Made by a program: the position numbers and the translations under genes
The notes under the pieces: generated by a model
What the model was told of the DNA's origin: nothing
The model's input: only the letters and a program-made list of their open reading frames with translations
The model's database searches: none
In this document: positions 1-64,000 of the stretch, in pieces
How positions within the stretch are numbered: position 1 is the stretch's first letter
Layout of the letters: every line of letters starts with the position of its first letter
From: Nemertoderma westbladi
Taxonomy: Eukaryota; Animalia; Xenacoelomorpha
Direction: 5' to 3'
DNA: 64,000 bases
Assembly: GCA_032718475.1 (NCBI GenBank)
Contig: JAUCBJ010001004.1
Location: 4,067-68,066 of the forward strand

Positions 1-539
1 GTATCTTATTCTACTTTGTCTATATGATTATGTTACTTTATCACTTTGGTTTAAACCGATCTCCTTTACTATCACTTACTACTTATACTACTACTACTAC
101 TACTATTACTACTACTGCTACTGACTACTACAGAGTTATATATTATAAGAGGATGGGGTTCGTGATTATTAGTTATTATACAAGTGCCCCTCGGCTATAG
201 AGAGTCCACCCTCGGTTGCTTACTGGGTGTTGGAGGTGGAATCCATGGTATTGATTAATTGGTAAATTAACAAGTTTAAAATTGTAAACGCAAAAGTTTA
301 AAATGTAGAATAAATCACATAAAATTTTTCGAGCTCAAAACTGATGACGAATGAAGGCCCAACTCGGTTTATATAGCATCAGCGCAGAGGGAGCAACGCA
401 ACAGTTTCAACGAGCGGCGGCTTTAATTAAAGGGCTCCCAGTGATAAGTCGTTAGGAGCCAGTAGTAATTATATATCGGTAATAACTATGGGATATAGCA
501 TATGAATGTTAGCCTTATTTGGGCCCTCAAGCTTATTAG

Positions 540-2216
540 CAATAGAGATATCTCGCTTACCGGCCGGCCCTCATGCAGATTTAGCGGCACCAAGGCTAAC
601 GGGGCACCTCAAAGACAGTCTGGCTATAGTAGAGTAGAATGGATATACGAGTCCATAGCTAAAATACATCTGCCATGGAGCCTTCGCGTAGCACTATGCT
701 CACCAAATATATTTATAATTCTCTATCCGCGAAATTTTCAGGAATTTTAAATTTTGGCCGTCGCTTCACGGAAAAAATAAAAAGTAAACACAAAATAGGA
801 TATACAGATTGTCATAGATTTGATTCCCTATCTCGACCAGAGTCATTATGACCCTCCCCCGATATTTATACAATATTTTATAGGCCGGTAGTATTGGGGT
901 TATTATGTGACTCATGAAAATAAATCTTAAATACAATACAAATGCTCCATCTGGGTAAAAGTGGATGCAATGTATTTACAAATCGAGTGTGGATCAGGGT
1001 AGTTTTCGTTAAGGTTTCACCTTGGTGAAGTGGAAGCATTGTATTCACATTTCGAGTACCATTTTTATTGAAACTATGGGGCATTTTATATTAGCCGATT
1101 TTTCAAAATTTGTAAAGTTTTGAGGGTTTTTATGAAAAATATAGGGATTTAGGGATTATCATTCAAATTGACTACGAAGAAGGCATAGGGATCATTAATG
1201 GTGTGCTGAGACTCAGAAATTTTCAGGAAATTTAAATTTTTGCCCTCGCTTCGCGGCATTATGACCCTCCCCCCCCCCCCCCCCCCCCCGATATTTATAC
1301 AACATTTTATAGCCCGGTAGTATTATGATTAAAGCTACTAAACTAAAACATAACAAAGTGCAATTATCCTATCTGTTCCAACTCGGTGTCACTAGTTTAG
1401 ATAATATACTATAATAATAGTGATAGCAGATGCTTTTAATTTCGCGATGAAATAATGTCAGCAAACGAAATATAGTGAATACATCATAGATAGAATTTTA
1501 AATTTTGCAGTTGCATGGAGTGATAACCCTTAGGTGAAAGCTAAATTTGCTCTACTTTAATCAAATGGGGCATTAAAGCTACGAGTATATTTTCCTCTAC
1601 ATCCTCCCTCGATCTTACACAAATCTGGGCAAAAGGCAGTTGAAGGGCTATCATTCCCAACATATGCGGTCCTCCCTTTAATGTTTCATTGTTCTATTCA
1701 TAGTCGCCTTTAAGAATTTCTCGGGAAAATAAGGATGAGGGGCTATCACTTTCAACCCCATGCGGCCCTCCCTTTCATGATTTCATTGAACTATCCATAG
1801 TACGAACAATCAAACCAAAGCCTTTGAATATCCTCGCGGCTTATCAGCGGCGCCATGGCTAACGGCTTAATATTAACAGTGAAGCATCTAAAAGACAGAG
1901 TGTCTATGATAGGACAGAACAGCGTACTTACAGCCTAGAGGTGGTCGCCCTGAAAACTTTGCTCGCCATCAATACATACAAAGCATCGCTTGATGGATAG
2001 AGTAATAGGGTGGATATTTTCATTTTGGTGAATATAATTTATAGCATTAATCACGAAAATCGCTAAATAATATATTTTAATTAAAATCAGCTCTGATAAA
2101 CAACTTGCATATCGAGTTTGTAAAGAATTCATAGGGATTGGCTGTTTATTTAGGGGTTAACATTCAAATTGATTACGAAGAAGCAGTAGGGGTCATTAAT
2201 GGTATGCTGAGACTCA
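540..2216. repeat. Non-coding mosaic of short dispersed direct duplications
   Basis: ~730-775 matches ~1215-1257; ~845-900 matches ~1257-1324 (with an expanded poly-C run); ~1140-1215 matches ~2131-2216; ~550-650 matches ~1835-1915. Confidence 0.6.
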
Positions 2217-2471
2217 CTTACTTCATGGCTCGCTCTCATAGAATAGATTAACTAGTAGAGAAAAATGAAAAATAAGTGGTTAAACATCTTATATTTTTTA
2301 AACAATATGGGGAAACAAGAATAAATAATTTACCGACAACATCAATATTAAATAATATAACAACAACAGATAAATAATTTACCAACAACATTGAAAATAA
2401 ATAATATAAGAACATCAACAATAACAAAAGATATAGTGAGAACAGTTTTTATTAAATAGAGACTGTTTATA

Positions 2472-4184
2472 TTAATAGGGTTGCTGGCCTCCGAGAATAA
2501 CTGGTTTAACCCTTTTAGGGTCCGATACTATTAATGGTTGCGTTAATTTTCTCTTTGATAGTTTGTTGAGATAACCTTTTCTTGGGGGGTGAAATAGATT
2601 AAGGTGTGTTTGCTGCGGGAGAAATATGCCTTCTCTGAGAGAACGTTTTAGTAATTCGAAAAGGCGCGCGATGGTAAAGTCGTTGGATAGGGTGATAGTG
2701 TTGGTATTTTTCGTATTGGTGAATATAATTTCTGCTGGTTTGTTCTCGATATGAATGTAAGGACTGAGATAGTAGTGAGAGTTGGGTGGGTTGGTTATAT
2801 TTATCGCGAGAAAATCGCTGCCCCTAATATTGAGACCGTTGGTGAACTGAAAAGTGGTATTCTCTTCGTCTTTCATTAAAATGGGCCAGATACCAACATA
2901 TTTTTCGGATTTGAACTTATAGATAAAGGCTGCGATACTGCTATTTATGAGATAGCGTTGGTGATTGGGGATCGTAATCTGCTTTGGTTTGAAAGCAAAT
3001 TGTATAGCCATAGCCTTGAATCTGATTAGAGCCTCGCGCGCTTGAATCGTGTTAGCTATAGTAAAGGATTCGTTAAATTTTCTCTCGGTTATCTGTAAAT
3101 CAATTTCTGAATCACTGATACAACTTTGTATCGATATTCGCTCGGAAATGTTGTCTTTGTATACGTTAAGTTCATCGTAGCAGACACATTCACTATCCTC
3201 GATGGTTGAATCGAACCATTTCAATTCGCCGACCTCGGTTGGTGTAAGAAGAATCATGCCCCTAGAAGAAACAATAGCCTTTCCATCGTCAACCTCGTAG
3301 CCATTGGTGATCGCTAAATTGCGCTCGTTCCGAATATTTGTAGCAAACCCAAAAGTGCAATAGTCAAAAGCAACCCAATTGCCCGGTTTTAGGACAAGGT
3401 GAGTAGTAGGATTAATAAAAGGGCGACAGATGTTTACATATTGTTGAAATAAATTGGCGCAGGCGACGGAAAATGTAATCCATGAACTGTTTACAGTGTC
3501 TTCCAGCTTTATTAACTCGAGTGGTTTCACTGGGTTAATACTTCCATAGGTGCCAACTCTATAATTGAATCCAAAGTAATAGGAGACTTTATTGGCGAAA
3601 AAGCATGTGAGCTCATTCAATTTCTCGCCGAAAGCGAGAACATCCTTGTCGAAAAGTTTAAAGAAACGAGTCTCCTCTTCCTCGGTCGGAGTCGACGAGT
3701 TCCAGATGAGAAGAAGAATCGAGTTTGCGATACTATGAAAATCAAATAAGCGATCATCGGAGAAGAAGGAGGTTACGAGAGTGGTTAAACCCAGTAGACG
3801 ATTTGCCACATCTTGGTTGATGTTTTCTCGAATAAAATCGACTATACTAGTTGGAATCGTAAACGTTTCGGGCGAAGTAGTTAGATTGAACGTTATTTTG
3901 TTGTCCCTTTTTAAAAGTTTGAAACCGTGGTTGGAGGAATGAAGTTTGTTATCATCGAGGGTTTGATATTGTCCATCGTGAAGTTCGTAGCAGGCGCGGA
4001 AAATAAAGTGCGCGTAGTTTGCCGGAATCGGGATGGGTTGGTTTAAGGTTGTATTTATCGTTAACGGGAAGAGTTTGTTCGCCGGATCGAAATATAGACC
4101 AAACGAGTTGTCTTGTAGCATAAACTGATTTTCGTTGCAAACCAGATCGTTGCTTGAATAGCTGATTTCTGAATGTGCCATCAT
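2472..4184 (-). CDS. 570-aa protein with PC4/Sub1-like ssDNA-binding-type repeat(s); probably viral/Polinton-associated; homolog of 49358..50401
   Basis: Long intronless ORF. Segment FIYKFKSEKYVGIWPI...NGLNIRGSDF resembles the PC4 pattern V..FKG...I.IRE....KGISL..EQW and aligns with VSKYKGTTYMGLWEI...NGFNLTASEV of the 347-aa ORF. Basic C-terminal NLS-like PKRVK. Confidence 0.55.
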   Translation of the reverse strand: MMAHSEISYSSNDLVCNENQFMLQDNSFGLYFDPANKLFPLTINTTLNQPIPIPANYAHFIFRACYELHDGQYQTLDDNKLHSSNHGFKLLKRDNKITFNLTTSPETFTIPTSIVDFIRENINQDVANRLLGLTTLVTSFFSDDRLFDFHSIANSILLLIWNSSTPTEEEETRFFKLFDKDVLAFGEKLNELTCFFANKVSYYFGFNYRVGTYGSINPVKPLELIKLEDTVNSSWITFSVACANLFQQYVNICRPFINPTTHLVLKPGNWVAFDYCTFGFATNIRNERNLAITNGYEVDDGKAIVSSRGMILLTPTEVGELKWFDSTIEDSECVCYDELNVYKDNISERISIQSCISDSEIDLQITERKFNESFTIANTIQAREALIRFKAMAIQFAFKPKQITIPNHQRYLINSSIAAFIYKFKSEKYVGIWPILMKDEENTTFQFTNGLNIRGSDFLAINITNPPNSHYYLSPYIHIENKPAEIIFTNTKNTNTITLSNDFTIARLFELLKRSLREGIFLPQQTHLNLFHPPRKGYLNKLSKRKLTQPLIVSDPKRVKPVILGGQQPY

Positions 4185-4760
4185 GATTGTGTACCGGTAA
4201 CTCGTTTAGGAAATAAAAATAAATAAATACTTTTACGAAAATAATTAAAACTTTTCAGGAAAACAAAGAGACAATGATTGGGAATGTGGTGAACGGGGGC
4301 TATTATAGAGGGGGCTAGAATGGGTTAGCCAATCATGGAACAGGAGAGAGAAAAGACTGTATAATTAAACCAATCAGAGAGCAGCTTTGATGACATCACA
4401 TCAGGCGAGATAATGATTGCCCAATGTTATTCAATGGTAGACAGAGTGGCGCCATTGAATAACGAAGACAAAGGGGCCGCGAGAGGAAAGATTATAAAGT
4501 TAACGATAAGGGAACTATAAACCATAGAGCTAAAAATAGACATTATGTCATAGTGATCTCATTGGTAATATAAAAACTAATTAATCTAAAAATAGAAATC
4601 AATGTATAAAATAAAAGTAATACAATTAATTAATTTAAAATAAAGTACAAATGAATAAATAAAGTCAAATAGAATACAAATAATTAATTAAAATTAGGTA
4701 CAAATAAATAGTTAAATTGAAAATAACAAAGTTAGAGAAGATGTTAATTTTCAGATAATA

Positions 4761-4790
4761 CGCCCTCTAGCGGCAGACTATGGAACTGCA
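4761..4790 (-). promoter_or_regulatory. CTCF-like motif upstream of the PC4-like gene
   Basis: Minus strand reads TGCAGTTCC-ATAGTCT-GCCGCTAGAGGGCG, resembling a CTCF core plus its upstream motif. A related sequence lies at 51150-51175. Confidence 0.4.
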
Positions 4791-5130
4791 GGCGGTTGGA
4801 TATAGGTAAGAGTAATTAGTAATCAGAGCTGTCACGGGGTGGGGGCAGGGGCGCTTGGATACAACTATCATTAATATGCTGTTGCTTGGTTAAAGCTAAT
4901 TGGGGGGTCAAAGGTCAAAGGTCAACGATAAAGCTGTCTGGATATAGATAAGAGTAATTAGTTACCAGTAAGGGAGCTGTATACCCATAAAGTACAAATG
5001 AATAATTAATATAAAATAAAGTACAAATGAATAAATAAAGTAAAATAGAATACAAATAATTAATTAAAATTAAATATAAATAAATAAGTATTAATGAATA
5101 AAAGGGCTGAGGTGTCACTTATGACACCCT

Positions 5131-5435
5131 CTTGAGCCGGCTCTGCGACAGTTAGACCTCACTGATGACCCATTGTGTGTCAGGGCGCTAATCAGTCTGA
5201 TTAATTAGGATAATCAATTAAACCCTAATTAGGAGTCATATGACACCTGTTAGGGTTTAATTGTACTAATTAATTGATGACACCTGTCAATTAGGGTCTA
5301 ATTAGCCTAATTGGGAGGTGTCACCCAGACAGTCTGGCGCCAATGACACCCAATGACACCCATAGGGTGATAATTGGGTGTCATATGACACCCAATGGGT
5401 GTCAGTGAGGTCTAACTGTCGCAGAGCCGGCCAAG
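5131..5435. repeat. Complex palindrome / MITE-like inverted-repeat structure with multiple TGACACC/GGTGTCA motifs
   Basis: Arms of ~45 bp (cttgagccggctctgcgacagttagacctcactga...tcagtgaggtctaactgtcgcagagccggccaag), flanked by a direct ACCCT repeat (5126-5130, 5436-5440). Internal perfect palindrome gggtgtcatatgacaccc. Confidence 0.75.
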
Positions 5436-5583
5436 ACCCTACTACTTTGGTCCAAACGCTAAAATTGGGCTTGCCGAGCTACAATACCAAGCAACATACA
5501 GTAATATTACACTGCAAACTCAAATCTCACTGTCAATCGGGGTAGATGCAAAAGATGCCAAATTATATAGTTTATTTCCTGGT

Positions 5584-6213
5584 ATGCATAGCTCTATTCA
5601 AGTGATTATTGATGATATAAATAAACTGTTTAATTCTGAAGCGAAATATAGAGATTTCGAATTCATTTTTAATACAAATAATTCTAGAATTAAATTTAAA
5701 TTTCCTAAAAAGTTGAAAAAAATACAATTAAGTCTACGTGGTGATTTAATACAAATTCTAGGCTTAAAACCGTTATTGGATCGGAATCATCCAGGTATTC
5801 CGAATTGGGATATATACAGTACCACTACAGTAGATGAATTAAGCAATATAGAACAGCCGATATTAATTTTAAATTATAGCGGACCAAAAATTTCGGAAAT
5901 TGGCATTTTAGATTTTCCAGCTCCCACGAATATAACACGTAATAAAGACACTATCTTTATATATACAGATATTATTAAGAGCTCATTTGTTGGTGACGCT
6001 TTAGCACCGCTCTTAAGAACCTGCCCTTTAACGCAATTAAATCGAAAATATATTAATCACGAATACGAGAGCATTTGCTATTACCCGTTATTGAATAAAA
6101 AACTAAAAACAATCTTAATTACTTTACGTGACGGACAAGGCGAATTAATTAATTTTAGCGGAGGTCGCACTGTTATAACACTTAAGTTAATACGGGGTGG
6201 CAGTGATGGATGA
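5584..6213 (+). CDS. Polinton minor capsid (penton) protein 1, probably 5'-truncated
   Basis: C-terminal mCP motif IFIYTDIIKSSFVGDALAPLLR...YYPL...I.ITLRDGQGELINFSGG.TVITL. The frame stays open upstream to ~5431 (PRPYYFGPNAKIGLAELQY) without an ATG. Confidence 0.8.
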   Translation: MHSSIQVIIDDINKLFNSEAKYRDFEFIFNTNNSRIKFKFPKKLKKIQLSLRGDLIQILGLKPLLDRNHPGIPNWDIYSTTTVDELSNIEQPILILNYSGPKISEIGILDFPAPTNITRNKDTIFIYTDIIKSSFVGDALAPLLRTCPLTQLNRKYINHEYESICYYPLLNKKLKTILITLRDGQGELINFSGGRTVITLKLIRGGSDG

Positions 6214-7051
6214 ATTCTACGTAAGACTACCAAGTAACTCCTGTCCAATTGATTTTCCCCGCAATAGCGCTAGTAATTATCAGATCAATTTCCATGGCGC
6301 CTTACCTATAAACCCAAACGAAAACTGGGTGGTAGGTATAAAAAGTATATTTTACTTAGCTACGTTGCGGTCCATGTATAACAATGTAGAGAATGTTATT
6401 TTATTAAAAAAAGGAAAAAAAAATTTTGAGGATACACTTCCATCCGGTTTGTTCTACAGTATCAATGACATTATAGATTATTTTAACACGGGGGCGTTGA
6501 AAGATAAATTACAAATAGTTGAAAATACTCAGCAAAATAGGTTGCAATTTATTTTAGGGAAAACTGTGCGAGAGTTATTTATAGGTCAACAATTAGCCTA
6601 TTATTTTGGAATTACTGAAAATAATCTCGGAGCGAATTTAAATCCAAATTTTAAAATTATTTTGAAGACGAAAAATAATATAAAGGGTTATTTAATAAAG
6701 GTTATCGGAAATGGAGAAAAAGCTTACCAGATGGTATTTTTATGCCCTCAACCACCCAATTCTATTCCAGAACCTAAGTCGAACATGTACGTGACTACTA
6801 ATATAATTGAAAATCAATATATTAATGACTTTGGTTTAGCTTTACTTCGTCGTGTTGCGATACCTGATGACGTGAAATATGGTAGCGTAATAAATAAAGA
6901 ATTTGTCAAGGATACAATTCATTATATCCCTGTAAAAAAATCATATAAGATAACATACATTCATATTGAAATAACAGACAAAGAAGGAAAAGATTTGAAT
7001 TTTGAATACGGGACAACATCTATTATATTACACTTTAAACGAATAAATTAA
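6206..7051 (+). CDS. Polinton minor capsid (penton) protein 2
   Basis: N-terminus FYVRLPSNSCPIDFPRNSASNY...WVVGI; C-terminus MYVTTNIIENQYI..LLRRV...YIPV...IHIEITDKEG..LNFEYG.TSIILHFKR. Confidence 0.85.
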   Translation: MDEFYVRLPSNSCPIDFPRNSASNYQINFHGALPINPNENWVVGIKSIFYLATLRSMYNNVENVILLKKGKKNFEDTLPSGLFYSINDIIDYFNTGALKDKLQIVENTQQNRLQFILGKTVRELFIGQQLAYYFGITENNLGANLNPNFKIILKTKNNIKGYLIKVIGNGEKAYQMVFLCPQPPNSIPEPKSNMYVTTNIIENQYINDFGLALLRRVAIPDDVKYGSVINKEFVKDTIHYIPVKKSYKITYIHIEITDKEGKDLNFEYGTTSIILHFKRIN

Positions 7052-7052
7052 A

Positions 7053-7613
7053 ATGGATTCTGATTTATTTCAAAGATACAGTAAACCTCAATATGGTGGT
7101 GCAGACTCGAATCTTGCTGTTTTTAAAGGTGGTAGAAGTACGAGAGGCTCGACGCAAGTTCCTGTTTTTCGAGGTGGTTCATATATTGACCCTTACGGTC
7201 AACAAATTGGCGCATTTGGTCCAAACTTAAAACAACGTCGTTTTCAGCGTTATCCTAGAGGTATGAGGGCAAATCAACATGGAGAAGGTATATTTACAGA
7301 CGCTTTATTGACATTGAAAAAATTTGGTAAGCCATTAGCTAAAAAAGTTTTACAAAAAGCTTTACCATTTACCACAAAATTTATGAGACAACACGTAATA
7401 CCAAAAGGTAAGCGGGTCTTACATCAGCAGGCTAATACGGTTATTAATAAAGCATTAAATAAAATGAAACCGTCAACAAGGTCAGTTGTAGAAAAAGTTT
7501 ATAGAGATTTAAAGCGACCCGCTAGACCAATGTCTATGAACATACATCATCGACGTAGTAAAAAGAGAAATATAAAAGGCAAACTGAAACACTGCGAAAA
7601 AAGTATTTTTTAA
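7053..7613 (+). CDS. Polinton core / membrane-lytic precursor protein with adenain-type cleavage sites
   Basis: Repeated QYGG, FKGG, FRGG and QHGEG sites, then an amphipathic basic helix (IFTDALLTLKKFGKPLAKKVL) and an Arg/Lys-rich tail. Lies between mCP and MCP. Confidence 0.65.
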   Translation: MDSDLFQRYSKPQYGGADSNLAVFKGGRSTRGSTQVPVFRGGSYIDPYGQQIGAFGPNLKQRRFQRYPRGMRANQHGEGIFTDALLTLKKFGKPLAKKVLQKALPFTTKFMRQHVIPKGKRVLHQQANTVINKALNKMKPSTRSVVEKVYRDLKRPARPMSMNIHHRRSKKRNIKGKLKHCEKSIF

Positions 7614-7615
7614 TA

Positions 7616-8875
7616 ATGTCAATTATTAAGGAATTAGATTTATTTTCTACACAGCCAATACAGACTGAATTTAAAGCAAAGCATTATGAAACAATTTACC
7701 CCGTATCTAATCTCAGAAGTGAGTCTAGGGAAGTCACGTTCCTTGTACCGAGATCCAATGAATTCTATACGAAACTGCAAGATGCGTTATTAATTACAAA
7801 ATGTACTGTACGGTGGGATAGACGACTTGAAAATTCCCATATATATATGCTGAATTACCCCGCTGAAACTATGTGGAGTGATATTAAAATAGACCTTAAT
7901 GAGAAGCAGGTTGAAAATAGCAATAACCATTATTTCTACAAGTCGTACTTATCCAATTTATTATTTACAACTTACGAGGATAAAAATGGGCTACTGGGTG
8001 CGGGTGGCTTTCATCAGCCTTTATCTGAGCACGGAAATGAAATTGATCCCGGCGCGCATCCTATTGGCGATGCCTTTAGTAAACAAATGCAATTTGTAAG
8101 TGGATTGACGATTGATTTTGATACTGAAAGCAAAATAATACAACCCGGGTATGATTTAAGAATGCATTTTAGTAAAGTATCAAATTCGTTTATTTTTAAA
8201 ATCACTCCAAACGCAAACGTGGTGACAAATCTTCGGCTAGAATTAGATGAAATAAAGATCCTAATCCCTAGAATGGAGGTTAATCCGGTAATAGAAAGCA
8301 GTCACCTAAAAGGTTTAGAGAGTTACGATATTGAATATCAATTCCAAAAAAAGGAGGTTACAACATTTACTATTCCCGCTCAAACCACAAATTACACCCA
8401 AACAAACATATTTGATGGTAAAAAACCCAAATTAGTTATTATCGGCTTCATAACAAATAACGCTTATTCGGGATAATTAATTAGCAATCCCTTGAAATTT
8501 GAACATTTTAACCTTAGACGCGCGGAACTGATTGTAGACGGTCTTCCAGTAGGTGGTGTAATATACGAGCCTAATTTTACAGATGGAACATATATTTTTG
8601 AGTATACTCAATTAATGAAGAACATTAATATATATATTAACGGTTATGGAGGTAATAATATAGACCATGAAACCTACTTAGGTAATTGCCCCATCCTATC
8701 CTGGGACTTAACCGCCGACGGCTATGTTAGAGATCCGCAACCATCGATATATACTAACGGCCAATTAAAATTAAGATTTGCCGAACCGTTGGTTGAAACC
8801 ATAAATGTAATCGTTTTTAATATTTATGATCAATCATTAAGTTTAAATAGTAGGAAAGAAATACATATCGATTAA
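7616..8875 (+). pseudogene. Polinton major capsid protein (double jelly-roll) with one in-frame stop at 8474-8476
   Basis: Motifs ELDLFS..PIQT, YFYKSYL..LL, PKLVIIGF, AYSG*LISNPLKFEHFNL, WDLTAD, LRFAEPL.ETINVIV. The two ORFs (7616..8476, 8492..8875) are in the same frame, ~419 codons in total. Confidence 0.88.
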
Positions 8876-8877
8876 GT

Positions 8878-9330
8878 ATGTTATCTACAGAGGACCTTGA
8901 TATGTTTCCAGTGGGTGGTCACTATTTGGGTGCGTTTCCAGCTAATAAATTACCTAAATTAGATAATAATGAGCGAAGAGATTATGGGTTAATAGTAAAT
9001 ACCGATAAAGAGCATCTGCCCGGGATTCATTGGATCGCAATATATATACGAGATAATGAGGCTGAATTATTTGATTCATTCGGATCAAAATATCCAAACA
9101 GATGCATCGAAAAATGGCTTGAGAAAAATTCCGCAAGATGGCGTACTACTCGCAAACAATTTCAAGACCCAAGGAGGACCACATGCGGTCTATACTGTCT
9201 TTATTACTTGGTAAATCGAATTCACACAAACTATCCAATGAGTGCGTTTACAAATAATGTGGAAATAAATGAAATAATATTATATAAATGGCTTGTTAAT
9301 TATTATAAAATAAACCAACAAGTGTTGTAA
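8878..9330 (+). CDS. Adenain-like cysteine maturation protease
   Basis: NTD....PGIHWIAI (His), FDSFG (Asp), Q...TCGLYCLYYL (Gln/Cys). Confidence 0.92.
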   Translation: MLSTEDLDMFPVGGHYLGAFPANKLPKLDNNERRDYGLIVNTDKEHLPGIHWIAIYIRDNEAELFDSFGSKYPNRCIEKWLEKNSARWRTTRKQFQDPRRTTCGLYCLYYLVNRIHTNYPMSAFTNNVEINEIILYKWLVNYYKINQQVL

Positions 9331-9361
9331 TTAATCATTTAGCTTTTGTTTATCAGATAAA

Positions 9362-9958
9362 ATGGATAATATTATTTTTGTTGATTTTCAATATTATAAG
9401 ATAGACAATAAAGAGTATCCGGTAGTATTTAAAGAATTTGCTATATTCGATTCTAATTACACCAAAACTAATGTAAAGATGTTTTTAATTAAAGGCCCAC
9501 CTATTATTAAGTTATCAGCTTTAGATGTAGCTCACGTAAACAATTTACGAGACATGACTTCTCATTTGCCCTGGGACTACGGTGACATTTCGCAAGATGA
9601 CTTTAAAAAATATATGAAGAGACATTTAAAATATAAAAAAAATATACATGTATTTGGGTTGATGAAATGGGCAATATTAAACACCCAACTCGATGTTCTC
9701 GCGCCAAATTCGGTGGAGAAATTGGGAATATATAAGCAATATCATGATTATTTAACCCCCTGTCGCTTCCACGATCAATTTACTACAGTAGAAAATAAAT
9801 GTGCGTTCCACTTAAACATTAGGGATAACTGTCTGCGATACTGCTCAGCAAAACGCGTTGGGGGGTATGAGATGCTACACTTTTTCATGAGAAAGCGTTT
9901 AACTGCGACTGATGATGATAAACAGAAAGAAATAACTGCGGTGGAAGATGTACTGTAG
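9362..9958 (+). CDS. Polinton accessory protein, putative RNase H-like/DEDD-derived fold with ECHC zinc motif
   Basis: IIFVDFQ...FKEFAI...F.IKGPP...HLPWDYG...HVFG..K...CAFH...YCSAKRV. Directly follows the protease. Confidence 0.5.
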   Translation: MDNIIFVDFQYYKIDNKEYPVVFKEFAIFDSNYTKTNVKMFLIKGPPIIKLSALDVAHVNNLRDMTSHLPWDYGDISQDDFKKYMKRHLKYKKNIHVFGLMKWAILNTQLDVLAPNSVEKLGIYKQYHDYLTPCRFHDQFTTVENKCAFHLNIRDNCLRYCSAKRVGGYEMLHFFMRKRLTATDDDKQKEITAVEDVL

Positions 9959-10319
9959 GTTTACTGTAAGCTTGTTATATGATGGGATATAATATAATTT
10001 TATTTTGGTGATGATCTTGATGTTAATATAAAAATATAATAAAATATAATTTTTTTACAACAAGTTCTCTAAAAAAGAGTCAATTGCGCTAGGTTAACCA
10101 TACACATTTAACAATATGACGTAGACGTAACATGTACAGTAAGTATTCTCGATATCCTTCTAATATAGATGTACTGGTATTGCGAAACATCCTATACATC
10201 GCAAACTAATAACACATACAGTAGTTGACTAGTAATATTAGTCAGAAATGCAACATAAACTGTATAGGTTAACCTGTTGGTACCGGTACTGATAAATTCA
10301 ATAATTTATTATAGGCCTA

Positions 10320-11230
10320 ACCACAACTGTCATCCGCTTTATCAGTACCGGTAGTGTTTTACTCTTCCAACACTGTAGTCACAGTCTACTGATATCAGTA
10401 CAGCAGTAATCTGAAGCAATAGCATACTGCTGTCATGATCCGGATTACACGCAGGGGTCTCACATACAGGGATTAGATCACCTACCCAAACAATACAGTA
10501 CTGCAGTACTGTCGTTGTTGTTGTAACAGCATAGTCAGATACAGCATACTGATTTCCTTTGATTAGCATTGTACTGCAGTACCAGTACTACAGTATTAAT
10601 GTAACAGTACCTGCAGTAACAAACTAAGCCAATGTAGGCCTATACAATATCGTGAGCCAGTTACAATCAGATGTGTACGCAGTCAGCCACACTGCAGGGA
10701 TGCGGTCAACCTCACAGCTAGCCTCGCAGTTCCTATCCACAACTGTCATCTACTTTATCAGTACAGCAGTAATTTGATGCAATAGCATTTGTTTTTTTTC
10801 ACCTATAAGGATACTGCTGTCTACCCGAACCTTGATTAGCATACTGCTGTCATAACCTAGAAGGTACGCATGGCTCTCACATATAGGGATTAGATCACCT
10901 ACCCAAACAATACAGTACTGCTGTACTGTCGCTGTTGTTGTACTGCAGTACCGGTACCGCAGTATTAATGTAACAGTACCTGTAGTAACAAACTAAGCCA
11001 TTGTATACAATATCGTGAGCCAGTTACAATCAGATACTGTCGTTGTTGTTGTAACAGTATAGTCAGATACAGCATGCTGATTTCCTTTAATTAGCATTGT
11101 ACCGCAGTACCGCTACTACAGTATTAATGTAACAGTACCCGCAGTAACAAACTAAGCCATTGTATACAATATCGTGAGCCAGTTACAATCGGATGTGCGC
11201 GCAGTCAGCCACGCTGCTGGGAAGCGGTCA
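10320..11230. repeat. Imperfect duplicated blocks between convergent Polinton gene arrays
   Basis: cagtattaatgtaacagtacc.g.agtaacaaactaagcca..gt...tacaatatcgtgagccagttacaatc occurs three times (~10590, ~10960, ~11120); gggattagatcacctacccaaacaatacagtactg occurs twice. Confidence 0.7.
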
Positions 11231-11269
11231 ACCACGCAGTCAGAGCAGCATCGCTGCCACCCTCGCGAG

Positions 11270-11420
11270 CAGCCTCGCGGCACGCAGTCAGCCTCGCGGC
11301 ACGCAGTCAGCCTTGCGGCACGCAGTCAGCCAGCCTCGCAGCCAGCCTCGCGGCACGCAGTTAGCCTCACGGTCGGTCATGCAGTCAGCCAGCCAGCCAC
11401 GCAGCTAGGCACGTAGTCAA
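11270..11420. repeat. GC-rich ~19-bp tandem repeat
   Basis: About four copies of gcctcgcggcacgcagtca plus partial units. Confidence 0.8.
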
Positions 11421-11510
11421 CCCGCGAGAGTCATACTTATTCAAACGAGGTTAGTTTTCCCTAACTACCGATAGATTGATTGAAAAATAATAATGTTTAA
11501 TTTTCACCTT

Positions 11511-11795
11511 CTAATCACCAATATATTCTACACCTAAAGTCACAACACCAAACATTAATAAATAATTAACAAGTTTACTAAATATAGGGTAATAAATGTG
11601 AAATTTGCTAGGTGAACACATTAAAGTACATTTACCGGTATGAAAGCAGCAAATGACTACGGTATTATTTATTCTTATTTTGCAATTATTAAAAATTTCA
11701 GGTTCATATATAACTTGAAGTTGCACATTATCAAAGACAACATAAAACCCGGTATTGTTTATCAATAACCTATAGACTACAGACTTAATACTAAA
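11511..11795 (-). pseudogene. TBP-like gene of the Polinton, 3' half (split by element A)
   Basis: IYEPEIF...ICCFHTGKCTLM...YYPIF resembles TBP repeat 2 (YEPELF...LIFVSGKVVLTG...IYPIL). In frame with 44808..44539 after removal of A and one TSD copy. Confidence 0.8.
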
Positions 11796-11800
11796 AATAT

Positions 11801-13060
11801 TGTACGCGCTTTTGAAGACCTTTAGCAGTTTAACCTGCCAAAATTTATATGTCTTTTGGTTTATAAATAGACTTTAGAAGTTGACAAATATTTAATACCA
11901 ATAAACACAACATTAGCAGAAGCCAGCCTAGTGCGCGTCCATTCACCCGCTGGATATACCCGGGAGACTGGATTCTGAGGGCTTAGATTATTATTGCAGT
12001 GTAAGCTTACTGTATTATTCGATTGATCGTTAATAAATAATTTCTGACTAATATTATTCACTTTCGGGAAATATTAACAGTTCCTTTAGGACGTGGCGCT
12101 CTATCTAGGTAAACAGAGATATGACTTATACTAATCACAACGGTAAGTCGGTGAGGCTTATGATTCAAGTATGAGGCGCATTCTTTAGGAAATGCTTAGT
12201 TATCAGTCACAATCAGGCACACTACCGGTAACACACAATACTGCTCAATAATTTGCCGACCGTCAATGAATTTTATCATATATAAAGAGAACAGCAATGG
12301 ACTCATGTAGTGCTTATCAAATAGCATTAAATTCACTACAAACCACAATAATATAAGTCGCAATCGCTATATATAACCCGTCTCTCTAACCTGTAGTGTA
12401 TCAAGAAAATTGGGAAATTTGGGTTCTTTATAAATGTTCTCCAAATAATATTCAACCAAAACACAACAGTAAAAAGCATTAAGACGGTAGGTTAAGATAT
12501 GAAATGACAATGTATATGCCGATTGAGTCGAGTTGATTGAGTTGAGTTGATAACAGTTATACGCTCTATAATTTAAGCCTACTAATGTTTCTTCTAAAGT
12601 ATGAAAACGAATTGACTCTAGAGCCGGTGTTCCTGGCCTAGATAGAAACAACACAACAGTATCAAGAAAAAACAGTAAGACTGAACACTCCTAGTATGAT
12701 CGGCCGAATATCTCCACATCGACAGAAAAAATCGCTCTGATTGGCTTAAGCTAAACAAAGAACCATGTGTCCAATGGCCGTTTCCATGTCAGCAACCAGC
12801 TGTTAGATGTCGTAATCTGAATCATCAAGGCTAAGCTGTGTAAAGGTATTTGGTGCATTGCGGGTTTTTTGCCTTACCATGTCCGCCAAAGCACGTATAT
12901 AGAAGAATGACTTTTATGTCCGTTAAAACACCTATAACGGTACCTTGCGGGCGAGGGGAATATATATATAGTTAGAGAGCCTTTTAGAGTATTCCAGCGC
13001 CTGGGGGTAAACTGGATTGCGAAGCAAAAGGGCCAGTTATATCCCACAGAAGCTTTTACA
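11801..13060 (-). repeat. 3' LTR of element A
   Basis: Near-identical to 43279-44538 (about 7 substitutions seen by eye). Preceded on the minus strand by PPT-like ctgggagcgg. Confidence 0.95.
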
Positions 13061-13138
13061 CCGCTCCCAGAAAATGGGATTTGAGTCTATAAAATATACA
13101 AAATCACAGTTTCTAATATACGTAAATACTCTAAACAG

Positions 13139-14590
13139 TTAGTCTTTCTTGCGCGGACGGCGTTTACGCAGTTTTTTAAAGCTAGCCAGAGTCCTTTTCT
13201 CTTTGGGGCGAGCCACTTTACAAGGAGGGCTATAACTCCTGGGTGAAGGGTGCAATATGATTGCATCAGAGGGTGTAGGATTATGGTCGGTGTATCCGCC
13301 AGTCGAAGTACCGGGTTGATTGACATCAACGTCAGGGGAGAGGGGTCTAACGGCTTTGAGAGCTCGTTTCAAGACAGCCGCTCTTACGGGTCCTTTACGA
13401 GTGGTCTGAACGAGGGCCGTGGGTGGACCATAGGCAGTTAGAAACCTCCTGGGTTTAATGGTTCTTTCCAACTCGCATTCGCGGGCTCGGTATTCGTAAG
13501 GCCGTCGATATACTTCCTGTAACTCGGGGTGTGAGTTAACAAATAAGTCTCCATAGTCTGGGTCCTGACGGATATAATTGATTAAGTTATAGGAATGAAG
13601 GTCGCTAGGATTAACACTCCTAAGAAATTTGCGTACGAACTTGGTTGAAATACATTCTCCGACGCGCTTCAGTAGTTCGTAACTCGATATGCGTGATTTC
13701 TGTTCGACAGAAGCGGATAGGTAAGGATGGAACGCATAAACTCCTTCGTAAGCGCGTCCAGGATAATAGCGATGGCGCGAATCACAATGTAAATCAGCGT
13801 TCGCTTCCCAAGCTCTGATGTAACGTAGTGTGATCATTTCATCTACGCTTTCCAAATCGCGATTAAAAGGGCAATCGAAACTGGCGTGTCCCTTTAGTTG
13901 ACAATGGTGACATTGAGTCATAAATTGAGGGCAAACCGCAAAAATGTGCAAGTTATTGAGTCTGCAATACGCGCAATAAATTTCCATCGCCGGTTGTTCG
14001 TGGAAATAGGAACAGCGGACGACGTTTGTGTCCATGGGCGTAACATGGTCTCTCGATGCGCATAACCGACAACGTTGCCGAGAAACATAGTTGGCATGGC
14101 GATAATTGTACGCAGTGAGACACTGTGGACCTTGATACCATTCTAGGATGTAATCGTTGTCGCTGTTCCGGGCGCGATAGGCTGAATCTCCTCAGATTCT
14201 AGGCATATTGGTTCGTCTTCCCAGTCTGTTACGAATAGAATTTTCGTGATCTATTCTCGGTTTATCGTTACGACTCCGCTGGGTATAATATTTAAATAGA
14301 ACCATTTCCCTTTCGGTGTCTACATCGTCCGTATCATGTAAATCGATAGGATGGCAGGTAGTTAGGAAGTCCATATACGCACTATTACGATGCGTATAGC
14401 GAGCGGTGAATTTTCGATAGTCCAATTCACGCGTAAATTGCTCTTGGGACATCGGCGGTTCGATATAACGACCATCGTCCTCCGTAATGGTTGGATCGAT
14501 TTCACCGCGTATCAAGCTATCCACAAATGCTTGTAAAGGTAGAGTATATCGCTCCCTGATACCAAGATCATCTTCTATCAACTCCGTCAT
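13139..14590 (-). pseudogene. Accessory ORF of element A (Cys/His zinc-knuckle protein), internally deleted
   Basis: 14590..14192 and 14035..13139 are homologous to B ORFs 32435..32800 and 32894..34669; roughly 0.8 kb of the B sequence is missing at ~14225. Confidence 0.85.
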
Positions 14591-16224
14591 ATCTGCTATC
14601 TGAGTTTATTAATATCGAAATGAGTTTATGTTTAGGCGAGCGGACGTCGCTGCCTACCTCTCTTTGCCCCCGGACAGTGGGATTCTCAGCGCCGATGTAC
14701 CGTCGTCGCGGTGTTTACGCCAACATGTAGCAACAGCACGACAACGATAACCGGCACAAGTCACTCCACTGTCCGTCCCAAAGGCTTGAATCCACTTTAG
14801 GTTCTTTCTATAGGAGAGTTGGGCTACTTTCACAATTGCGACTAGCTACTGTAAACATACTTTAGCAGTAACATTCACCTATAAACGCACAAATTCCACA
14901 CAACTGTCACCAATTGTACACATACAGGCCATTTGTCCGTTAGTCAGTGCATTCCAGAATGTCACGTTATTACTGTATATCCTTGGATACTAACAGTGTG
15001 CTATGTATTCTCTATGCTATGCAATGGGACAAGCTTTCTATTGTTCTCTTAACTTGCTTCTAATTCTAGCGTGGGTGTTGCTATGGTGACATTATGGAAT
15101 GCTAGCGGTAGAATTAGGGTAATTCTCATGCATACAGATCTGGGATGCTATTTAATAATAATTCTTTAATTGTCAATATCCTCTTTATGGATGATTTTAT
15201 TAATTTTATCGGCTATTGACTATATGTTGGAGATTCTCGCACTCTAATACACTCAATAGGATGAATCTCCGCTCCCATGATCTATTAATTAATGGAGTTT
15301 TGGGAATGTTATAAATTGCACAAAATGACAATTTATGAAATTCATTTAAAATATGAATTTAAATCTATTCCCGTGAATTTTATTATTTGATGTTAAAATT
15401 GACACAATTTTTATTCCAGAGCACGTCTGGGGACTGAGGATCCTGAATTCTATAAATTGTCTTTTAAGAGTATCGGTAAGTGCTGCGATATCTTAATTGA
15501 CTAGAAATTTTAAAGGATCTGAATTTTACAGATTTTAATAAATATTAAATTAATATTTAAGATGGGCACCGATTTATTCCAGAACTTGTCTGGGGACGTT
15601 AACCACTGATTCTAGAATTTGTCTTTCAAGTATATCGGTGGGTGCCGCGATATCTTAATCGACTAGAATTACAGATGGTCAAAAGGTTTAACAGATTTAT
15701 TTGCGTTTTACGCTACTGTTATAGGGACATCACGCTACTATATGTATTATTTAATATAAGGTAGAAGAGCAATATCGCACGAAGCAATGTCAGTGTGAAG
15801 AGGCAAGTCGTTTCCAAGGTCTACCCAGAGCTTGGTTTAGCCGAGACACGAGGATCTGAACTTTGCATTCCTAATACTCTGCCTACCAATATACTTGAAT
15901 ATAGTAGTGGCTTTATTGTACTTTACTAAGTACGAAGTACGGACATTTCATCTTACTGTAGTCACGTATTTACAATATGATACGGACAGTAAGGAAAGAG
16001 AAAAATAATTATTTTCTCGCCGTCGCACTAAATATATATTATAAGTAATTACGTAAGTAATAAACACTAATACATTGCACTAATCTACTAAATAATCACT
16101 AAAATAACATTCTACTAAATAAAATTGAATAAAAGCGATTATAACAAAGTACATAATAAAGTTCGCATATAAAAATATAATAAAATATATAAAACAATGT
16201 AGTCATACACCCACTCCAGACGTA

Positions 16225-19126
16225 TCACGTTGGGGAGTCCCTAGATGTTTGAGGAATTAGGGAGGTGGTCGTGGGAAGAGTATCTTGCCTTCCATAGTTT
16301 CCGGAGAGTTCTCTGTCTCTTTCCAGTAAACATAAACGACCAACTGGGCGATTGAGTTGTTGCGTCTCAAAGATTATGCCTGGTTTCTTGAAGTTACGCC
16401 GCATGACGATGAGTTCTACCGAGCGTACTAAACCATCATCCGAGATGTGGGTCTCGATGATACGACCTGTCTGCCACCGTTTACGTGGGAGGTCTGGATC
16501 TACAATAAGCACCATATCTCCGGCGCTGACGTTTTCTTGCTGCGCAAACCACTTAGTTCGAAGTTGTAGCGTGGGCAGATAATGTTTCTCGAAATGGTCA
16601 GCGAAACGACGGGATAGCAACTGCATAAGTTGCCAAGTTCGACGGCAGTATTCGTCTCCGTCGGCAATCTCCGATCGTGGGAGCATGGCTACAGGTTTCT
16701 TCAGTAGGAAGTGCGCGGGTGTTAGAGCTTCCAGGGAATCGGGACTCGATGAGACTGGCATCAGCAGTCTCTCGTTGAGATAGGCAGCTATTTCCTCCAT
16801 TAACGTCCGCAAAAGTTCGTCGGTGAGATACGCGCGGCATGGCACTATAAAGTGAAATGCGGTCTTAACACTTCTAATTAATCAGCTGGTCGTCCACCTG
16901 TCTTTGGTTCCAGTCCTTCACGTAAGCCTGTATTTCGTTGTTGGCACCAATGAAGTTCGTTCCCTTATCAGATCTCATGGTATTACTCGTCCCGAAGCGA
17001 GCGATCTGTCGGCGTAAACTTAAGACGAAGCTGTTGGTAGATAGATCGTTCACCATATCGAGATGGATGGCTCTACAAGTCATGCATACGAAGATGACAC
17101 ACCATCTCTTGACTATAGTCCTCGCACGATATACTTCGATAGGGCCAAATAAATCTACACCAGTATTAGTAAAAGGTGGTTCATAGAAGCTTACTCGTTC
17201 CCTAGGTAATTCTGCCTCTCGCTGTGTTAAAGGCCTACTGAATGCTTTCCTACAGGGTATGCAGTTCCTAAGAACTTGGTTCAGAGCTCTACAGGGTTTA
17301 TCAAAATAATAGCGAGTTCGAATTTCGCTAAGAACTCGTTCTCTACCAGCATGATAAAGTTTGCTGTGGACATCTACAATCATCTTGATTTGTACTTCAA
17401 GATTTCTAATGAGTATGGGGAATTTAGTGTCAAAGGATAATGGCGCATTGGTGAGTCTTCCTCCAACACGTATTAACCCATCTATCATTGTGCTAGAGAA
17501 TCGATCCCTTAAGCGCATCTGCGGATTTCTCAACAACAGGAAATACTTATCGGAATCCTCATAGCATTGCAGGAGTCTCAGTATCTGCTTATTTGTTTCT
17601 TCATGCTCCTGGTGACTAATTTTCTCCTTTAGAAAACGGTCAGATGTCTTATATTTGGGTAAATTTTTAATAACATGAACTTGCGCAGATGTCAATGGAG
17701 CGGTATCACTAATGGTCTTCGTCCTGGAGTAGTGATGATGAAAACATCGCCTTAAATATGTGACGGCTTTACAGAGCCGATTCCAGGAACTGTAGTGATG
17801 CATTGCTCTCTGCAGCATGGGTGAGATTCCTTGCGAGACGTCTGGTATTCCAGATTTCCAATCTCTATCTCTAATTTCCACAACAGACTTATTTGTGGTG
17901 AGGGATTGTGGATCCGAAGCATCGTTTCCGGAAGTATGTAATACAGATAGATCGATAGTCGGTTTAAATAACTTCGATTTACTCGCCCGGGTTTTAGGTT
18001 TGACTGTCTCCGCTCCCTTGGCTTGTCTAATCTCCGCCGTAATAAGGTGAGGAGGCCATTCATCCTCTTCCTTGCTCAGGAAGTCGGGTCCACCCAACCA
18101 GTCTGGAGTATCTATCAGTTCCTGTGGAGTTGCTCCCCTGGAGGCGATATCGGCTGGATTAATCGTACCAGGGCAATGTCTCCATTGATCTATCTTTGTG
18201 CGACTAAGAATAATAGCTACCCTGTTAGTAACAAAAACGCTGAACTGACAGACTTCATTGGTTAGATACTCCAACACGAGTAAAGCGTCGGTCCAATAAA
18301 CCGTTTTCTCCAGTGGATAGTCGATTTGTTCCGTTACGTTCCGGCCGATGGCTGTAGCGTATAAAGCCGCCTTTAACTCCGCTCGAGGAACCTTTAACTT
18401 GTTGTTAATCAATGCCTTAGAGGTAACCAAGGCGACTTTGATTCCATCCGGGGTTTCGACTCGCAGATATGCTACTATACCTATTCCCATGTCGCTGGCG
18501 TCTCCAAACACATGGAGTTGATAGGAATACGTAGGAAGAACATGGCCAAAATATGCACGGGAAATTATAAAGTTCTCGATGGCAGGTAGAGAATCTTCCC
18601 ATTTCATCCATTTCTTTAACAATTCTCCCTTAAGCGGATCGTCCCATGAGTGGTTTTCAAGCCACATTTGTTGTACTAAACTCCGAGCAATCAATATAAC
18701 TGGGCTAATAAATCCCAATGGGTCGAAATAAGTGCTCAGGATACTTAAACAAATCCGTTTGGTCCGAACTGGATTATCTCGCTGTTTTAACTGAAAAAAC
18801 AGGATGTCTCTTTCAGTGTCCCACTTCAAGCCAAGCGTCTTGGTTTCAGGAAGATCGTCCTTTATTAAGTCTAGATCTTTCGCTCCTCGGTCTGCTACCG
18901 GTATAGCTTCCAGAAACTCACGGGAGTTGCTGGTGAATTTCGTCAGTCGAAATCCACCTCTTTTCAAACACTCTACCGTTCCTTTTGCGACATCTATGGC
19001 TTCTTCTACTGATGGAAGGGACCTTAAATTGTCGTCCATGTATATATTCCGTTTGATGTTGTCTATCACCTCTTTTGAGAAGGAGTCTCGGTTGTCATGG
19101 AGCAGGCGTTGGAAGGGCTTGATATG
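16225..19126 (-). pseudogene. Element A pol, 3' part (RT C-terminus, RNase H, integrase)
   Basis: YMDD, LHVFGDAS, NPADIASRG, GVDLFGP, SDKGTNF, YLPTLQLRTKW. Small deletions at ~19097 and ~16875 relative to B. Confidence 0.92.
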
Positions 19127-20332
19127 TGTAAAAGCTTTTGTGGGATAACTGATTCGTTTGCCTTGTTGGCCAGTTCCCCCCCAGTCGCTAGAATACTCTC
19201 AAAAGGGATCTATAGCTAAAAATAGTGCAAGTTACCAGCTTATTGGCTGATTTGTTGTACGCAGGCATCTGGGCTCTGTTTAATCGGCCAACAAGCCTAG
19301 GGAGGTTGCATCATAGCCTTGTTTTTGTATCTCCCAATAGAATTTGAGTTAGCCTTGATTTTGACCTATCACAGAGCTACTGAACTGAAATTTTCCTATC
19401 TCACTGCTCTTTCTCTGTGTTGAAAGGGAGCTTCGTGGAATAAGGGTAGTTGGTATCCTCGTATAGAGCAGTAGTCACGAGTTTTTCAAAGCCACGAAAG
19501 AACGGCTTTGTAGTGTTTTATGCTTTCTGCTTTTTAGCTCAACACTAGTAGGTTTAATTATAAGGACATATATCCTTTAACTGGCGACCGCATTTGACAC
19601 ACCGTACCACACGGCTTTTAATAACTGCTGAAACTGCTAAAATTTACCTGCTCAATCAATACTGTGTACTGCTATTTGTTGTCGGTTATTCATTATATTG
19701 GTTGATGAATTATTATATTGGAATAACGAGAAATAACCCCGACACCCAATATTCTTGATATACCGAAGGTAAGAGAGAAAGGTTACCAATAACGATTGTG
19801 ACTTATGTTAAAGTGGTTTGAAGTGAATCTAATGTTATTTGATAGACCCTACATGAGTCAGTCTGTGTTCCTTTTATATGTGACTAAAATCAGTGAAGAT
19901 TGGCAGATTAGTGTGCAGTATTGTGCAGCATTGTGTATGAGTGAGTCTGTTAAAGAAGCATTTCCTAAAGAATGCGCCATATATGTGAATTATAATTAAG
20001 CCATATCGTTGTGAGTAGTTTAAGTCATAACTCTGTTTATATAGATAAAGCGCCACGTCCTAAAGGAACTGTTAATATTCCCCGAAGGTGAATAATATTG
20101 TCAGAGATTATATAATACTGTCAGTCGAATAATACATTAGGCTTACATAGCAATAAAATTAAACCGTCGAACCCAATCTCCCGGGAATATCCAGCGGGTG
20201 AATGATCGCGCACAGATTGGTTTCGACTAGTGTAGTGAATCAAATACTTGTCATAGGCTAAAAAGCGATTTAATATCTAGAAGACATCTTAATTTGGCGG
20301 GTTAAACTGCCAAAGGTCTGAAAGCGCGAACA
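19127..20332 (+). repeat. 5' LTR of element B
   Basis: Near-identical to 34748-35953 (2 substitutions noticed). Confidence 0.95.
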
Positions 20333-20409
20333 TTAAAGGATATAGCTTCTTTATTGCAGTAAGCAATAAAGTTGAAAGTACCGGTCAACCGGTAAACCTG
20401 AACGGTACA

Positions 20410-21240
20410 TCTGTAGGTCAGTAGGCCCAACCGCCAGAACCGGTACTGCCGTAGGTCCGTAGGTCCAACTGCCAGAACCGGTACTTCTGTAGGTCCGTAG
20501 GCCTAGCTGTCCTAACCGGTACTTCCGTATAAGTACACTAGTATTATTCGATTTGATTGTTGCATACCGGTAGGCTGTTAAGGGATTAGGGATTGATCAC
20601 CCCTTATTCCTTTATATGGTTTACTTATTTCTGTCAAGTTTTATTTATTTGTAGGCCAGTATTGAACAGAAGGCGTGTAAACCTGATCAGATTGTACAGA
20701 CGATTTGTAGGCTGAGCTGTTGTCTGATTGCTGTTAAGTCCGAACGAATTGCAGTGTGTGTAGATCACCTGTCCGATTAAGTACGGTTAGGAAGTAGGGG
20801 CAGCGAATGCTGTAAGGTAAACCCTCAACTAAAGAATAAGTCGTACTACTGGGTTAGAACGTATACTCCCTAATCATTTCGGAGTCTGCATGTCCTGTAG
20901 TTTATTTAGGCTTGAGAGTAGTCTGCCATCGTTTAGTCTGTACTTTGTTTGTGTAAGTCTGTACGGGTAGCGTATAATTTTATTTAGATAATTTGTAGGC
21001 TGGATAGTTGTCTGGCTGTTATTAGGTCTGAACGGATTGCAGTGTGTGTAGATCACTTGTCCGATTAAGTACGGTTAGGAAGTAGGGGCAGCGAACGCTG
21101 TAAGGTAAACCCCCAACTAAAGAATAAGTCGTACTACTGGGTTAGAACGCATACTCCCTAATCATTTCGGAGTCTGCATGTCCTGTAGTTTGTTTAGGCT
21201 TGATAGTAGTCTGTCAGTGTTCGGTCTGCATTTTGTTTGA
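20410..21240 (+). repeat. Leader repeats of element B: ~38-bp tandem x3 and a ~290-bp duplication
   Basis: gtaggtccgtaggtccaactgccagaaccggtac units at ~20411-20525; ~20750-20950 is repeated at ~21040-21240. Equivalent repeats occur in A (~42400-43210). Confidence 0.75.
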
Positions 21241-22587
21241 GTAGTTTGTACGCGTAGCGTAATATTTATTATTCAGAGTTTATGCGATTATCCGCAACAT
21301 TCATTCCCCAAGTTTGTTCCTACAGTAATTGTGTTTGTTATACATACCGCTATAGTTAAATTAACCCCGGTACTACACGGGCTGCTTGGCGTAGGTAAAG
21401 ACTGGTGATTCTGTGCATCGGTCACTCCAGCAGATGCCGTGGTTCTTTTAGCTGTTCAAGTATATTTAACTACTGATTATCTGTTGTACAAGTACTCGTA
21501 CCTAATTTAGGGTTTAGTGTACAGTGCTTTCCGAAAGTAATTAGTGAAGACATTATATTTGTGTTGTAAAGTGGTTGATAGGCACGTTCGATTAGCTCTA
21601 TTAACTTCTAGGTAGGAACACTCCGTGATACATAACGTAGAACCTATAGCGATACGGCTATAGGTCGTCAGGCGGTGGTATTTTCCTATCTGGACAACGC
21701 AGTGTATTTACTACTACTTATTATTTCAAATACCGTAGTATCCTGTCCGTTGTAATAACCAGAATTCTAACCCTTTGTTAGGCTGGTTAGTAGACTTCTT
21801 GTAAAATTACCCTAAAAATTCGTATTTTGTGTTTTTTGTAAATTTTTGTGTTTATTTAGAGATTGTAATCTCAACCCGAATTGTACGTAATTTGTAGTAT
21901 TAAGTAACTTAGGTAAATTAGTATTATTTGTTTTAGTGTCCTATAAGTAACACTTCACTGAAAGCGCACCGCTTTGTGTAGTGATTACTCCCCAGAAATA
22001 ATAACATTTATTTCAAACATTGACTAAACCCATTCAAACGGGTATATATATATTATAAATCAAATCTAACAATTTATAAATAGTAGGCCTACCATATACC
22101 AATTAGGTCTCAATATCAGTTGGACTACTGCTTAAATAACGGTAATAAAGTAAGTTAAAGTAACCAAGTAACCCTAAAGTTCAGAAATTCAATTATTCTA
22201 AAATAATTGATATACCGGTATTTACGATAGGCCTATTATAATATTTATATTTGTGCTGAAAGCATACCGGTATTCTGTAATTAATTCAGTTAATAATTAT
22301 ACTTATATATACACTACAAACTGTCAGCTGTACCGGTATTCCCGATAGGCCTATTATATATTTATATATATTTGTGCTAAAATTATACCGGTATTCGGTG
22401 ATAAACCTAGTCTGTAATAATAGTTATATATACTATAAGCATACCGGTATTCTAATATATTATATATATATCACGCTACACTGAGTAGCAGTACCGGTAA
22501 TTAATTATTAGGCTAGCAGTTAATACTGAGTTACTAGACTTGCTCAGACTGTAATACAGCAGTAGACATTCAACTGTATACATAGTC

Positions 22588-24561
22588 ATGTCTGATACTA
22601 AGCAGAACCTGTCAGACAGTATATTAGATGTAACTATCTGCGACTCAGATAGAGACGTACAACCGTCTGGTCGTAAATTCTGTTCACCTCCCACTGTGAG
22701 GAAGGTCATCCCTCCAGTAGTAATAACAGAACCTAGGCTAGTCCAACATCGTAGGTCTATCATAGGCACTCGAGCTCAGGTCAAGCGGGACCAAGAAGCA
22801 GCGGAACAGTAACAACCCGCGAGTCAAGAACTTATTCCTCAGCGGCCCAGCAGCTCCAGTAGTGAGGATACTGTAGAGCTGACACCCGAGCGCGGAGCAG
22901 AGATGACGGATGCGGTTTATACGGATCCCCTTCTCATCCTTCCAGCAGCCGTACTCACTAGGTTATTGATCGCGGTGGAAGAACACCAGATCGATTGGGC
23001 GAGAAGTCAACGGACAACTAGAGATAGTTACGCGGGATACACGAGTGAAGAACTGAAGTCCATTGTCGAGTCGCAATGGAACTTTCCCGGACCCGGACTC
23101 CCGTTTGATTTATCAGAAGCTGCCTGGGAAGACATACACCGGATGGGAGTAGCCAAGGAAACCATCGATCCAGCTGTATGGAAGAGGTCCGCAGCCGGAT
23201 ACGCACAGGGATTCTTCAGCTCTATGGAGCGAGTAGAAAGACAACTGTTTAAACAACCTCAAGGACCTCAAGAGCAGGGACAGCTGCTTTATCAAGTTAG
23301 AGAAAGAGTTCTGCGAATTAGGCTAATCTTATCCGCCTTTGAGGAGGCTTCTAAAAGAAGACAAGACACGTCGTTGCAAGTTGCCGTAAAGACTTGGCTT
23401 CAAAGGGTGAGACGCCAGGTTCAAGGAGCAGCTCAGTGGAAAGCTCAGTTGGAGGAGCGCTCAACACATGGAGAATCGACGGACGCTACTTTTTCCCAAG
23501 TGGAAAGTGAAGCGACGGCAGAGAAACCGCATAAGAAGGATGCCATTGATATTTATCTGTCAGACTATCAGCGTTTTTTGGGAGATGAAGAGTTGAGGAG
23601 AAGGCTAGAGGGACTTAGCCCTAATAGCGAAGGAGCCAAACTTGTGTTAGATGCGATTGATGTGGATAGGTTAGCGGCGAACCAAGCTAAATTCGATGAA
23701 CAACTCCGCATCGCTAGAGAAAAGGAAGAACAAGTAAGGAAAAAACGTATAGAAGATAGAAAGACAGCAGCAGCGGCAGTGGCAGCGGCAGAAGCGGAAA
23801 GAAAGGCAGCAGAGGCAGCGGCAGAGGCAAAAGCGGCAGCTGCAGCCGTAGAAGCGGAAAGGAAAGCGGCAGCGGCAGAAGCAAAAGTGGCAGCGGCAGC
23901 TGCAGCCGTAGAAGCGGAAAGGAAAGCGGCAGCGGCAGAAGCGGAAAGAAAGATAGCAGTGGCAGAAGCAGAACGGAGGGCATCTGAAGAGACAACCCAA
24001 CTAGAGTTGGAAAATCTTCAAGAGAGGCAAGATAACTTTAATAAACAGTTAACAGCTAGTAATATGCAGATGATGAATCGATCTACTCCCAAACGACAAG
24101 GTTATACATCATCTGAGGAAGGCGATACCACCGACACTGAAGGCGGAGGAAATCGATCCCGCCTAAGCAGATGTAAAAGAACATTCCACCGTCAGAAATT
24201 GCCTGATTTGCCTCCAGCTGTTAGAAGGCAACTAAATAACACCAACTTAGAGAGTACAGAACCCACAGACCAAATAATTACAATAGAAAGACTCCCTACT
24301 ATAGTAGATGAGCCTGAAATAAGTAGGCCTGTTCTTGAAATCACCCCTTCGGTAATAGATACACCTGTGCTCCCTGAAGCTACCTATAAATTCCCTCTAA
24401 ATTCCCTCTGCATAGCACTAAGCTACCTGTGCCCCGTAGAACTGCCCAGGAGACAGTTCAGGTCCTGGACCCCGAGCGAAATATTCCAAATTTGTCGCCC
24501 GTTGTCCCTCGTCTGCCCGCTACGACGTTGGCGGATCCCGTTTCGGCGGTTGATTGGGTAG
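22588..24561 (+). pseudogene. N-terminal extension of element B gag-pol (coiled-coil, Ala/Glu/Lys-rich)
   Basis: Homologous to A 41045..39200. In-frame TAA at 22810-22812; frameshift from an 11-bp tandem duplication aaattccctct (24388-24409). Confidence 0.85.
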
Positions 24562-27500
24562 ACGAGAGACGGCGGGGGATGGATATTCTCCTAGGAGAGA
24601 TGAAGGAGAATCGGATACGCTCTTCCCAACAGGTCCGAGAGTTGGAAGGGACTGTCCAACATTTAAAAGGAACAGTGAGGGAAAGTAAGTTAGAGTTGCA
24701 AGAAGTGCAGCAAAGTATCGCGCTAGAGCGCGATAAATTAGTAAATACTCAAAGAGGTATACCACCACCCTCTGTAACAATGTGTCAACCTGTTAGGTCT
24801 GAAGTATCGCATGCGCAAGGTGTGGAGCCTACACGCATATATACTGCTAGCGAAGTAGAAACTCCTATAGTGAACCCTATTAAGGGAAATTATAGACCTG
24901 TTGATAATGATATTCCCTATAGAACTGATCATAATCCGAGAAATTTATATACCGATAATTCGATATTAAATAACACGATGGCCCAAGAAAGTTTTACGCG
25001 TCAAATGGCTAGAACCGAAGCCCGGCAAGCGGTAAAGGTGGGAGAGATCGTCAAGTTCAATGGAGATGAGATGAAATGGTTACCTTTTAATGAATATTAC
25101 AAAGATAACATACAGAATTCTGTACTATCTAATGGAGAAAAACTTAGATACCTCATCGAGTGCTTGGAAGGATCTCCCAAATTAATGGCGTTAAAGTTTA
25201 TTGGACATCCAGACGGATTAAGACAAGTTTGGGATACACTAAACATCAGGTATGGTAATAGGAATAATATCGCTGGGTACTTATATGCAAAGTTAGTAGC
25301 GCCCCGAAAGTTTATTAGTAGTGGAATTATCGAGTTTTCCGATGAGATCCAGGAGATCTGCAGACAATTAGATTGGCTAGGTAAGTCTCATGAGTATCAG
25401 AACACTATGGTTATTAGAGCAGTGGCTTCTACTTTACCGAAAGGTGGAGTAGGTACACGCTGGGATAAGAAAGTGTTATATATGATGGAACAACAACGAC
25501 GAGACCCTACCATGGCTGATCTCATGTCATTCCTAGATGGAGAAGTGAAATTACAGCTCCTGAAACTGTCCAGAGAGAAGACACCGGAAAACAAGGTAAG
25601 TGAAAAACCCGTCTCTAGGAGAAAGGTAACACCAGTATGTTATACCGATGACGGCGAAAGCCAAACTTCTCAAGGAGAAGATAGCGGGAAGGACACGGAT
25701 AGATCTTATTACGTGAATAAAATGCCTAAAGATCAGGTAAGTAAATTCAAGTCTCGAACAAATGACAGGAGGGAACAGGTAAGAAAAACTCCTCCCACGT
25801 CTCCCAAGAGAATTCAGGTGAGAAAGCCCGAAGAAAAGGCAAGTGTACACAATGTGACTCAAAATAAGGTAAGTAACATCAAACCGAAATGTGCGCTGTG
25901 CGACGGGACCCACCATTTGAATAGGTGTGATGAATTTCTAAAGAAATCATTAACAGAGAGACGCGAAGTCATGTGGGATAAGCGGTTATGTTATAATTGC
26001 CTCAGACAAGGACACCAACGGCGAACCTGTTTCTCTGACATAAGGTGTGCAAAGTGTGGTGCGAAACATCATATCTTGTTGCACGCTGAATTCGATCGAA
26101 ATAGTCCGAATCAGGTAAGTGATTCCGAGCTACATGTCCAATTCAGTGATGTGAACGACACTGATCAATCTGAGATGGAAGGATTCTATACAGACGAGTT
26201 CTCCGACGAAAACGAATCCTGTTACATGATAAATACCGCAGTGTATCGAGCACTCACATATGAAAAGGATCCAGATAACGACTTTACTCTAACTACTTCT
26301 GAGCGACAACCATCTTGGAAAGAGCCATCTTCCAATGTAGGGATCCGAGAGTTTCCTGTGGTGCAAGTAAGGGTTCACGGACCTAAGAGGAGTTATGTAG
26401 TGAACGCCCTCCTGGACTCCGGCAGCACAGGAACATTCATCGATAAAGAGTTAGCCGAAGATATATTTGCTGGACAACCCAAGTTCCAAACTAAGCTCAA
26501 CATGTCAGGCATTATGCAAGTTTGGAAATCTACAATAACAGCTGATTATTATGTAGGAGCGTTGTCCACCCCCCAAGACGAACTAGGAGAACACAGCATA
26601 AGGTCAGTGAAAATGGTGGCTATAAAGAACTTCGCTACTACTCAAGCAGACCTTTATAATTGGGACGAGGATGAGAGCATCCAACATCTTAACATACCTC
26701 GATTCCAGACTGATTATCCTGGAGTGCAAATACTCATCGGCCAAAACGCGCATGAGGCGCTGGAGACGTTAGAGAAACGGCCTGCTCAACCGCAGCCCCT
26801 ACAGACCTATGCGGTGAGAACTAGAGTAGGTTGGTACTTTACTGGCCCTTCCCGTAGAACACTCCGAGAAAGACTACCGCCAGAGAGCGTATGCCAGGTG
26901 AGTGAATGGGAAGATGATACCAGTGAGGGAGACAACTCAACTGAGGGAATTCCATACTCCTCAGATAATGACGACGTTCACCAGCTTTTTGATGAGGAGA
27001 ATACCATCGATCTCCTTAAGGAAAACGAGGCTTGGCAAAACCAAGTAAACTTATGTCAACTTCTCTATCCATCTGAACGAGAAGCTTACAACGACGAGTT
27101 AAATGACGTCATTGAGCGTTGCAATGCCAAGACTCGAGATGAACATGCTGTACGATTCTTTACGCAAGAGGCGGTAGAGCCCAATTCCTACGATAAAGCC
27201 TTGTCGGTGGAAGAGGAAAGGGCCAAGCAGATCCAAGAGACGACTACACGTTTCCTCAAAGATCAAGGTAGGTATGAAGTCGGTTTACCTTTTCGCAAGA
27301 GAGAACCGAAGTTCATCAATAACAGACCCCTGGCGGAAAAAAGAATCGCGCAACTCCATCGACGCCTTACAGCTAATTCTTCAGCTAAAGCAATGTATCA
27401 AACACAGCTGGAAAAATTTATTAGTAAGGGATACGCGGAGAGGGTACCGGAAGAAACACCTGTGACTGAAAGAACGTATTATTTAACTCACCATTACGTT

Positions 27501-30500
27501 CCTAAACCCGGTAAACCAAATGAAGTGAGAGTAGTGTTTGATGGCTCCGCTCTTTACATGGGTCAATCCCTTAACTCTGAATTGTTACCCGGACCCAACT
27601 TGCTTCAATCTTTGTTGGGAATTCTTTTAAGATTGAGACAATATTCGATTGCTTTCGCCTCCGATATAGAAGGCATGTTCTTACAAGTCAAGGTGTTAGA
27701 TAGGGATCGAGATAGTCTACGATTTCTGTGGTGGCCCGAAGGAGACCTCAACCAGAAACCGGTGGAGTACTGGATGACCATCCAGGCCTTTGGGATAATC
27801 TCAAGCCCTTCCAACGCCTGTTCGGTAGTGCGTACTACTGCAGAGGACAACAGAGAGGCCTTCTCTAAGGAAGTGATCGACAACATCAAGAGAGACATAT
27901 ACATGGACGACAATCTGAAGTCCCTTCCATCAGTTGAGGAAGCCATTGAGGTCGCTAAGGGAACGGTAGAGTGCTTAAAAAGAGGTGGGTTTCGATTAAC
28001 CAAATTCACCAGCAACTCCCGTGAGTTTCTGGAGTCGATCCCTGCGGAAGATCGCGGAGCGAAAGATCTCGATTTGATCAAAGATGATCTGCCAGAAACC
28101 AAGACACTCGGCTTGAAATGGGACACAGAGAGAGATATCCTGTTTTTCCAACTAAAACAGCGAGATAATCCTGTTCGAACCAAACGGATTTGCTTAAGTA
28201 TACTGAGCACTTATTTCGATCCATTGGGATTTATTAGCCCAGTTATATTGATTGCTCGTAGTTTGGTACAACAAATGTGGCTTGAAAACCACTCATGGGA
28301 CGATCCACTTAAGGGGGAATTATTGAAGCAGTGGATGAAATGGGAAGATTCTCTGCCAGCTATCGAGGATTTTATAATTTCCCGTTCATATTTTGGTCAT
28401 GTTCTCCCTACGTATTCCTATCAACTCCATGTGTTTGGAGACGCCAGCGATATGGGAATCGGTATAGTAGCCTACCTAAGAGTGGAAACTCCGGATGGAA
28501 TCAAAGTCGCCTTGGTTACTTCTAAGGCATTAATCAACAACAAGTTGAAAGTTCCTCGAGCGGAGTTAAAGGCGGCTCTATACGCTACAGCCATCGGCCG
28601 GAATGTAACCGAACAGATTGACTATACATTAGAGAAAACTGTCTATTGGACCGACGCTTTACTCGTGTTAGAGTATATAACCAATGAAGTCTGTCAGTTC
28701 AGCGTCTTCGTTACCAACAGGGTAGCCATCATACTTAGTCGCACGACGATGGACCAATGGAGACATTGCCCCGGAACGATTAACCCAGCAGACATCGCGT
28801 CCCGAGGAGCGACTCCAAAGGAATTGGTAAATACTCCCGAATGGTTAGGAGGACCCGACTTTCTCTACAGAGAAGAAGAAGAATGGCCTCCCCATCTCAC
28901 AACAGCAGAGATCAGACAGGCCAAGGGAGCGGAGAAAGTTAAACCCAAAACTCGAGCGAGTAAATCGAAGTTGTTTAAACCTGCGGTTGATCTATCTGTA
29001 TTATTTACTTCCGGAGAGGATGCTTTGGATCAGAAACCCACCGCCACGACGAAAGAAGTCTTGGAAATCCGTGACAAGGATTGGAAATCTAGAATACCAG
29101 ATATCGCGCAAGGACTCTCACCTCTCTTGCAGAGAGCGATACGTCACTACAGTTCCTGGAATCGACTCTGTAAAGCTGTCACCTATTTAAAACGATGTTT
29201 TCATCATCGTTACTCCGGGACAAAGCCCAATAGTGATGATGCTCCATCAACATCTGCACGAGTCCATGTTGTTAAAGATCTTCCACAATACAAGGTATCC
29301 GACAGGTTTCTAAAGGAGAAGATCAGCTACCAGGAGCATGATGAAACCAACAAACAGATGCTGAGACTCCTACAATGCTATGAGGATTCCGATAAGTATT
29401 TCCTGTTGTTAAGAAATCCGCAGATGCGCTTAAGGGATCGCTTCTCTAGTACCATGATAGATGGGTTAATACGTGTTGGAGGTCGGCTCACCAACGCCCC
29501 GTTATCCTTTGACACTAAATTTCCCATACTCATTAGAAATCTTGATATACAAATCAAGATAATTGTGGATGTTCATAGCAAACTGTATCATGCTGGTAGA
29601 GAACGAGTTCTGAGCGAAATTCGAACTCGCTACTATTTTTATAAACCTCGTAGGGCTCTGAACCAAGTTCTTAGGAATTGTATACCCTGTAGGAAAGCAT
29701 TCAGTAGGCCTTTGACACAGCGAGAGGCAGAATTACCTAGGGAAACAGTAAGCTTCTATGAACCACCCTTTACTAATACCGGTGTGGATTTATTTGGCCC
29801 TATTGAAGTATATCGTGCCCGGACTATAGTCAAGAGATGGTGTGTCATCTTCGTTTGTATGACTTGTAGAGCTATCCACCTCGATATGGTAAACGATCTC
29901 TCCACCAACAGCTTCGTGTTGAGTTTACGACGACAGATCGCTCGCTTCGGAACCAGTAACACGATGAGATCGGATAAGGGAACGAACTTCATTGGCGCCA
30001 ACAACGAAATTCAAGCTTACGTAAAGGACTGGAACAAAAGACAGGTGGACGATCAGCTAAGGATAACAGCGTCTAGCTGGACCTTCAACGCCGCCGACGC
30101 CCCTTGGTGGGGAGGAAGTTGGGAGAGATTGATTAGGAGCGTGAAGACTGCGTTCCATTTTATTGTGCCCTGTCGCGCTTATCTCACCGACGAACTATTG
30201 CGGACGTTAATGGAGGAAATCGCCGCCTATCTCAACGAAAGACCGCTTATGCCAGTCTCTTCAAATCCTGATTCCCTGGAAGCGCTAACACCCGCGCACT
30301 TTCTACTGAAGAAGCCCGTAGCCATGCTCCCACGATCAGAGATCACCGACGGAGACGAGTACTGCCGTCGAACCTGGCAACTTATGCAGTTGCTATCCCG
30401 TCGTTTCGCTGACCATTTCGAGAAACATTACCTGCCCACTCTACAACTTCGAACTAAGTGGTTTGCGCAGCAAGAAAACGTCAGCGCTGGAGACATGGTG

Positions 30501-30785
30501 CTTATTGTGGACCCCGATCTCCCACGTAAGCGATGGCAAACGGGACGTATCATCGAGACTTATATCTCGAGCGATGGTTTGGTGCGATCAGTAGAGCTCG
30601 TCGTCATGCGGCGGAACTTTAAGAAACCAGGGATAGTCTTTGAGACTCAACAGCTCAATCGCCCAGTGGGACGTTTATGTTTACTGGAAAGAGACAGAGA
30701 GCTCTCCGGAAACTATGGAAGGCAAGAAACTCTTCCCACGACCACTTCCCTAATCCAACCGACATCTAGGGACTCCCCAACTTAA
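24429..30785 (+). CDS. BEL/Pao Gag-Pol polyprotein (Gag, three Zn knuckles, aspartic protease, RT, RNase H, integrase)
   Basis: FNGDEMKWLPF/EKLRYL; CALCDGTHHLNRC, CYNCLRQGHQRRTC, CAKCGAKHHILLH; ALLDSGS; VRVVFDGS, LLPGPNL, YMDD; FGDAS; GVDLFGP, SDKGTNF, WERLIRSVK. Confidence 0.96.
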   Translation: MPRRTAQETVQVLDPERNIPNLSPVVPRLPATTLADPVSAVDWVDERRRGMDILLGEMKENRIRSSQQVRELEGTVQHLKGTVRESKLELQEVQQSIALERDKLVNTQRGIPPPSVTMCQPVRSEVSHAQGVEPTRIYTASEVETPIVNPIKGNYRPVDNDIPYRTDHNPRNLYTDNSILNNTMAQESFTRQMARTEARQAVKVGEIVKFNGDEMKWLPFNEYYKDNIQNSVLSNGEKLRYLIECLEGSPKLMALKFIGHPDGLRQVWDTLNIRYGNRNNIAGYLYAKLVAPRKFISSGIIEFSDEIQEICRQLDWLGKSHEYQNTMVIRAVASTLPKGGVGTRWDKKVLYMMEQQRRDPTMADLMSFLDGEVKLQLLKLSREKTPENKVSEKPVSRRKVTPVCYTDDGESQTSQGEDSGKDTDRSYYVNKMPKDQVSKFKSRTNDRREQVRKTPPTSPKRIQVRKPEEKASVHNVTQNKVSNIKPKCALCDGTHHLNRCDEFLKKSLTERREVMWDKRLCYNCLRQGHQRRTCFSDIRCAKCGAKHHILLHAEFDRNSPNQVSDSELHVQFSDVNDTDQSEMEGFYTDEFSDENESCYMINTAVYRALTYEKDPDNDFTLTTSERQPSWKEPSSNVGIREFPVVQVRVHGPKRSYVVNALLDSGSTGTFIDKELAEDIFAGQPKFQTKLNMSGIMQVWKSTITADYYVGALSTPQDELGEHSIRSVKMVAIKNFATTQADLYNWDEDESIQHLNIPRFQTDYPGVQILIGQNAHEALETLEKRPAQPQPLQTYAVRTRVGWYFTGPSRRTLRERLPPESVCQVSEWEDDTSEGDNSTEGIPYSSDNDDVHQLFDEENTIDLLKENEAWQNQVNLCQLLYPSEREAYNDELNDVIERCNAKTRDEHAVRFFTQEAVEPNSYDKALSVEEERAKQIQETTTRFLKDQGRYEVGLPFRKREPKFINNRPLAEKRIAQLHRRLTANSSAKAMYQTQLEKFISKGYAERVPEETPVTERTYYLTHHYVPKPGKPNEVRVVFDGSALYMGQSLNSELLPGPNLLQSLLGILLRLRQYSIAFASDIEGMFLQVKVLDRDRDSLRFLWWPEGDLNQKPVEYWMTIQAFGIISSPSNACSVVRTTAEDNREAFSKEVIDNIKRDIYMDDNLKSLPSVEEAIEVAKGTVECLKRGGFRLTKFTSNSREFLESIPAEDRGAKDLDLIKDDLPETKTLGLKWDTERDILFFQLKQRDNPVRTKRICLSILSTYFDPLGFISPVILIARSLVQQMWLENHSWDDPLKGELLKQWMKWEDSLPAIEDFIISRSYFGHVLPTYSYQLHVFGDASDMGIGIVAYLRVETPDGIKVALVTSKALINNKLKVPRAELKAALYATAIGRNVTEQIDYTLEKTVYWTDALLVLEYITNEVCQFSVFVTNRVAIILSRTTMDQWRHCPGTINPADIASRGATPKELVNTPEWLGGPDFLYREEEEWPPHLTTAEIRQAKGAEKVKPKTRASKSKLFKPAVDLSVLFTSGEDALDQKPTATTKEVLEIRDKDWKSRIPDIAQGLSPLLQRAIRHYSSWNRLCKAVTYLKRCFHHRYSGTKPNSDDAPSTSARVHVVKDLPQYKVSDRFLKEKISYQEHDETNKQMLRLLQCYEDSDKYFLLLRNPQMRLRDRFSSTMIDGLIRVGGRLTNAPLSFDTKFPILIRNLDIQIKIIVDVHSKLYHAGRERVLSEIRTRYYFYKPRRALNQVLRNCIPCRKAFSRPLTQREAELPRETVSFYEPPFTNTGVDLFGPIEVYRARTIVKRWCVIFVCMTCRAIHLDMVNDLSTNSFVLSLRRQIARFGTSNTMRSDKGTNFIGANNEIQAYVKDWNKRQVDDQLRITASSWTFNAADAPWWGGSWERLIRSVKTAFHFIVPCRAYLTDELLRTLMEEIAAYLNERPLMPVSSNPDSLEALTPAHFLLKKPVAMLPRSEITDGDEYCRRTWQLMQLLSRRFADHFEKHYLPTLQLRTKWFAQQENVSAGDMVLIVDPDLPRKRWQTGRIIETYISSDGLVRSVELVVMRRNFKKPGIVFETQQLNRPVGRLCLLERDRELSGNYGRQETLPTTTSLIQPTSRDSPT

Positions 30786-32434
30786 TATCGTTCGGAGTGG
30801 GCGTGTGACTCTATTATTTTATATTATTTTATTATTTTTTACATTTATGTATGTATTACTATGTAATTTTATTATAATCGTTTTATTTAATTTAGTAGAA
30901 TATTATTTAGCGATTATTTTGTAGAATAGTGCAATATATTCGTGTTTATTACGTACGTAATTACTTATATTATATTTAGTGAGACGGCGAAGAAATAATT
31001 ATTTTTCTCTTTCCTTACTGTCCGTATTATATTATAAATACGTAACTACAGTAAGATGAAATGTCCGTACTTATTAAAGTACAATAAAGCCACTACTATA
31101 TTTAAGTATTATTGGTAGGCAGAGTATTAGGAATGCAAAGTTCAGATCCTCGTGTCTCGGCTAAACCAAGCTCTGGGTAGACCTTGGAAACGACTTGCCT
31201 CTTCACACTGACATTGCTTCGTGCGATATTGCTCTCATACCGTATATTAAATAATACATATAGTAGCGTGATGTCCCTTTAACAGTAGCGTATAACGCAA
31301 AATAAATCTGTTAAACCCTTTGACCATCTGTAATTCTAGTCGATTAAGATATCGTGGCACCCACCGATATACTTGAAAGACAAATTATAGAATCAGTGGT
31401 TAACGTCCCCAGACAAGTTCTGGAATAAATCGGTGCCCATCTCAAATATTAATTAGTTAATATTTACAAATCAAATAAGTCAAAATCTGTAAAATTCAGA
31501 TCCTTCAACAATTCTAGTCAATTAAGATATCGTAGCATTTACCGATATTCTTAAAGAGACAATTTTCTTAGAATTAAGGATCTTGTGTCCCTAGACATGT
31601 TCTAGAATCAAAATATGCCCATTTAATTATCAAATAATAAAATTTCAGGGAATAAATTTAAATTCATGTCTTTTAATGAATTTAATAAATTGCCATTTTA
31701 CGCGATTTATAACATTCCCAAAATTCCATTAATTAATAGATCAAGGGAGCGGAGATTTATATTATTATGCATATGAGTGTGCGAAAGTCTCCCAAACATA
31801 GTTAATAGCTGATAAAATTCGTAAAGTCATGTATAAACAGGACATTGACTATTAAAGAATTCCTATTAAATAACATCCCAGATCTGTATGCATTGGAATT
31901 ACCCTAATTCTACCGCTAGCTTTATATAATGTCACCATAGCAACAACCACGCTAGAATTAGAATTGAGTTAAAAGAACAATAGAAAGCTTGTCCCATTGA
32001 ATAGCATAGGGAATAAATAGCGCACTGCTAGTATCCAAGGATACATAATAATACAGTGACATTCTGGAAGGCATTGACTAACGGACAAATGGCCCGAATG
32101 TGCGTAGTTGTGACCAGTTGTGTGGTATTTGTGAGTTTATAGGTGAATGTTACTGCTAAAGTGTGTTTACAGTAGCTAGTCGCAATCGTAAAGTAACCTA
32201 ACTCTCCAAGGAATACCTGAAGTACATCTAAGCCTTTGGGACGGACAGTGGAGTGACTTGTGCCGGTTATCGTTGTCGTTGTACGGCTACGTCGTTGGCG
32301 AAAGTACAGCTACAGCGGTACATCGGCGCTGAGAATCTCCTACTGTCCGGGGGCAAGGGAGAAATAGGCAGCGACGCCCGCTCGCCTAACGATATATAAA
32401 CTCATTATAATATTGGTGAACTTGTATAGCAGAT

Positions 32435-32800
32435 ATGACTGAATTAATAGAAGATGATCTTGGTATCAGGGAGAGATATACTCTACCTTTACAAGCGTTT
32501 GTCGATAGCTTGATACGCGGCGACGCTGATCCAACTACTACGGAGGACGATGGTCGTTATATCGAACCGCCAATGTCCCAGGAGCAACTTACGCGTGAAT
32601 TGGATTATAGAAAGTTCACTGCTCGCTACACGCATCGTAATGGTACGTATATGGACTTCTTGACCACTGGTCATCCTATTGATTTACACGATACGGACGA
32701 TGTAGACACCGAAAGGGAAATGGTTTTATTTAAATATCATGCCCAGCGGAGTCGAAACGATAAATCGAGAATAGAACACGAGAACCCTATTCGAAATTAA
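32435..32800 (+). CDS. Element B accessory ORF, N-terminal part (unknown function)
   Basis: Conserved with A 14590..14192, with many synonymous changes. Same frame as 32894..34669 but separated from it by three stops. Confidence 0.7.
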   Translation: MTELIEDDLGIRERYTLPLQAFVDSLIRGDADPTTTEDDGRYIEPPMSQEQLTRELDYRKFTARYTHRNGTYMDFLTTGHPIDLHDTDDVDTEREMVLFKYHAQRSRNDKSRIEHENPIRN

Positions 32801-32893
32801 CTCGAAGGATAGAACGTGGAAGAAGAATGCGAAATAGTTTTTCCTCTGCTCTACCATCGCTGTCGGAGAACATATTAGGCATACAATGGGAAT

Positions 32894-34669
32894 ATGGAGA
32901 ACATTCCATACCCTTTCGTTGATACTCAGCTGATTGCTCCTTGGGCCGAAGGCCGAGGTTTCTTTCGCACTATGTATGCCAATACACCCAGCGGCATTAC
33001 TAAAGTACAACGGACATCCATTGGACATCTTGCCTTTCAAGAATATGGTTGGAATTTCAAAGTTGGAAATCCTATAAATTACCAGCAAGTATATGGAGAT
33101 CATTACTCTCGTTTATATTTTGATGGACCATTAACTGCGCCTGGTGCCGTATATAGCTTTATGAGTGTTCCCCTTCGCCCTTCCTTAGCTATATACACGA
33201 TCTTTGAAAATGCAGCACTTGCCGGTTGGCTAGCCGATGTGTGCAGTCGTACCATACGCGCTCATCCGTTAATACTTGGAACTAAACTCGCCAAGTTAGA
33301 CGAACACAATAAGTTCATACGTTTCGAATGTTTCCGGCGCTTTCTGACTCCGTTCCGTAACGTCGATAGTCAGTTCAAGGATCGCGCGCTGACCAAGCTC
33401 AGTCTTAGAGACTCAGCTGCGGAGAAACTGAGTAGCGCTGGATTTGCCGTCTTTCAAGACGTTTGTATACAGAACCTACATTCATCCGTTATACAAAGAG
33501 CCCGAATATCTACAGGTTATTCTGTCGTGGAAATACAGACAGTGGGTCCACTTACGGAAACCGACGCACCCACTTCGTCTATGCAGCTGGAGGATGAACC
33601 AGTATGCTTGGAATCAGAAGCGATTCAACCTACGGCTTCTCGGAGCAGTGACAATGATTATGTCATAGAGTGGTATCAAGGTCCACAGCGTCTCACAGCG
33701 TACGATTATCGACACGCCAACTACGTTTCCCGAAAACGTTGTCGATTATGCGCATCGAGAGACCACTTCACTCCTCTAGACTCGAGCGTACCTTGTTCCT
33801 ATTTCCTCGAACAACCGATGATGGAAATATATTGTGCTTATTGCCGGCTTAATAACTCTCATATATTTGCCGTCTGCCCACAATTTATGACTCAATGTCA
33901 CTACTGCCAACTTAAAGGACACGAAAGTTACAATTGTCCCTTTAATCGCGATTTAGAGAGCGTAGACGAGATGATCACCCTGCGATACATCCGAGCTTGG
34001 GAAGCGAACGCAGATTTACATTGCGAATCCAGACATCGCTATTACCCTGGACGAGCTTACGAGGGAGTTTACGCGTTCCATCCTTATCTATTCGCGTCGA
34101 TTGAACAGAAAACACGCGTACCAAGTTACGAGTTAATAAAGCGTGTTGGTGAGTGTATTTCCACCAAGTTTGTCAGAAAATACCTTAGAAATGTCAACCC
34201 TAATGATATAACCACATATCACCTGATCAATTTTATCCGTCAGGACCCTGAGTATGGCGACATTTTCGTGAACTCGCATCCTGAACTCCAGGAAGTATCT
34301 CGGCGCCCATATGAATATCGAACCCGAGAACGCGAGCTGGAGAGAACCATTAAACCGAGAAAGTTCCTCACCACTCACGGTCCACCCACCGCTAGTGTCC
34401 AGACGACCCGTCAAGGACCCGTAGGAGCTGCTGTCCTGAGACGCGCTCTAAAGGCCGTTAGATCTCACTCCACTGAGGTTGATATTAATCAACCAGGTAC
34501 TTCGACTGGCGGGTATACCGATCGTAACCCTGCACCTTCTGATGCAATTATATTGCACCCTTCGCCTAGGAGCTACAGCCCTCCTCGTAAAGTGGCTCGC
34601 CCCAAAGAGAAAAGGACTCTTGCTAGCCTTAAGAAACTGCGTAAACGCCGTCCGCGCAAGAAAGACTAA
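32894..34669 (+). CDS. Element B accessory protein with Cys/His clusters, a CCHC knuckle and a basic NLS-like tail (not env-like)
   Basis: CRLCASRDH, CAYCRLNNSHIFAVC, CHYCQLKGHESYNC; tail LKKLRKRRPRKKD. No obvious signal peptide or TM segment. Conserved in A. Confidence 0.85.
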   Translation: MENIPYPFVDTQLIAPWAEGRGFFRTMYANTPSGITKVQRTSIGHLAFQEYGWNFKVGNPINYQQVYGDHYSRLYFDGPLTAPGAVYSFMSVPLRPSLAIYTIFENAALAGWLADVCSRTIRAHPLILGTKLAKLDEHNKFIRFECFRRFLTPFRNVDSQFKDRALTKLSLRDSAAEKLSSAGFAVFQDVCIQNLHSSVIQRARISTGYSVVEIQTVGPLTETDAPTSSMQLEDEPVCLESEAIQPTASRSSDNDYVIEWYQGPQRLTAYDYRHANYVSRKRCRLCASRDHFTPLDSSVPCSYFLEQPMMEIYCAYCRLNNSHIFAVCPQFMTQCHYCQLKGHESYNCPFNRDLESVDEMITLRYIRAWEANADLHCESRHRYYPGRAYEGVYAFHPYLFASIEQKTRVPSYELIKRVGECISTKFVRKYLRNVNPNDITTYHLINFIRQDPEYGDIFVNSHPELQEVSRRPYEYRTRERELERTIKPRKFLTTHGPPTASVQTTRQGPVGAAVLRRALKAVRSHSTEVDINQPGTSTGGYTDRNPAPSDAIILHPSPRSYSPPRKVARPKEKRTLASLKKLRKRRPRKKD

Positions 34670-34747
34670 CTGTTTAGAGTATTTTTATATTTTAGAAACT
34701 GTGATTTTGTATATTTTATAGACTTAAATCCCATTTTCTGGGAGCGG

Positions 34748-35953
34748 TGTAAAAGCTTTTGTGGGATAACTGATTCGTTTGCCTTGTTGGCCAGTTCCCC
34801 CCCAGTCGCTAGAATACTCTCAAAAGGGATCTATAGCTAAAAATAGTGCAAGTTACCAGCTTATTGGCTGATTTGTTGTACGCAGGCATCTGGGCTCTGT
34901 TTAATCGGCCAACAAGCCTAGGGAGGTTGCGTCATAGCCTTGTTTTTGTATCTCCCAATAGAATTTGAGTTAGCCTTGATTTTGACCTATCACAGAGCTA
35001 CTGAACTGAAATTTTCCTATCTCACTGCTCTTTCTCTGTGTTGAACGGGAGCTTCGTGGAATAAGGGTAGTTGGTATCCTCGTATAGAGCAGTAGTCACG
35101 AGTTTTTCAAAGCCACGAAAGAACGGCTTTGTAGTGTTTTATGCTTTCTGCTTTTTAGCTCAACACTAGTAGGTTTAATTATAAGGACATATATCCTTTA
35201 ACTGGCGACCGCATTTGACACACCGTACCACACGGCTTTTAATAACTGCTGAAACTGCTAAAATTTACCTGCTCAATCAATACTGTGTACTGCTATTTGT
35301 TGTCGGTTATTCATTATATTGGTTGATGAATTATTATATTGGAATAACGAGAAATAACCCCGACACCCAATATTCTTGATATACCGAAGGTAAGAGAGAA
35401 AGGTTACCAATAACGATTGTGACTTATGTTAAAGTGGTTTGAAGTGAATCTAATGTTATTTGATAGACCCTACATGAGTCAGTCTGTGTTCCTTTTATAT
35501 GTGACTAAAATCAGTGAAGATTGGCAGATTAGTGTGCAGTATTGTGCAGCATTGTGTATGAGTGAGTCTGTTAAAGAAGCATTTCCTAAAGAATGCGCCA
35601 TATATGTGAATTATAATTAAGCCATATCGTTGTGAGTAGTTTAAGTCATAACTCTGTTTATATAGATAAAGCGCCACGTCCTAAAGGAACTGTTAATATT
35701 CCCCGAAGGTGAATAATATTGTCAGAGATTATATAATACTGTCAGTCGAATAATACATTAGGCTTACATAGCAATAAAATTAAACCGTCGAACCCAATCT
35801 CCCGGGAATATCCAGCGGGTGAATGATCGCGCACAGATTGGTTTCGACTAGTGTAGTGAATCAAATACTTGTCATAGGCTAAAAAGCGATTTAATATCTA
35901 GAAGACATCTTAATTTGGCGGGTTAAACTGCCAAAGGTCTGAAAGCGCGAACA
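34748..35953 (+). repeat. 3' LTR of element B
   Basis: Copy of 19127-20332, preceded by PPT-like ctgggagcgg. Confidence 0.95.
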
Positions 35954-35958
35954 ATATG

Positions 35959-38900
35959 ATTCCAAAAGCCTGGATGGTCATCCAGTACTCTACCGGTTTC
36001 TGATTGAGGTCTCCTTCCGGCCACCACAGAAATCTCAGGCTGTCTCTATCTCTATCCAGCGCCTTGACTTGTAAGAACATTCCTTCTATATCGGAGGCGA
36101 ACGCGATGGAATATTGTCTTAATCTTAAAAGTATTCCCAACAAAGATTGGAGTAAGTTGGGTCCTGGTAACAACTCGGAATTGAGGGATTGGCCCATATA
36201 TAGGGCGGAGCCATCGAATACGACTCGTACTTCGTGGGGTTTACCGGGTTTGGGAACGTAATGATGTGTTAAGTAATACGTTCTCTCAGTCACTGGTGTT
36301 CCTTCCGGTACTCGCTCCGCGTATCCCTTTGTTATAAATTTCTTCAGCTGAGTTTGGTACATTTCTTTAGCTGAAGCATTAGCCGTAAGTCGTCGATGTA
36401 ATTGAGCGATTCTTTTCTCTGCCAAGGGTCTGTTATTTATAAATCTAGGTTCTCGTTTTCGAAATGGTAGGCCAATTTCATATCTACCTTGGTCCTTTAA
36501 AAAACGTGTAGTTGTTTCCTGGATTTGCTTGGCTCTTTCTTCTTCTATCGATAGGGCCTTATCATATGAATTGGGCTCTACCAGTTCTTGAGTAAAGAAT
36601 CGTACGGCTAGTTCGTCCCGAGTTCTAGCGTTGTAGCGCTCTATCTCATCGTTTAGTTCGTCATTGTAAGCGATGGGTTCCGATGGGCGAATCAGTTGAC
36701 ATAGGTTCACCTGATTTTTCCAAGTTTGGTTTTCTGTAAGTAGGTCGATTGTGTTCTCTTCATCGAAGAGTTGGTAGATGTCGTCATTATCTGAAGAGTA
36801 TGGTGTTTCCTCAGTTAGTTCGTCCACCTCACTGCTCTCCTCGCTCCAATCGTTTACTTGGTATATTCGTTCTTGTGGCATTCTCTCTTCGAGAGTCCTG
36901 CGGGAAGGGCCAGTAAAGTACCAACCTACTCTAGTTCTTACCGCATAGGTTTGCAGTGGCTGTGGTTGAGCAGGCCGTTTCTCCAATGTTTCGAGCGCCT
37001 CATGCGCGTTTTGGCCGATGAGTATTTGCACTCCAGGATAATCTGTCTGGAATCGAGGTATCTTAAGATGTTGGATACTCTCATCTTCGTCCCAATTATA
37101 AAGGTCTGCCTGAGTAGTGGCGAAGTTCTTTATAGCCACCATTTTTACCGACCTTATACCTTGTGCTCCTAATTTATCCTGGGGGGTGGACAACACACCT
37201 ACATAGTAATCTGCCGTTAGGGTAGATTTCCAAACCTGCATAATTCCTGACATATTCAATTTAGTCCGGAATTTGGGTTGTCCAGCAAAGATATCTTCGG
37301 CTAGTTCTTGATCGATGAATGTTCCTGTGTTGCCGGAGTCAAGGAGGGCGTTCACTATGTAACTTTTGTTAGGACCGTGAACTCTTACCTGCACTACAGG
37401 AAATTCTCTGATTCCTACGTTGGAAGTTGGAGCTTTCCAAGATGGTTGTTTGGCAAAAGTAGTTGGGGGAAACTCATTGTTGGTGTCCTTTTCATAAGTA
37501 AGTGCTCGATACACTGAGGTATTGATTAGATAACAGGATTCGTTGGCGTCGGAGAATTCGTCAGTATAGAATCCTTCCATCTCAGACTCCTGATCAGTGT
37601 CATTTACATCACTGAATTGGACATGTAGTTCGGGCTCACTTACCTGACTCTGTTTGTCTCGTTCGAACTCACTGTGTAACAAGATGTGATGTTTCGCGCC
37701 ACACTTTGCACACTTTACGTCGGAGTAACAGGTTCGCCGTTGGTGTCCTGGTCTGAGGCAATTATAACATAACCGCTTGTCCCACACGACTGCACGTCTG
37801 TCTACAAGGGATTTCTTTAGAAATTCAGCACACGCACTCAAACGGTGGGTCCCGTCGCACAACGCACAGTTAGGTTTTATGTTACTCACTTTACCTTGGG
37901 TAACTTGATGCACTCTCGTTTTTTCTTCGGGTTTTCTTCGGTGCATTCTGTTAGGAGACTGAGGGGGGGTCTTGGCAACCTGTTCTCTCCTATTGTTGTT
38001 TCGAGCCTTGTATTTACTTACGTCCTTTGAGGTTTTGTCAACATAGTAAGATCGATCGGTGTCTTTCCCGCTGTCCTCTTCTTGAGAAGCTTGGCTTTCG
38101 CCGTCGTCAGTGTAACACACCGGTGTTACTCTTCTCCTAGAAGCGGGTTTCTCACTTACCTTATTTTCCGATGTTTTCTCTCTGGACTGCTTGATGAGTT
38201 GTAGTTTTACCTCACCATCTAAGAAGGACATGAGATCAGCCATGGTAGGGCTTCGTCGTTGTTATTCATTCATGTACAACACTTTCTTGTCCCAGCGTAT
38301 ACATACTCCACCCTTGGGTAAAGTAGAGACTACGGCTCCAATAACCATGGAACTCTGATATTCATGAGACTTACCTAACCAGTCCAATTGTCTACAGATC
38401 TCATGAATCTCATCGGAAAACTCTATAATCCCGCTACTAAGGAAGTTTCGGGGGGCTACTAATTTTGCATACAAATACTTAGCTATGTTATCCTTGTTAC
38501 CATACCTGATGTTTAATGTATCCCAAACTTGTCTTAATCCTTCTGGATGTCCAATAAACTTTAACGCCATTAACTTGGGAGGTCCTTCCAAGCACTTGAT
38601 GAGGAACCTAAGTTTCTCTCCATTAGATAGCACAGAGTTCTGTATGCTGTCTTTGTAATATTCGTTGAAAGGTAACCATTTCATCTCATCTCCATTGAAT
38701 TTGACGATCTCTCCCACTTTGACCGCTTGGCGGGCTTCTGTTCTAGCCATCTGACGCGTAAAGCTTTCTTGGGCCATCGTGTTATTTAATATCGAATTAT
38801 CGGTATATAAATTTCTCGGATCATTGTCAGGTCTATAGGGGATATCATTAATAACAGGTCTATAATCACCCTTAATAGGGTTTGCTATAGGAGTTTCTAC

Positions 38901-41045
38901 TTCACTAGCAGTATAGATGCGTGTAGGCTCCACACCTTGCGCATGTAATACTTCAGACCTAACAGGTTGACACAATGTTACAGGGGGTATTGGTATGCCT
39001 TTTTGTATATTGACTAATTTGTCGCGTTCCAGTGCGATACTTTGCTGCACTTCTTGCAATTCTGCCCTACCTTCCCTTACTGTTCCCTTAAGCTGGTGGA
39101 CAGTCTCCTGCATCTGTCCGAGCAGGAGATTCATCCCCCGCCGTCCCTCCTCTACCCACTCGACCGCCGAAGCGGGAGTCGCCAACATTGTAGCGGGCTG
39201 ACGCGGGACGACGGGAGACAAATCTTTGATTTCTCTCTCAGCTTCCAGGACAGGGATATTCTCATGGACTGTTCTACCGGGTACAGGCAGTGTAGTACTG
39301 TGTAAAGGGAATTTGGAGTTAAGCTCTGGAAGTACAGGGGTCTCTAGCACAGAAGTGACTTTGGGAACGACAGGCCTAATTATTTCAGGCTCATCAACTA
39401 TTGTAGGGAGTCTTTTGACCTGAATAATTTGTTCTGTGGGTTCTGTACTACCTAAGTCTGTGCTAGTTAGTTGTCTTCTAACCGCCGGGGGCAAATCAGG
39501 CAATTTGTGACGGTGAGATGTTTTTCTACGCCTGCTTGGACGAGATCTATTTCCTCCGCCTTCAGGATCAGTGGTCTCGCCTTCCTCCGATGATGTGTAT
39601 CCTTGGCGCTTGGGAGTAGATCGACTCCTCATCTGCATTTGACTAGCAGTTAACTGTTTATTTATGCAGTCTTGCGTCTCTTGAAGATTTTCCAACTCCA
39701 GTTGTGTGGTCTCTTCAGACGCTCTCTGTTCTGCGTCTGCCAATGCCATTGCTGCTGCTGCTTTGGCTGCTTCCACTGTCGCTGCAGCTTTTGCTTCTGC
39801 CTCTTCCACTGCCGCTGCTGCCTTTGCCTCTTCCACTGACGCTGCCGCTTTCGCCGCTGCTACTGCCTTTTTGTCCTTTATCCGTTTTTTCTTTACTCGT
39901 TCTTCTTGGACTCTAGTGAGGCGGAGTTTTTCATCAAATTCAGCTTGGTTAGCAGCTAACATTTCAGCATCGATTGAGTCTAACACACGCTGGGTTCCTT
40001 CACTATTAGGGGTAAGTCCAGATAACCGTCTCCTCAACTCCTTGTCTCCTAGGAATCGCTGATAGTCGGACAGATAAATGTCTATGGCGTCTCTCGTTCG
40101 TGGTCTCTCTGCAGTCTCTTCGCCTTCCACTTGAGAAAGGGTGGCATCGGTTGGTTCTTCATAGGTTAGTCTCTCAGACAGCTGGGATTTCCACTGGTCC
40201 GTTTCTTGTACTTTGAGACCTACCCGCTGGAACCAAGTTTTGACAGCAACTTGCAGCGACGTGTCCTGTCTTCTTTTGGAAGTTTCCTCAAAGGCTGATA
40301 GGATTAATCTAATGCGTAGGGTTCTTTCGCGTACTTGATATAGCAGCTCTTCCTGCTCTTGAGGTCCTTGGGGTTGTCAAAACAGTTGTTCTTCTAATCG
40401 CTCCAAGGAGCCGAAGAATCCCTGCACATATCCTGCTGCCGACCTCTTCCAAACAGCTGGATCCATTGTATCTTTAGTCACTCCCATCCTGTGTATATCT
40501 TCCCAAGTAGCTTCGGACAAATCTAACGGGAGTCCGGGTCCGGGAAAGTTCCATTGTGACTCGACAATCGACATCAATTCTTCCCTGGCGTATCCCGCAT
40601 AATTATCTTGGGTCGCTCGCTTACTTCTCGTCCAATCGGCTTGATGTTCCTCCACCGCAATCAATATAGTAGTTAGCACTGCGGCAGGAAGGGTGAGAAG
40701 GGGGTCCGAGTAGGTTGTAGCCGCCATCTGCAATCCGCGTTCGGGGGTCAGCTCGACAGTATCCGAACTACTGGAGCTATCGGATCGCTGGGAACAAGTT
40801 TCTTGACTAGGCTGTTGCTGCTGTGGGACAGCTGCTTCCTGGTTCCGTTTGACTTGGGCCCGAGTGCCGATGATAGACCTACGGTGTTGGATTAGCTTAG
40901 GGTCTGATACTACTACTGGAGGGATGACCTTTCTTTCAGTAGGAGGTGAGCTGAACTCCTTTCTTAATCGCTCCACACTCCTATCTGTGTCACAGATGGT
41001 TGTATCGATTAGACTGTCTGACAGGTTTTGCTGAGTGTCAGACAT
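35959..41045 (-). pseudogene. Element A gag-pol, 5' part (Gag, Zn knuckles, protease, RT N-terminus)
   Basis: Homologous to B throughout; in-frame stops at 40377-40379 and 38262-38264; cut by the B insertion. Confidence 0.92.
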
Positions 41046-43278
41046 GTTTAGCTATACGGTTGAATGCCTACTGCTATAGTTACAGTTAAAGCAAGTCTAG
41101 TAATTCAGTATGACCGTTGGCCTAGTACCGGTAATTTAGTACAGTATATTAGAATACCGGTATACACTTATAGTATATATAAGTATTGTAAACTAGGTTT
41201 ATCACAGAGTACCGGTATATAAATTTAGCACAAATATATAAATATATAATAGGCCTATCGTGAATACCGGTATACCACTTACACTTATAGTATATATAAG
41301 TATAATTATGAACTAGAATTAATTACAGAATACCGGTATGATTTCAGCTCAAATTTATAGGAATAAATATAATAAGCCTATGGTAAATACCGGTATGTCA
41401 ATTATTTTAGAATAATTGAATTTCTGAATATTTTAGGGTTACCCGGTTACTTTAACTTACTTTATTACCGTTATTTAAGCAGTAGACCAACTGATATTGA
41501 GACCTAGTTGTTGTATGGCAGGCCTACTATTTATAAATCGTTTGAGTTGATTTATAATATATATATACCCGTTTAAAATGGGTTTTGTCAATATTTGAAA
41601 TAAATGTTATTATTTCTGAGGGAGTCACTACACAGAAGCTGTGCGCTCTCAGTGAAGTGACACTTATTTGACGCTAAAACAGATAATTCTAATTTACCTA
41701 AGTTACTTAATACTACAAATTACTTACGATACGGGTGAGATTAAATCTCTAATTAAACACAACAAAAATATTACGTACGAAATTTTAGGGTAATTTTTAC
41801 AGGAAGTCTACAAACCAGCCTAACAAAGGGTTAGAATTCTGGTTATTACAACGGACAGGGTACTACGGTATTTAAAAATAATAAGTAGTAGTAAATATAT
41901 TGCGCTGTCCAGATAGGAAAATACCACCGCCTGACGACCTATAGCCGTATCGCTATAGGTACTACGTTATGTATCACGGAGTGTTCCTACCTGGAAGTTA
42001 ATTACCGTGGACTACCAGATCCAACGTGCCTATTAACCACTTTACAACACAAATATACTGCCTACACACTAATTACTTCGGAAAGCACTGTACACTAAAC
42101 CCTAAATTAGGTACAAGTACTGGTACAACAAATAATCAGTAGTTAAATATACTTGAACAGTTAAAAGAACCATGGCATCTGCTGGAGTGACCGAAGCACA
42201 AAGTCACCAGTCTTTTCCTACGCCAAGCAGTCCGTGTAGTACCGGGGTTAATTTAACTATAACGGTATGTGTAACAAGCACAATTACTGTAGGAATAAAC
42301 TTGGGGACATGAATGTTGCGAATAATCGCATAAACTCTGAATAATAAATATTACGCTACCCGTACAGAATACTCAAACAAATACAAACCAAACGCTGGCA
42401 GACTACCACCAAGCCTAAATAAACTACAGTATGTGCAGATTCCAAAATGGTTAGTTAGTATGCGTTCTAACACGGTAGTACGACTTATTCTTTAAGAGGG
42501 GATTGACCTTACAGCTATGGCTGCCCCAACTTACTAACTGGCACTTTATCAGACAAACTCTACACACGCAGCAATCTCTTCAGACCTAATAATAGCCAGA
42601 CAACAATCCAGCCTACAAAATATCTGAGTAATAACTATTACGGTACCTGAACAGACCACACAAACAAACACAGGCCAAAACGTTGGCAGAATACTGTCAA
42701 GCCTAAATAAACTACAGTATGTGCAGATTCCAAAATGGTTAGTTAGTATGCGTTCTAACACGGTAGTACGACTTATTCTTTAAGAGGGGATTGACCTTAC
42801 AGCTATGGCTGCCCCAACTTACTAACTGGCACTCTATCGGACAAACTCTACACACGCCGTAATCTCTCCAAACCCAACAACAATCTAACAACAGTCCGGC
42901 CTACAATTATCTGAACAATCTGAGCAGACTTACACGTCTTCAGCTCAATATTAACTTACATGTAAATAAAACCGACAGAAATAAGTAAAATCTCAATAAA
43001 AAACCAGGGCTGCAGTCCCTGATTAAATACTAAGACCTACCGGTATGCAATAATCAAAATCGAATAATACTAATGTACTTATACTGGAAGTACCGGTTAG
43101 GACAGTTGGGCCTACGGACCTACAGAAGTACCGGTTCTGGCAGTTGGACCTACGGACCTACAGCAGTACCGGTTCTGGCAGTTGGGCCTACTGACCTACA
43201 GAAGTACCGGTTTAGGTTTACCGGTCGACCGGTACTTTCAACTTTATTGCTTACTGCAATAAAGTCAATAACTGTTAT

Positions 43279-44538
43279 TGTACGCGCTTTTGAAGACCTT
43301 TAGCAGTTTAACCTGCCAAAATTTATATGTCTTTTGGTTTATAAATAGACTTTAGAAGTTGACAAATATTTAATACCAATAAACACAACATTAGCAGAAG
43401 CCAGCCTAGTGCGTGTCCATTCACCCGCTGGATATACCCGGGAGACTGGATTCTGAGGGCTTAGATTATTATTGCAGTGTAAGCTTACTGTATTATTCGA
43501 TTGATCGTTAATAAATAATTTCTGACTAATATTATTCACTTTCGGGAAATATTAACAGTTCCTTTAGGACGTGGCGCTCTATCTAGGTAAACAGAGATAT
43601 GACTTATACTAATCACAACGGTAAGTCGGTGAGGCTTATGATTCACGTATGAGGCGCATTCTTTAGGAAATGCTTAGTTATCAGTCACAATCAGGCACAC
43701 TACCGGTAACACACAATACTGCTCAATAATTTGCCGACCGTCAATGAATTTTATCATATATAAAGAGAACAGCAACGGACTCATGTAGTGCTTATCAAAT
43801 AGCATTAAATTCACTACAAACCACAATAATATAAGTCGCAATCGCTATATATAACCCGTCTCTCTAACCTGTAGTGTATCAAGAAAATTGGGAAATTTGG
43901 GTTCTTTATAAATGTTCTCCAAATAATATTCAACCAAAACACAACAGTAAAAAGCATTAAGATGGTAGGTTAAGATATGATATGACAATGTATGTGCCGA
44001 TTGAGTCGAGTTGATTGAGTTGAGTTGATAACAGTTATACGCTCTATAATTTAAGCCTACTAATGTTTCTTCTAAAGTATGAAAACGAATTGACTCTAGA
44101 GCCGGTGTTCCTGGCCTAGATAGAAACAACACAACAGTATCAAGAAAAAACAGTAAGACTGAACACTCCTAGTATGATCGGCCGAATATCTCCACATCGA
44201 CAGAAAAAATCGCTCTGATTGGCTTAAGCTAAACAAAGAACCATGTGTCCAATGGCCGTTTCCATGTCAGCAACCAGCTGTTAGATGTCGTAATCTGAAT
44301 CATCAAGGCTAAGCTGTGTAAAGGTATTTGGTGCATTGCGGGTTTTTTGCCTTACCATGTCCGCCAAAGCACGTATATAGAAGAATGACTTTTATGTCCG
44401 TTAAAACACCTATAACGGTACCTTGCGGGCGAGGGGAATATATATATAGTTAGAGAGCCTTTTAGAGTATTCCAGCGCCTGGGGGGAAACTGGATTGCGA
44501 AGCAAAAGGGCCAGTTATATCCCACAGAAGCTTTTACA
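43279..44538 (-). repeat. 5' LTR of element A
   Basis: Copy of 11801-13060. Confidence 0.95.
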
Positions 44539-44808
44539 AATATAAGTACATAAATTAACAGATTTTAAAATCAAATTAATACTAGTTTTATCAAATATAT
44601 GCTTTTTTACTTTTTGGAAATTATACTTACTGCCTAATAATGTAATACGACCATTTTTAAATATTAATAATGTGGCACCAAATATCTTATATATAAACTG
44701 ATTTGGTTTGAGTATGTGTTTACCAGGTAATTGATTTTTTAATTCTTTAAAATTAATCGCTGACACTTGCTGGCAACTTACATTCTTATTAACTATCTGA
44801 TAGTTCAT
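44539..44808 (-). pseudogene. TBP-like gene of the Polinton, 5' half
   Basis: YQIVNKNVSC...INFKEL...ATLLIFKNGRITLLGSK resembles TBP (TALIFSSGKMVCTGAK). Its start overlaps the pPolB stop by 20 bp. Confidence 0.8.
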
Positions 44809-47800
44809 TGTTTGGTTCCCGATAAATAGGTATATTGTTTTTCTTTATCGGTTTTTCAACCTTTGTTTGATAGTGACCCCAGGGAAGTGAATGATTTTTA
44901 TTAACCCAATAAAGTTTATCGTCAAATGCGCTGAGAGCAAACTTATCTCGTGCTACAGTGTACACTTTGTGTAATTGGCTCTGAAATTGATGCATTTCCT
45001 TGGAAATTTCCTCGTTATGTTTATATGCTCTTAAATAATCTTCGTGGCAAATATTTTTATCCACGACAGCTCTTGTTATTCCTTTCGCCCGTCGTATATT
45101 GGATTCATTCCATTCTAAAATTGAATATAATTTTGGTCTTAAAAATACCGCTTGTTTAATTTCACGTGAGGCTAGTTCATCTTTACAGTAATAGAGCCTG
45201 GATTTATTTTTATCACTGTAGAGAGGGTGATCCTTGGGGTAATTGGATGTATCTAGAATATTATTTTTAATTAAGGCTTTTAAAAAATTATTCTGCGATG
45301 TATTATAGTAACAACCTATTAAAGAGTCCGTATCTGATGCTACAATTTCAATACGACAGTTTAATTCTTTCTCAATAGGTAGCAATTTATTGTAATACAG
45401 CTCATACATATCCAATTTAGCCAAGTCCAACACAGTACTACCTACATAGACTGGCTTATCTAGTGTTGCAGCTTGCAGAGTCTTTCACTAATAAATGTCC
45501 CGATAAGGAATCGTTATAAATCATGAAATTTTCGTGATTTATACGTTTCACCAATAAATCACATTTCTCTTTACTATTAGCGATACGAAAGTTGCAACGG
45601 TCCCGTATCTTTTCAATCGTTTTTCCAAATAACGAATTATTTAGAAGCTTTGCAACAGCTGTTTCAATGTAACTTTTTGCAATTCGCCTTTGATTAATAT
45701 TAAAATCTATATAGGGTTTAAATACAAAGTCTTGATGGAAAGAATACAATTTATGGAGCTTAGTAACAATTAAACCTTGTTTTATATAACATTTTAACAG
45801 TTTCAAATTTACATGATAGAATTCCTTATCGAATTGTGTCAACATAAGTTTTGGAGCACACATCTTATAATTGCTATTAGTACCTCTTTGTTTACAAACA
45901 TGATTATATTGTTCCCTCATATATGGTGAAAGCATTGTCTCATTTATACTTAAATGTTCTGGGGCTAAGGGTAGTTCTAATGTACGATCATGAATATCTT
46001 TGGGATATTTCAAATCGCAAATTAAGAAAAACCCAATATCCCCTTCAGTATCAAGATTTGTTAAATACTTTATTATTTCTTCTGGGGCGGCATTCTCTAA
46101 ATATGTAACGTTGACTTGTTCAAAACCTGAAACAGGTAGCTTTTTACTTAAATTACCGGAATACAAGGAATTAAAATCTATATTGAAAATATGACACTCT
46201 TCCTTGCTTGGATCATAATTATCAGTATCTGGTATATTTGATTCTATGTAATGCTTTCGACAGAATGAAACCCCTCCTCTAATAGATGCTTCAAAATCTC
46301 TATATGTTTGGTAATCTTTTATTAATGCTAACTTACATTTATTGTATTTCAGGGCGCAATCATAAGTGAAAGCTGCGATACTACAATAATAAACTACTTC
46401 TAATTCGTAGTTTTGTCTACATACTCTCCTAAAGTTCTCAAATATATCAGCGAGGAGACAAACATCGAGTTTTAAGTATGCTAAAAGATAATCCTTGAGA
46501 TTCACACAGTCAAACTGACTCCATGATGTGTTGGCAAAACTATATTCCTCGGGAGTACAGGTATTTTGTGTTAATTTACTATAAAATTTGTCTATTGATG
46601 GTAATTTCGAATCATTGAATTTATTTAAATCTGTCAGATACTCATAGGGGAATATACCTTTTCGTTTAATTGTTGCATTATTTAAATTTGGATAAAAATA
46701 TTTCATTTGCTGTTCAGTAATTGGTAGAACTGATGTTATATCCTCGCTGTCTATATCCTTTGTTGAACAATCAACTAAAGTACTTAGGGAAAAGGATAAA
46801 AATTGATATGTGTCTAAGACACGTAGCTCGATCTTAGTTTTTTCATCTTTCACTGGTATATGCATGCTTAGTGAAATATACCTTTCAGAATTTTTAGGGA
46901 TCACCTTTATATCCCAATCGGAATATTTATTGTTGGTAAAACCAACTTGTAAAAGAAAATGCAAATCGTAGAGATTGCAGTTGTGTGCAGCGAGTATATA
47001 CATGTGTCGTTTCAACGATAAAGAGCGGTTACACGCGTTACAAGCGGCTGCTATATAGTTACCAGTAATATGTGAGTGATGTTTGTTTTTCTCAGATTTA
47101 TCCTTAAATAAAACATAATAATAATAAAAGCAAGTTTTAGCTTTCCAAAAACTTAACTTATCTACATCATTAAGTATTATTTTCTCTCTTGTGTGGGTTT
47201 CTGCCCACTTATATAATTGGGTGATGTCATTATATACAGAGTCTAAAAAGTCTTGAATACAGTTGTTGTCGATTGTTTTTGTAAAGGTCTTCAAATAAAA
47301 TTTTGGTGGATTGATTAATTCACTACTAGGAACAATTAAATAACTTACAGCGCATGGAATATGATTCTGAATAAATTTACTGTTGGTGGCTGGCTCCAAA
47401 ATAGATTCTATGTCAAAATATATTACAAACAATGCTGGTAATGTTCTGTCTAAATTTCTAAAGCTAATGTGAGTTCTTTTTTCAGACGGTAGCTTCTCAA
47501 CTTGACTTTTTCCTCGATAACAAGCAAGACGGTGACGTTCTAGAACTTGCTTGGTGTAGAAAGGCGCCAAACACCGTTCACAAAATTTCCTACATCTAAT
47601 ACGCTTACCTGTTGTATTCATCAAACGATTCAAGTTAGTTATGCAAACATAATGTGATTGTTTACTCGTATTCTTATTTTTTACAAGTAATATATTCAAT
47701 AACTCTTTATCTGGAGTGATTTTACTAAATGGTGCCTGTCTTAATATAGATACTCGATTGTTGTCGTAGAGTAATAAATTAATTATATATGCTGAATTCT

Positions 47801-48815
47801 GTTTTTCAAAAAGTTTAATTGCAAGCGACCATTCTGTTGGATAATCTTTGTTCCCGTTGTCAAAAATAAAATAATTCATGTAATCTGAGTACTGCGAAGT
47901 ACGATATTTGTGATCTTTCACTTTGCTACTAAATTTTGTGGCTATAATAGCCCATTTGAAACAGTCATTCTCAGCCGTTTGTATATTTATTGTACAATTT
48001 TTACCTGATAGAGTCTTAGGTAACTCCATATAACCGTGTCCTTTATATAGTAACGACCTACACTTGGATTCAGCTACTTTAATTTCCACTCTTAATAAAG
48101 ATTTAACGCACCACCCTGAGCCACGAGTGTTAAATATGGCTATTTTTTGCATTAATTTTTCTAGTACATACTCAAACCATGTGTCAAAACTTTCATGTGA
48201 ATCTACGGTATTAACTGAACCACCTGAAGAACTAAAATAGAAAGTTTCTTCTTGGTCACCCTCTGAAAAATGTGATCGATACATGAGTATATTCACACCT
48301 AGCCAGGGTCTAAGTACATTCATTTCGCTAAGTTTTCCTAATAATAAGTTTTTAATATGAGGAAGAATATGAACTATTGATGAATGAATATCAGGAAAAG
48401 CTTCATCATTTGGAAGATTGTAAACATAGATTTCTAAATGGTTATCGTGTGCGGATCGTTCGATGCTAAAAAATGATGGACCTTGACCAGATTTCAGTCT
48501 TTTTCTAGATGCGACAGTATTGTTTTGGTTCCGTTGTGGTGGTCTAACATGATAATAACGTTGGTGACAGTCGTGACGTAAATAATTATCATATAAATAC
48601 TCTTTATTACAAGTAGGGCAAGTTTTTTCATACACGTAAAACTTCATTTCTTTACATCCCGCAGTTGATTCATGTCGTTTGCATATTTCTTCTGTAGGTG
48701 TAAAAACATGACACTTAAAACAAGAATAACCTTCAAAATGTGACCTTAGGTGGCGTAAATAATTACGTTTAGAAATTTGAAGAGGACAAAATGCACATTT
48801 CAATTGTTTATCCAT
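44789..48815 (-). pseudogene. Protein-primed family B DNA polymerase (group-2 Polinton type, N-terminal Zn fingers, EndoVII-like insert), one frameshift at ~45465
   Basis: Exo FDIES, HNCNLYDLHF, YLKLDVCLLADIFENFR; KGIFPYEY; IRGG; pol DFNSLYS, KLLNNSLFGK, SDTDS; HHSHITG...CNACN insert. TLDKPVYVGSTVLDLAK continues in the shifted frame. Confidence 0.93.
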
Positions 48816-49357
48816 CTCTTTATTATCCTAAAAACAAATTAAAATTAATATGAATATTGTTATATATATAATCAAAAAAATTCATAAGCTACTCAACACA
48901 AATAAAATATAATATCTAAACTTTAATTAATTTAATATTTTCAGAATGAGCTCGATTGAATCAGATGAGCTCTTTATATATATTTCAAGTTTCTACTTAT
49001 ATCAACCAATCATAAATAACAGTTACATTGGAAACTAATATCATAAATAAAGTTGCTTTTACAACTGAATTCTTTATAATAAAATCAAGTCTAAACCAAG
49101 ATGTGCATAATACGTTTTTAATTTTCATTGATAAAGTAGGTTTTACATGCTAATGTTTTATTATGGTGGTGTAAACTCACGCATTTACATGGGAATGTTT
49201 TTATACCTAATCCCGTGCTCACATTAAACTATCGCCAATATTTACTCAATAAAGTCACCTTTACATGCAAATACTTTATAATAATCATGCTTTGTGTTAA
49301 AAAGTTACCTTTACTAGTTAGTGTGAAACTGAAAAAAAGTCTCTAGTTAATAATAAA

Positions 49358-50401
49358 TCAATCTGATACTGTTTTTATATGTTCCTTATTGTAATCTGCT
49401 ACCTCTTCACTTGCTTTTGTAACTTTTATTTTCTTTGTAGGTATAGAATCATTGTTGGGAATGGAAGATGTTTGAGATGTAGATCTGCGCTTTCTATCAC
49501 TCGATGTCTCTTCGATGTATGTCTTTGGATTAAATGTAGATGAAACTACTTCTGGAAATGACTTATTAACCTTAAACTTCCAAGTTGGTTGATATAGAAT
49601 CGCGAAACCGTCTGCTATATCAGTTGATGAAACCTTTAACATCATATCATAGAGAAACTCTATATGTGGTATGTCTTTATCGTAATGTAACTGTAAATAT
49701 TTGCTTTCCTTGTCTGTAATAATTACTTTTTTTTCTTGTACATTTATTTTTACTTTAATTCGGTCAGATAAAGCTTTATCGCCCGTATCTAGCTCTGAAA
49801 AGACACCTTCGTTACTAATTTCATAATTCCATTCATACCACAATGAATTTACTTCCGATGCTGTTAAGTTAAACCCATTATAATACCTAAGACCAATAGC
49901 ATCAGAATATCTAGCTGAAATCTCCCATAGTCCCATATAAGTCGTTCCTTTATATTTGCTTACAAAACCAACAAAAGATGGGTTGGTTAAATTAACAACA
50001 GAACACTGATTTATTATTTCGAGTGGTGGTGATAACAATTCTAATATTTCTGTCTTACTCTGAAGCAATAAATTAATGAGTGATTTGTTTAGAATTTGAC
50101 ATTTGCCTTGCTTCTGAATATATACGTTTTCAGTAATAACACAGGTGGAAATATTTAACTTTCCTCTTGTAAATTCTATATTAGGATAAATATTACCTCT
50201 TGAAACTGGTGATTCCTTTTGTCGGTTGATTAATATTTCTAAGACGTCTAGAAGGTAGAGTGTATCCTGGTAAGAAAAGCACGTTGTTACATTGCTATCG
50301 CTTGAGAGTAATATAAAGTACTTGCCATAAACAATACTACAGGTATATTTATTACATGTAAATTTCCAAGTATTGCTTGAAGTTTTTTTAAATAAATCCA
50401 T
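49358..50401 (-). CDS. Polinton 347-aa protein with a PC4/Sub1-like domain (candidate SSB or coactivator)
   Basis: FVSKYKGTTYMGLWEI...NGFNLTASEVNSLW; NLS-like RKRR and PTKKIK. Lies directly upstream of pPolB. Confidence 0.55.
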   Translation of the reverse strand: MDLFKKTSSNTWKFTCNKYTCSIVYGKYFILLSSDSNVTTCFSYQDTLYLLDVLEILINRQKESPVSRGNIYPNIEFTRGKLNISTCVITENVYIQKQGKCQILNKSLINLLLQSKTEILELLSPPLEIINQCSVVNLTNPSFVGFVSKYKGTTYMGLWEISARYSDAIGLRYYNGFNLTASEVNSLWYEWNYEISNEGVFSELDTGDKALSDRIKVKINVQEKKVIITDKESKYLQLHYDKDIPHIEFLYDMMLKVSSTDIADGFAILYQPTWKFKVNKSFPEVVSSTFNPKTYIEETSSDRKRRSTSQTSSIPNNDSIPTKKIKVTKASEEVADYNKEHIKTVSD

Positions 50402-51299
50402 AATTAGAATGAAAACTATTTTGAAAAATAAAAACTAAATAAATGATTATTAGAATGTAAAACTTCTGTTTATATGGTTGCTTTAATACAACAGAGTGAC
50501 TTACAGTGAGGAATATAGTAGCTTCGTGTAACAGATGCAACGTGTACAGCTAAATTTATTACATTAGCGTGAGTTAGAGAGTGAAATAGCAGTAACATGT
50601 AACAGATGCAACGTGATCAATGCTAGCCCTGTCATTCTAACTTATATGTTAACTTAGTTGACCGACCAGTCACATCGATAAAAGAAATCGATTATTATTA
50701 ATAGTCGAATTAATGTATTCTATGCTATAGTAATTATGTTAAGGAACTAGAAGCTATTTATAAACATCTGCTACCTGTGATGAAGATGAAGAATTCAATG
50801 ACTATGGTATAACTCAGATATTTATCGCCTTTTTCTCTCGAGGTTGGATGGAAGAGTGATTGGTGAGTTGTGAGGAGTTATAACAGTCCCGAGTTCGAAC
50901 CCTGTTGAATATTTTGTTATCTAAAAAATTGCAAAATTAAATTTAGTTACTGGTGAAAAATAGTAGAAGTTACCTGTAGACACCTCTAGCGTCTGTAAAA
51001 TAAAGGTTGGTGAATATGAAAATACTGGTTGTTGAAAAATAGCGATTTGAAAAATAGTGGAAGTTACCTGATGCTAAGTGTAGACACCCGAACACCTGTA
51101 AAATAAAGGTTGGTGATTGGACAGAGTACTAGCGTTGGGTGACTAATAACGCCTCTAGCGGAAGATGCGGGAACTTGAGAAGTTGCCATGGTTACGGATG
51201 AAATGCTGACATCTGATTGGTTGAAATAATAACGACCACTGCTAATGGTTGAAATCGTGGCTTCTGATTGGATGGAGTACTAAAATTGGATGGTAATGA

Positions 51300-51346
51300 T
51301 GGGCTACGGGTGATCTTGGCCGGGGGGGCTAGTAATATATACTACT
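51300..51346 (-). repeat. Probable Polinton right terminus (TIR end)
   Basis: Minus strand AGTAGTATATATTACTAGCCCCCCCGG; sharp switch to BEL pol coding sequence at 51347. The partner TIR is not in the window. Confidence 0.65.
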
Positions 51347-51347
51347 G

Positions 51348-53498
51348 ACATACAGCATGCCAAGGGTGTATTTCCCGAATGGGGACATGACGGACCTGGA
51401 TCTACACATGTTATCCGATGCGTCATTGGAGGCATATGGAGCGGCACTCTACCTAGTACAACGGGAGGGGGCTCATAGGCCCAGGCTTGCATTCAGCAAA
51501 GCTAAGTCGACGCCGCCAGATTCAGCATCGGTCCCGAAACTCGAGTTGACAGCTGCGAGGTTAGGAGTAAGGGCCACAGCCTACTTGATGGATGCTATTC
51601 CCAACATAGTGGAAACACACTACTGGACGGACTCCATGGTAGTGCTTGGTTGGCTACACAATGAAAGGACGAGATACCCTATATTCGTCGCAAATAGGGT
51701 GGACGAAATAAGAGCGACAACGGAATTGGAAAGGTGGCACTACTGCCCGATGGACGAGAACCCAGCGGACTTGTTATCAAGGGGCGTAGCACGCCACACT
51801 TTCTTGAAGAAGGAAGTATTGTGGCAGCATGGGCCGCAATTTCTGAATGATAAGACAGCCTGGCCGCCGATGAGAAAGGTGGACCCGGGCTCAGGGGAGG
51901 TAGCATTAGAGGAAGAGGGAGGAGATTCAGAAGGTGAAGAGATATATAGCCAGATGGTGAGGGAGATAAGGGACGTGCAACCAAAACCGGAAGAACTGTG
52001 CAATAACCCAACGGACAAACTCCTTAGCTACAGCTCAAGTTGGTACAAGACCAAGAAGTTAGTGGCGTACTGGAGAGCCTTCGGGGATTTCCTCAAGGGA
52101 GTCGGCAAAGACATAAAAGGTAAAACAACCATCGATCTGGAGGGAGCGGCCAGGGCCGTCATCCGCTACAAACAGAGAAAGAATTACGGCGACGAGGTGG
52201 AACGCGTCGGTAAACAACAGCATCTCCGACGGGACAGTGAGCTGATCGCGCTGTCGCCACAACTCAATGATGATGGAATCTTAGTAATGAACTCTAGGGT
52301 GTTGAACAACAACAGTATCATCATTCCACCAAAGCCCATCATCATTCCTAATGGATCGCCGATAGTCCACCAGATCATCTGGGACTCCCATAAGTCGATA
52401 TTGCACGGGGGCACCAACCGAACCCTCACGGAGATACGAAGGACCTTTTGGGTCAAACAGTTAAGAAAGAAGGTAAAGGCGGTAGTGGGGCAGTGCCAGA
52501 CCTGCCGACGAACGAAGAAGGAGTGAGCCATACAGGAGATGGCGCCACTACCGGCCAGTAGGGTGAGACAGCACGACCCGCCATTCACGTACTGCGGTGT
52601 GGATATGTTCGGGCCGATAAAGATTAAAGTGATGCGGCACACGGAGAAGCGCTAGGGCATTATCTTCGTATGTAACAACACGCGGGCGGTAGGGCTAGAA
52701 CTCGCCCAAGATGCAACCGCATCGGCATTCATCAATGCCCTAGAAAGGTTCAGAGACCACAAAGGTGGGACGATCGCAGTAATATACTCCGACAACGGAA
52801 CCAACTTTGTGGGGGCAGAGAACGAGCTGGCAGATGCCTTGGACATCATGAAAGGGGAGGAAGTCAGGGCAGCCATGAGAAGACCACAGGTGAAGTGGGA
52901 GAGGAGGACACCGTATGCTCCGCATACTCTAGGATGCATCGAGAGACTCGTGGGTAGTTTCAGGCGTCTGATGACGAAGTTGATGAACACCCACATGGTA
53001 ACAGAAGACGTACTAAGTTCAGTACTAGCAAAGTGCGAGCGTATCATTAATAGCAGACTGCTATATCCAGAAAATGATTACCCAGAGTCATTAGATGTGC
53101 TGACACCCAGTCACTTTCTAATGGAGAGGCCAGCGACCATCGACATGCGGGGTGTAGACAGAGACGATATACACTCCCGACAGAGTTGGAAAGTCGCCAA
53201 GGTGATAAGCGCGGAGTACTGGAGGAGGTGGGTCGAGGAATACCTACCCACGCTCCATAAGAGAAGCAAGTGGAGGAATACAAATAGGGAGTTAAAGGCG
53301 GGTGATCTGATGATCGTCACGGACGATACCATCATCAACAACCAATGGCGATTGGCGAGAGTTGTGGGCACTTACTCCGATGAGGACGGAAGAGTCCGAT
53401 CGGTATAAGTGCGGATAGGTGGTAAGATAGGAGCGAAAGATAGGAAGACCTACAGGAGGGCTGTAGGGAAGTGCTGCCTTCTAGAGGGTGAACCGTAG
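51348..53498 (+). pseudogene. Element C pol (RNase H, integrase) with in-frame stops
   Basis: LHMLSDAS, VPKLELTAA, YWTDS, NPADLLSRG, CGVDMFGP, SDNGTNFVG, YLPTLHKRSKW. Stops at ~52524, ~52653 and ~53406. Confidence 0.92.
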
Positions 53499-53644
53499 TG
53501 TTTAGTCGTCCAAGTTTTGGACTGAGGGGGGTGGGATTGAGGGCGAGATGCCCTTCCTACACATAAATATAAAAAAAATAATAAATAAAGAAAGAGAAAG
53601 TAATAGTACGTAGTAGGTACGTAGTGAGTAAGTAGGCAGATAGA

Positions 53645-54360
53645 AGTTAGTAAGAGTTAGTAGTAAGAGGGTACGTAGTACCGTTAGTTAGATAGTTAGT
53701 TAGTAGTAAGAGGGTACGTAGTACCATTACTTAGATAGTTAGTTAGTAGTAAGAGGGTACATAGTACCGTTAGTTAGATAGTTAGTTAGTAGTAAGAGGG
53801 TACGTAGTACCGTTAGTTAGATAGTTAGTTAGTAGTAAGAGGGTACGTAGTACCGTTAGTTGGGAGAGTTAGTCAGCAGTAAGAGGGTACGTAGTACCGT
53901 TAGTTAGTAGCAAGAGGGTACGTAGTACCGGTTAGTAAGAGTTAGTGGAGTTAGAAGTTAGTAAGAGGGTACGTAGTGCCGGTTAGTAAGAGTTAGTGGA
54001 GTTAGAAGTTAGTAAGAGGGTATGTAGTACTGGTTAGTAAGAGTTAGTGGAGTTAGAAGTTAGTAAGAGGGAACATAGTACCGGTTAGTAAGAGTTAGTG
54101 GAGTTAGAAGTTAGTAAGAGGGTACGTAGGACCGGTCAGTAAGAGTTAGTGGAGTTAGAAGTTAGTAAGAGGGTACATAGTACCGGTTAGTAAGAGTTGT
54201 GTAGTTAGAAGTTAGTAAGAGGGTACGTAGTACCGGTTAGTAAGAGTTGGTGGAGTTAGAAGTTAGTAAGAGGGTACGCAGTACCGGTTAGTAAGAGTTA
54301 GTTGTAGAACTAGTTAGTAAGAGGGTACGTATAGTACCGTTAGCAGTAAGAGTTAGTGGT
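53645..54360 (+). repeat. Tandem array of ~43-bp then ~51-bp units inside element C
   Basis: Core agtaagagggtacgtagtacc repeated about 15 times. Confidence 0.9.
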
Positions 54361-54865
54361 AGGAGGATATGTATAATATAAAATATAGTGAGAGTTAGTA
54401 GAGATTAGTTAGGAAGTTAGTAGAGCTAGTAGTGAGTAGCGAGAGAGGGGCACGTGGGTACAGCTGGATAAATCATGTAGGCCACGCGACGCATACTGTT
54501 GTACTGCACAAGCCCACAGAGTAGGCCAGAATGTGGATTATAAAATAGAATAATCCATTGGCGGAATACTGATAGCACAGTAGTAGGATTAAATTAAAAT
54601 AAAATAAAATAAATTAGAAATTAGACAAATTATGGTAACAGTAGGAGAAATATTCTGGAACATAATTAAAGTAACGGACAGAATTACGAAATTTAGTACA
54701 ATTTGACAGTTTTAGAAAATTAGGTAGGAAAATTAGGCGATAACCTAGGATTCTGTGAGAGATAGGCCATTATCGGACTGTATAAACCATCCTAACTTTA
54801 TCACTCATCTGTACTGCACCTTGGCAAGGCACCACCTTACGGGTGAGCGATTGAGAGAGTCCAAA

Positions 54866-56791
54866 ATGGCAGAGAAACTTGTCTGAAAGAGAAAGGCGGA
54901 GTTAGGAGGAAAGGAGATACTGGTGGATTTCACCGAGAGGCATCCGGAAGAAAAGACGAGGGGATACTACGAGCGGTTAGAGAGGGGTCACAAAGCGCGA
55001 GCACTACAGGACCATTTCAGGGAGGTGCACGAACAGCGGCTGGTCGGGACCTACGGGACGCCGTCGCTGGACAATGCGATCTTCGAGCATTTCCACTATG
55101 TGGTGAAGGGAGACGAGGCGAAGTTCGGGATTCCGAAGTACACAAAGGAGCCACCGAGAAAGGATTGGAAGAGGTTTGTAGAGTCCGTCAACAGGGGAGG
55201 ATACATGGTCCTAGACGATGAGGGGACCGTGGAAGACGAGGAAGGTTCAAGAAGAGGATCGGCGGGATTGGACTCCTACATTTGGCCGCGCCAAATGGGG
55301 ACATTTTCCTATTCGATCTGGGAACGTATGTGAAGAAGAACGGGCCGAAGTTGAACTGGTTGCCAAAGGCGGTGCAAACCCTAGTAAGGGAGAAGTCGAC
55401 GACAAAGGTGGGATCGGCGATTCGCGACGATGCAGAGAGAATCATCGGTCCGGACACCCCCAACCGCCTGGACATGCAGACGGTCTACATGGCTATGACA
55501 GCACCAGACGGGTTGGGACTAGTGGAGAACGCAGGTCATTGTGGAGCGGTGGCGATGGGCCAGCTAACGGGGCTCGTGTGTCACAAACCAATGGACTGGG
55601 GCAAATTCAGAGAGGAGTACGGAGCGGAGTTAGTGAACTCGCTGAAGTGGGGAGCGAGGCCAGGGAAACAAGAGGTGTATCAATTCCGGAGAGGAGCGAT
55701 AAAGGTATATCAGAAGCGATATATCCTGCAGGAGGACTGGATAATGATGGGTTTGCTAAACCTATTCATGACCGTCGTCATTGAGAGAGAACCAACGGCA
55801 TTCCTGCTATCGGGATCACTCCTGAACTACAGAAGAGCCTTCAAGACGGCTTTCGAGGGTCTGGTAGACCACCCGGGGCTGAAGGGCGAGTCGGTATACT
55901 ATAACTGCCGACATCTAGTAGACGGGGAGGTGGATACGCCATATCAGAGGTGGGAGCAGCTAGAGGCGGATAGATGAGAGGCGAAGCGATTGGAAGAAAT
56001 CGCTAGGCGAGAAAGGAGGGAGGCAGAAGAAAGGGAGGAGGAAGCAAGCAAGGAAAGCTACGGGTTCGAGGAACAGACGGCCTTAGATGAACTTCGTTGG
56101 ACATCATCAGGGAGTTCGGGCAAGTCTCTAGGGCGAGAATTAGGGTGGACGGTGGGATCACCGAAACAGTCGACATCGGGATTGCAGACGACGCCAATAC
56201 CAGCGGGCGCCGAGGGCGATTATACACTGAGGACGCCAGTGCGACTGGATGGACGATGAAGAGAAGTTTAGGATCTTCGAGGAGTGGGCCGACGTCGGCG
56301 CCATGACACGGCAGCGTATGTAGGCCCAGGAGTTCCGGTGGGGCTTCTTTAATATCAACCAGGAGGCCCACCTGGAGATTATCAAACAGAGACTTCCGTT
56401 TACCTACCAGGAGGTATCAACGGCGGTGTCGTATGCCGGGGTGATAAATACGCAGAGGTATTTGGATAGGTAGACGCCACAGAACCGAGGGGAGTTCAGA
56501 GATTTCTTGGCGGAGCATGTGCCGCGGGCGATGAAAGTGATCCTATGGGACGCCACTAGGGGGAAACAACAGGGCCATTCGGAGGGGCCACCCGCGAAGC
56601 GATACCGGGAGCTGATAACACCAGCGCCCAAGGAGTCGACGACGGGGATTAGTAGAGAGGTGACGGCGAGGGTCAGGAGTCTGAAGGGAGATAAGACCAA
56701 GGGAGCGGCAGCGGCCAGGAAACGACCAAGGGAGGAGGATGACAGAGGGAAGGATATGAGATGGTTCCCAAAGTCAGGTGGAACGAACTAG
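54866..56791 (+). pseudogene. Element C accessory ORF (decayed), distant homolog of the A/B accessory protein
   Basis: Consecutive coding-like fragments with stops and frameshifts. FVESVNRG resembles FVDSLIRG of B; FRIFEEWADVG..TRQR...WGFF resembles IRAWEANAD....RHR...GVYAF of B. Confidence 0.6.
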
Positions 56792-56981
56792 GACTTGGAT
56801 GTGGGATGCCTGGAAGGCACCACATGAGAAGTACGGACTCCTAAGTGCAAAATTTAAATAATTAAAAGTGCAATTAGTATGTACGTATGTAATAATCATT
56901 AGTTTAGTAAGCAAATATAATCAAAGTAAATACTATAGTCATATAACCTTTTCCAATTAGCTACTGGGACTGGGGACCAAT

Positions 56982-57862
56982 TGACTATGACAGACGAGAC
57001 GTTGGACGACATCACACTTCTTGAGTGCGACGGCACAGGAGGGGGGGGGGGGGGGGGGGGGGGTGAGACTCGTCAGGAGTGAGTGGGTGAGATAGGGGTT
57101 GAGTAATAGCGCGGAGAGAGTGCGGATGCAATTCAAGTTTGGGGGGGGGGAGAAGTAAGAGGCAGAGTGAGGGACAAGGAGGTCCGAGAGTTAGAGCGGA
57201 AGTAAAGGGAAGTAGTGGAGAGTCAGGGTGAGAGTGGAGGAGTTAGAGTGGAGTTAGAGTGGTGAGAGTGTTGGGGAAACAAAAAATTGTGTGCGAGAAG
57301 CCCACAATCGGCCCGACATGGGACGCCAGATGTCTTGGTGCAAGATAGATAAAGTTGCACCAAGACGGGGTAGCGATATCATACCCATAGGGAGCGGCCT
57401 GGAAAGCCGACTCCGAGAAAAATAACTCCACCCCACACCCGATAGTAAATCGGGATCCAGCGGAATTTTAGCGCACTAGAGGTGGATGCTAACTTCTCAC
57501 CAGGAAGATAGCATGGGGGGGGGGAGTGTTAGCGAATTCAATTCCGCTAACCACCCCATAAAGTTGGGCAAGCGGGGCCTTTAAGCAATATTGGGGAGTA
57601 CGAGGTTGATTGCCAATCGACCTCGTATCACCCCCAAATAACGGGGACGACAAACCCCAAAGGGCCACACACAATGGGGGTCAGAGGTTACACCTCCGGG
57701 AGAGGGAAAGTGACAGTGGAGGGGGAAAACACTCCCAGAGAGATGGGAGGGCGAGAATTAGGTTATTAGCCAATGGGGGGCAGGCATCCGCTGAGTAATA
57801 CGGCCAACCCAGTGCAGTATATTACCCATTGATGTTCCTCATTCATTCAGTCAACTTAGTCA
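56982..57862 (+). repeat. Putative 3' LTR of element C
   Basis: TGACTA...TAGTCA inverted ends after a purine-rich tract; G-rich. The partner LTR is not in the window. Confidence 0.4.
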
Positions 57863-59119
57863 GTTCAGTTAGGGCAGAATGGAAACATTTATTACCGTTG
57901 CCGCCACCACCATCAATATTTTACCGGTATATTCTGATTTCACCATCAACTGTGCTATCTGTCTATTCATTTATTCGATACTATATTTTATATTCATTAA
58001 CAACGTCGGACAGTCGGAACGATAACAATAACGAACTCTTTAACTGGCGGCAGGGACGCGTAAATAAACCACACCGGTCGGGATTCTCGGATCCCGTCAC
58101 ATGGTATCTGGGACAACCTACTAACTGTAGGCCTATAATTGTGTACCTTCAAGGTGACACCAAGGTGTTTTGCACTTTATTCTTGATTTTGGTGACTATG
58201 GGCTGGGTGCTGCGAATTTTTCGCGACCATAACAATATAATTGGACGGATCCATCATGGATCTCCTTATTTCTCACGCGTGTTTGTTTGTTTGTGTGTTT
58301 GTTTTTACACATAACTTCTTGCACTTAATGTGGATGGAATTGGATGAAACTTTGGTGCTAGATTCATTATCGGACCTAGATTTGTATGGAAAGGTTTTGG
58401 TTGCGAGGGACCTGTTTGGTTGCCTAGGAACAGTGAAATTAATTTTAGAATGACAGATCATAATCGTAGAATTCACTCAATCAAAATTATGTCGACACCC
58501 CTAGGGAGCACCTATTGGTCATGCTTTCTGCAAAATTTCGCTTTATTTCGTTTAGAATTGTAGAAGACACATTTCCTACAAACAGTGTTTTTTATATATT
58601 GTATATTATTGTACTGTACACAACACACTGTACTTTGCCCAATGTTTTGTTTTTCGTTATTAGGCTTCCCTGCATAGGCACGTAATTTATTACAACAACA
58701 ACAACTTTGATAGCATTGCAGCATTGCCAGCTCTCGCTGGCAATCTTGTAGATGTGGCCGCTGCTACGGTGTGGCAGCGGCCATTATTGTCGAAAATTAA
58801 AATTGAATTGATGTCGTCGTCGTGCAAATACAACCCGTCAGCAGAAATATTGGTATGTATTGGTATTGTATGTGTGGGGTATACACGTTCGTGGGGACTT
58901 CGCGCAGCACGTAGTCGGCAAGCCTTGGCATACGGTTCATATAGAGCAAATGGGGCATGTCTAGTTTGGACCCAATATCCCATGCTATAAATGTATTCAT
59001 TCGATATACAATCATATGTTAATCCGCTAGGTGGTGTCAAATTGTTATTCTGCAATTTCGTACTTACCAGTGCAGCACTGTACAGCAGTACCGTACCGGT
59101 AGGCCTATGTCATTACTTC

Positions 59120-59500
59120 TGAGTCTCTAGCGGATCCCCAATTAAATGTCTTAACTTTTCAATTTCGTAAAAGATAGACTTCATGATTCTCTACAGGCCA
59201 CCAAAATTTCAGCTCAGGAAAATGAGGCCTTCCCGAGAAATTTAACATTTTCTAAAAACTACATAATCTGTCGTAGCTGACGTCAGACTGCATGATTTTT
59301 CACCAAACTTTACAAACTTTCTAAACTTTCTCTCTACTACTTACCTACTAAGTTTGGTTCAATTCCGAACCAGCGATGCAGAGAAATTCGCGTTCAAACA
59401 TTTACCAGACAGACGGACGGACAGACAGACAGACGGACCATTTGCCCTATATGAACCGTATGCCAAGGCTCGCCGACTACGTGTCTCGCCCCACAGTATG
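59120..59500. mobile_element. Non-autonomous Helentron/DINE-1-like (HINE) repeat fragment
   Basis: cagacagacggacggacagac microsatellite with ccaaaatttcagctc and aagtttggttcaa motifs. Its end (59448-59495) has an inverted copy at ~58893-58942. Confidence 0.4.
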
Positions 59501-60385
59501 TGTATTGTGTATAGATAGGGGTGTGTAGGGGAACTGGTTCAAACAGGGGACAATTGCATGAATACACAGCGACAAACCGGAGACGATCTACAATCCGGGG
59601 ACGTCCCCGGAATGAAAAGATATCAAAAATGGAATCTAAGTACTAAAATTAATTGATTCTGAAAATTTCAGATCATTTCGGCGATGTCCCCTGTTCCACA
59701 AGGTTCGAGCAATAAGGCCAGTTATTCCATTGGCTTTCTTTGCGATGGTGGCAATGTGTTTCCCAAATGTGAGGGTGTATTGGAAGGTCACCCCAAGTGT
59801 ATTTTACGGTTCACGGTGTTATATTTTGACCGTTATCAATAATATTTTGTTTAAAAAAAAAGGCCACAAAATATCTGATAGGCCTATCCAAAATACCGTA
59901 GGCCTGGCTATCGCTGTATCCAGCTGGATATTTCTGTATTTACAATATCCAGCTGGATATGCCGGATATTGGTAGTTGTAGATAAATCCAATTCAATCGG
60001 CTGATCGGTTATCATGTGTGGGCCTTGCCCCTACCCCTATGCAGCGCAGGACTGATAACAAATAGAGTGAAAGTGGAGGGAAAGATGAGGAAATAACCAG
60101 GGATGTTAAGTACCGGTCTGCCGGTAGTGTTCTTTTATTTACTTTTTCTTTTACGTTCAGTCTATTGAATTGGATTGGCGAATGAAGAAGGTAAAACTTG
60201 TTTTTACACCAGTGTACCGGTACCAGTTATACCTACAATTAGGCCCCCTATTATTACAGAGTTCAGAGTTGAGAGCATTTATGTCAGATACCGGTATTAT
60301 TATTATTATTACCGGCCAGCCGGTATATACAGATATATATTATATATAACTGCTGGAACTACTACTGTACTACCGGTAACAGGTA

Positions 60386-60709
60386 ATGGGTGAGGTTGAT
60401 GCAGGAATTTCTAGCCAAACTATTGACTTAAATATTTTACTTTTCGCCAAAGCCAGGGAGGTTACCGATTCATCTCAGGTCACTGTTTCATTGAAGGTGC
60501 ATAACTCGTCTGGCAGGTCTGGTTCCTGTAGTACTACTGTGGGCAACGTTTGGGATACACTATTGGATATTTACCCTGAACTCTCACTGATACGGGGTAC
60601 CTGTGTGTTGGCATTGAACGGTGATTACCTTACTCAGGACGTTGATTCGCAATTTGTAGTTCGAAGTGGCGACGAGTTGGCTGTAATTCCGCCTCTAGGG
60701 GGCGGATGA
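60386..60709 (+). CDS. MOCS2A: Molybdopterin synthase sulfur carrier subunit (MoaD/ThiS-like)
   Basis: ILLFAKAREVT...VLALNGDYL...GDELAVIPPLGGG, with a C-terminal GG. Confidence 0.9.
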   Translation: MGEVDAGISSQTIDLNILLFAKAREVTDSSQVTVSLKVHNSSGRSGSCSTTVGNVWDTLLDIYPELSLIRGTCVLALNGDYLTQDVDSQFVVRSGDELAVIPPLGGG

Positions 60710-60736
60710 TAAATAGTCCTACAGACTCACAGACCC

Positions 60737-62551
60737 ATGGGTCGCCAAAAACATAAACGGAAACCTCAAACTCAGACAGTTAATGTTATAGAAGATGTTT
60801 ACTCGCAACCGGAAGTGTACTCTTTAGTTAGGCGCTTGTTGGATATTACGTCACAACCGTGTCCTAGCAACGTCCAAACGCTTTTCTCAGAGACTAGACA
60901 GATTTACGAGGTGGTGGAGGCCATACGCTTGTTGCAAGATAAACACTTTCCCTGTCCCGGAAGTTTGAAAAATTCAAATTCCACCAGTGAACCATCTACT
61001 GTGGTTCCTATTGGTGGTTCCGTTAGTGAACCATCTACTGTGGTTCCTATTGGTGGTTCCGTTAGTGAACCATATAATGTGATTCCTATTGCTGGTTCCG
61101 TTGTTAGTGAACCATATAATGTGATTCCTATTGGTGGTTCCGTTGTTAGTGAACCATATAATGTGGTTCCTATTGGTGGTTCCGTAAGTGAACCATCTAA
61201 TGTGGTTCCCATTTCTGGTTCCTTAACAACAGAACCCCTCCTTATTAATTCGACCCCTACCGATGCCGAATCTCCTTTGTGTCGCGATAAATCCCGACTG
61301 TTCGGAACAGAGCCATCCCATCGCCCCCTCTACCTAGACGGATTCCTCCAATGGGCTCACAACAACGACATCCGCATCAACGAGAAGCTAAGAATCTCAG
61401 AGACCGGTCGCCATGACTACGGGATACACGCGACCGCGCGTATAGAGTTGGACGAGGTCCTTATATCGGTCCCGATCTCGTCCTGCCTCAGTTACCACTC
61501 TTCCAACCCTTCCGCCCCTTTACGGGGTCTACAACGTACGGACCCCATGCTGCTAGCTATGCCCAACGTATGTCTCGCATTGACTCTCCTAGACGAGTCT
61601 AGCAACCCCGAATCGCGTTTTCACGGTTACTTAGACTTCCTACCTCGCAGTATCTCCTCCTGTTTGTATTTAACTCCCGATTTAATGACCCCTCTCCGCG
61701 GATCCCCATCCTTATTTCCCCTCCTCAAGAATTACCGCAATATTTCCCGTCAGTTCGCCTATCTCCACGGCCTATTCCGAGCGCTCCCAACCCGCAGCCC
61801 CTTCATGCGGGAGTTCACTTACGACCGATACCGCGCCGCTGTCGCCTTGGTGATGACCCGCAATAACCCGCTGCCTTTGGGGGGGCGCCCAGGGGCCGCC
61901 TTGGCGATGGTCCCCGCTGTGGATCTACTGAACCACAGCGGGTCCGGGACCCACATCGGGTTGGACGTTGCCTCGCAACGCGTCGTGGTCACGGCTACCG
62001 AGACCCCCTACGACGTTGGCGACGAGATAACGCTGTACTACGGAGACCGCAGCAACCAGGAGTTTCTACTAAACAACTCGTTCATCCCGGAGTCAAACCC
62101 CAACGATTATTTAGAGATATTTTTTGGGTTTAAAAGGACCAACGAAATCGATGCCAAAAGGCACAGAATAATGGAGAGCGTTAGCGACAAACAGTATTTA
62201 CTTAGACAACAGGTTAACCCGTTGTCACCCAGTGTCGTCGCCTACGCACGGCTATTCGCTCTAAAAGAAGAGAATCAACTCGACAGTTTTCTTGTAAACC
62301 ACGAATTGTTGGTATCACTTAGCGATCTCGCTTGTCCAATCAGCGTAGAGAACGAGGCCGCGGCGTTGCGGTTTCTATTGGCGCGATTTCAACTACTTTT
62401 GGGTAATCAGGGTTGCTATAGTAACAAAAGCGACGAGTCAACAAGTCCTCTTGCTGCGTCTTTATTACGTTTAGTTAATGGCGAGAAAGCTATTCTAGAA
62501 CATAGTATTAGTTACTGCCAATTAAAATTAAATGAACTATTAATTATTTAA
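60737..62551 (+). CDS. SETD3: Actin-histidine N-methyltransferase SETD3 (SET + Rubisco-LSMT substrate-binding domain), intronless
   Basis: DPMLLAMPNVCLAL, NISRQFAYL, FTYDRYRAAVALVMTRNN, DLLNH, YYGDRSNQEFLL all match SETD3 motifs. Confidence 0.88.
   Translation: MGRQKHKRKPQTQTVNVIEDVYSQPEVYSLVRRLLDITSQPCPSNVQTLFSETRQIYEVVEAIRLLQDKHFPCPGSLKNSNSTSEPSTVVPIGGSVSEPSTVVPIGGSVSEPYNVIPIAGSVVSEPYNVIPIGGSVVSEPYNVVPIGGSVSEPSNVVPISGSLTTEPLLINSTPTDAESPLCRDKSRLFGTEPSHRPLYLDGFLQWAHNNDIRINEKLRISETGRHDYGIHATARIELDEVLISVPISSCLSYHSSNPSAPLRGLQRTDPMLLAMPNVCLALTLLDESSNPESRFHGYLDFLPRSISSCLYLTPDLMTPLRGSPSLFPLLKNYRNISRQFAYLHGLFRALPTRSPFMREFTYDRYRAAVALVMTRNNPLPLGGRPGAALAMVPAVDLLNHSGSGTHIGLDVASQRVVVTATETPYDVGDEITLYYGDRSNQEFLLNNSFIPESNPNDYLEIFFGFKRTNEIDAKRHRIMESVSDKQYLLRQQVNPLSPSVVAYARLFALKEENQLDSFLVNHELLVSLSDLACPISVENEAAALRFLLARFQLLLGNQGCYSNKSDESTSPLAASLLRLVNGEKAILEHSISYCQLKLNELLII
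60986..61225 (+). repeat. In-frame 39/42-bp tandem repeat x6 within SETD3
   Basis: Units SEPSTVVPIGGSV / SEPYNVIPIGGSVV. Confidence 0.9.
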
Positions 62552-62986
62552 TAACAGGGTGATCATGTAATTACAATCCCTCAGCTTAATATCCATTAAC
62601 CCATCAGTTACTCACTTTGTTTTAATATAAAATAGTTGAGTCAAGATAGTCATAGTGGGAAAGGAAATGGTGTTGTTTTTGTTTGCTATTTGTACTACCA
62701 GGAATTTCCGGTTCCCAACTACTGTAGCTATATATATTGATTTAGTTAAAATTTGATTAATTCAAAGTTTAATCTGATTTAACATCAACTTATTATTGTG
62801 TTGAATAAATTTTTTTAAATAACTGTTTTTCAGTTTATATCTCCGTTAGTTAAGTAGAAAAGATCAGGTAATTTCCCTCCAAAATGATATTAAAATGATT
62901 TACAAATATACGTTTATTTGGAGTTTGGAATTTATATAGATGTGCTAATTACGCAGCTTACCCTTGGGCCGATTTTGGGCCCATGC

Positions 62987-63311
62987 ATGTGAAGAATACC
63001 AGACTTTCTGCCGTTATATTTCACTTTGCAGTTACCCCCATGTGAAGAATACCAGACTTTCTGCCGTTATATTTCACTTTGCAGTTACCCCCATGTGAAG
63101 AATACCAGGTTTTCACCAAAAACACAGGTTACATAAGGGCTGAATCTAACCAAAACAATAAACGAATTAGTATATATGTACAGGTTATAAGACAGAAATA
63201 AGCTCTATAAAACACTTAATAAAGATAAATTAAAAAAAATAAACAAATCTTCATATATAAAATTCCAATAAAAAGTCGACCGAAAAGTGAAATCCTGGTA
63301 TTCTTCACATT
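62987..63311. repeat. Small tandem plus inverted repeat (MITE-like)
   Basis: A ~53-bp unit beginning catgtgaagaatacca occurs twice plus a third start; inverted copy cctggtattcttcacat at ~63294-63310. Confidence 0.6.
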
Positions 63312-64000
63312 CACGATTTTGAGTAGTGTGATGACCCCACCAATGGGTGTGTAGAACAAATAGAAAACATTATTATAGCAAGTTCTATTAGATTATCCAC
63401 TTAGGAGGACTTACTTGACTCAACTATTTAATATTAAAAGAGTTCATCCTTTTATCACGTCAGTATTTTTCGCCAATTTTTGAGATCTATTCTACCTAAT
63501 AGTCCTAAAGGGGGTGAGGAAGCGGAAACCCACATATTATATAATATTAGGCCTACGTCTACAGGCCATTTATAGACTTTTATCACGGCGTATTACCTAG
63601 AATTGAATGTGCGCGTTTGAACGATAACAAAAAATGCCGTTTTGTCATGATAATAATTCTGTCTGCTGACGTCACAAAATGGCTTTTGTCGTACTAGTAC
63701 CTACGTACAACATCAGAAGTCGTCATCTGGAGCTGAGAAATGCTGACGTAATAAAATAATGACCCCTACTTACCTTTTAATCCCCTCATGATCCTCATAT
63801 CAGTTCAAACCCTTATCAGTTTTATTTTAATTATATCTATAATAATTTATCTCACATGTGTAATAATCATTTTACAAACTTAAACTTATATATATTTTAT
63901 TCCAAAATTACTGTAACATTTATATTATGAAAACACTGCCATTTCTTGTTAGAAATATTTTTGGAGGAATTTCTGAAATTCGTATGAGGTGATAGAGTAT

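Follow-up and report, generated by a model that had tools for sequence, protein, structure and literature searches.

The question raised by this locus is whether an animal Polinton-type element encodes its own TATA-binding protein (TBP) and what such a protein would do. To our knowledge, there is no answer to how Polintons turn on their virion genes, and no paper on the question surfaced. The window, a stretch of 64,000 nucleotides from a Nemertoderma westbladi contig, was described in a first-pass annotation as containing a Polinton whose TBP-like gene is split by a retrotransposon.

The TBP-like gene lies, as claimed, within an element with Polinton/Maverick (adintovirus-type) hallmarks: pPolB, capsid proteins, and a protease. 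The protein-primed family-B DNA polymerase (pPolB; 44789..48815, minus strand) is carried by two ORFs (45456-48815 and 44789-45409) and has 179 homologues at an E of ≤1e-20, and tblastn of relatives spans both ORFs. On the plus strand, two genes (5461..7051) match ORFs of related Polinton loci and are putatively penton/minor-capsid-like by this match and their position; the first is 5'-truncated close to a palindromic insert. They are followed by a basic 186-aa ORF (7053..7613) that may be core-protein-like by position and composition, for which a family search gave no convincing match; the major capsid protein (MCP) gene (7616..8875), which matches relatives and is broken into two ORFs; an adenain-type maturation protease (8878..9330; Peptidase_C5, E 8e-6); and a 198-aa ORF (9362..9958), putatively DEDD-nuclease-like by eye, with AATCATT upstream and no family match. 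Upstream of pPolB, a 347-aa ORF (49358..50401, minus strand) is preceded by TATAAA and AATCATT; it has no match in Pfam or PDB, and a candidate likeness to PC4 was not confirmed there. A 570-aa ORF with no family assigned (2472..4184, minus strand) is probably part of the element, as its upstream motif is common with element genes. None of 10 window proteins has an exact-sequence match in the protein collection. Integrase, packaging ATPase, and terminal inverted repeats were not detected in this copy, which is therefore filed as a decayed remnant rather than a complete element.

The gene was said to be split by a single 32.7-kb retrotransposon. An LTR insert with a 5-bp duplication does split it, but the insert consists of two nested BEL/Pao elements. 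The outer element, A (11801..44538, minus strand; 32,738 bp), has LTRs of 1,260 bp (11801-13060 and 43279-44538) differing at 7 positions, is flanked by an identical 5-bp target duplication (11796-11800 and 44539-44543), and contains DUF1759, Peptidase_A17, integrase H2C2, and DUF5641 domains. The inner element, B (19127..35953, plus strand), lies in the opposite orientation and has LTRs that are 99.8% alike and its own 5-bp duplication; its likeness to A is 77-87%. The TG..CA LTRs, 5-bp duplication, and Pao gag-pol domains are those of BEL/Pao elements, and the nested insertion into the TBP-like gene is recent.

Both pieces of the gene lie on the minus strand. The N-terminal piece (44539..44808; N-lobe) was recognized by Pfam TBP, a family profile, hhalign, and fold matches, and the C-terminal piece (11511..11795; C-lobe with the YEPEIF stirrup) by Pfam TBP, the profile, and hhalign. 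Read from 44808 to 44539, the N-piece translates to 90 stop-free residues, and 11795..11511 translates to 94 residues and then a stop; joined across the insert, they form the proposed open 184-aa frame, with a stop only at its end. The pieces were scored apart throughout, 184 aa being the sum of both. The start at 44808 falls within the C-terminal pPolB ORF (44789..45409), whose final 20 nt it overlaps, in agreement with the overlap previously noted. Other copies of the element include one contig and one loose end that continue beyond the insertion point into non-LTR sequence; 9 of 13 letters of the loose end, among them the nearest 7, are identical to the far flank. In the present copy, the TBP-like gene is broken and unable to make the whole protein.

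TBP is the best Pfam family of each piece, and both contain the TBP-like half-repeat motifs quoted in the first-pass annotation. Scored singly, the N-piece (E 4.8e-4, score 20.4) and the C-piece (E 2.5e-4, score 21.2) fall under the Pfam gathering cut-off for TBP (PF00352; 22.9). When aligned to a profile made from a metagenomic family of intact TBP-like proteins, the N-piece matches positions 4-66 (30.6 bits) and the C-piece positions 102-142 (19.0 bits), far above the maxima of 2,000 shuffles per piece (11.5 and 7.9, respectively), and the two map in order to the N- and then the C-lobe, without overlap, as tandem TBP lobes. Only the two piece-bearing frames among the 1,047 stop-to-stop frames of the window match this profile (E 1.9e-8 and 3.8e-5; next 1.8). 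Hhalign probabilities are 89.8 for the N-piece and 77.3 for the C-piece; little was gained on the pieces from PHROGs and NCBIfam, with NCBIfam TBP matching the N-piece at an E of 0.044. The single-sequence model of the N-piece is weak (pLDDT 53), and its top three fold matches are TBPs at Z 5.1-5.9 (under 8); Foldseek with the same model gave no match at an E of ≤0.001. Homologue searches returned no match at an E of ≤0.001 among 1.84 billion representatives for the C-piece and 0 of 77 longer candidates for the N-piece, and 0 of 39 pattern matches to the pieces in IMG/VR were homologues. Independently, both pieces have the same intact top match, L038:14633-15142, when searched against 115 pPolB loci (3,979 frames; E 0.0023 and 0.0093). 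Judged by sequence homology, the split gene is a TBP homologue in both pieces, and the proposed TBP-like identity is upheld.

Three further Polinton-type contigs (L038, L085, and L117) carry intact TBP-like genes, and the value of the present copy, which is dead, is as a pointer to this intact family. The L038 gene passes the Pfam TBP cut-off (E 2e-15), and the Pfam TBP E-values for L085 and L117 are 7e-8 and 6e-16. The L038 protein is homologous to 81 of 105 candidate clusters at an E of ≤1e-3, and proteins of its family comprise the core only (150-207 aa). The predicted model of this intact relative (pLDDT 91) shows the full TBP saddle, with a Z of 17.1 to human TBP (rmsd 2.8, 167 aligned) and the first non-TBP row of the fold search at a Z of 8.1, and also matches TBPs of NCLDV in BFVD. 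In the two members that provide genomic context for the L038 family (L038 and L117), TBP immediately precedes the packaging ATPase, and the L117 contig carries ATPase, integrase, and TBP. The L085 contig carries pPolB, integrase, ATPase, protease, MCP, and TBP, the last placed two genes after the packaging ATPase. The position next to pPolB is not conserved. TBP was detected in only 2 of 115 pPolB loci, and in 2 of the 18 with both integrase and ATPase, so most relatives either do without a TBP or conceal one that has diverged further. In IMG/VR, the family scan picked up a single contig (L116), which is from a giant virus and bears a host-like TBP; in GTDB, it picked up one Polinton-type contig (L117) and one host-like TBP (L118). 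L116 and L118 served as host-like references only. The L085 TBP has no relative in IMG/VR and may stem from a second capture.

Canonical TBPs intercalate four Phe and contact bases through two Asn (PMC12529657, accessible part), and two C-lobe Glu contact TFIIB (PMC7221094, accessible part). The pieces have three Phe (second, third, and fourth), one Asn (the first), and both stirrup Glu (E31 and E33 in the C-piece); they lack Pro as well as the first Phe and the second Asn, both of which are absent in either alignment register. The three Phe and first Asn are retained family-wide, the YEPE(L/I)F stirrup is found in 60 of 65 family rows, and an N-x-N strand is found in 56 of 60 rows and also in the window. 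The L085 TBP keeps only the second TFIIB-contact Glu. In separate lobe trees, which have long branches (2.8 and 4.4) and include only two host-like TBPs, both pieces group on the L038-family side (95/88 and 98/98).

The suggestion that the TBP drives the capsid genes found no support in the upstream regions. The sole enriched motif, AATCATT, occurs upstream of five of nine starts (protease, TBP, and three other genes), with TATA-like words ~28-36 nt ahead of it, and its enrichment was equalled in 2 of 2,000 random sets; penton-2, core, MCP, and pPolB have no such motif upstream. The initiator-like copy of the TBP-like gene (44890..44896, minus strand) lies 84 nt before the start, within the pPolB coding sequence. 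The MCP start has an ordinary TATAAAAG at -45. No variant TATA box is enriched before three or four structural (capsid) gene starts, a comparison of low power; a TAAGA box lies within 130 nt of only two of four structural starts, and the TATAAGA/TAAGA late box is not enriched here. The AATCATT/TATA layout resembles an ordinary promoter of the host and could be read by host TBP; L038, L085, and L117 show no enrichment of it.

On balance, we favor the reading that the gene is real but broken and codes for a divergent, two-lobed TBP of an element of the Polinton/adintovirus type, and that its intact versions probably function as a minimal viral promoter factor predicted to recruit host TFIIB and RNA polymerase II. 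TBP and TFIIB are a textbook pair that needs DNA. The intact protein would bind the element's own TATA-like sites and recruit host TFIIB and RNA polymerase II and is likely to be a one-protein adaptor drawing host transcription machinery to element promoters. Retention of three Phe suggests DNA bending, and the missing first Phe, second Asn, and Pro, together with the gained N-x-N strand, suggest an altered sequence preference. Host TFIIB would be used, given the retained E-P-E stirrup and a search of limited reach in which one TFIIB query matched none of the 3,979 locus frames and nothing in the window. The divergent N-lobe may permit evasion of host TBP regulators, and the protein may strengthen element transcription or give it a second wave. 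With its TFIIB stirrup and altered DNA face, such a self-encoded TBP core would allow the way Polintons turn on their virion genes to be tested with a single small natural protein.

The combination of retained TFIIB-contact Glu and lost first Phe, second Asn, and Pro would also fit a decoy or repressor that binds DNA poorly and soaks up host TFIIB or occupies promoters, damping host or early element transcription, as would findable element promoters that appear host-readable. We consider this unlikely, as the three Phe and first Asn are retained across the family and published viral TBPs are activators with altered DNA surfaces (PMC12529657, accessible part). It is quite improbable that the protein is nontranscriptional and serves packaging, integration, or the start of replication by bending AT-rich DNA of the element. 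In L038 and L117 its gene adjoins the packaging ATPase, close to the integrase, and here it adjoins pPolB, and no matching capsid-gene box was found, but the gene neighborhood is variable and the conserved stirrup is best explained by TFIIB contact. Little credence can be given to the gene being a host TBP that was captured and then drifted in the element with no function. Very long tree branches and decay of the remainder of the copy are compatible with such a passenger, whereas the derived features are common to the pieces and the intact metagenomic family and not to host-like TBPs, both pieces are stop-free, and three of the five N-piece differences listed among other copies are silent, with no indel among those listed. 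Chance joining of two unrelated frames, with which the sub-cut-off Pfam score of each piece would agree, is already largely refuted by the matching target duplication and LTR ends, the nonoverlapping lobe placement far above shuffles, and the single intact top match shared by both pieces.

The favored minimal promoter factor can be compared with known systems. A Polinton TBP is not wholly unreported: the label "TBP" is defined in the Fig. 5 legend on MELD viruses of Starrett et al. 2021 (PMC8502044), which, with adintovirus-like PolB, likewise have a TBP-like gene in a midsize polinton-type virus. In the accessible part of that paper it is a legend label, without carrier, family, residues, or function in the text, whereas a residue pattern, an 81-cluster family, and contexts are given here; the accessible part of its supplement has no match for TBP or TATA. 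In the openly accessible literature searched, TBP is tied to these viruses only by figure legends in PMC8502044 and its preprint 10.1101/697771. PMC11071308 mentions neither TBP nor TATA, and the accessible parts of PMC12220804 and 10.1101/2022.05.25.493380 contain nothing relevant.

The Polinton proteins share with cellular TBP (PF00352) the two-lobed saddle (in the L038 model), the YEPE(L/I)F stirrup, and three Phe. They differ in the ~21% identity of L038 and its lack of an N-terminal extension, in the N-x-N first strand, and in the loss of the first Phe and second Asn and, in the window pieces, of Pro. Giant viruses (NCLDV) are dsDNA viruses that also encode TBPs, and these are matched by the L038 model; in the accessible part of PMC7221094, they are often divergent at the TFIIB site and paired with a viral TFIIB, whereas the TFIIB query matched nothing in these Polinton loci. 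The vTBP of beta/gammaherpesviruses, KSHV ORF24, is also virus-encoded and has a more polar, Asn-rich DNA face, and a viral TBP with extra Asn drives viral promoters (PMC12529657, accessible part); ORF24 N425/N427 resemble the Polinton N-x-N strand by spacing alone, unaligned. As described in that paper, ORF24 is a large multidomain protein of a six-protein complex, with four Phe, no TFIIB glutamates, and direct Pol II binding, whereas the Polinton TBP is a bare core (184 aa; family, 150-207 aa) with the glutamates and without Pol II-binding extra domains. If our reading is true, viral TBP use would extend from large DNA viruses to elements of 15-25 kb. Tentatively, a widespread clade of animal Polintons/adintoviruses might use a minimal, rewired TBP in place of host TBP on element promoters, with TFIIB and Pol II still supplied by the host. 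Such a one-protein switch of viral transcription would be the simplest form of what herpesviruses and giant viruses achieve with large complexes and a sign of a staged viral life cycle.

The gene for the TATA-binding-protein (TBP)-like protein lies on the minus strand as two open frames, as annotated: an N-piece of 90 residues (44808..44539) and a C-piece of 94 residues plus a stop (11795..11511). At its start the gene overlaps the final 20 nt of the pPolB frame, in line with the claimed overlap. The first-pass annotation attributed the split to one retrotransposon. An LTR insert (11801..44538) with a 5-bp duplication does separate the pieces, but it comprises two BEL/Pao elements. The insertion is recent, as the 1,260-bp LTRs of the outer element differ at only 7 positions and the 5-bp duplication flanks both ends. 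The inner element (19127..35953) lies on the opposite strand, with LTRs 99.8% alike and a 5-bp duplication of its own. The nested elements are related, ~16 kb each and head-to-tail in opposite orientation, with long LTRs (1.2 kb). Each carries an additional ORF 3' of pol (32894-34669, 591 aa; counterpart 13139-14035) that no Pfam family matched convincingly. Elsewhere, the window contains another BEL/Pao pol fragment (51357-53408), repeats resembling satellite DNA (53612-54349), unassigned ORFs at 55218-56791, and two intronless host-like genes 28 nt apart (60386-62551): a ThiS-family (MOCS2A-like) ORF and a Rubisco-LSMT-domain (SETD3-like) ORF that contains a 13-aa repeat.

The Polinton TBP gene is real and divergent, and it is dead in the window copy. 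The pieces were always analysed apart. PF00352 was the top Pfam family for both the N-piece (E 4.8e-4, 20.4 bits) and the C-piece (E 2.5e-4, 21.2 bits), neither reaching the cut-off of 22.9. Direct database searches with either piece as query gave no match. Among PDB sequences, the top match of the N-piece was an archaeal TBP (E 0.01), and the sole match of the C-piece was unrelated. The single-sequence model of the N-piece was weak (pLDDT 53); a fold comparison with 48,161 chains ranked three TBPs first (Z 5.9, 5.6 and 5.1), narrowly ahead of KA1 domains (5.0), and taken alone this ranking is not decisive. A profile of TBP-like proteins homologous to an ORF of L038, a Polinton-type contig, matched the N-piece at positions 4-66 (30.6 bits; best of 2,000 shuffles, 11.5) and the C-piece at positions 102-142 (19.0 bits; best of 2,000 shuffles, 7.9). 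Against this profile, the best of the remaining frames in the window (1,047 in all) reached just E 1.8.

Intact relatives were found among 115 loci gathered by pPolB similarity (35 IMG/VR and 80 metagenome). Both pieces ranked the same ORF, L038:14633-15142 (169 aa), first of 3,979 frames (E 0.0023 and 0.0093). It clears Pfam TBP (E 2e-15) and neighbors pPolB, KilA-N, ATPase, and rve-chromo integrase genes. The same contig encodes two similar 150-aa ORFs (13037-13489 and 17674-18141) of no recognised family. Homologous clusters (81 of 105 candidates, 33-85% identity) are nearly all metagenomic. An AlphaFold2 model from an alignment of the L038 protein and 64 of the 81 clusters, leaving out 17 mostly short rows, had a pLDDT of 91; its five top fold matches were TBPs (Z 17.1-14.4, ~167 aligned), the next scoring Z 8.1. 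L117 encodes a TBP (E 6e-16) in the TBP-ATPase-integrase order of L038. This 3.8-kb Polinton-type contig is filed in a bacterial MAG, where misbinning is likely; the eukaryote-type TBP of L118 is likewise in a bacterial MAG. L085, a Polinton with pPolB, integrase, ATPase, protease, and MCP, has a more distant TBP (Pfam E 7e-8), which may be an independent capture. This ORF (8426-8914) is of a different type, with a short N-lobe and one stirrup Glu, and adjoins a dUTPase-like gene in a complete Polinton gene set. The check proposed at first pass, for a TBP beside pPolB in other Polintons, turned up intact genes in L038, L085, and L117, but adjacency to pPolB is not conserved. Carriers make up 2 of the 115 pPolB loci, or 2 of 18 if a locus must have integrase as well as ATPase; many of the loci are short and a few are duplicates. 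Polinton TBP is a recurrent accessory gene, neither core nor tied to pPolB.

The window element is a decayed copy, in a genome judged animal-like from its BEL/Pao elements and the named pPolB relatives. MCP and pPolB are both split across two frames, and neither an integrase or ATPase gene nor a terminal repeat was detected in the window copy. A tandem-repeat tract occupies 10420-11400, a region in which genes for integrase and ATPase could have been expected, and a 307-bp palindromic insert with 53-bp inverted ends (5130-5436) cuts the first penton-like gene. In four sequencing runs (three studies, one organism), 35-58% of sampled words from the pPolB side were present. Against 44000-45600, one contig spans 44538-44827 and continues with 74 letters unlike the LTR, and at the insertion point a single loose end matches the far flank at 9 of 13 letters, with the 7 closest all matching. 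These data suggest, rather than prove, that copies free of the insertion exist in the organism, reads having been checked on the N-piece side only. Other copies differ at at least five places within the N-piece; of the five differences listed, three are silent and none is an indel.

The first-pass annotation suggested that the TBP-like protein may drive the capsid genes. The window does not show such a role, as the motif AATCATT is absent before penton-2, core, and MCP (and also before pPolB), and a TAAGA box, found only before core (-107) and protease (-106), is not significant. The MCP start has TATAAAAG at -45. Nine gene starts were scanned, leaving out the truncated first penton, and AATCATT lies within 100 nt of five: those of the 570-aa ORF, protease, 198-aa ORF, TBP-like gene, and 347-aa ORF. 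These exact copies (4279, 8832, 9333, 44896, and 50448), each with a TATA-like word ~28-36 nt upstream, are five of the eight AATCATT sites in the element. When nine windows were drawn at random 2,000 times, 2 of the sets contained some heptamer as enriched as this. No AATCATT enrichment was detected in L038, L085, or L117. The motif resembles the TCAGTY/TCATT initiators listed in an excerpt of PMC1779564. The 570-aa ORF (2472-4184), which carries this upstream motif, is intronless and without a family match; the 347-aa ORF (49358-50401), upstream of pPolB, is PC4-like by eye, without a Pfam or PDB sequence match.

In lobe trees of 21 of the 65 family rows, with few outgroups and long branches, both pieces group with the L038 family (95/88 and 98/98), and the L085 TBP groups with the host-like pair. 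Residues were compared with two host-like TBPs (from L116, a giant-virus contig, and L118) and 60 of the 65 family rows, the five without the cut motif being dropped. Of the four Phe, the window pieces retain all but the first, and of the two Asn only the first; both YEPE(I/L)F stirrup glutamates are present, and the Pro that follows the third Phe is missing. An N-x-N first strand is shared by the N-piece and 56 of 60 family rows, and a K-P-x-Q motif is also common to both. Family rows were trimmed at the stirrup motif, so its high count in the family is built in.

A search of limited reach detected no TFIIB in either the window or the fetched loci. Together with the residue pattern, including both glutamates, this suggests that the protein is a bare TBP core and would rely on host TFIIB. 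The Polinton TBP is somewhat more probably than otherwise a promoter factor working with host TFIIB. A decoy function is unlikely, and a role as a non-transcriptional DNA bender slightly more so. That the gene is a passenger is improbable, and a chance join of two unrelated frames is highly implausible. A 'TBP' label is defined in the Fig. 5 legend of Starrett et al. 2021 (PMC8502044), on MELD viruses with adintovirus-like PolB; searches of the literature turned up no study on the L038-type Polinton TBP family.

Excerpts of PMC7221094 assign TFIIB contact to the two glutamates and describe viral TBPs as usually divergent there and often paired with a viral TFIIB, whereas the window pieces keep both. 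KSHV ORF24, as described in part of PMC12529657, keeps four Phe, has added Asn residues, and lacks the glutamates; the window pieces, in contrast, have three Phe and both glutamates.

Follow-up and report, generated by a model that had tools for sequence, protein, structure and literature searches.

Polintons are thought to replicate by protein-primed strand displacement, and no single-strand-binding protein (SSB) assigned to them was found in the literature searched. The question raised by the present locus is whether the outermost gene of a Polinton from Nemertoderma westbladi encodes such a protein. The gene, here called A347, is the first one inside the right end of the element, and an initial annotation had described it as PC4-like and as part of a co-oriented block with a polymerase and a TBP-like gene. 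For the central domain of its product, the prediction is a PC4-like fold of the Pur-alpha/Whirly type with two repeats in a single chain, and we tentatively favor a role in replication. The features are collected in Table 1; "the window" is the whole stretch of DNA analyzed, 64,000 nucleotides long.

Table 1. Features of the Polinton and of A347 in the window (nucleotide positions refer to the window, amino acid positions to the protein)
Feature	Position	Strand	Remarks
A347, 347-aa ORF	49358..50401	minus	ATG to stop without interruption
A347, N-terminal part	aa 1-127	minus	fold unassigned
A347, predicted two-repeat PC4-like domain (Pur-alpha/Whirly type)	aa ~128-260	minus	AlphaFold2 model and structure searches
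A347, repeat I	aa 128-196 = 49814..50020	minus	contains the motif of the initial annotation
A347, repeat II	aa 201-260 = 49622..49801	minus	best-modeled part, pLDDT 72-84
A347, low-complexity S/T/K tail with NLS-like basic clusters	aa 296-347	minus	clusters read by eye
Polinton right terminal region	50402..51346	minus	begins AGTAGT; five CCAAT and two TATAAA words upstream of A347
Family B DNA polymerase, protein-primed type, main frame	45456..48815	minus	Exo I-III, motifs A and B; stops at frameshift
Polymerase, C-terminal frame	44789..45484	minus	motif C DTDS, KxY; end overlaps TBP-like start by 20 bases
TBP-like gene, first repeat	44539..44808	minus	PF00352 E 4.8e-4, 20.4 bits (cut-off 22.9)
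Nested BEL/Pao LTR retrotransposons	11801..44538		inside TBP-like gene, 32.7 kb
TBP-like gene, second repeat and stop	11511..11800	minus	PF00352 E 2.5e-4, 21.2 bits (cut-off 22.9)
Structural block	5443..9958	plus	protease by PF00770; capsid labels presumed, by eye
B570, 570-aa ORF	2472..4184	minus	homologue of A347; aa ~400-520 (2625-2987) match the two-repeat domain

The element is a Polinton/Maverick (adintovirus) by its gene content. It has a protein-primed polymerase B, though the gene is frameshifted; this was identified from Exo I-III and motifs A, B and C, all in order, and it went unscored by Pfam, PHROGs, PDB and NCBIfam. It also has an adenovirus-type protease (PF00770, E 8e-6, above the cut-off) and capsid genes, the latter read by eye and with labels that we presume. 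The structural block comprises two probable minor capsid frames, the first of them cut at its 5' end, a 186-aa basic protein, an interrupted probable major capsid gene, the protease and a 198-aa ORF. No integrase or packaging ATPase was recognized among the window ORFs scanned with Pfam. The right end is marked by ACTACT finishing at 51346, or AGTAGT on the minus strand, which we take to be the Polinton end motif. No inverted repeat partnering this end was found in the window, and a candidate left end at 461 was rejected, as it agrees with the right end in its first bases only.

Several observations concern the edges of these parts. A truncated BEL/Pao frame begins immediately outside the right end, and a MITE-like element with inverted ends of ~30 bp (5136-5431, by eye) lies directly before the 5'-cut first structural frame. 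The 198-aa ORF that follows the protease (9362-9958, plus strand) resembles DEDD exonucleases in a D-x-Q/E pattern at its N-terminus and found no match in Pfam, PHROGs or NCBIfam. Complex, GC-richer repeats occupy 10400-11400, between the converging structural and TBP-like genes. Farther out, a hint of a compact host genome comes from two adjacent, intron-free, probable host genes only 27 bases apart (60386-62551, plus strand): one encodes a ThiS/MoaD-like protein (E 1.2e-10), the other a protein that contains a Rubisco LSMT substrate-binding domain (E 1.6e-8).

The gene order from the right end, namely A347, polymerase B and the TBP-like gene, all on the minus strand, is as the initial annotation had described it. 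The co-oriented block itself stands in part. Polymerase B is indeed the next gene after A347, but it is split over two frames. The first half of the TBP-like gene adjoins the polymerase, but the second half lies beyond the 32.7-kb insertion, and the block converges on the plus-strand structural genes only across that insertion. PF00352 is the best match of both TBP-like halves, each just below the cut-off, and the first half also matches the archaeal TBP 1mp9 (E 0.014) and the NCBIfam TBP model (E 0.044). Judged from these sequence matches, the gene has two tandem TBP repeats, although it is not intact in the present copy. No loci related to the TBP-like half were found in the viral contigs searched.

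The outer LTRs of the insertion, ~1260 bp long, are 99.4% identical and flanked by a 5-bp target duplication, AATAT. Within the insertion, four or more BEL/Pao elements are nested, some in each orientation; the identity of the outer LTR pair marks it as recent, and a 2068-aa frame (24579-30785) is open in one of the BEL/Pao copies. The BEL/Pao elements suggest an animal host. With its polymerase, TBP-like and capsid genes broken, the present Polinton copy is dead, so any role of A347 would apply to the ancestor when it was active, or to copies that are intact. Five of the nine sequencing runs listed (4 studies) contain the stretch or part of it, no RNA run being listed among these, and the run contigs that overlie it fall into identity classes of 7333, 2810, 176 and 46 records, as expected of a multi-copy family.

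A347 itself is real and intact: in 500 shuffles of the region, the longest stop-free run was 155 codons, versus the 347 of A347. Among the 12 listed of 49 indels in the overlying run contigs, one falls within A347 and is 3 bases long. A 542-bp spacer containing one AATAAA and four TATAAA words separates the gene from polymerase B; these words fit separate transcripts for the two genes, albeit weakly in DNA that is AT-rich.

Two sets of observations bear on transcription in this arm. Ahead of the A347 start codon is a pyrimidine-rich tract that looks, by eye, like a splice acceptor (50402-50440), and similar tracts precede the starts of the polymerase (48816-48850) and of B570 (4185-4230), all on the minus strand; spliced or trans-spliced leaders are possible. 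On the plus strand, the contigs of one run, whose type is recorded as "DNA?", skip 46557-47486, 47633-49441 and 48577-49441 at GT..AG ends, with two of the three skips sharing one acceptor, preceded by a pyrimidine tract, at 49440. This suggests a spliced antisense RNA across the polymerase and A347, read as non-coding since the pieces flanking the skips have stops in all frames.

The PC4 assignment had been made by eye, from a segment that corresponds to aa 147-184 of A347, inside repeat I. By sequence, this resemblance is not significant. The whole of A347 did not match PF02229 (the family cut-off being 25 bits), its segments gave no match up to E 10, and the metagenomic homologue P0001, described below, did not match the family either. 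Against a profile built from 31 bacterial and phage PC4 proteins (T5.115 and 30 bacterial loci, mostly of one subfamily), A347 scored -1.9 bits, a value reached by 36 of 300 shuffles. There is local agreement with T5.115 (PDB 4bg7), where aa 147-158 of A347 and aa 32-43 of the phage protein share 6 of 12 residues (E 0.011). In profile-profile comparison, repeat I gave a borderline probability of 22% against three T5-like sequences picked after the fact (1 of 100 shuffles) and 4% against all 31 PC4 proteins (2 of 100 shuffles). The PUR repeat gave no sequence match to A347 in Pfam or PDB and an identity of 10-13% in structural alignments.

Using a correspondence between T5 and human PC4 residue numbers that we presume, the two positions of the PC4 stacking pair can be compared with the A347 family. 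The position of T5 Phe35 is aromatic in all three homologues (Y, F, F), and that of T5 Trp46 is occupied by I, I and P; a Trp two residues before it is invariant. In PC4, the base-stacking pair consists of F77 and W89 (PMC4350104). A347 and PC4 are not orthologues: the model places two repeats in a single chain, and A347 lacks both a PF02229 score and an N-terminal co-activation region.

Two homologues of A347 were found. One, B570, is encoded near the other side of the same window; its alignment score with A347 (82) was reached by none of 2000 shuffles. Its third-position GC, 0.45, differs from the 0.20-0.35 of the element's 11 other frames, and B570 therefore probably comes from another element family. 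A second Polinton family or a domesticated copy are candidate readings. B570 has a 290-aa N-terminal extension, a higher GC content and its own CCAAT-containing upstream region, and it points away from the structural block. A single-sequence structure model of B570 reached a pLDDT of only 29.

The other homologue came from a profile of A347 and B570, which gave two matches at E ≤0.001 among 1.84 billion proteins. P0001, a metagenomic protein of 311 aa (E 1.6e-6 in that search, 1e-11 pairwise), is encoded on a contig of 1497 bases without gene context; the second match, P0002, was set aside as spurious, being a PKD-repeat protein. A direct search with A347 gave no match in Pfam, PHROGs, NCBIfam or PDB. 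In a set of 5.8 billion, none of 2921 candidates for A347 and none of 5845 for B570 proved related, and the three-sequence profile retrieved P0001 alone among 1563 candidates. The viral contigs searched held no loci related to the core alignment or to the polymerase, and the metagenome contigs searched held none related to P0001 or the alignment. In the Atlas comparison, the nearest neighbors of P0001 were three unnamed eukaryotic clusters (0.82), and the best Pfam-bearing cluster, with 31% PF02229 members (score 0.80), is a lead only; aa 130-262 of A347 had no usable named match there.

Conservation among the three homologues centers on the segment singled out in the initial annotation, that is, on repeat I. 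The residues L138, F146, K149, Y155, G157, W159, G176 and S182 are invariant, and the strands of repeat I carry a cluster of the conserved aromatics. The S/T/K tail of A347 is not conserved in B570 or P0001. Repeats I and II have no likeness in sequence (86 of 100 shuffles score equally well). A further repeat or two in aa 1-127, suspected by eye, was rejected in the absence of profile support, as 46 of 100 shuffles match the core equally well.

An AlphaFold2 model was made for aa 74-264 from the three-sequence alignment. The mean pLDDT is 53.4 and the pTM 0.54, with values mostly of 60-84 over aa 144-253; 63 residues lie at 70-90, 43 at 50-70 and 85 of the 191 under 50, the last class including the first strand of repeat I. 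Repeat I is modeled as strands at aa 143-150, 153-165 and 168-180 and a helix at 181-196, followed by a linker and by repeat II with strands at 215-220, 225-230 and 235-239 and a helix at 243-258. DSSP assigns short strand or bridge residues ahead of each strand set as well. The type I PC4-like domain is defined as four strands, a helix, a linker, four strands and a helix in one chain of ~150 aa, and the predicted topology of A347 equals this definition, as given in the available text of PMC7549692.

The PC4/whirly-like fold that had been anticipated was thus obtained at the level of a moderate-confidence prediction, with Pur-alpha, MRP1/2 and Whirly as best matches. Foldseek placed repeats I-II of Pur-alpha at ranks 1-7 (E 0.012-0.078, probability 0.97-1.00), with MRP1/2 and Whirly lower; no match reached E 0.001 among the PDB chains or in the viral structure library. 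A search of 48,161 chains by a method other than Foldseek placed Pur-alpha (3k44) first, at Z 8.2 (rmsd 4.6, 117 residues aligned), followed by 2it9 (7.5), 2nvn (7.3), MRP (7.1), Why2 (6.5), PBF-2 (6.3) and an SsgA-like protein (6.1); since this tool often gives a best Z of 7-8 where there is no true kinship, the weight rests on the agreement among the top rows. Three of these seven rows presumably share the type I fold. The other four are named as type I PC4-like in the accessible part of PMC7549692. The first clearly unrelated row is a viral polymerase at Z 5.5. When the 995 Foldseek chains were re-aligned, human PURA reached Z 9.7, with 121 residues aligned at rmsd 3.3. Human PC4 reached 4.8-5.0, its 54 aligned residues lying in repeat II only, and T5 4bg7 reached 3.2. 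Phage proteins lead the ranking in the viral structure library (E from 0.0015); a weak neighbor at rank 26 is an uncharacterized 229-aa protein (E 0.052, probability 0.96) of Drosophila-associated adintovirus 2, a virus described in the consulted part of PMC8363768.

Given this predicted fold, the reading that we favor, at a probability of roughly 0.45, is that A347 acts as a single-strand-binding, duplex-melting helper in protein-primed strand-displacement replication. Such a role would fit both the modeled fold and the position of the gene beside the polymerase. Conserved aromatic and basic residues (F146, K149, Y150, Y155 and W159) would allow the curved sheets to bind single-stranded DNA; type I and type II PC4-like domains bind single strands on such sheets (PMC7549692 and PMC4764581, in the passages available). 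The basic tail may carry the protein to the nucleus, where A347 could coat the strand displaced by the polymerase and help to open the duplex without ATP, an in vitro activity that the same passages report for Pur-alpha, WHY2 and PC4. The SSBs of protein-primed viruses are structurally varied and stimulate processive replication, and for Bam35, phi29 and PRD1 the polymerase and terminal protein suffice for replication in vitro (bioRxiv 2021.03.25.437074, available portion), so that an SSB would be helpful rather than strictly required.

Several points count against this reading and lend themselves to other explanations. The model is shallow, being built on 3 sequences, the repeats differ in sequence, and the domain is not basic (14 K+R vs 19 D+E), although T5 PC4 is acidic too. 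The PC4 look could be a common strand-helix arrangement wrongly called, or the fold could serve protein binding, as in an antagonist of a host factor or a scaffold. COMM-like and SsgA-like folds share the arrangement, SsgA/B rows occur among the structure matches, COMM domains serve other roles (PMC13392464, in the part available), and the confidence of the model is moderate, with no significant sequence link to PC4 or PUR. We nevertheless consider this rather unlikely, for the same family comes first in two different structure searches, whose upper rows are filled with type I PC4-like proteins, the independent language-model lead for P0001 likewise points to PC4, and the conserved aromatics are grouped on the repeat I strands. 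A further point against the replication role is the rarity of the family, with 1 outside homologue in the databases searched; a core replication gene would not be expected to be so rare unless its evolution is very fast.

If the fold is right, it might instead belong to an RNA-binding protein or a sequence-specific regulator like Pur-alpha or MRP1/2. Its targets would be viral transcripts, or single-stranded, purine-rich elements within the terminal promoter region. Pur-alpha, among the closest structures, binds DNA and RNA alike, and MRP1/2 bind RNA; moreover, the gene has a terminal position, and B570 shows that large N-terminal extensions are tolerated in the family. We hold this to be unlikely, since no target or motif is known and a location beside the polymerase fits replication at least equally well. 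The suggestion that A347 partners the TBP-like protein, as a co-activator stabilizing the melted promoter for host RNA polymerase II, appears improbable. It draws on gene order, the two genes sharing a strand and an arm, and on the co-activator function of human PC4 and yeast Sub1 (PMC9600219, available text). The polymerase gene, however, sits between the two, and A347 is not orthologous to PC4. In PC4, a lysine-rich region bordered by serine/acidic regions precedes the DNA-binding domain, according to the same text; this region is missing from the N-terminus of A347, and the C-terminal S/T/K tail is not conserved. Before five plus-strand genes there was no shared promoter box and no variant promoter word stood out, just three AT-rich 6-mers being common to 3 of the 5.

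A broader proposal, which we regard as possible but doubtful, is that animal Polintons recruited the PC4/PUR fold as their SSB, in the form of a fast-evolving tandem-repeat family among the "hypothetical" terminal genes. If true, protein-primed replication would have one more type of SSB, structurally independent of the others, and there would be a viral single-chain PUR-like domain. In the literature searched, Polintons and PC4 occurred together only through a PC4 cluster label in a LINE table, no paper was found on a two-repeat (PUR-like) form in Polintons, and no titles linked Polintons to an SSB or the PUR fold; supplements, Repbase and subscription papers could hold an earlier label. The term "PC4" is absent from the available text of PMC8502044, bioRxiv 697771, PMC11161782, PMC8363768, PMC10748475 and two 2026 preprints. 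With its predicted Pur-alpha-like fold, this small, intact and expressible domain opens the gap of the Polinton SSB to testing. It also offers a structural route to the annotation of orphan genes in Polintons that escape sequence profiles.

The finding on A347 stands apart from the TBP story, as TBP-like genes of adintovirus/MELD elements are already in print in a figure legend (Starrett et al., PMC8502044); the portion of that text available mentions no PC4- or PUR-like gene. Unlike those genes, the present TBP-like gene is split by the LTR insertion. In its proposed role, A347 would resemble the SSBs of protein-primed viruses, such as adenovirus DBP, PRD1 P12/P19, phi29 p5 and Bam35 P2. These have folds of their own or divergent OB-like folds, unrelated to that of A347, and none is described as PC4-like in the available portion of bioRxiv 2021.03.25.437074.

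Human PC4, fungal Sub1 and T5.115 (PF02229; PDB 1pcf, 4bg7; type II) superpose on one A347 repeat. They are single-repeat homodimers, whereas A347 is modeled with two repeats per chain, and it lacks their PF02229 score, an aromatic at the T5 Trp46 position and the N-terminal co-activation region. Whirly proteins (WHY1/PBF-2, WHY2) and trypanosome MRP1/MRP2 have the type I fold in common with the A347 model (Z 6.1-7.1), but they are organellar tetramers with no sequence similarity to it; they bind single strands, and WHY2 melts duplexes (PMC7549692, available text). The closest likeness is to repeats I-II of Pur-alpha (PDB 8chv, 8cht, 5fgp, 3k44), which share the predicted two-repeat, single-chain topology at Z 8.2-9.7 over 113-126 residues. 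Pur-alpha uses a third repeat for dimerization and a KNR-F contact motif, as stated in the accessible part of PMC4764581. A347 differs from it in having only 12-13% identity, no Pfam match and no detected third repeat, and in combining a viral context with a long N-terminal part to which no fold is assigned.
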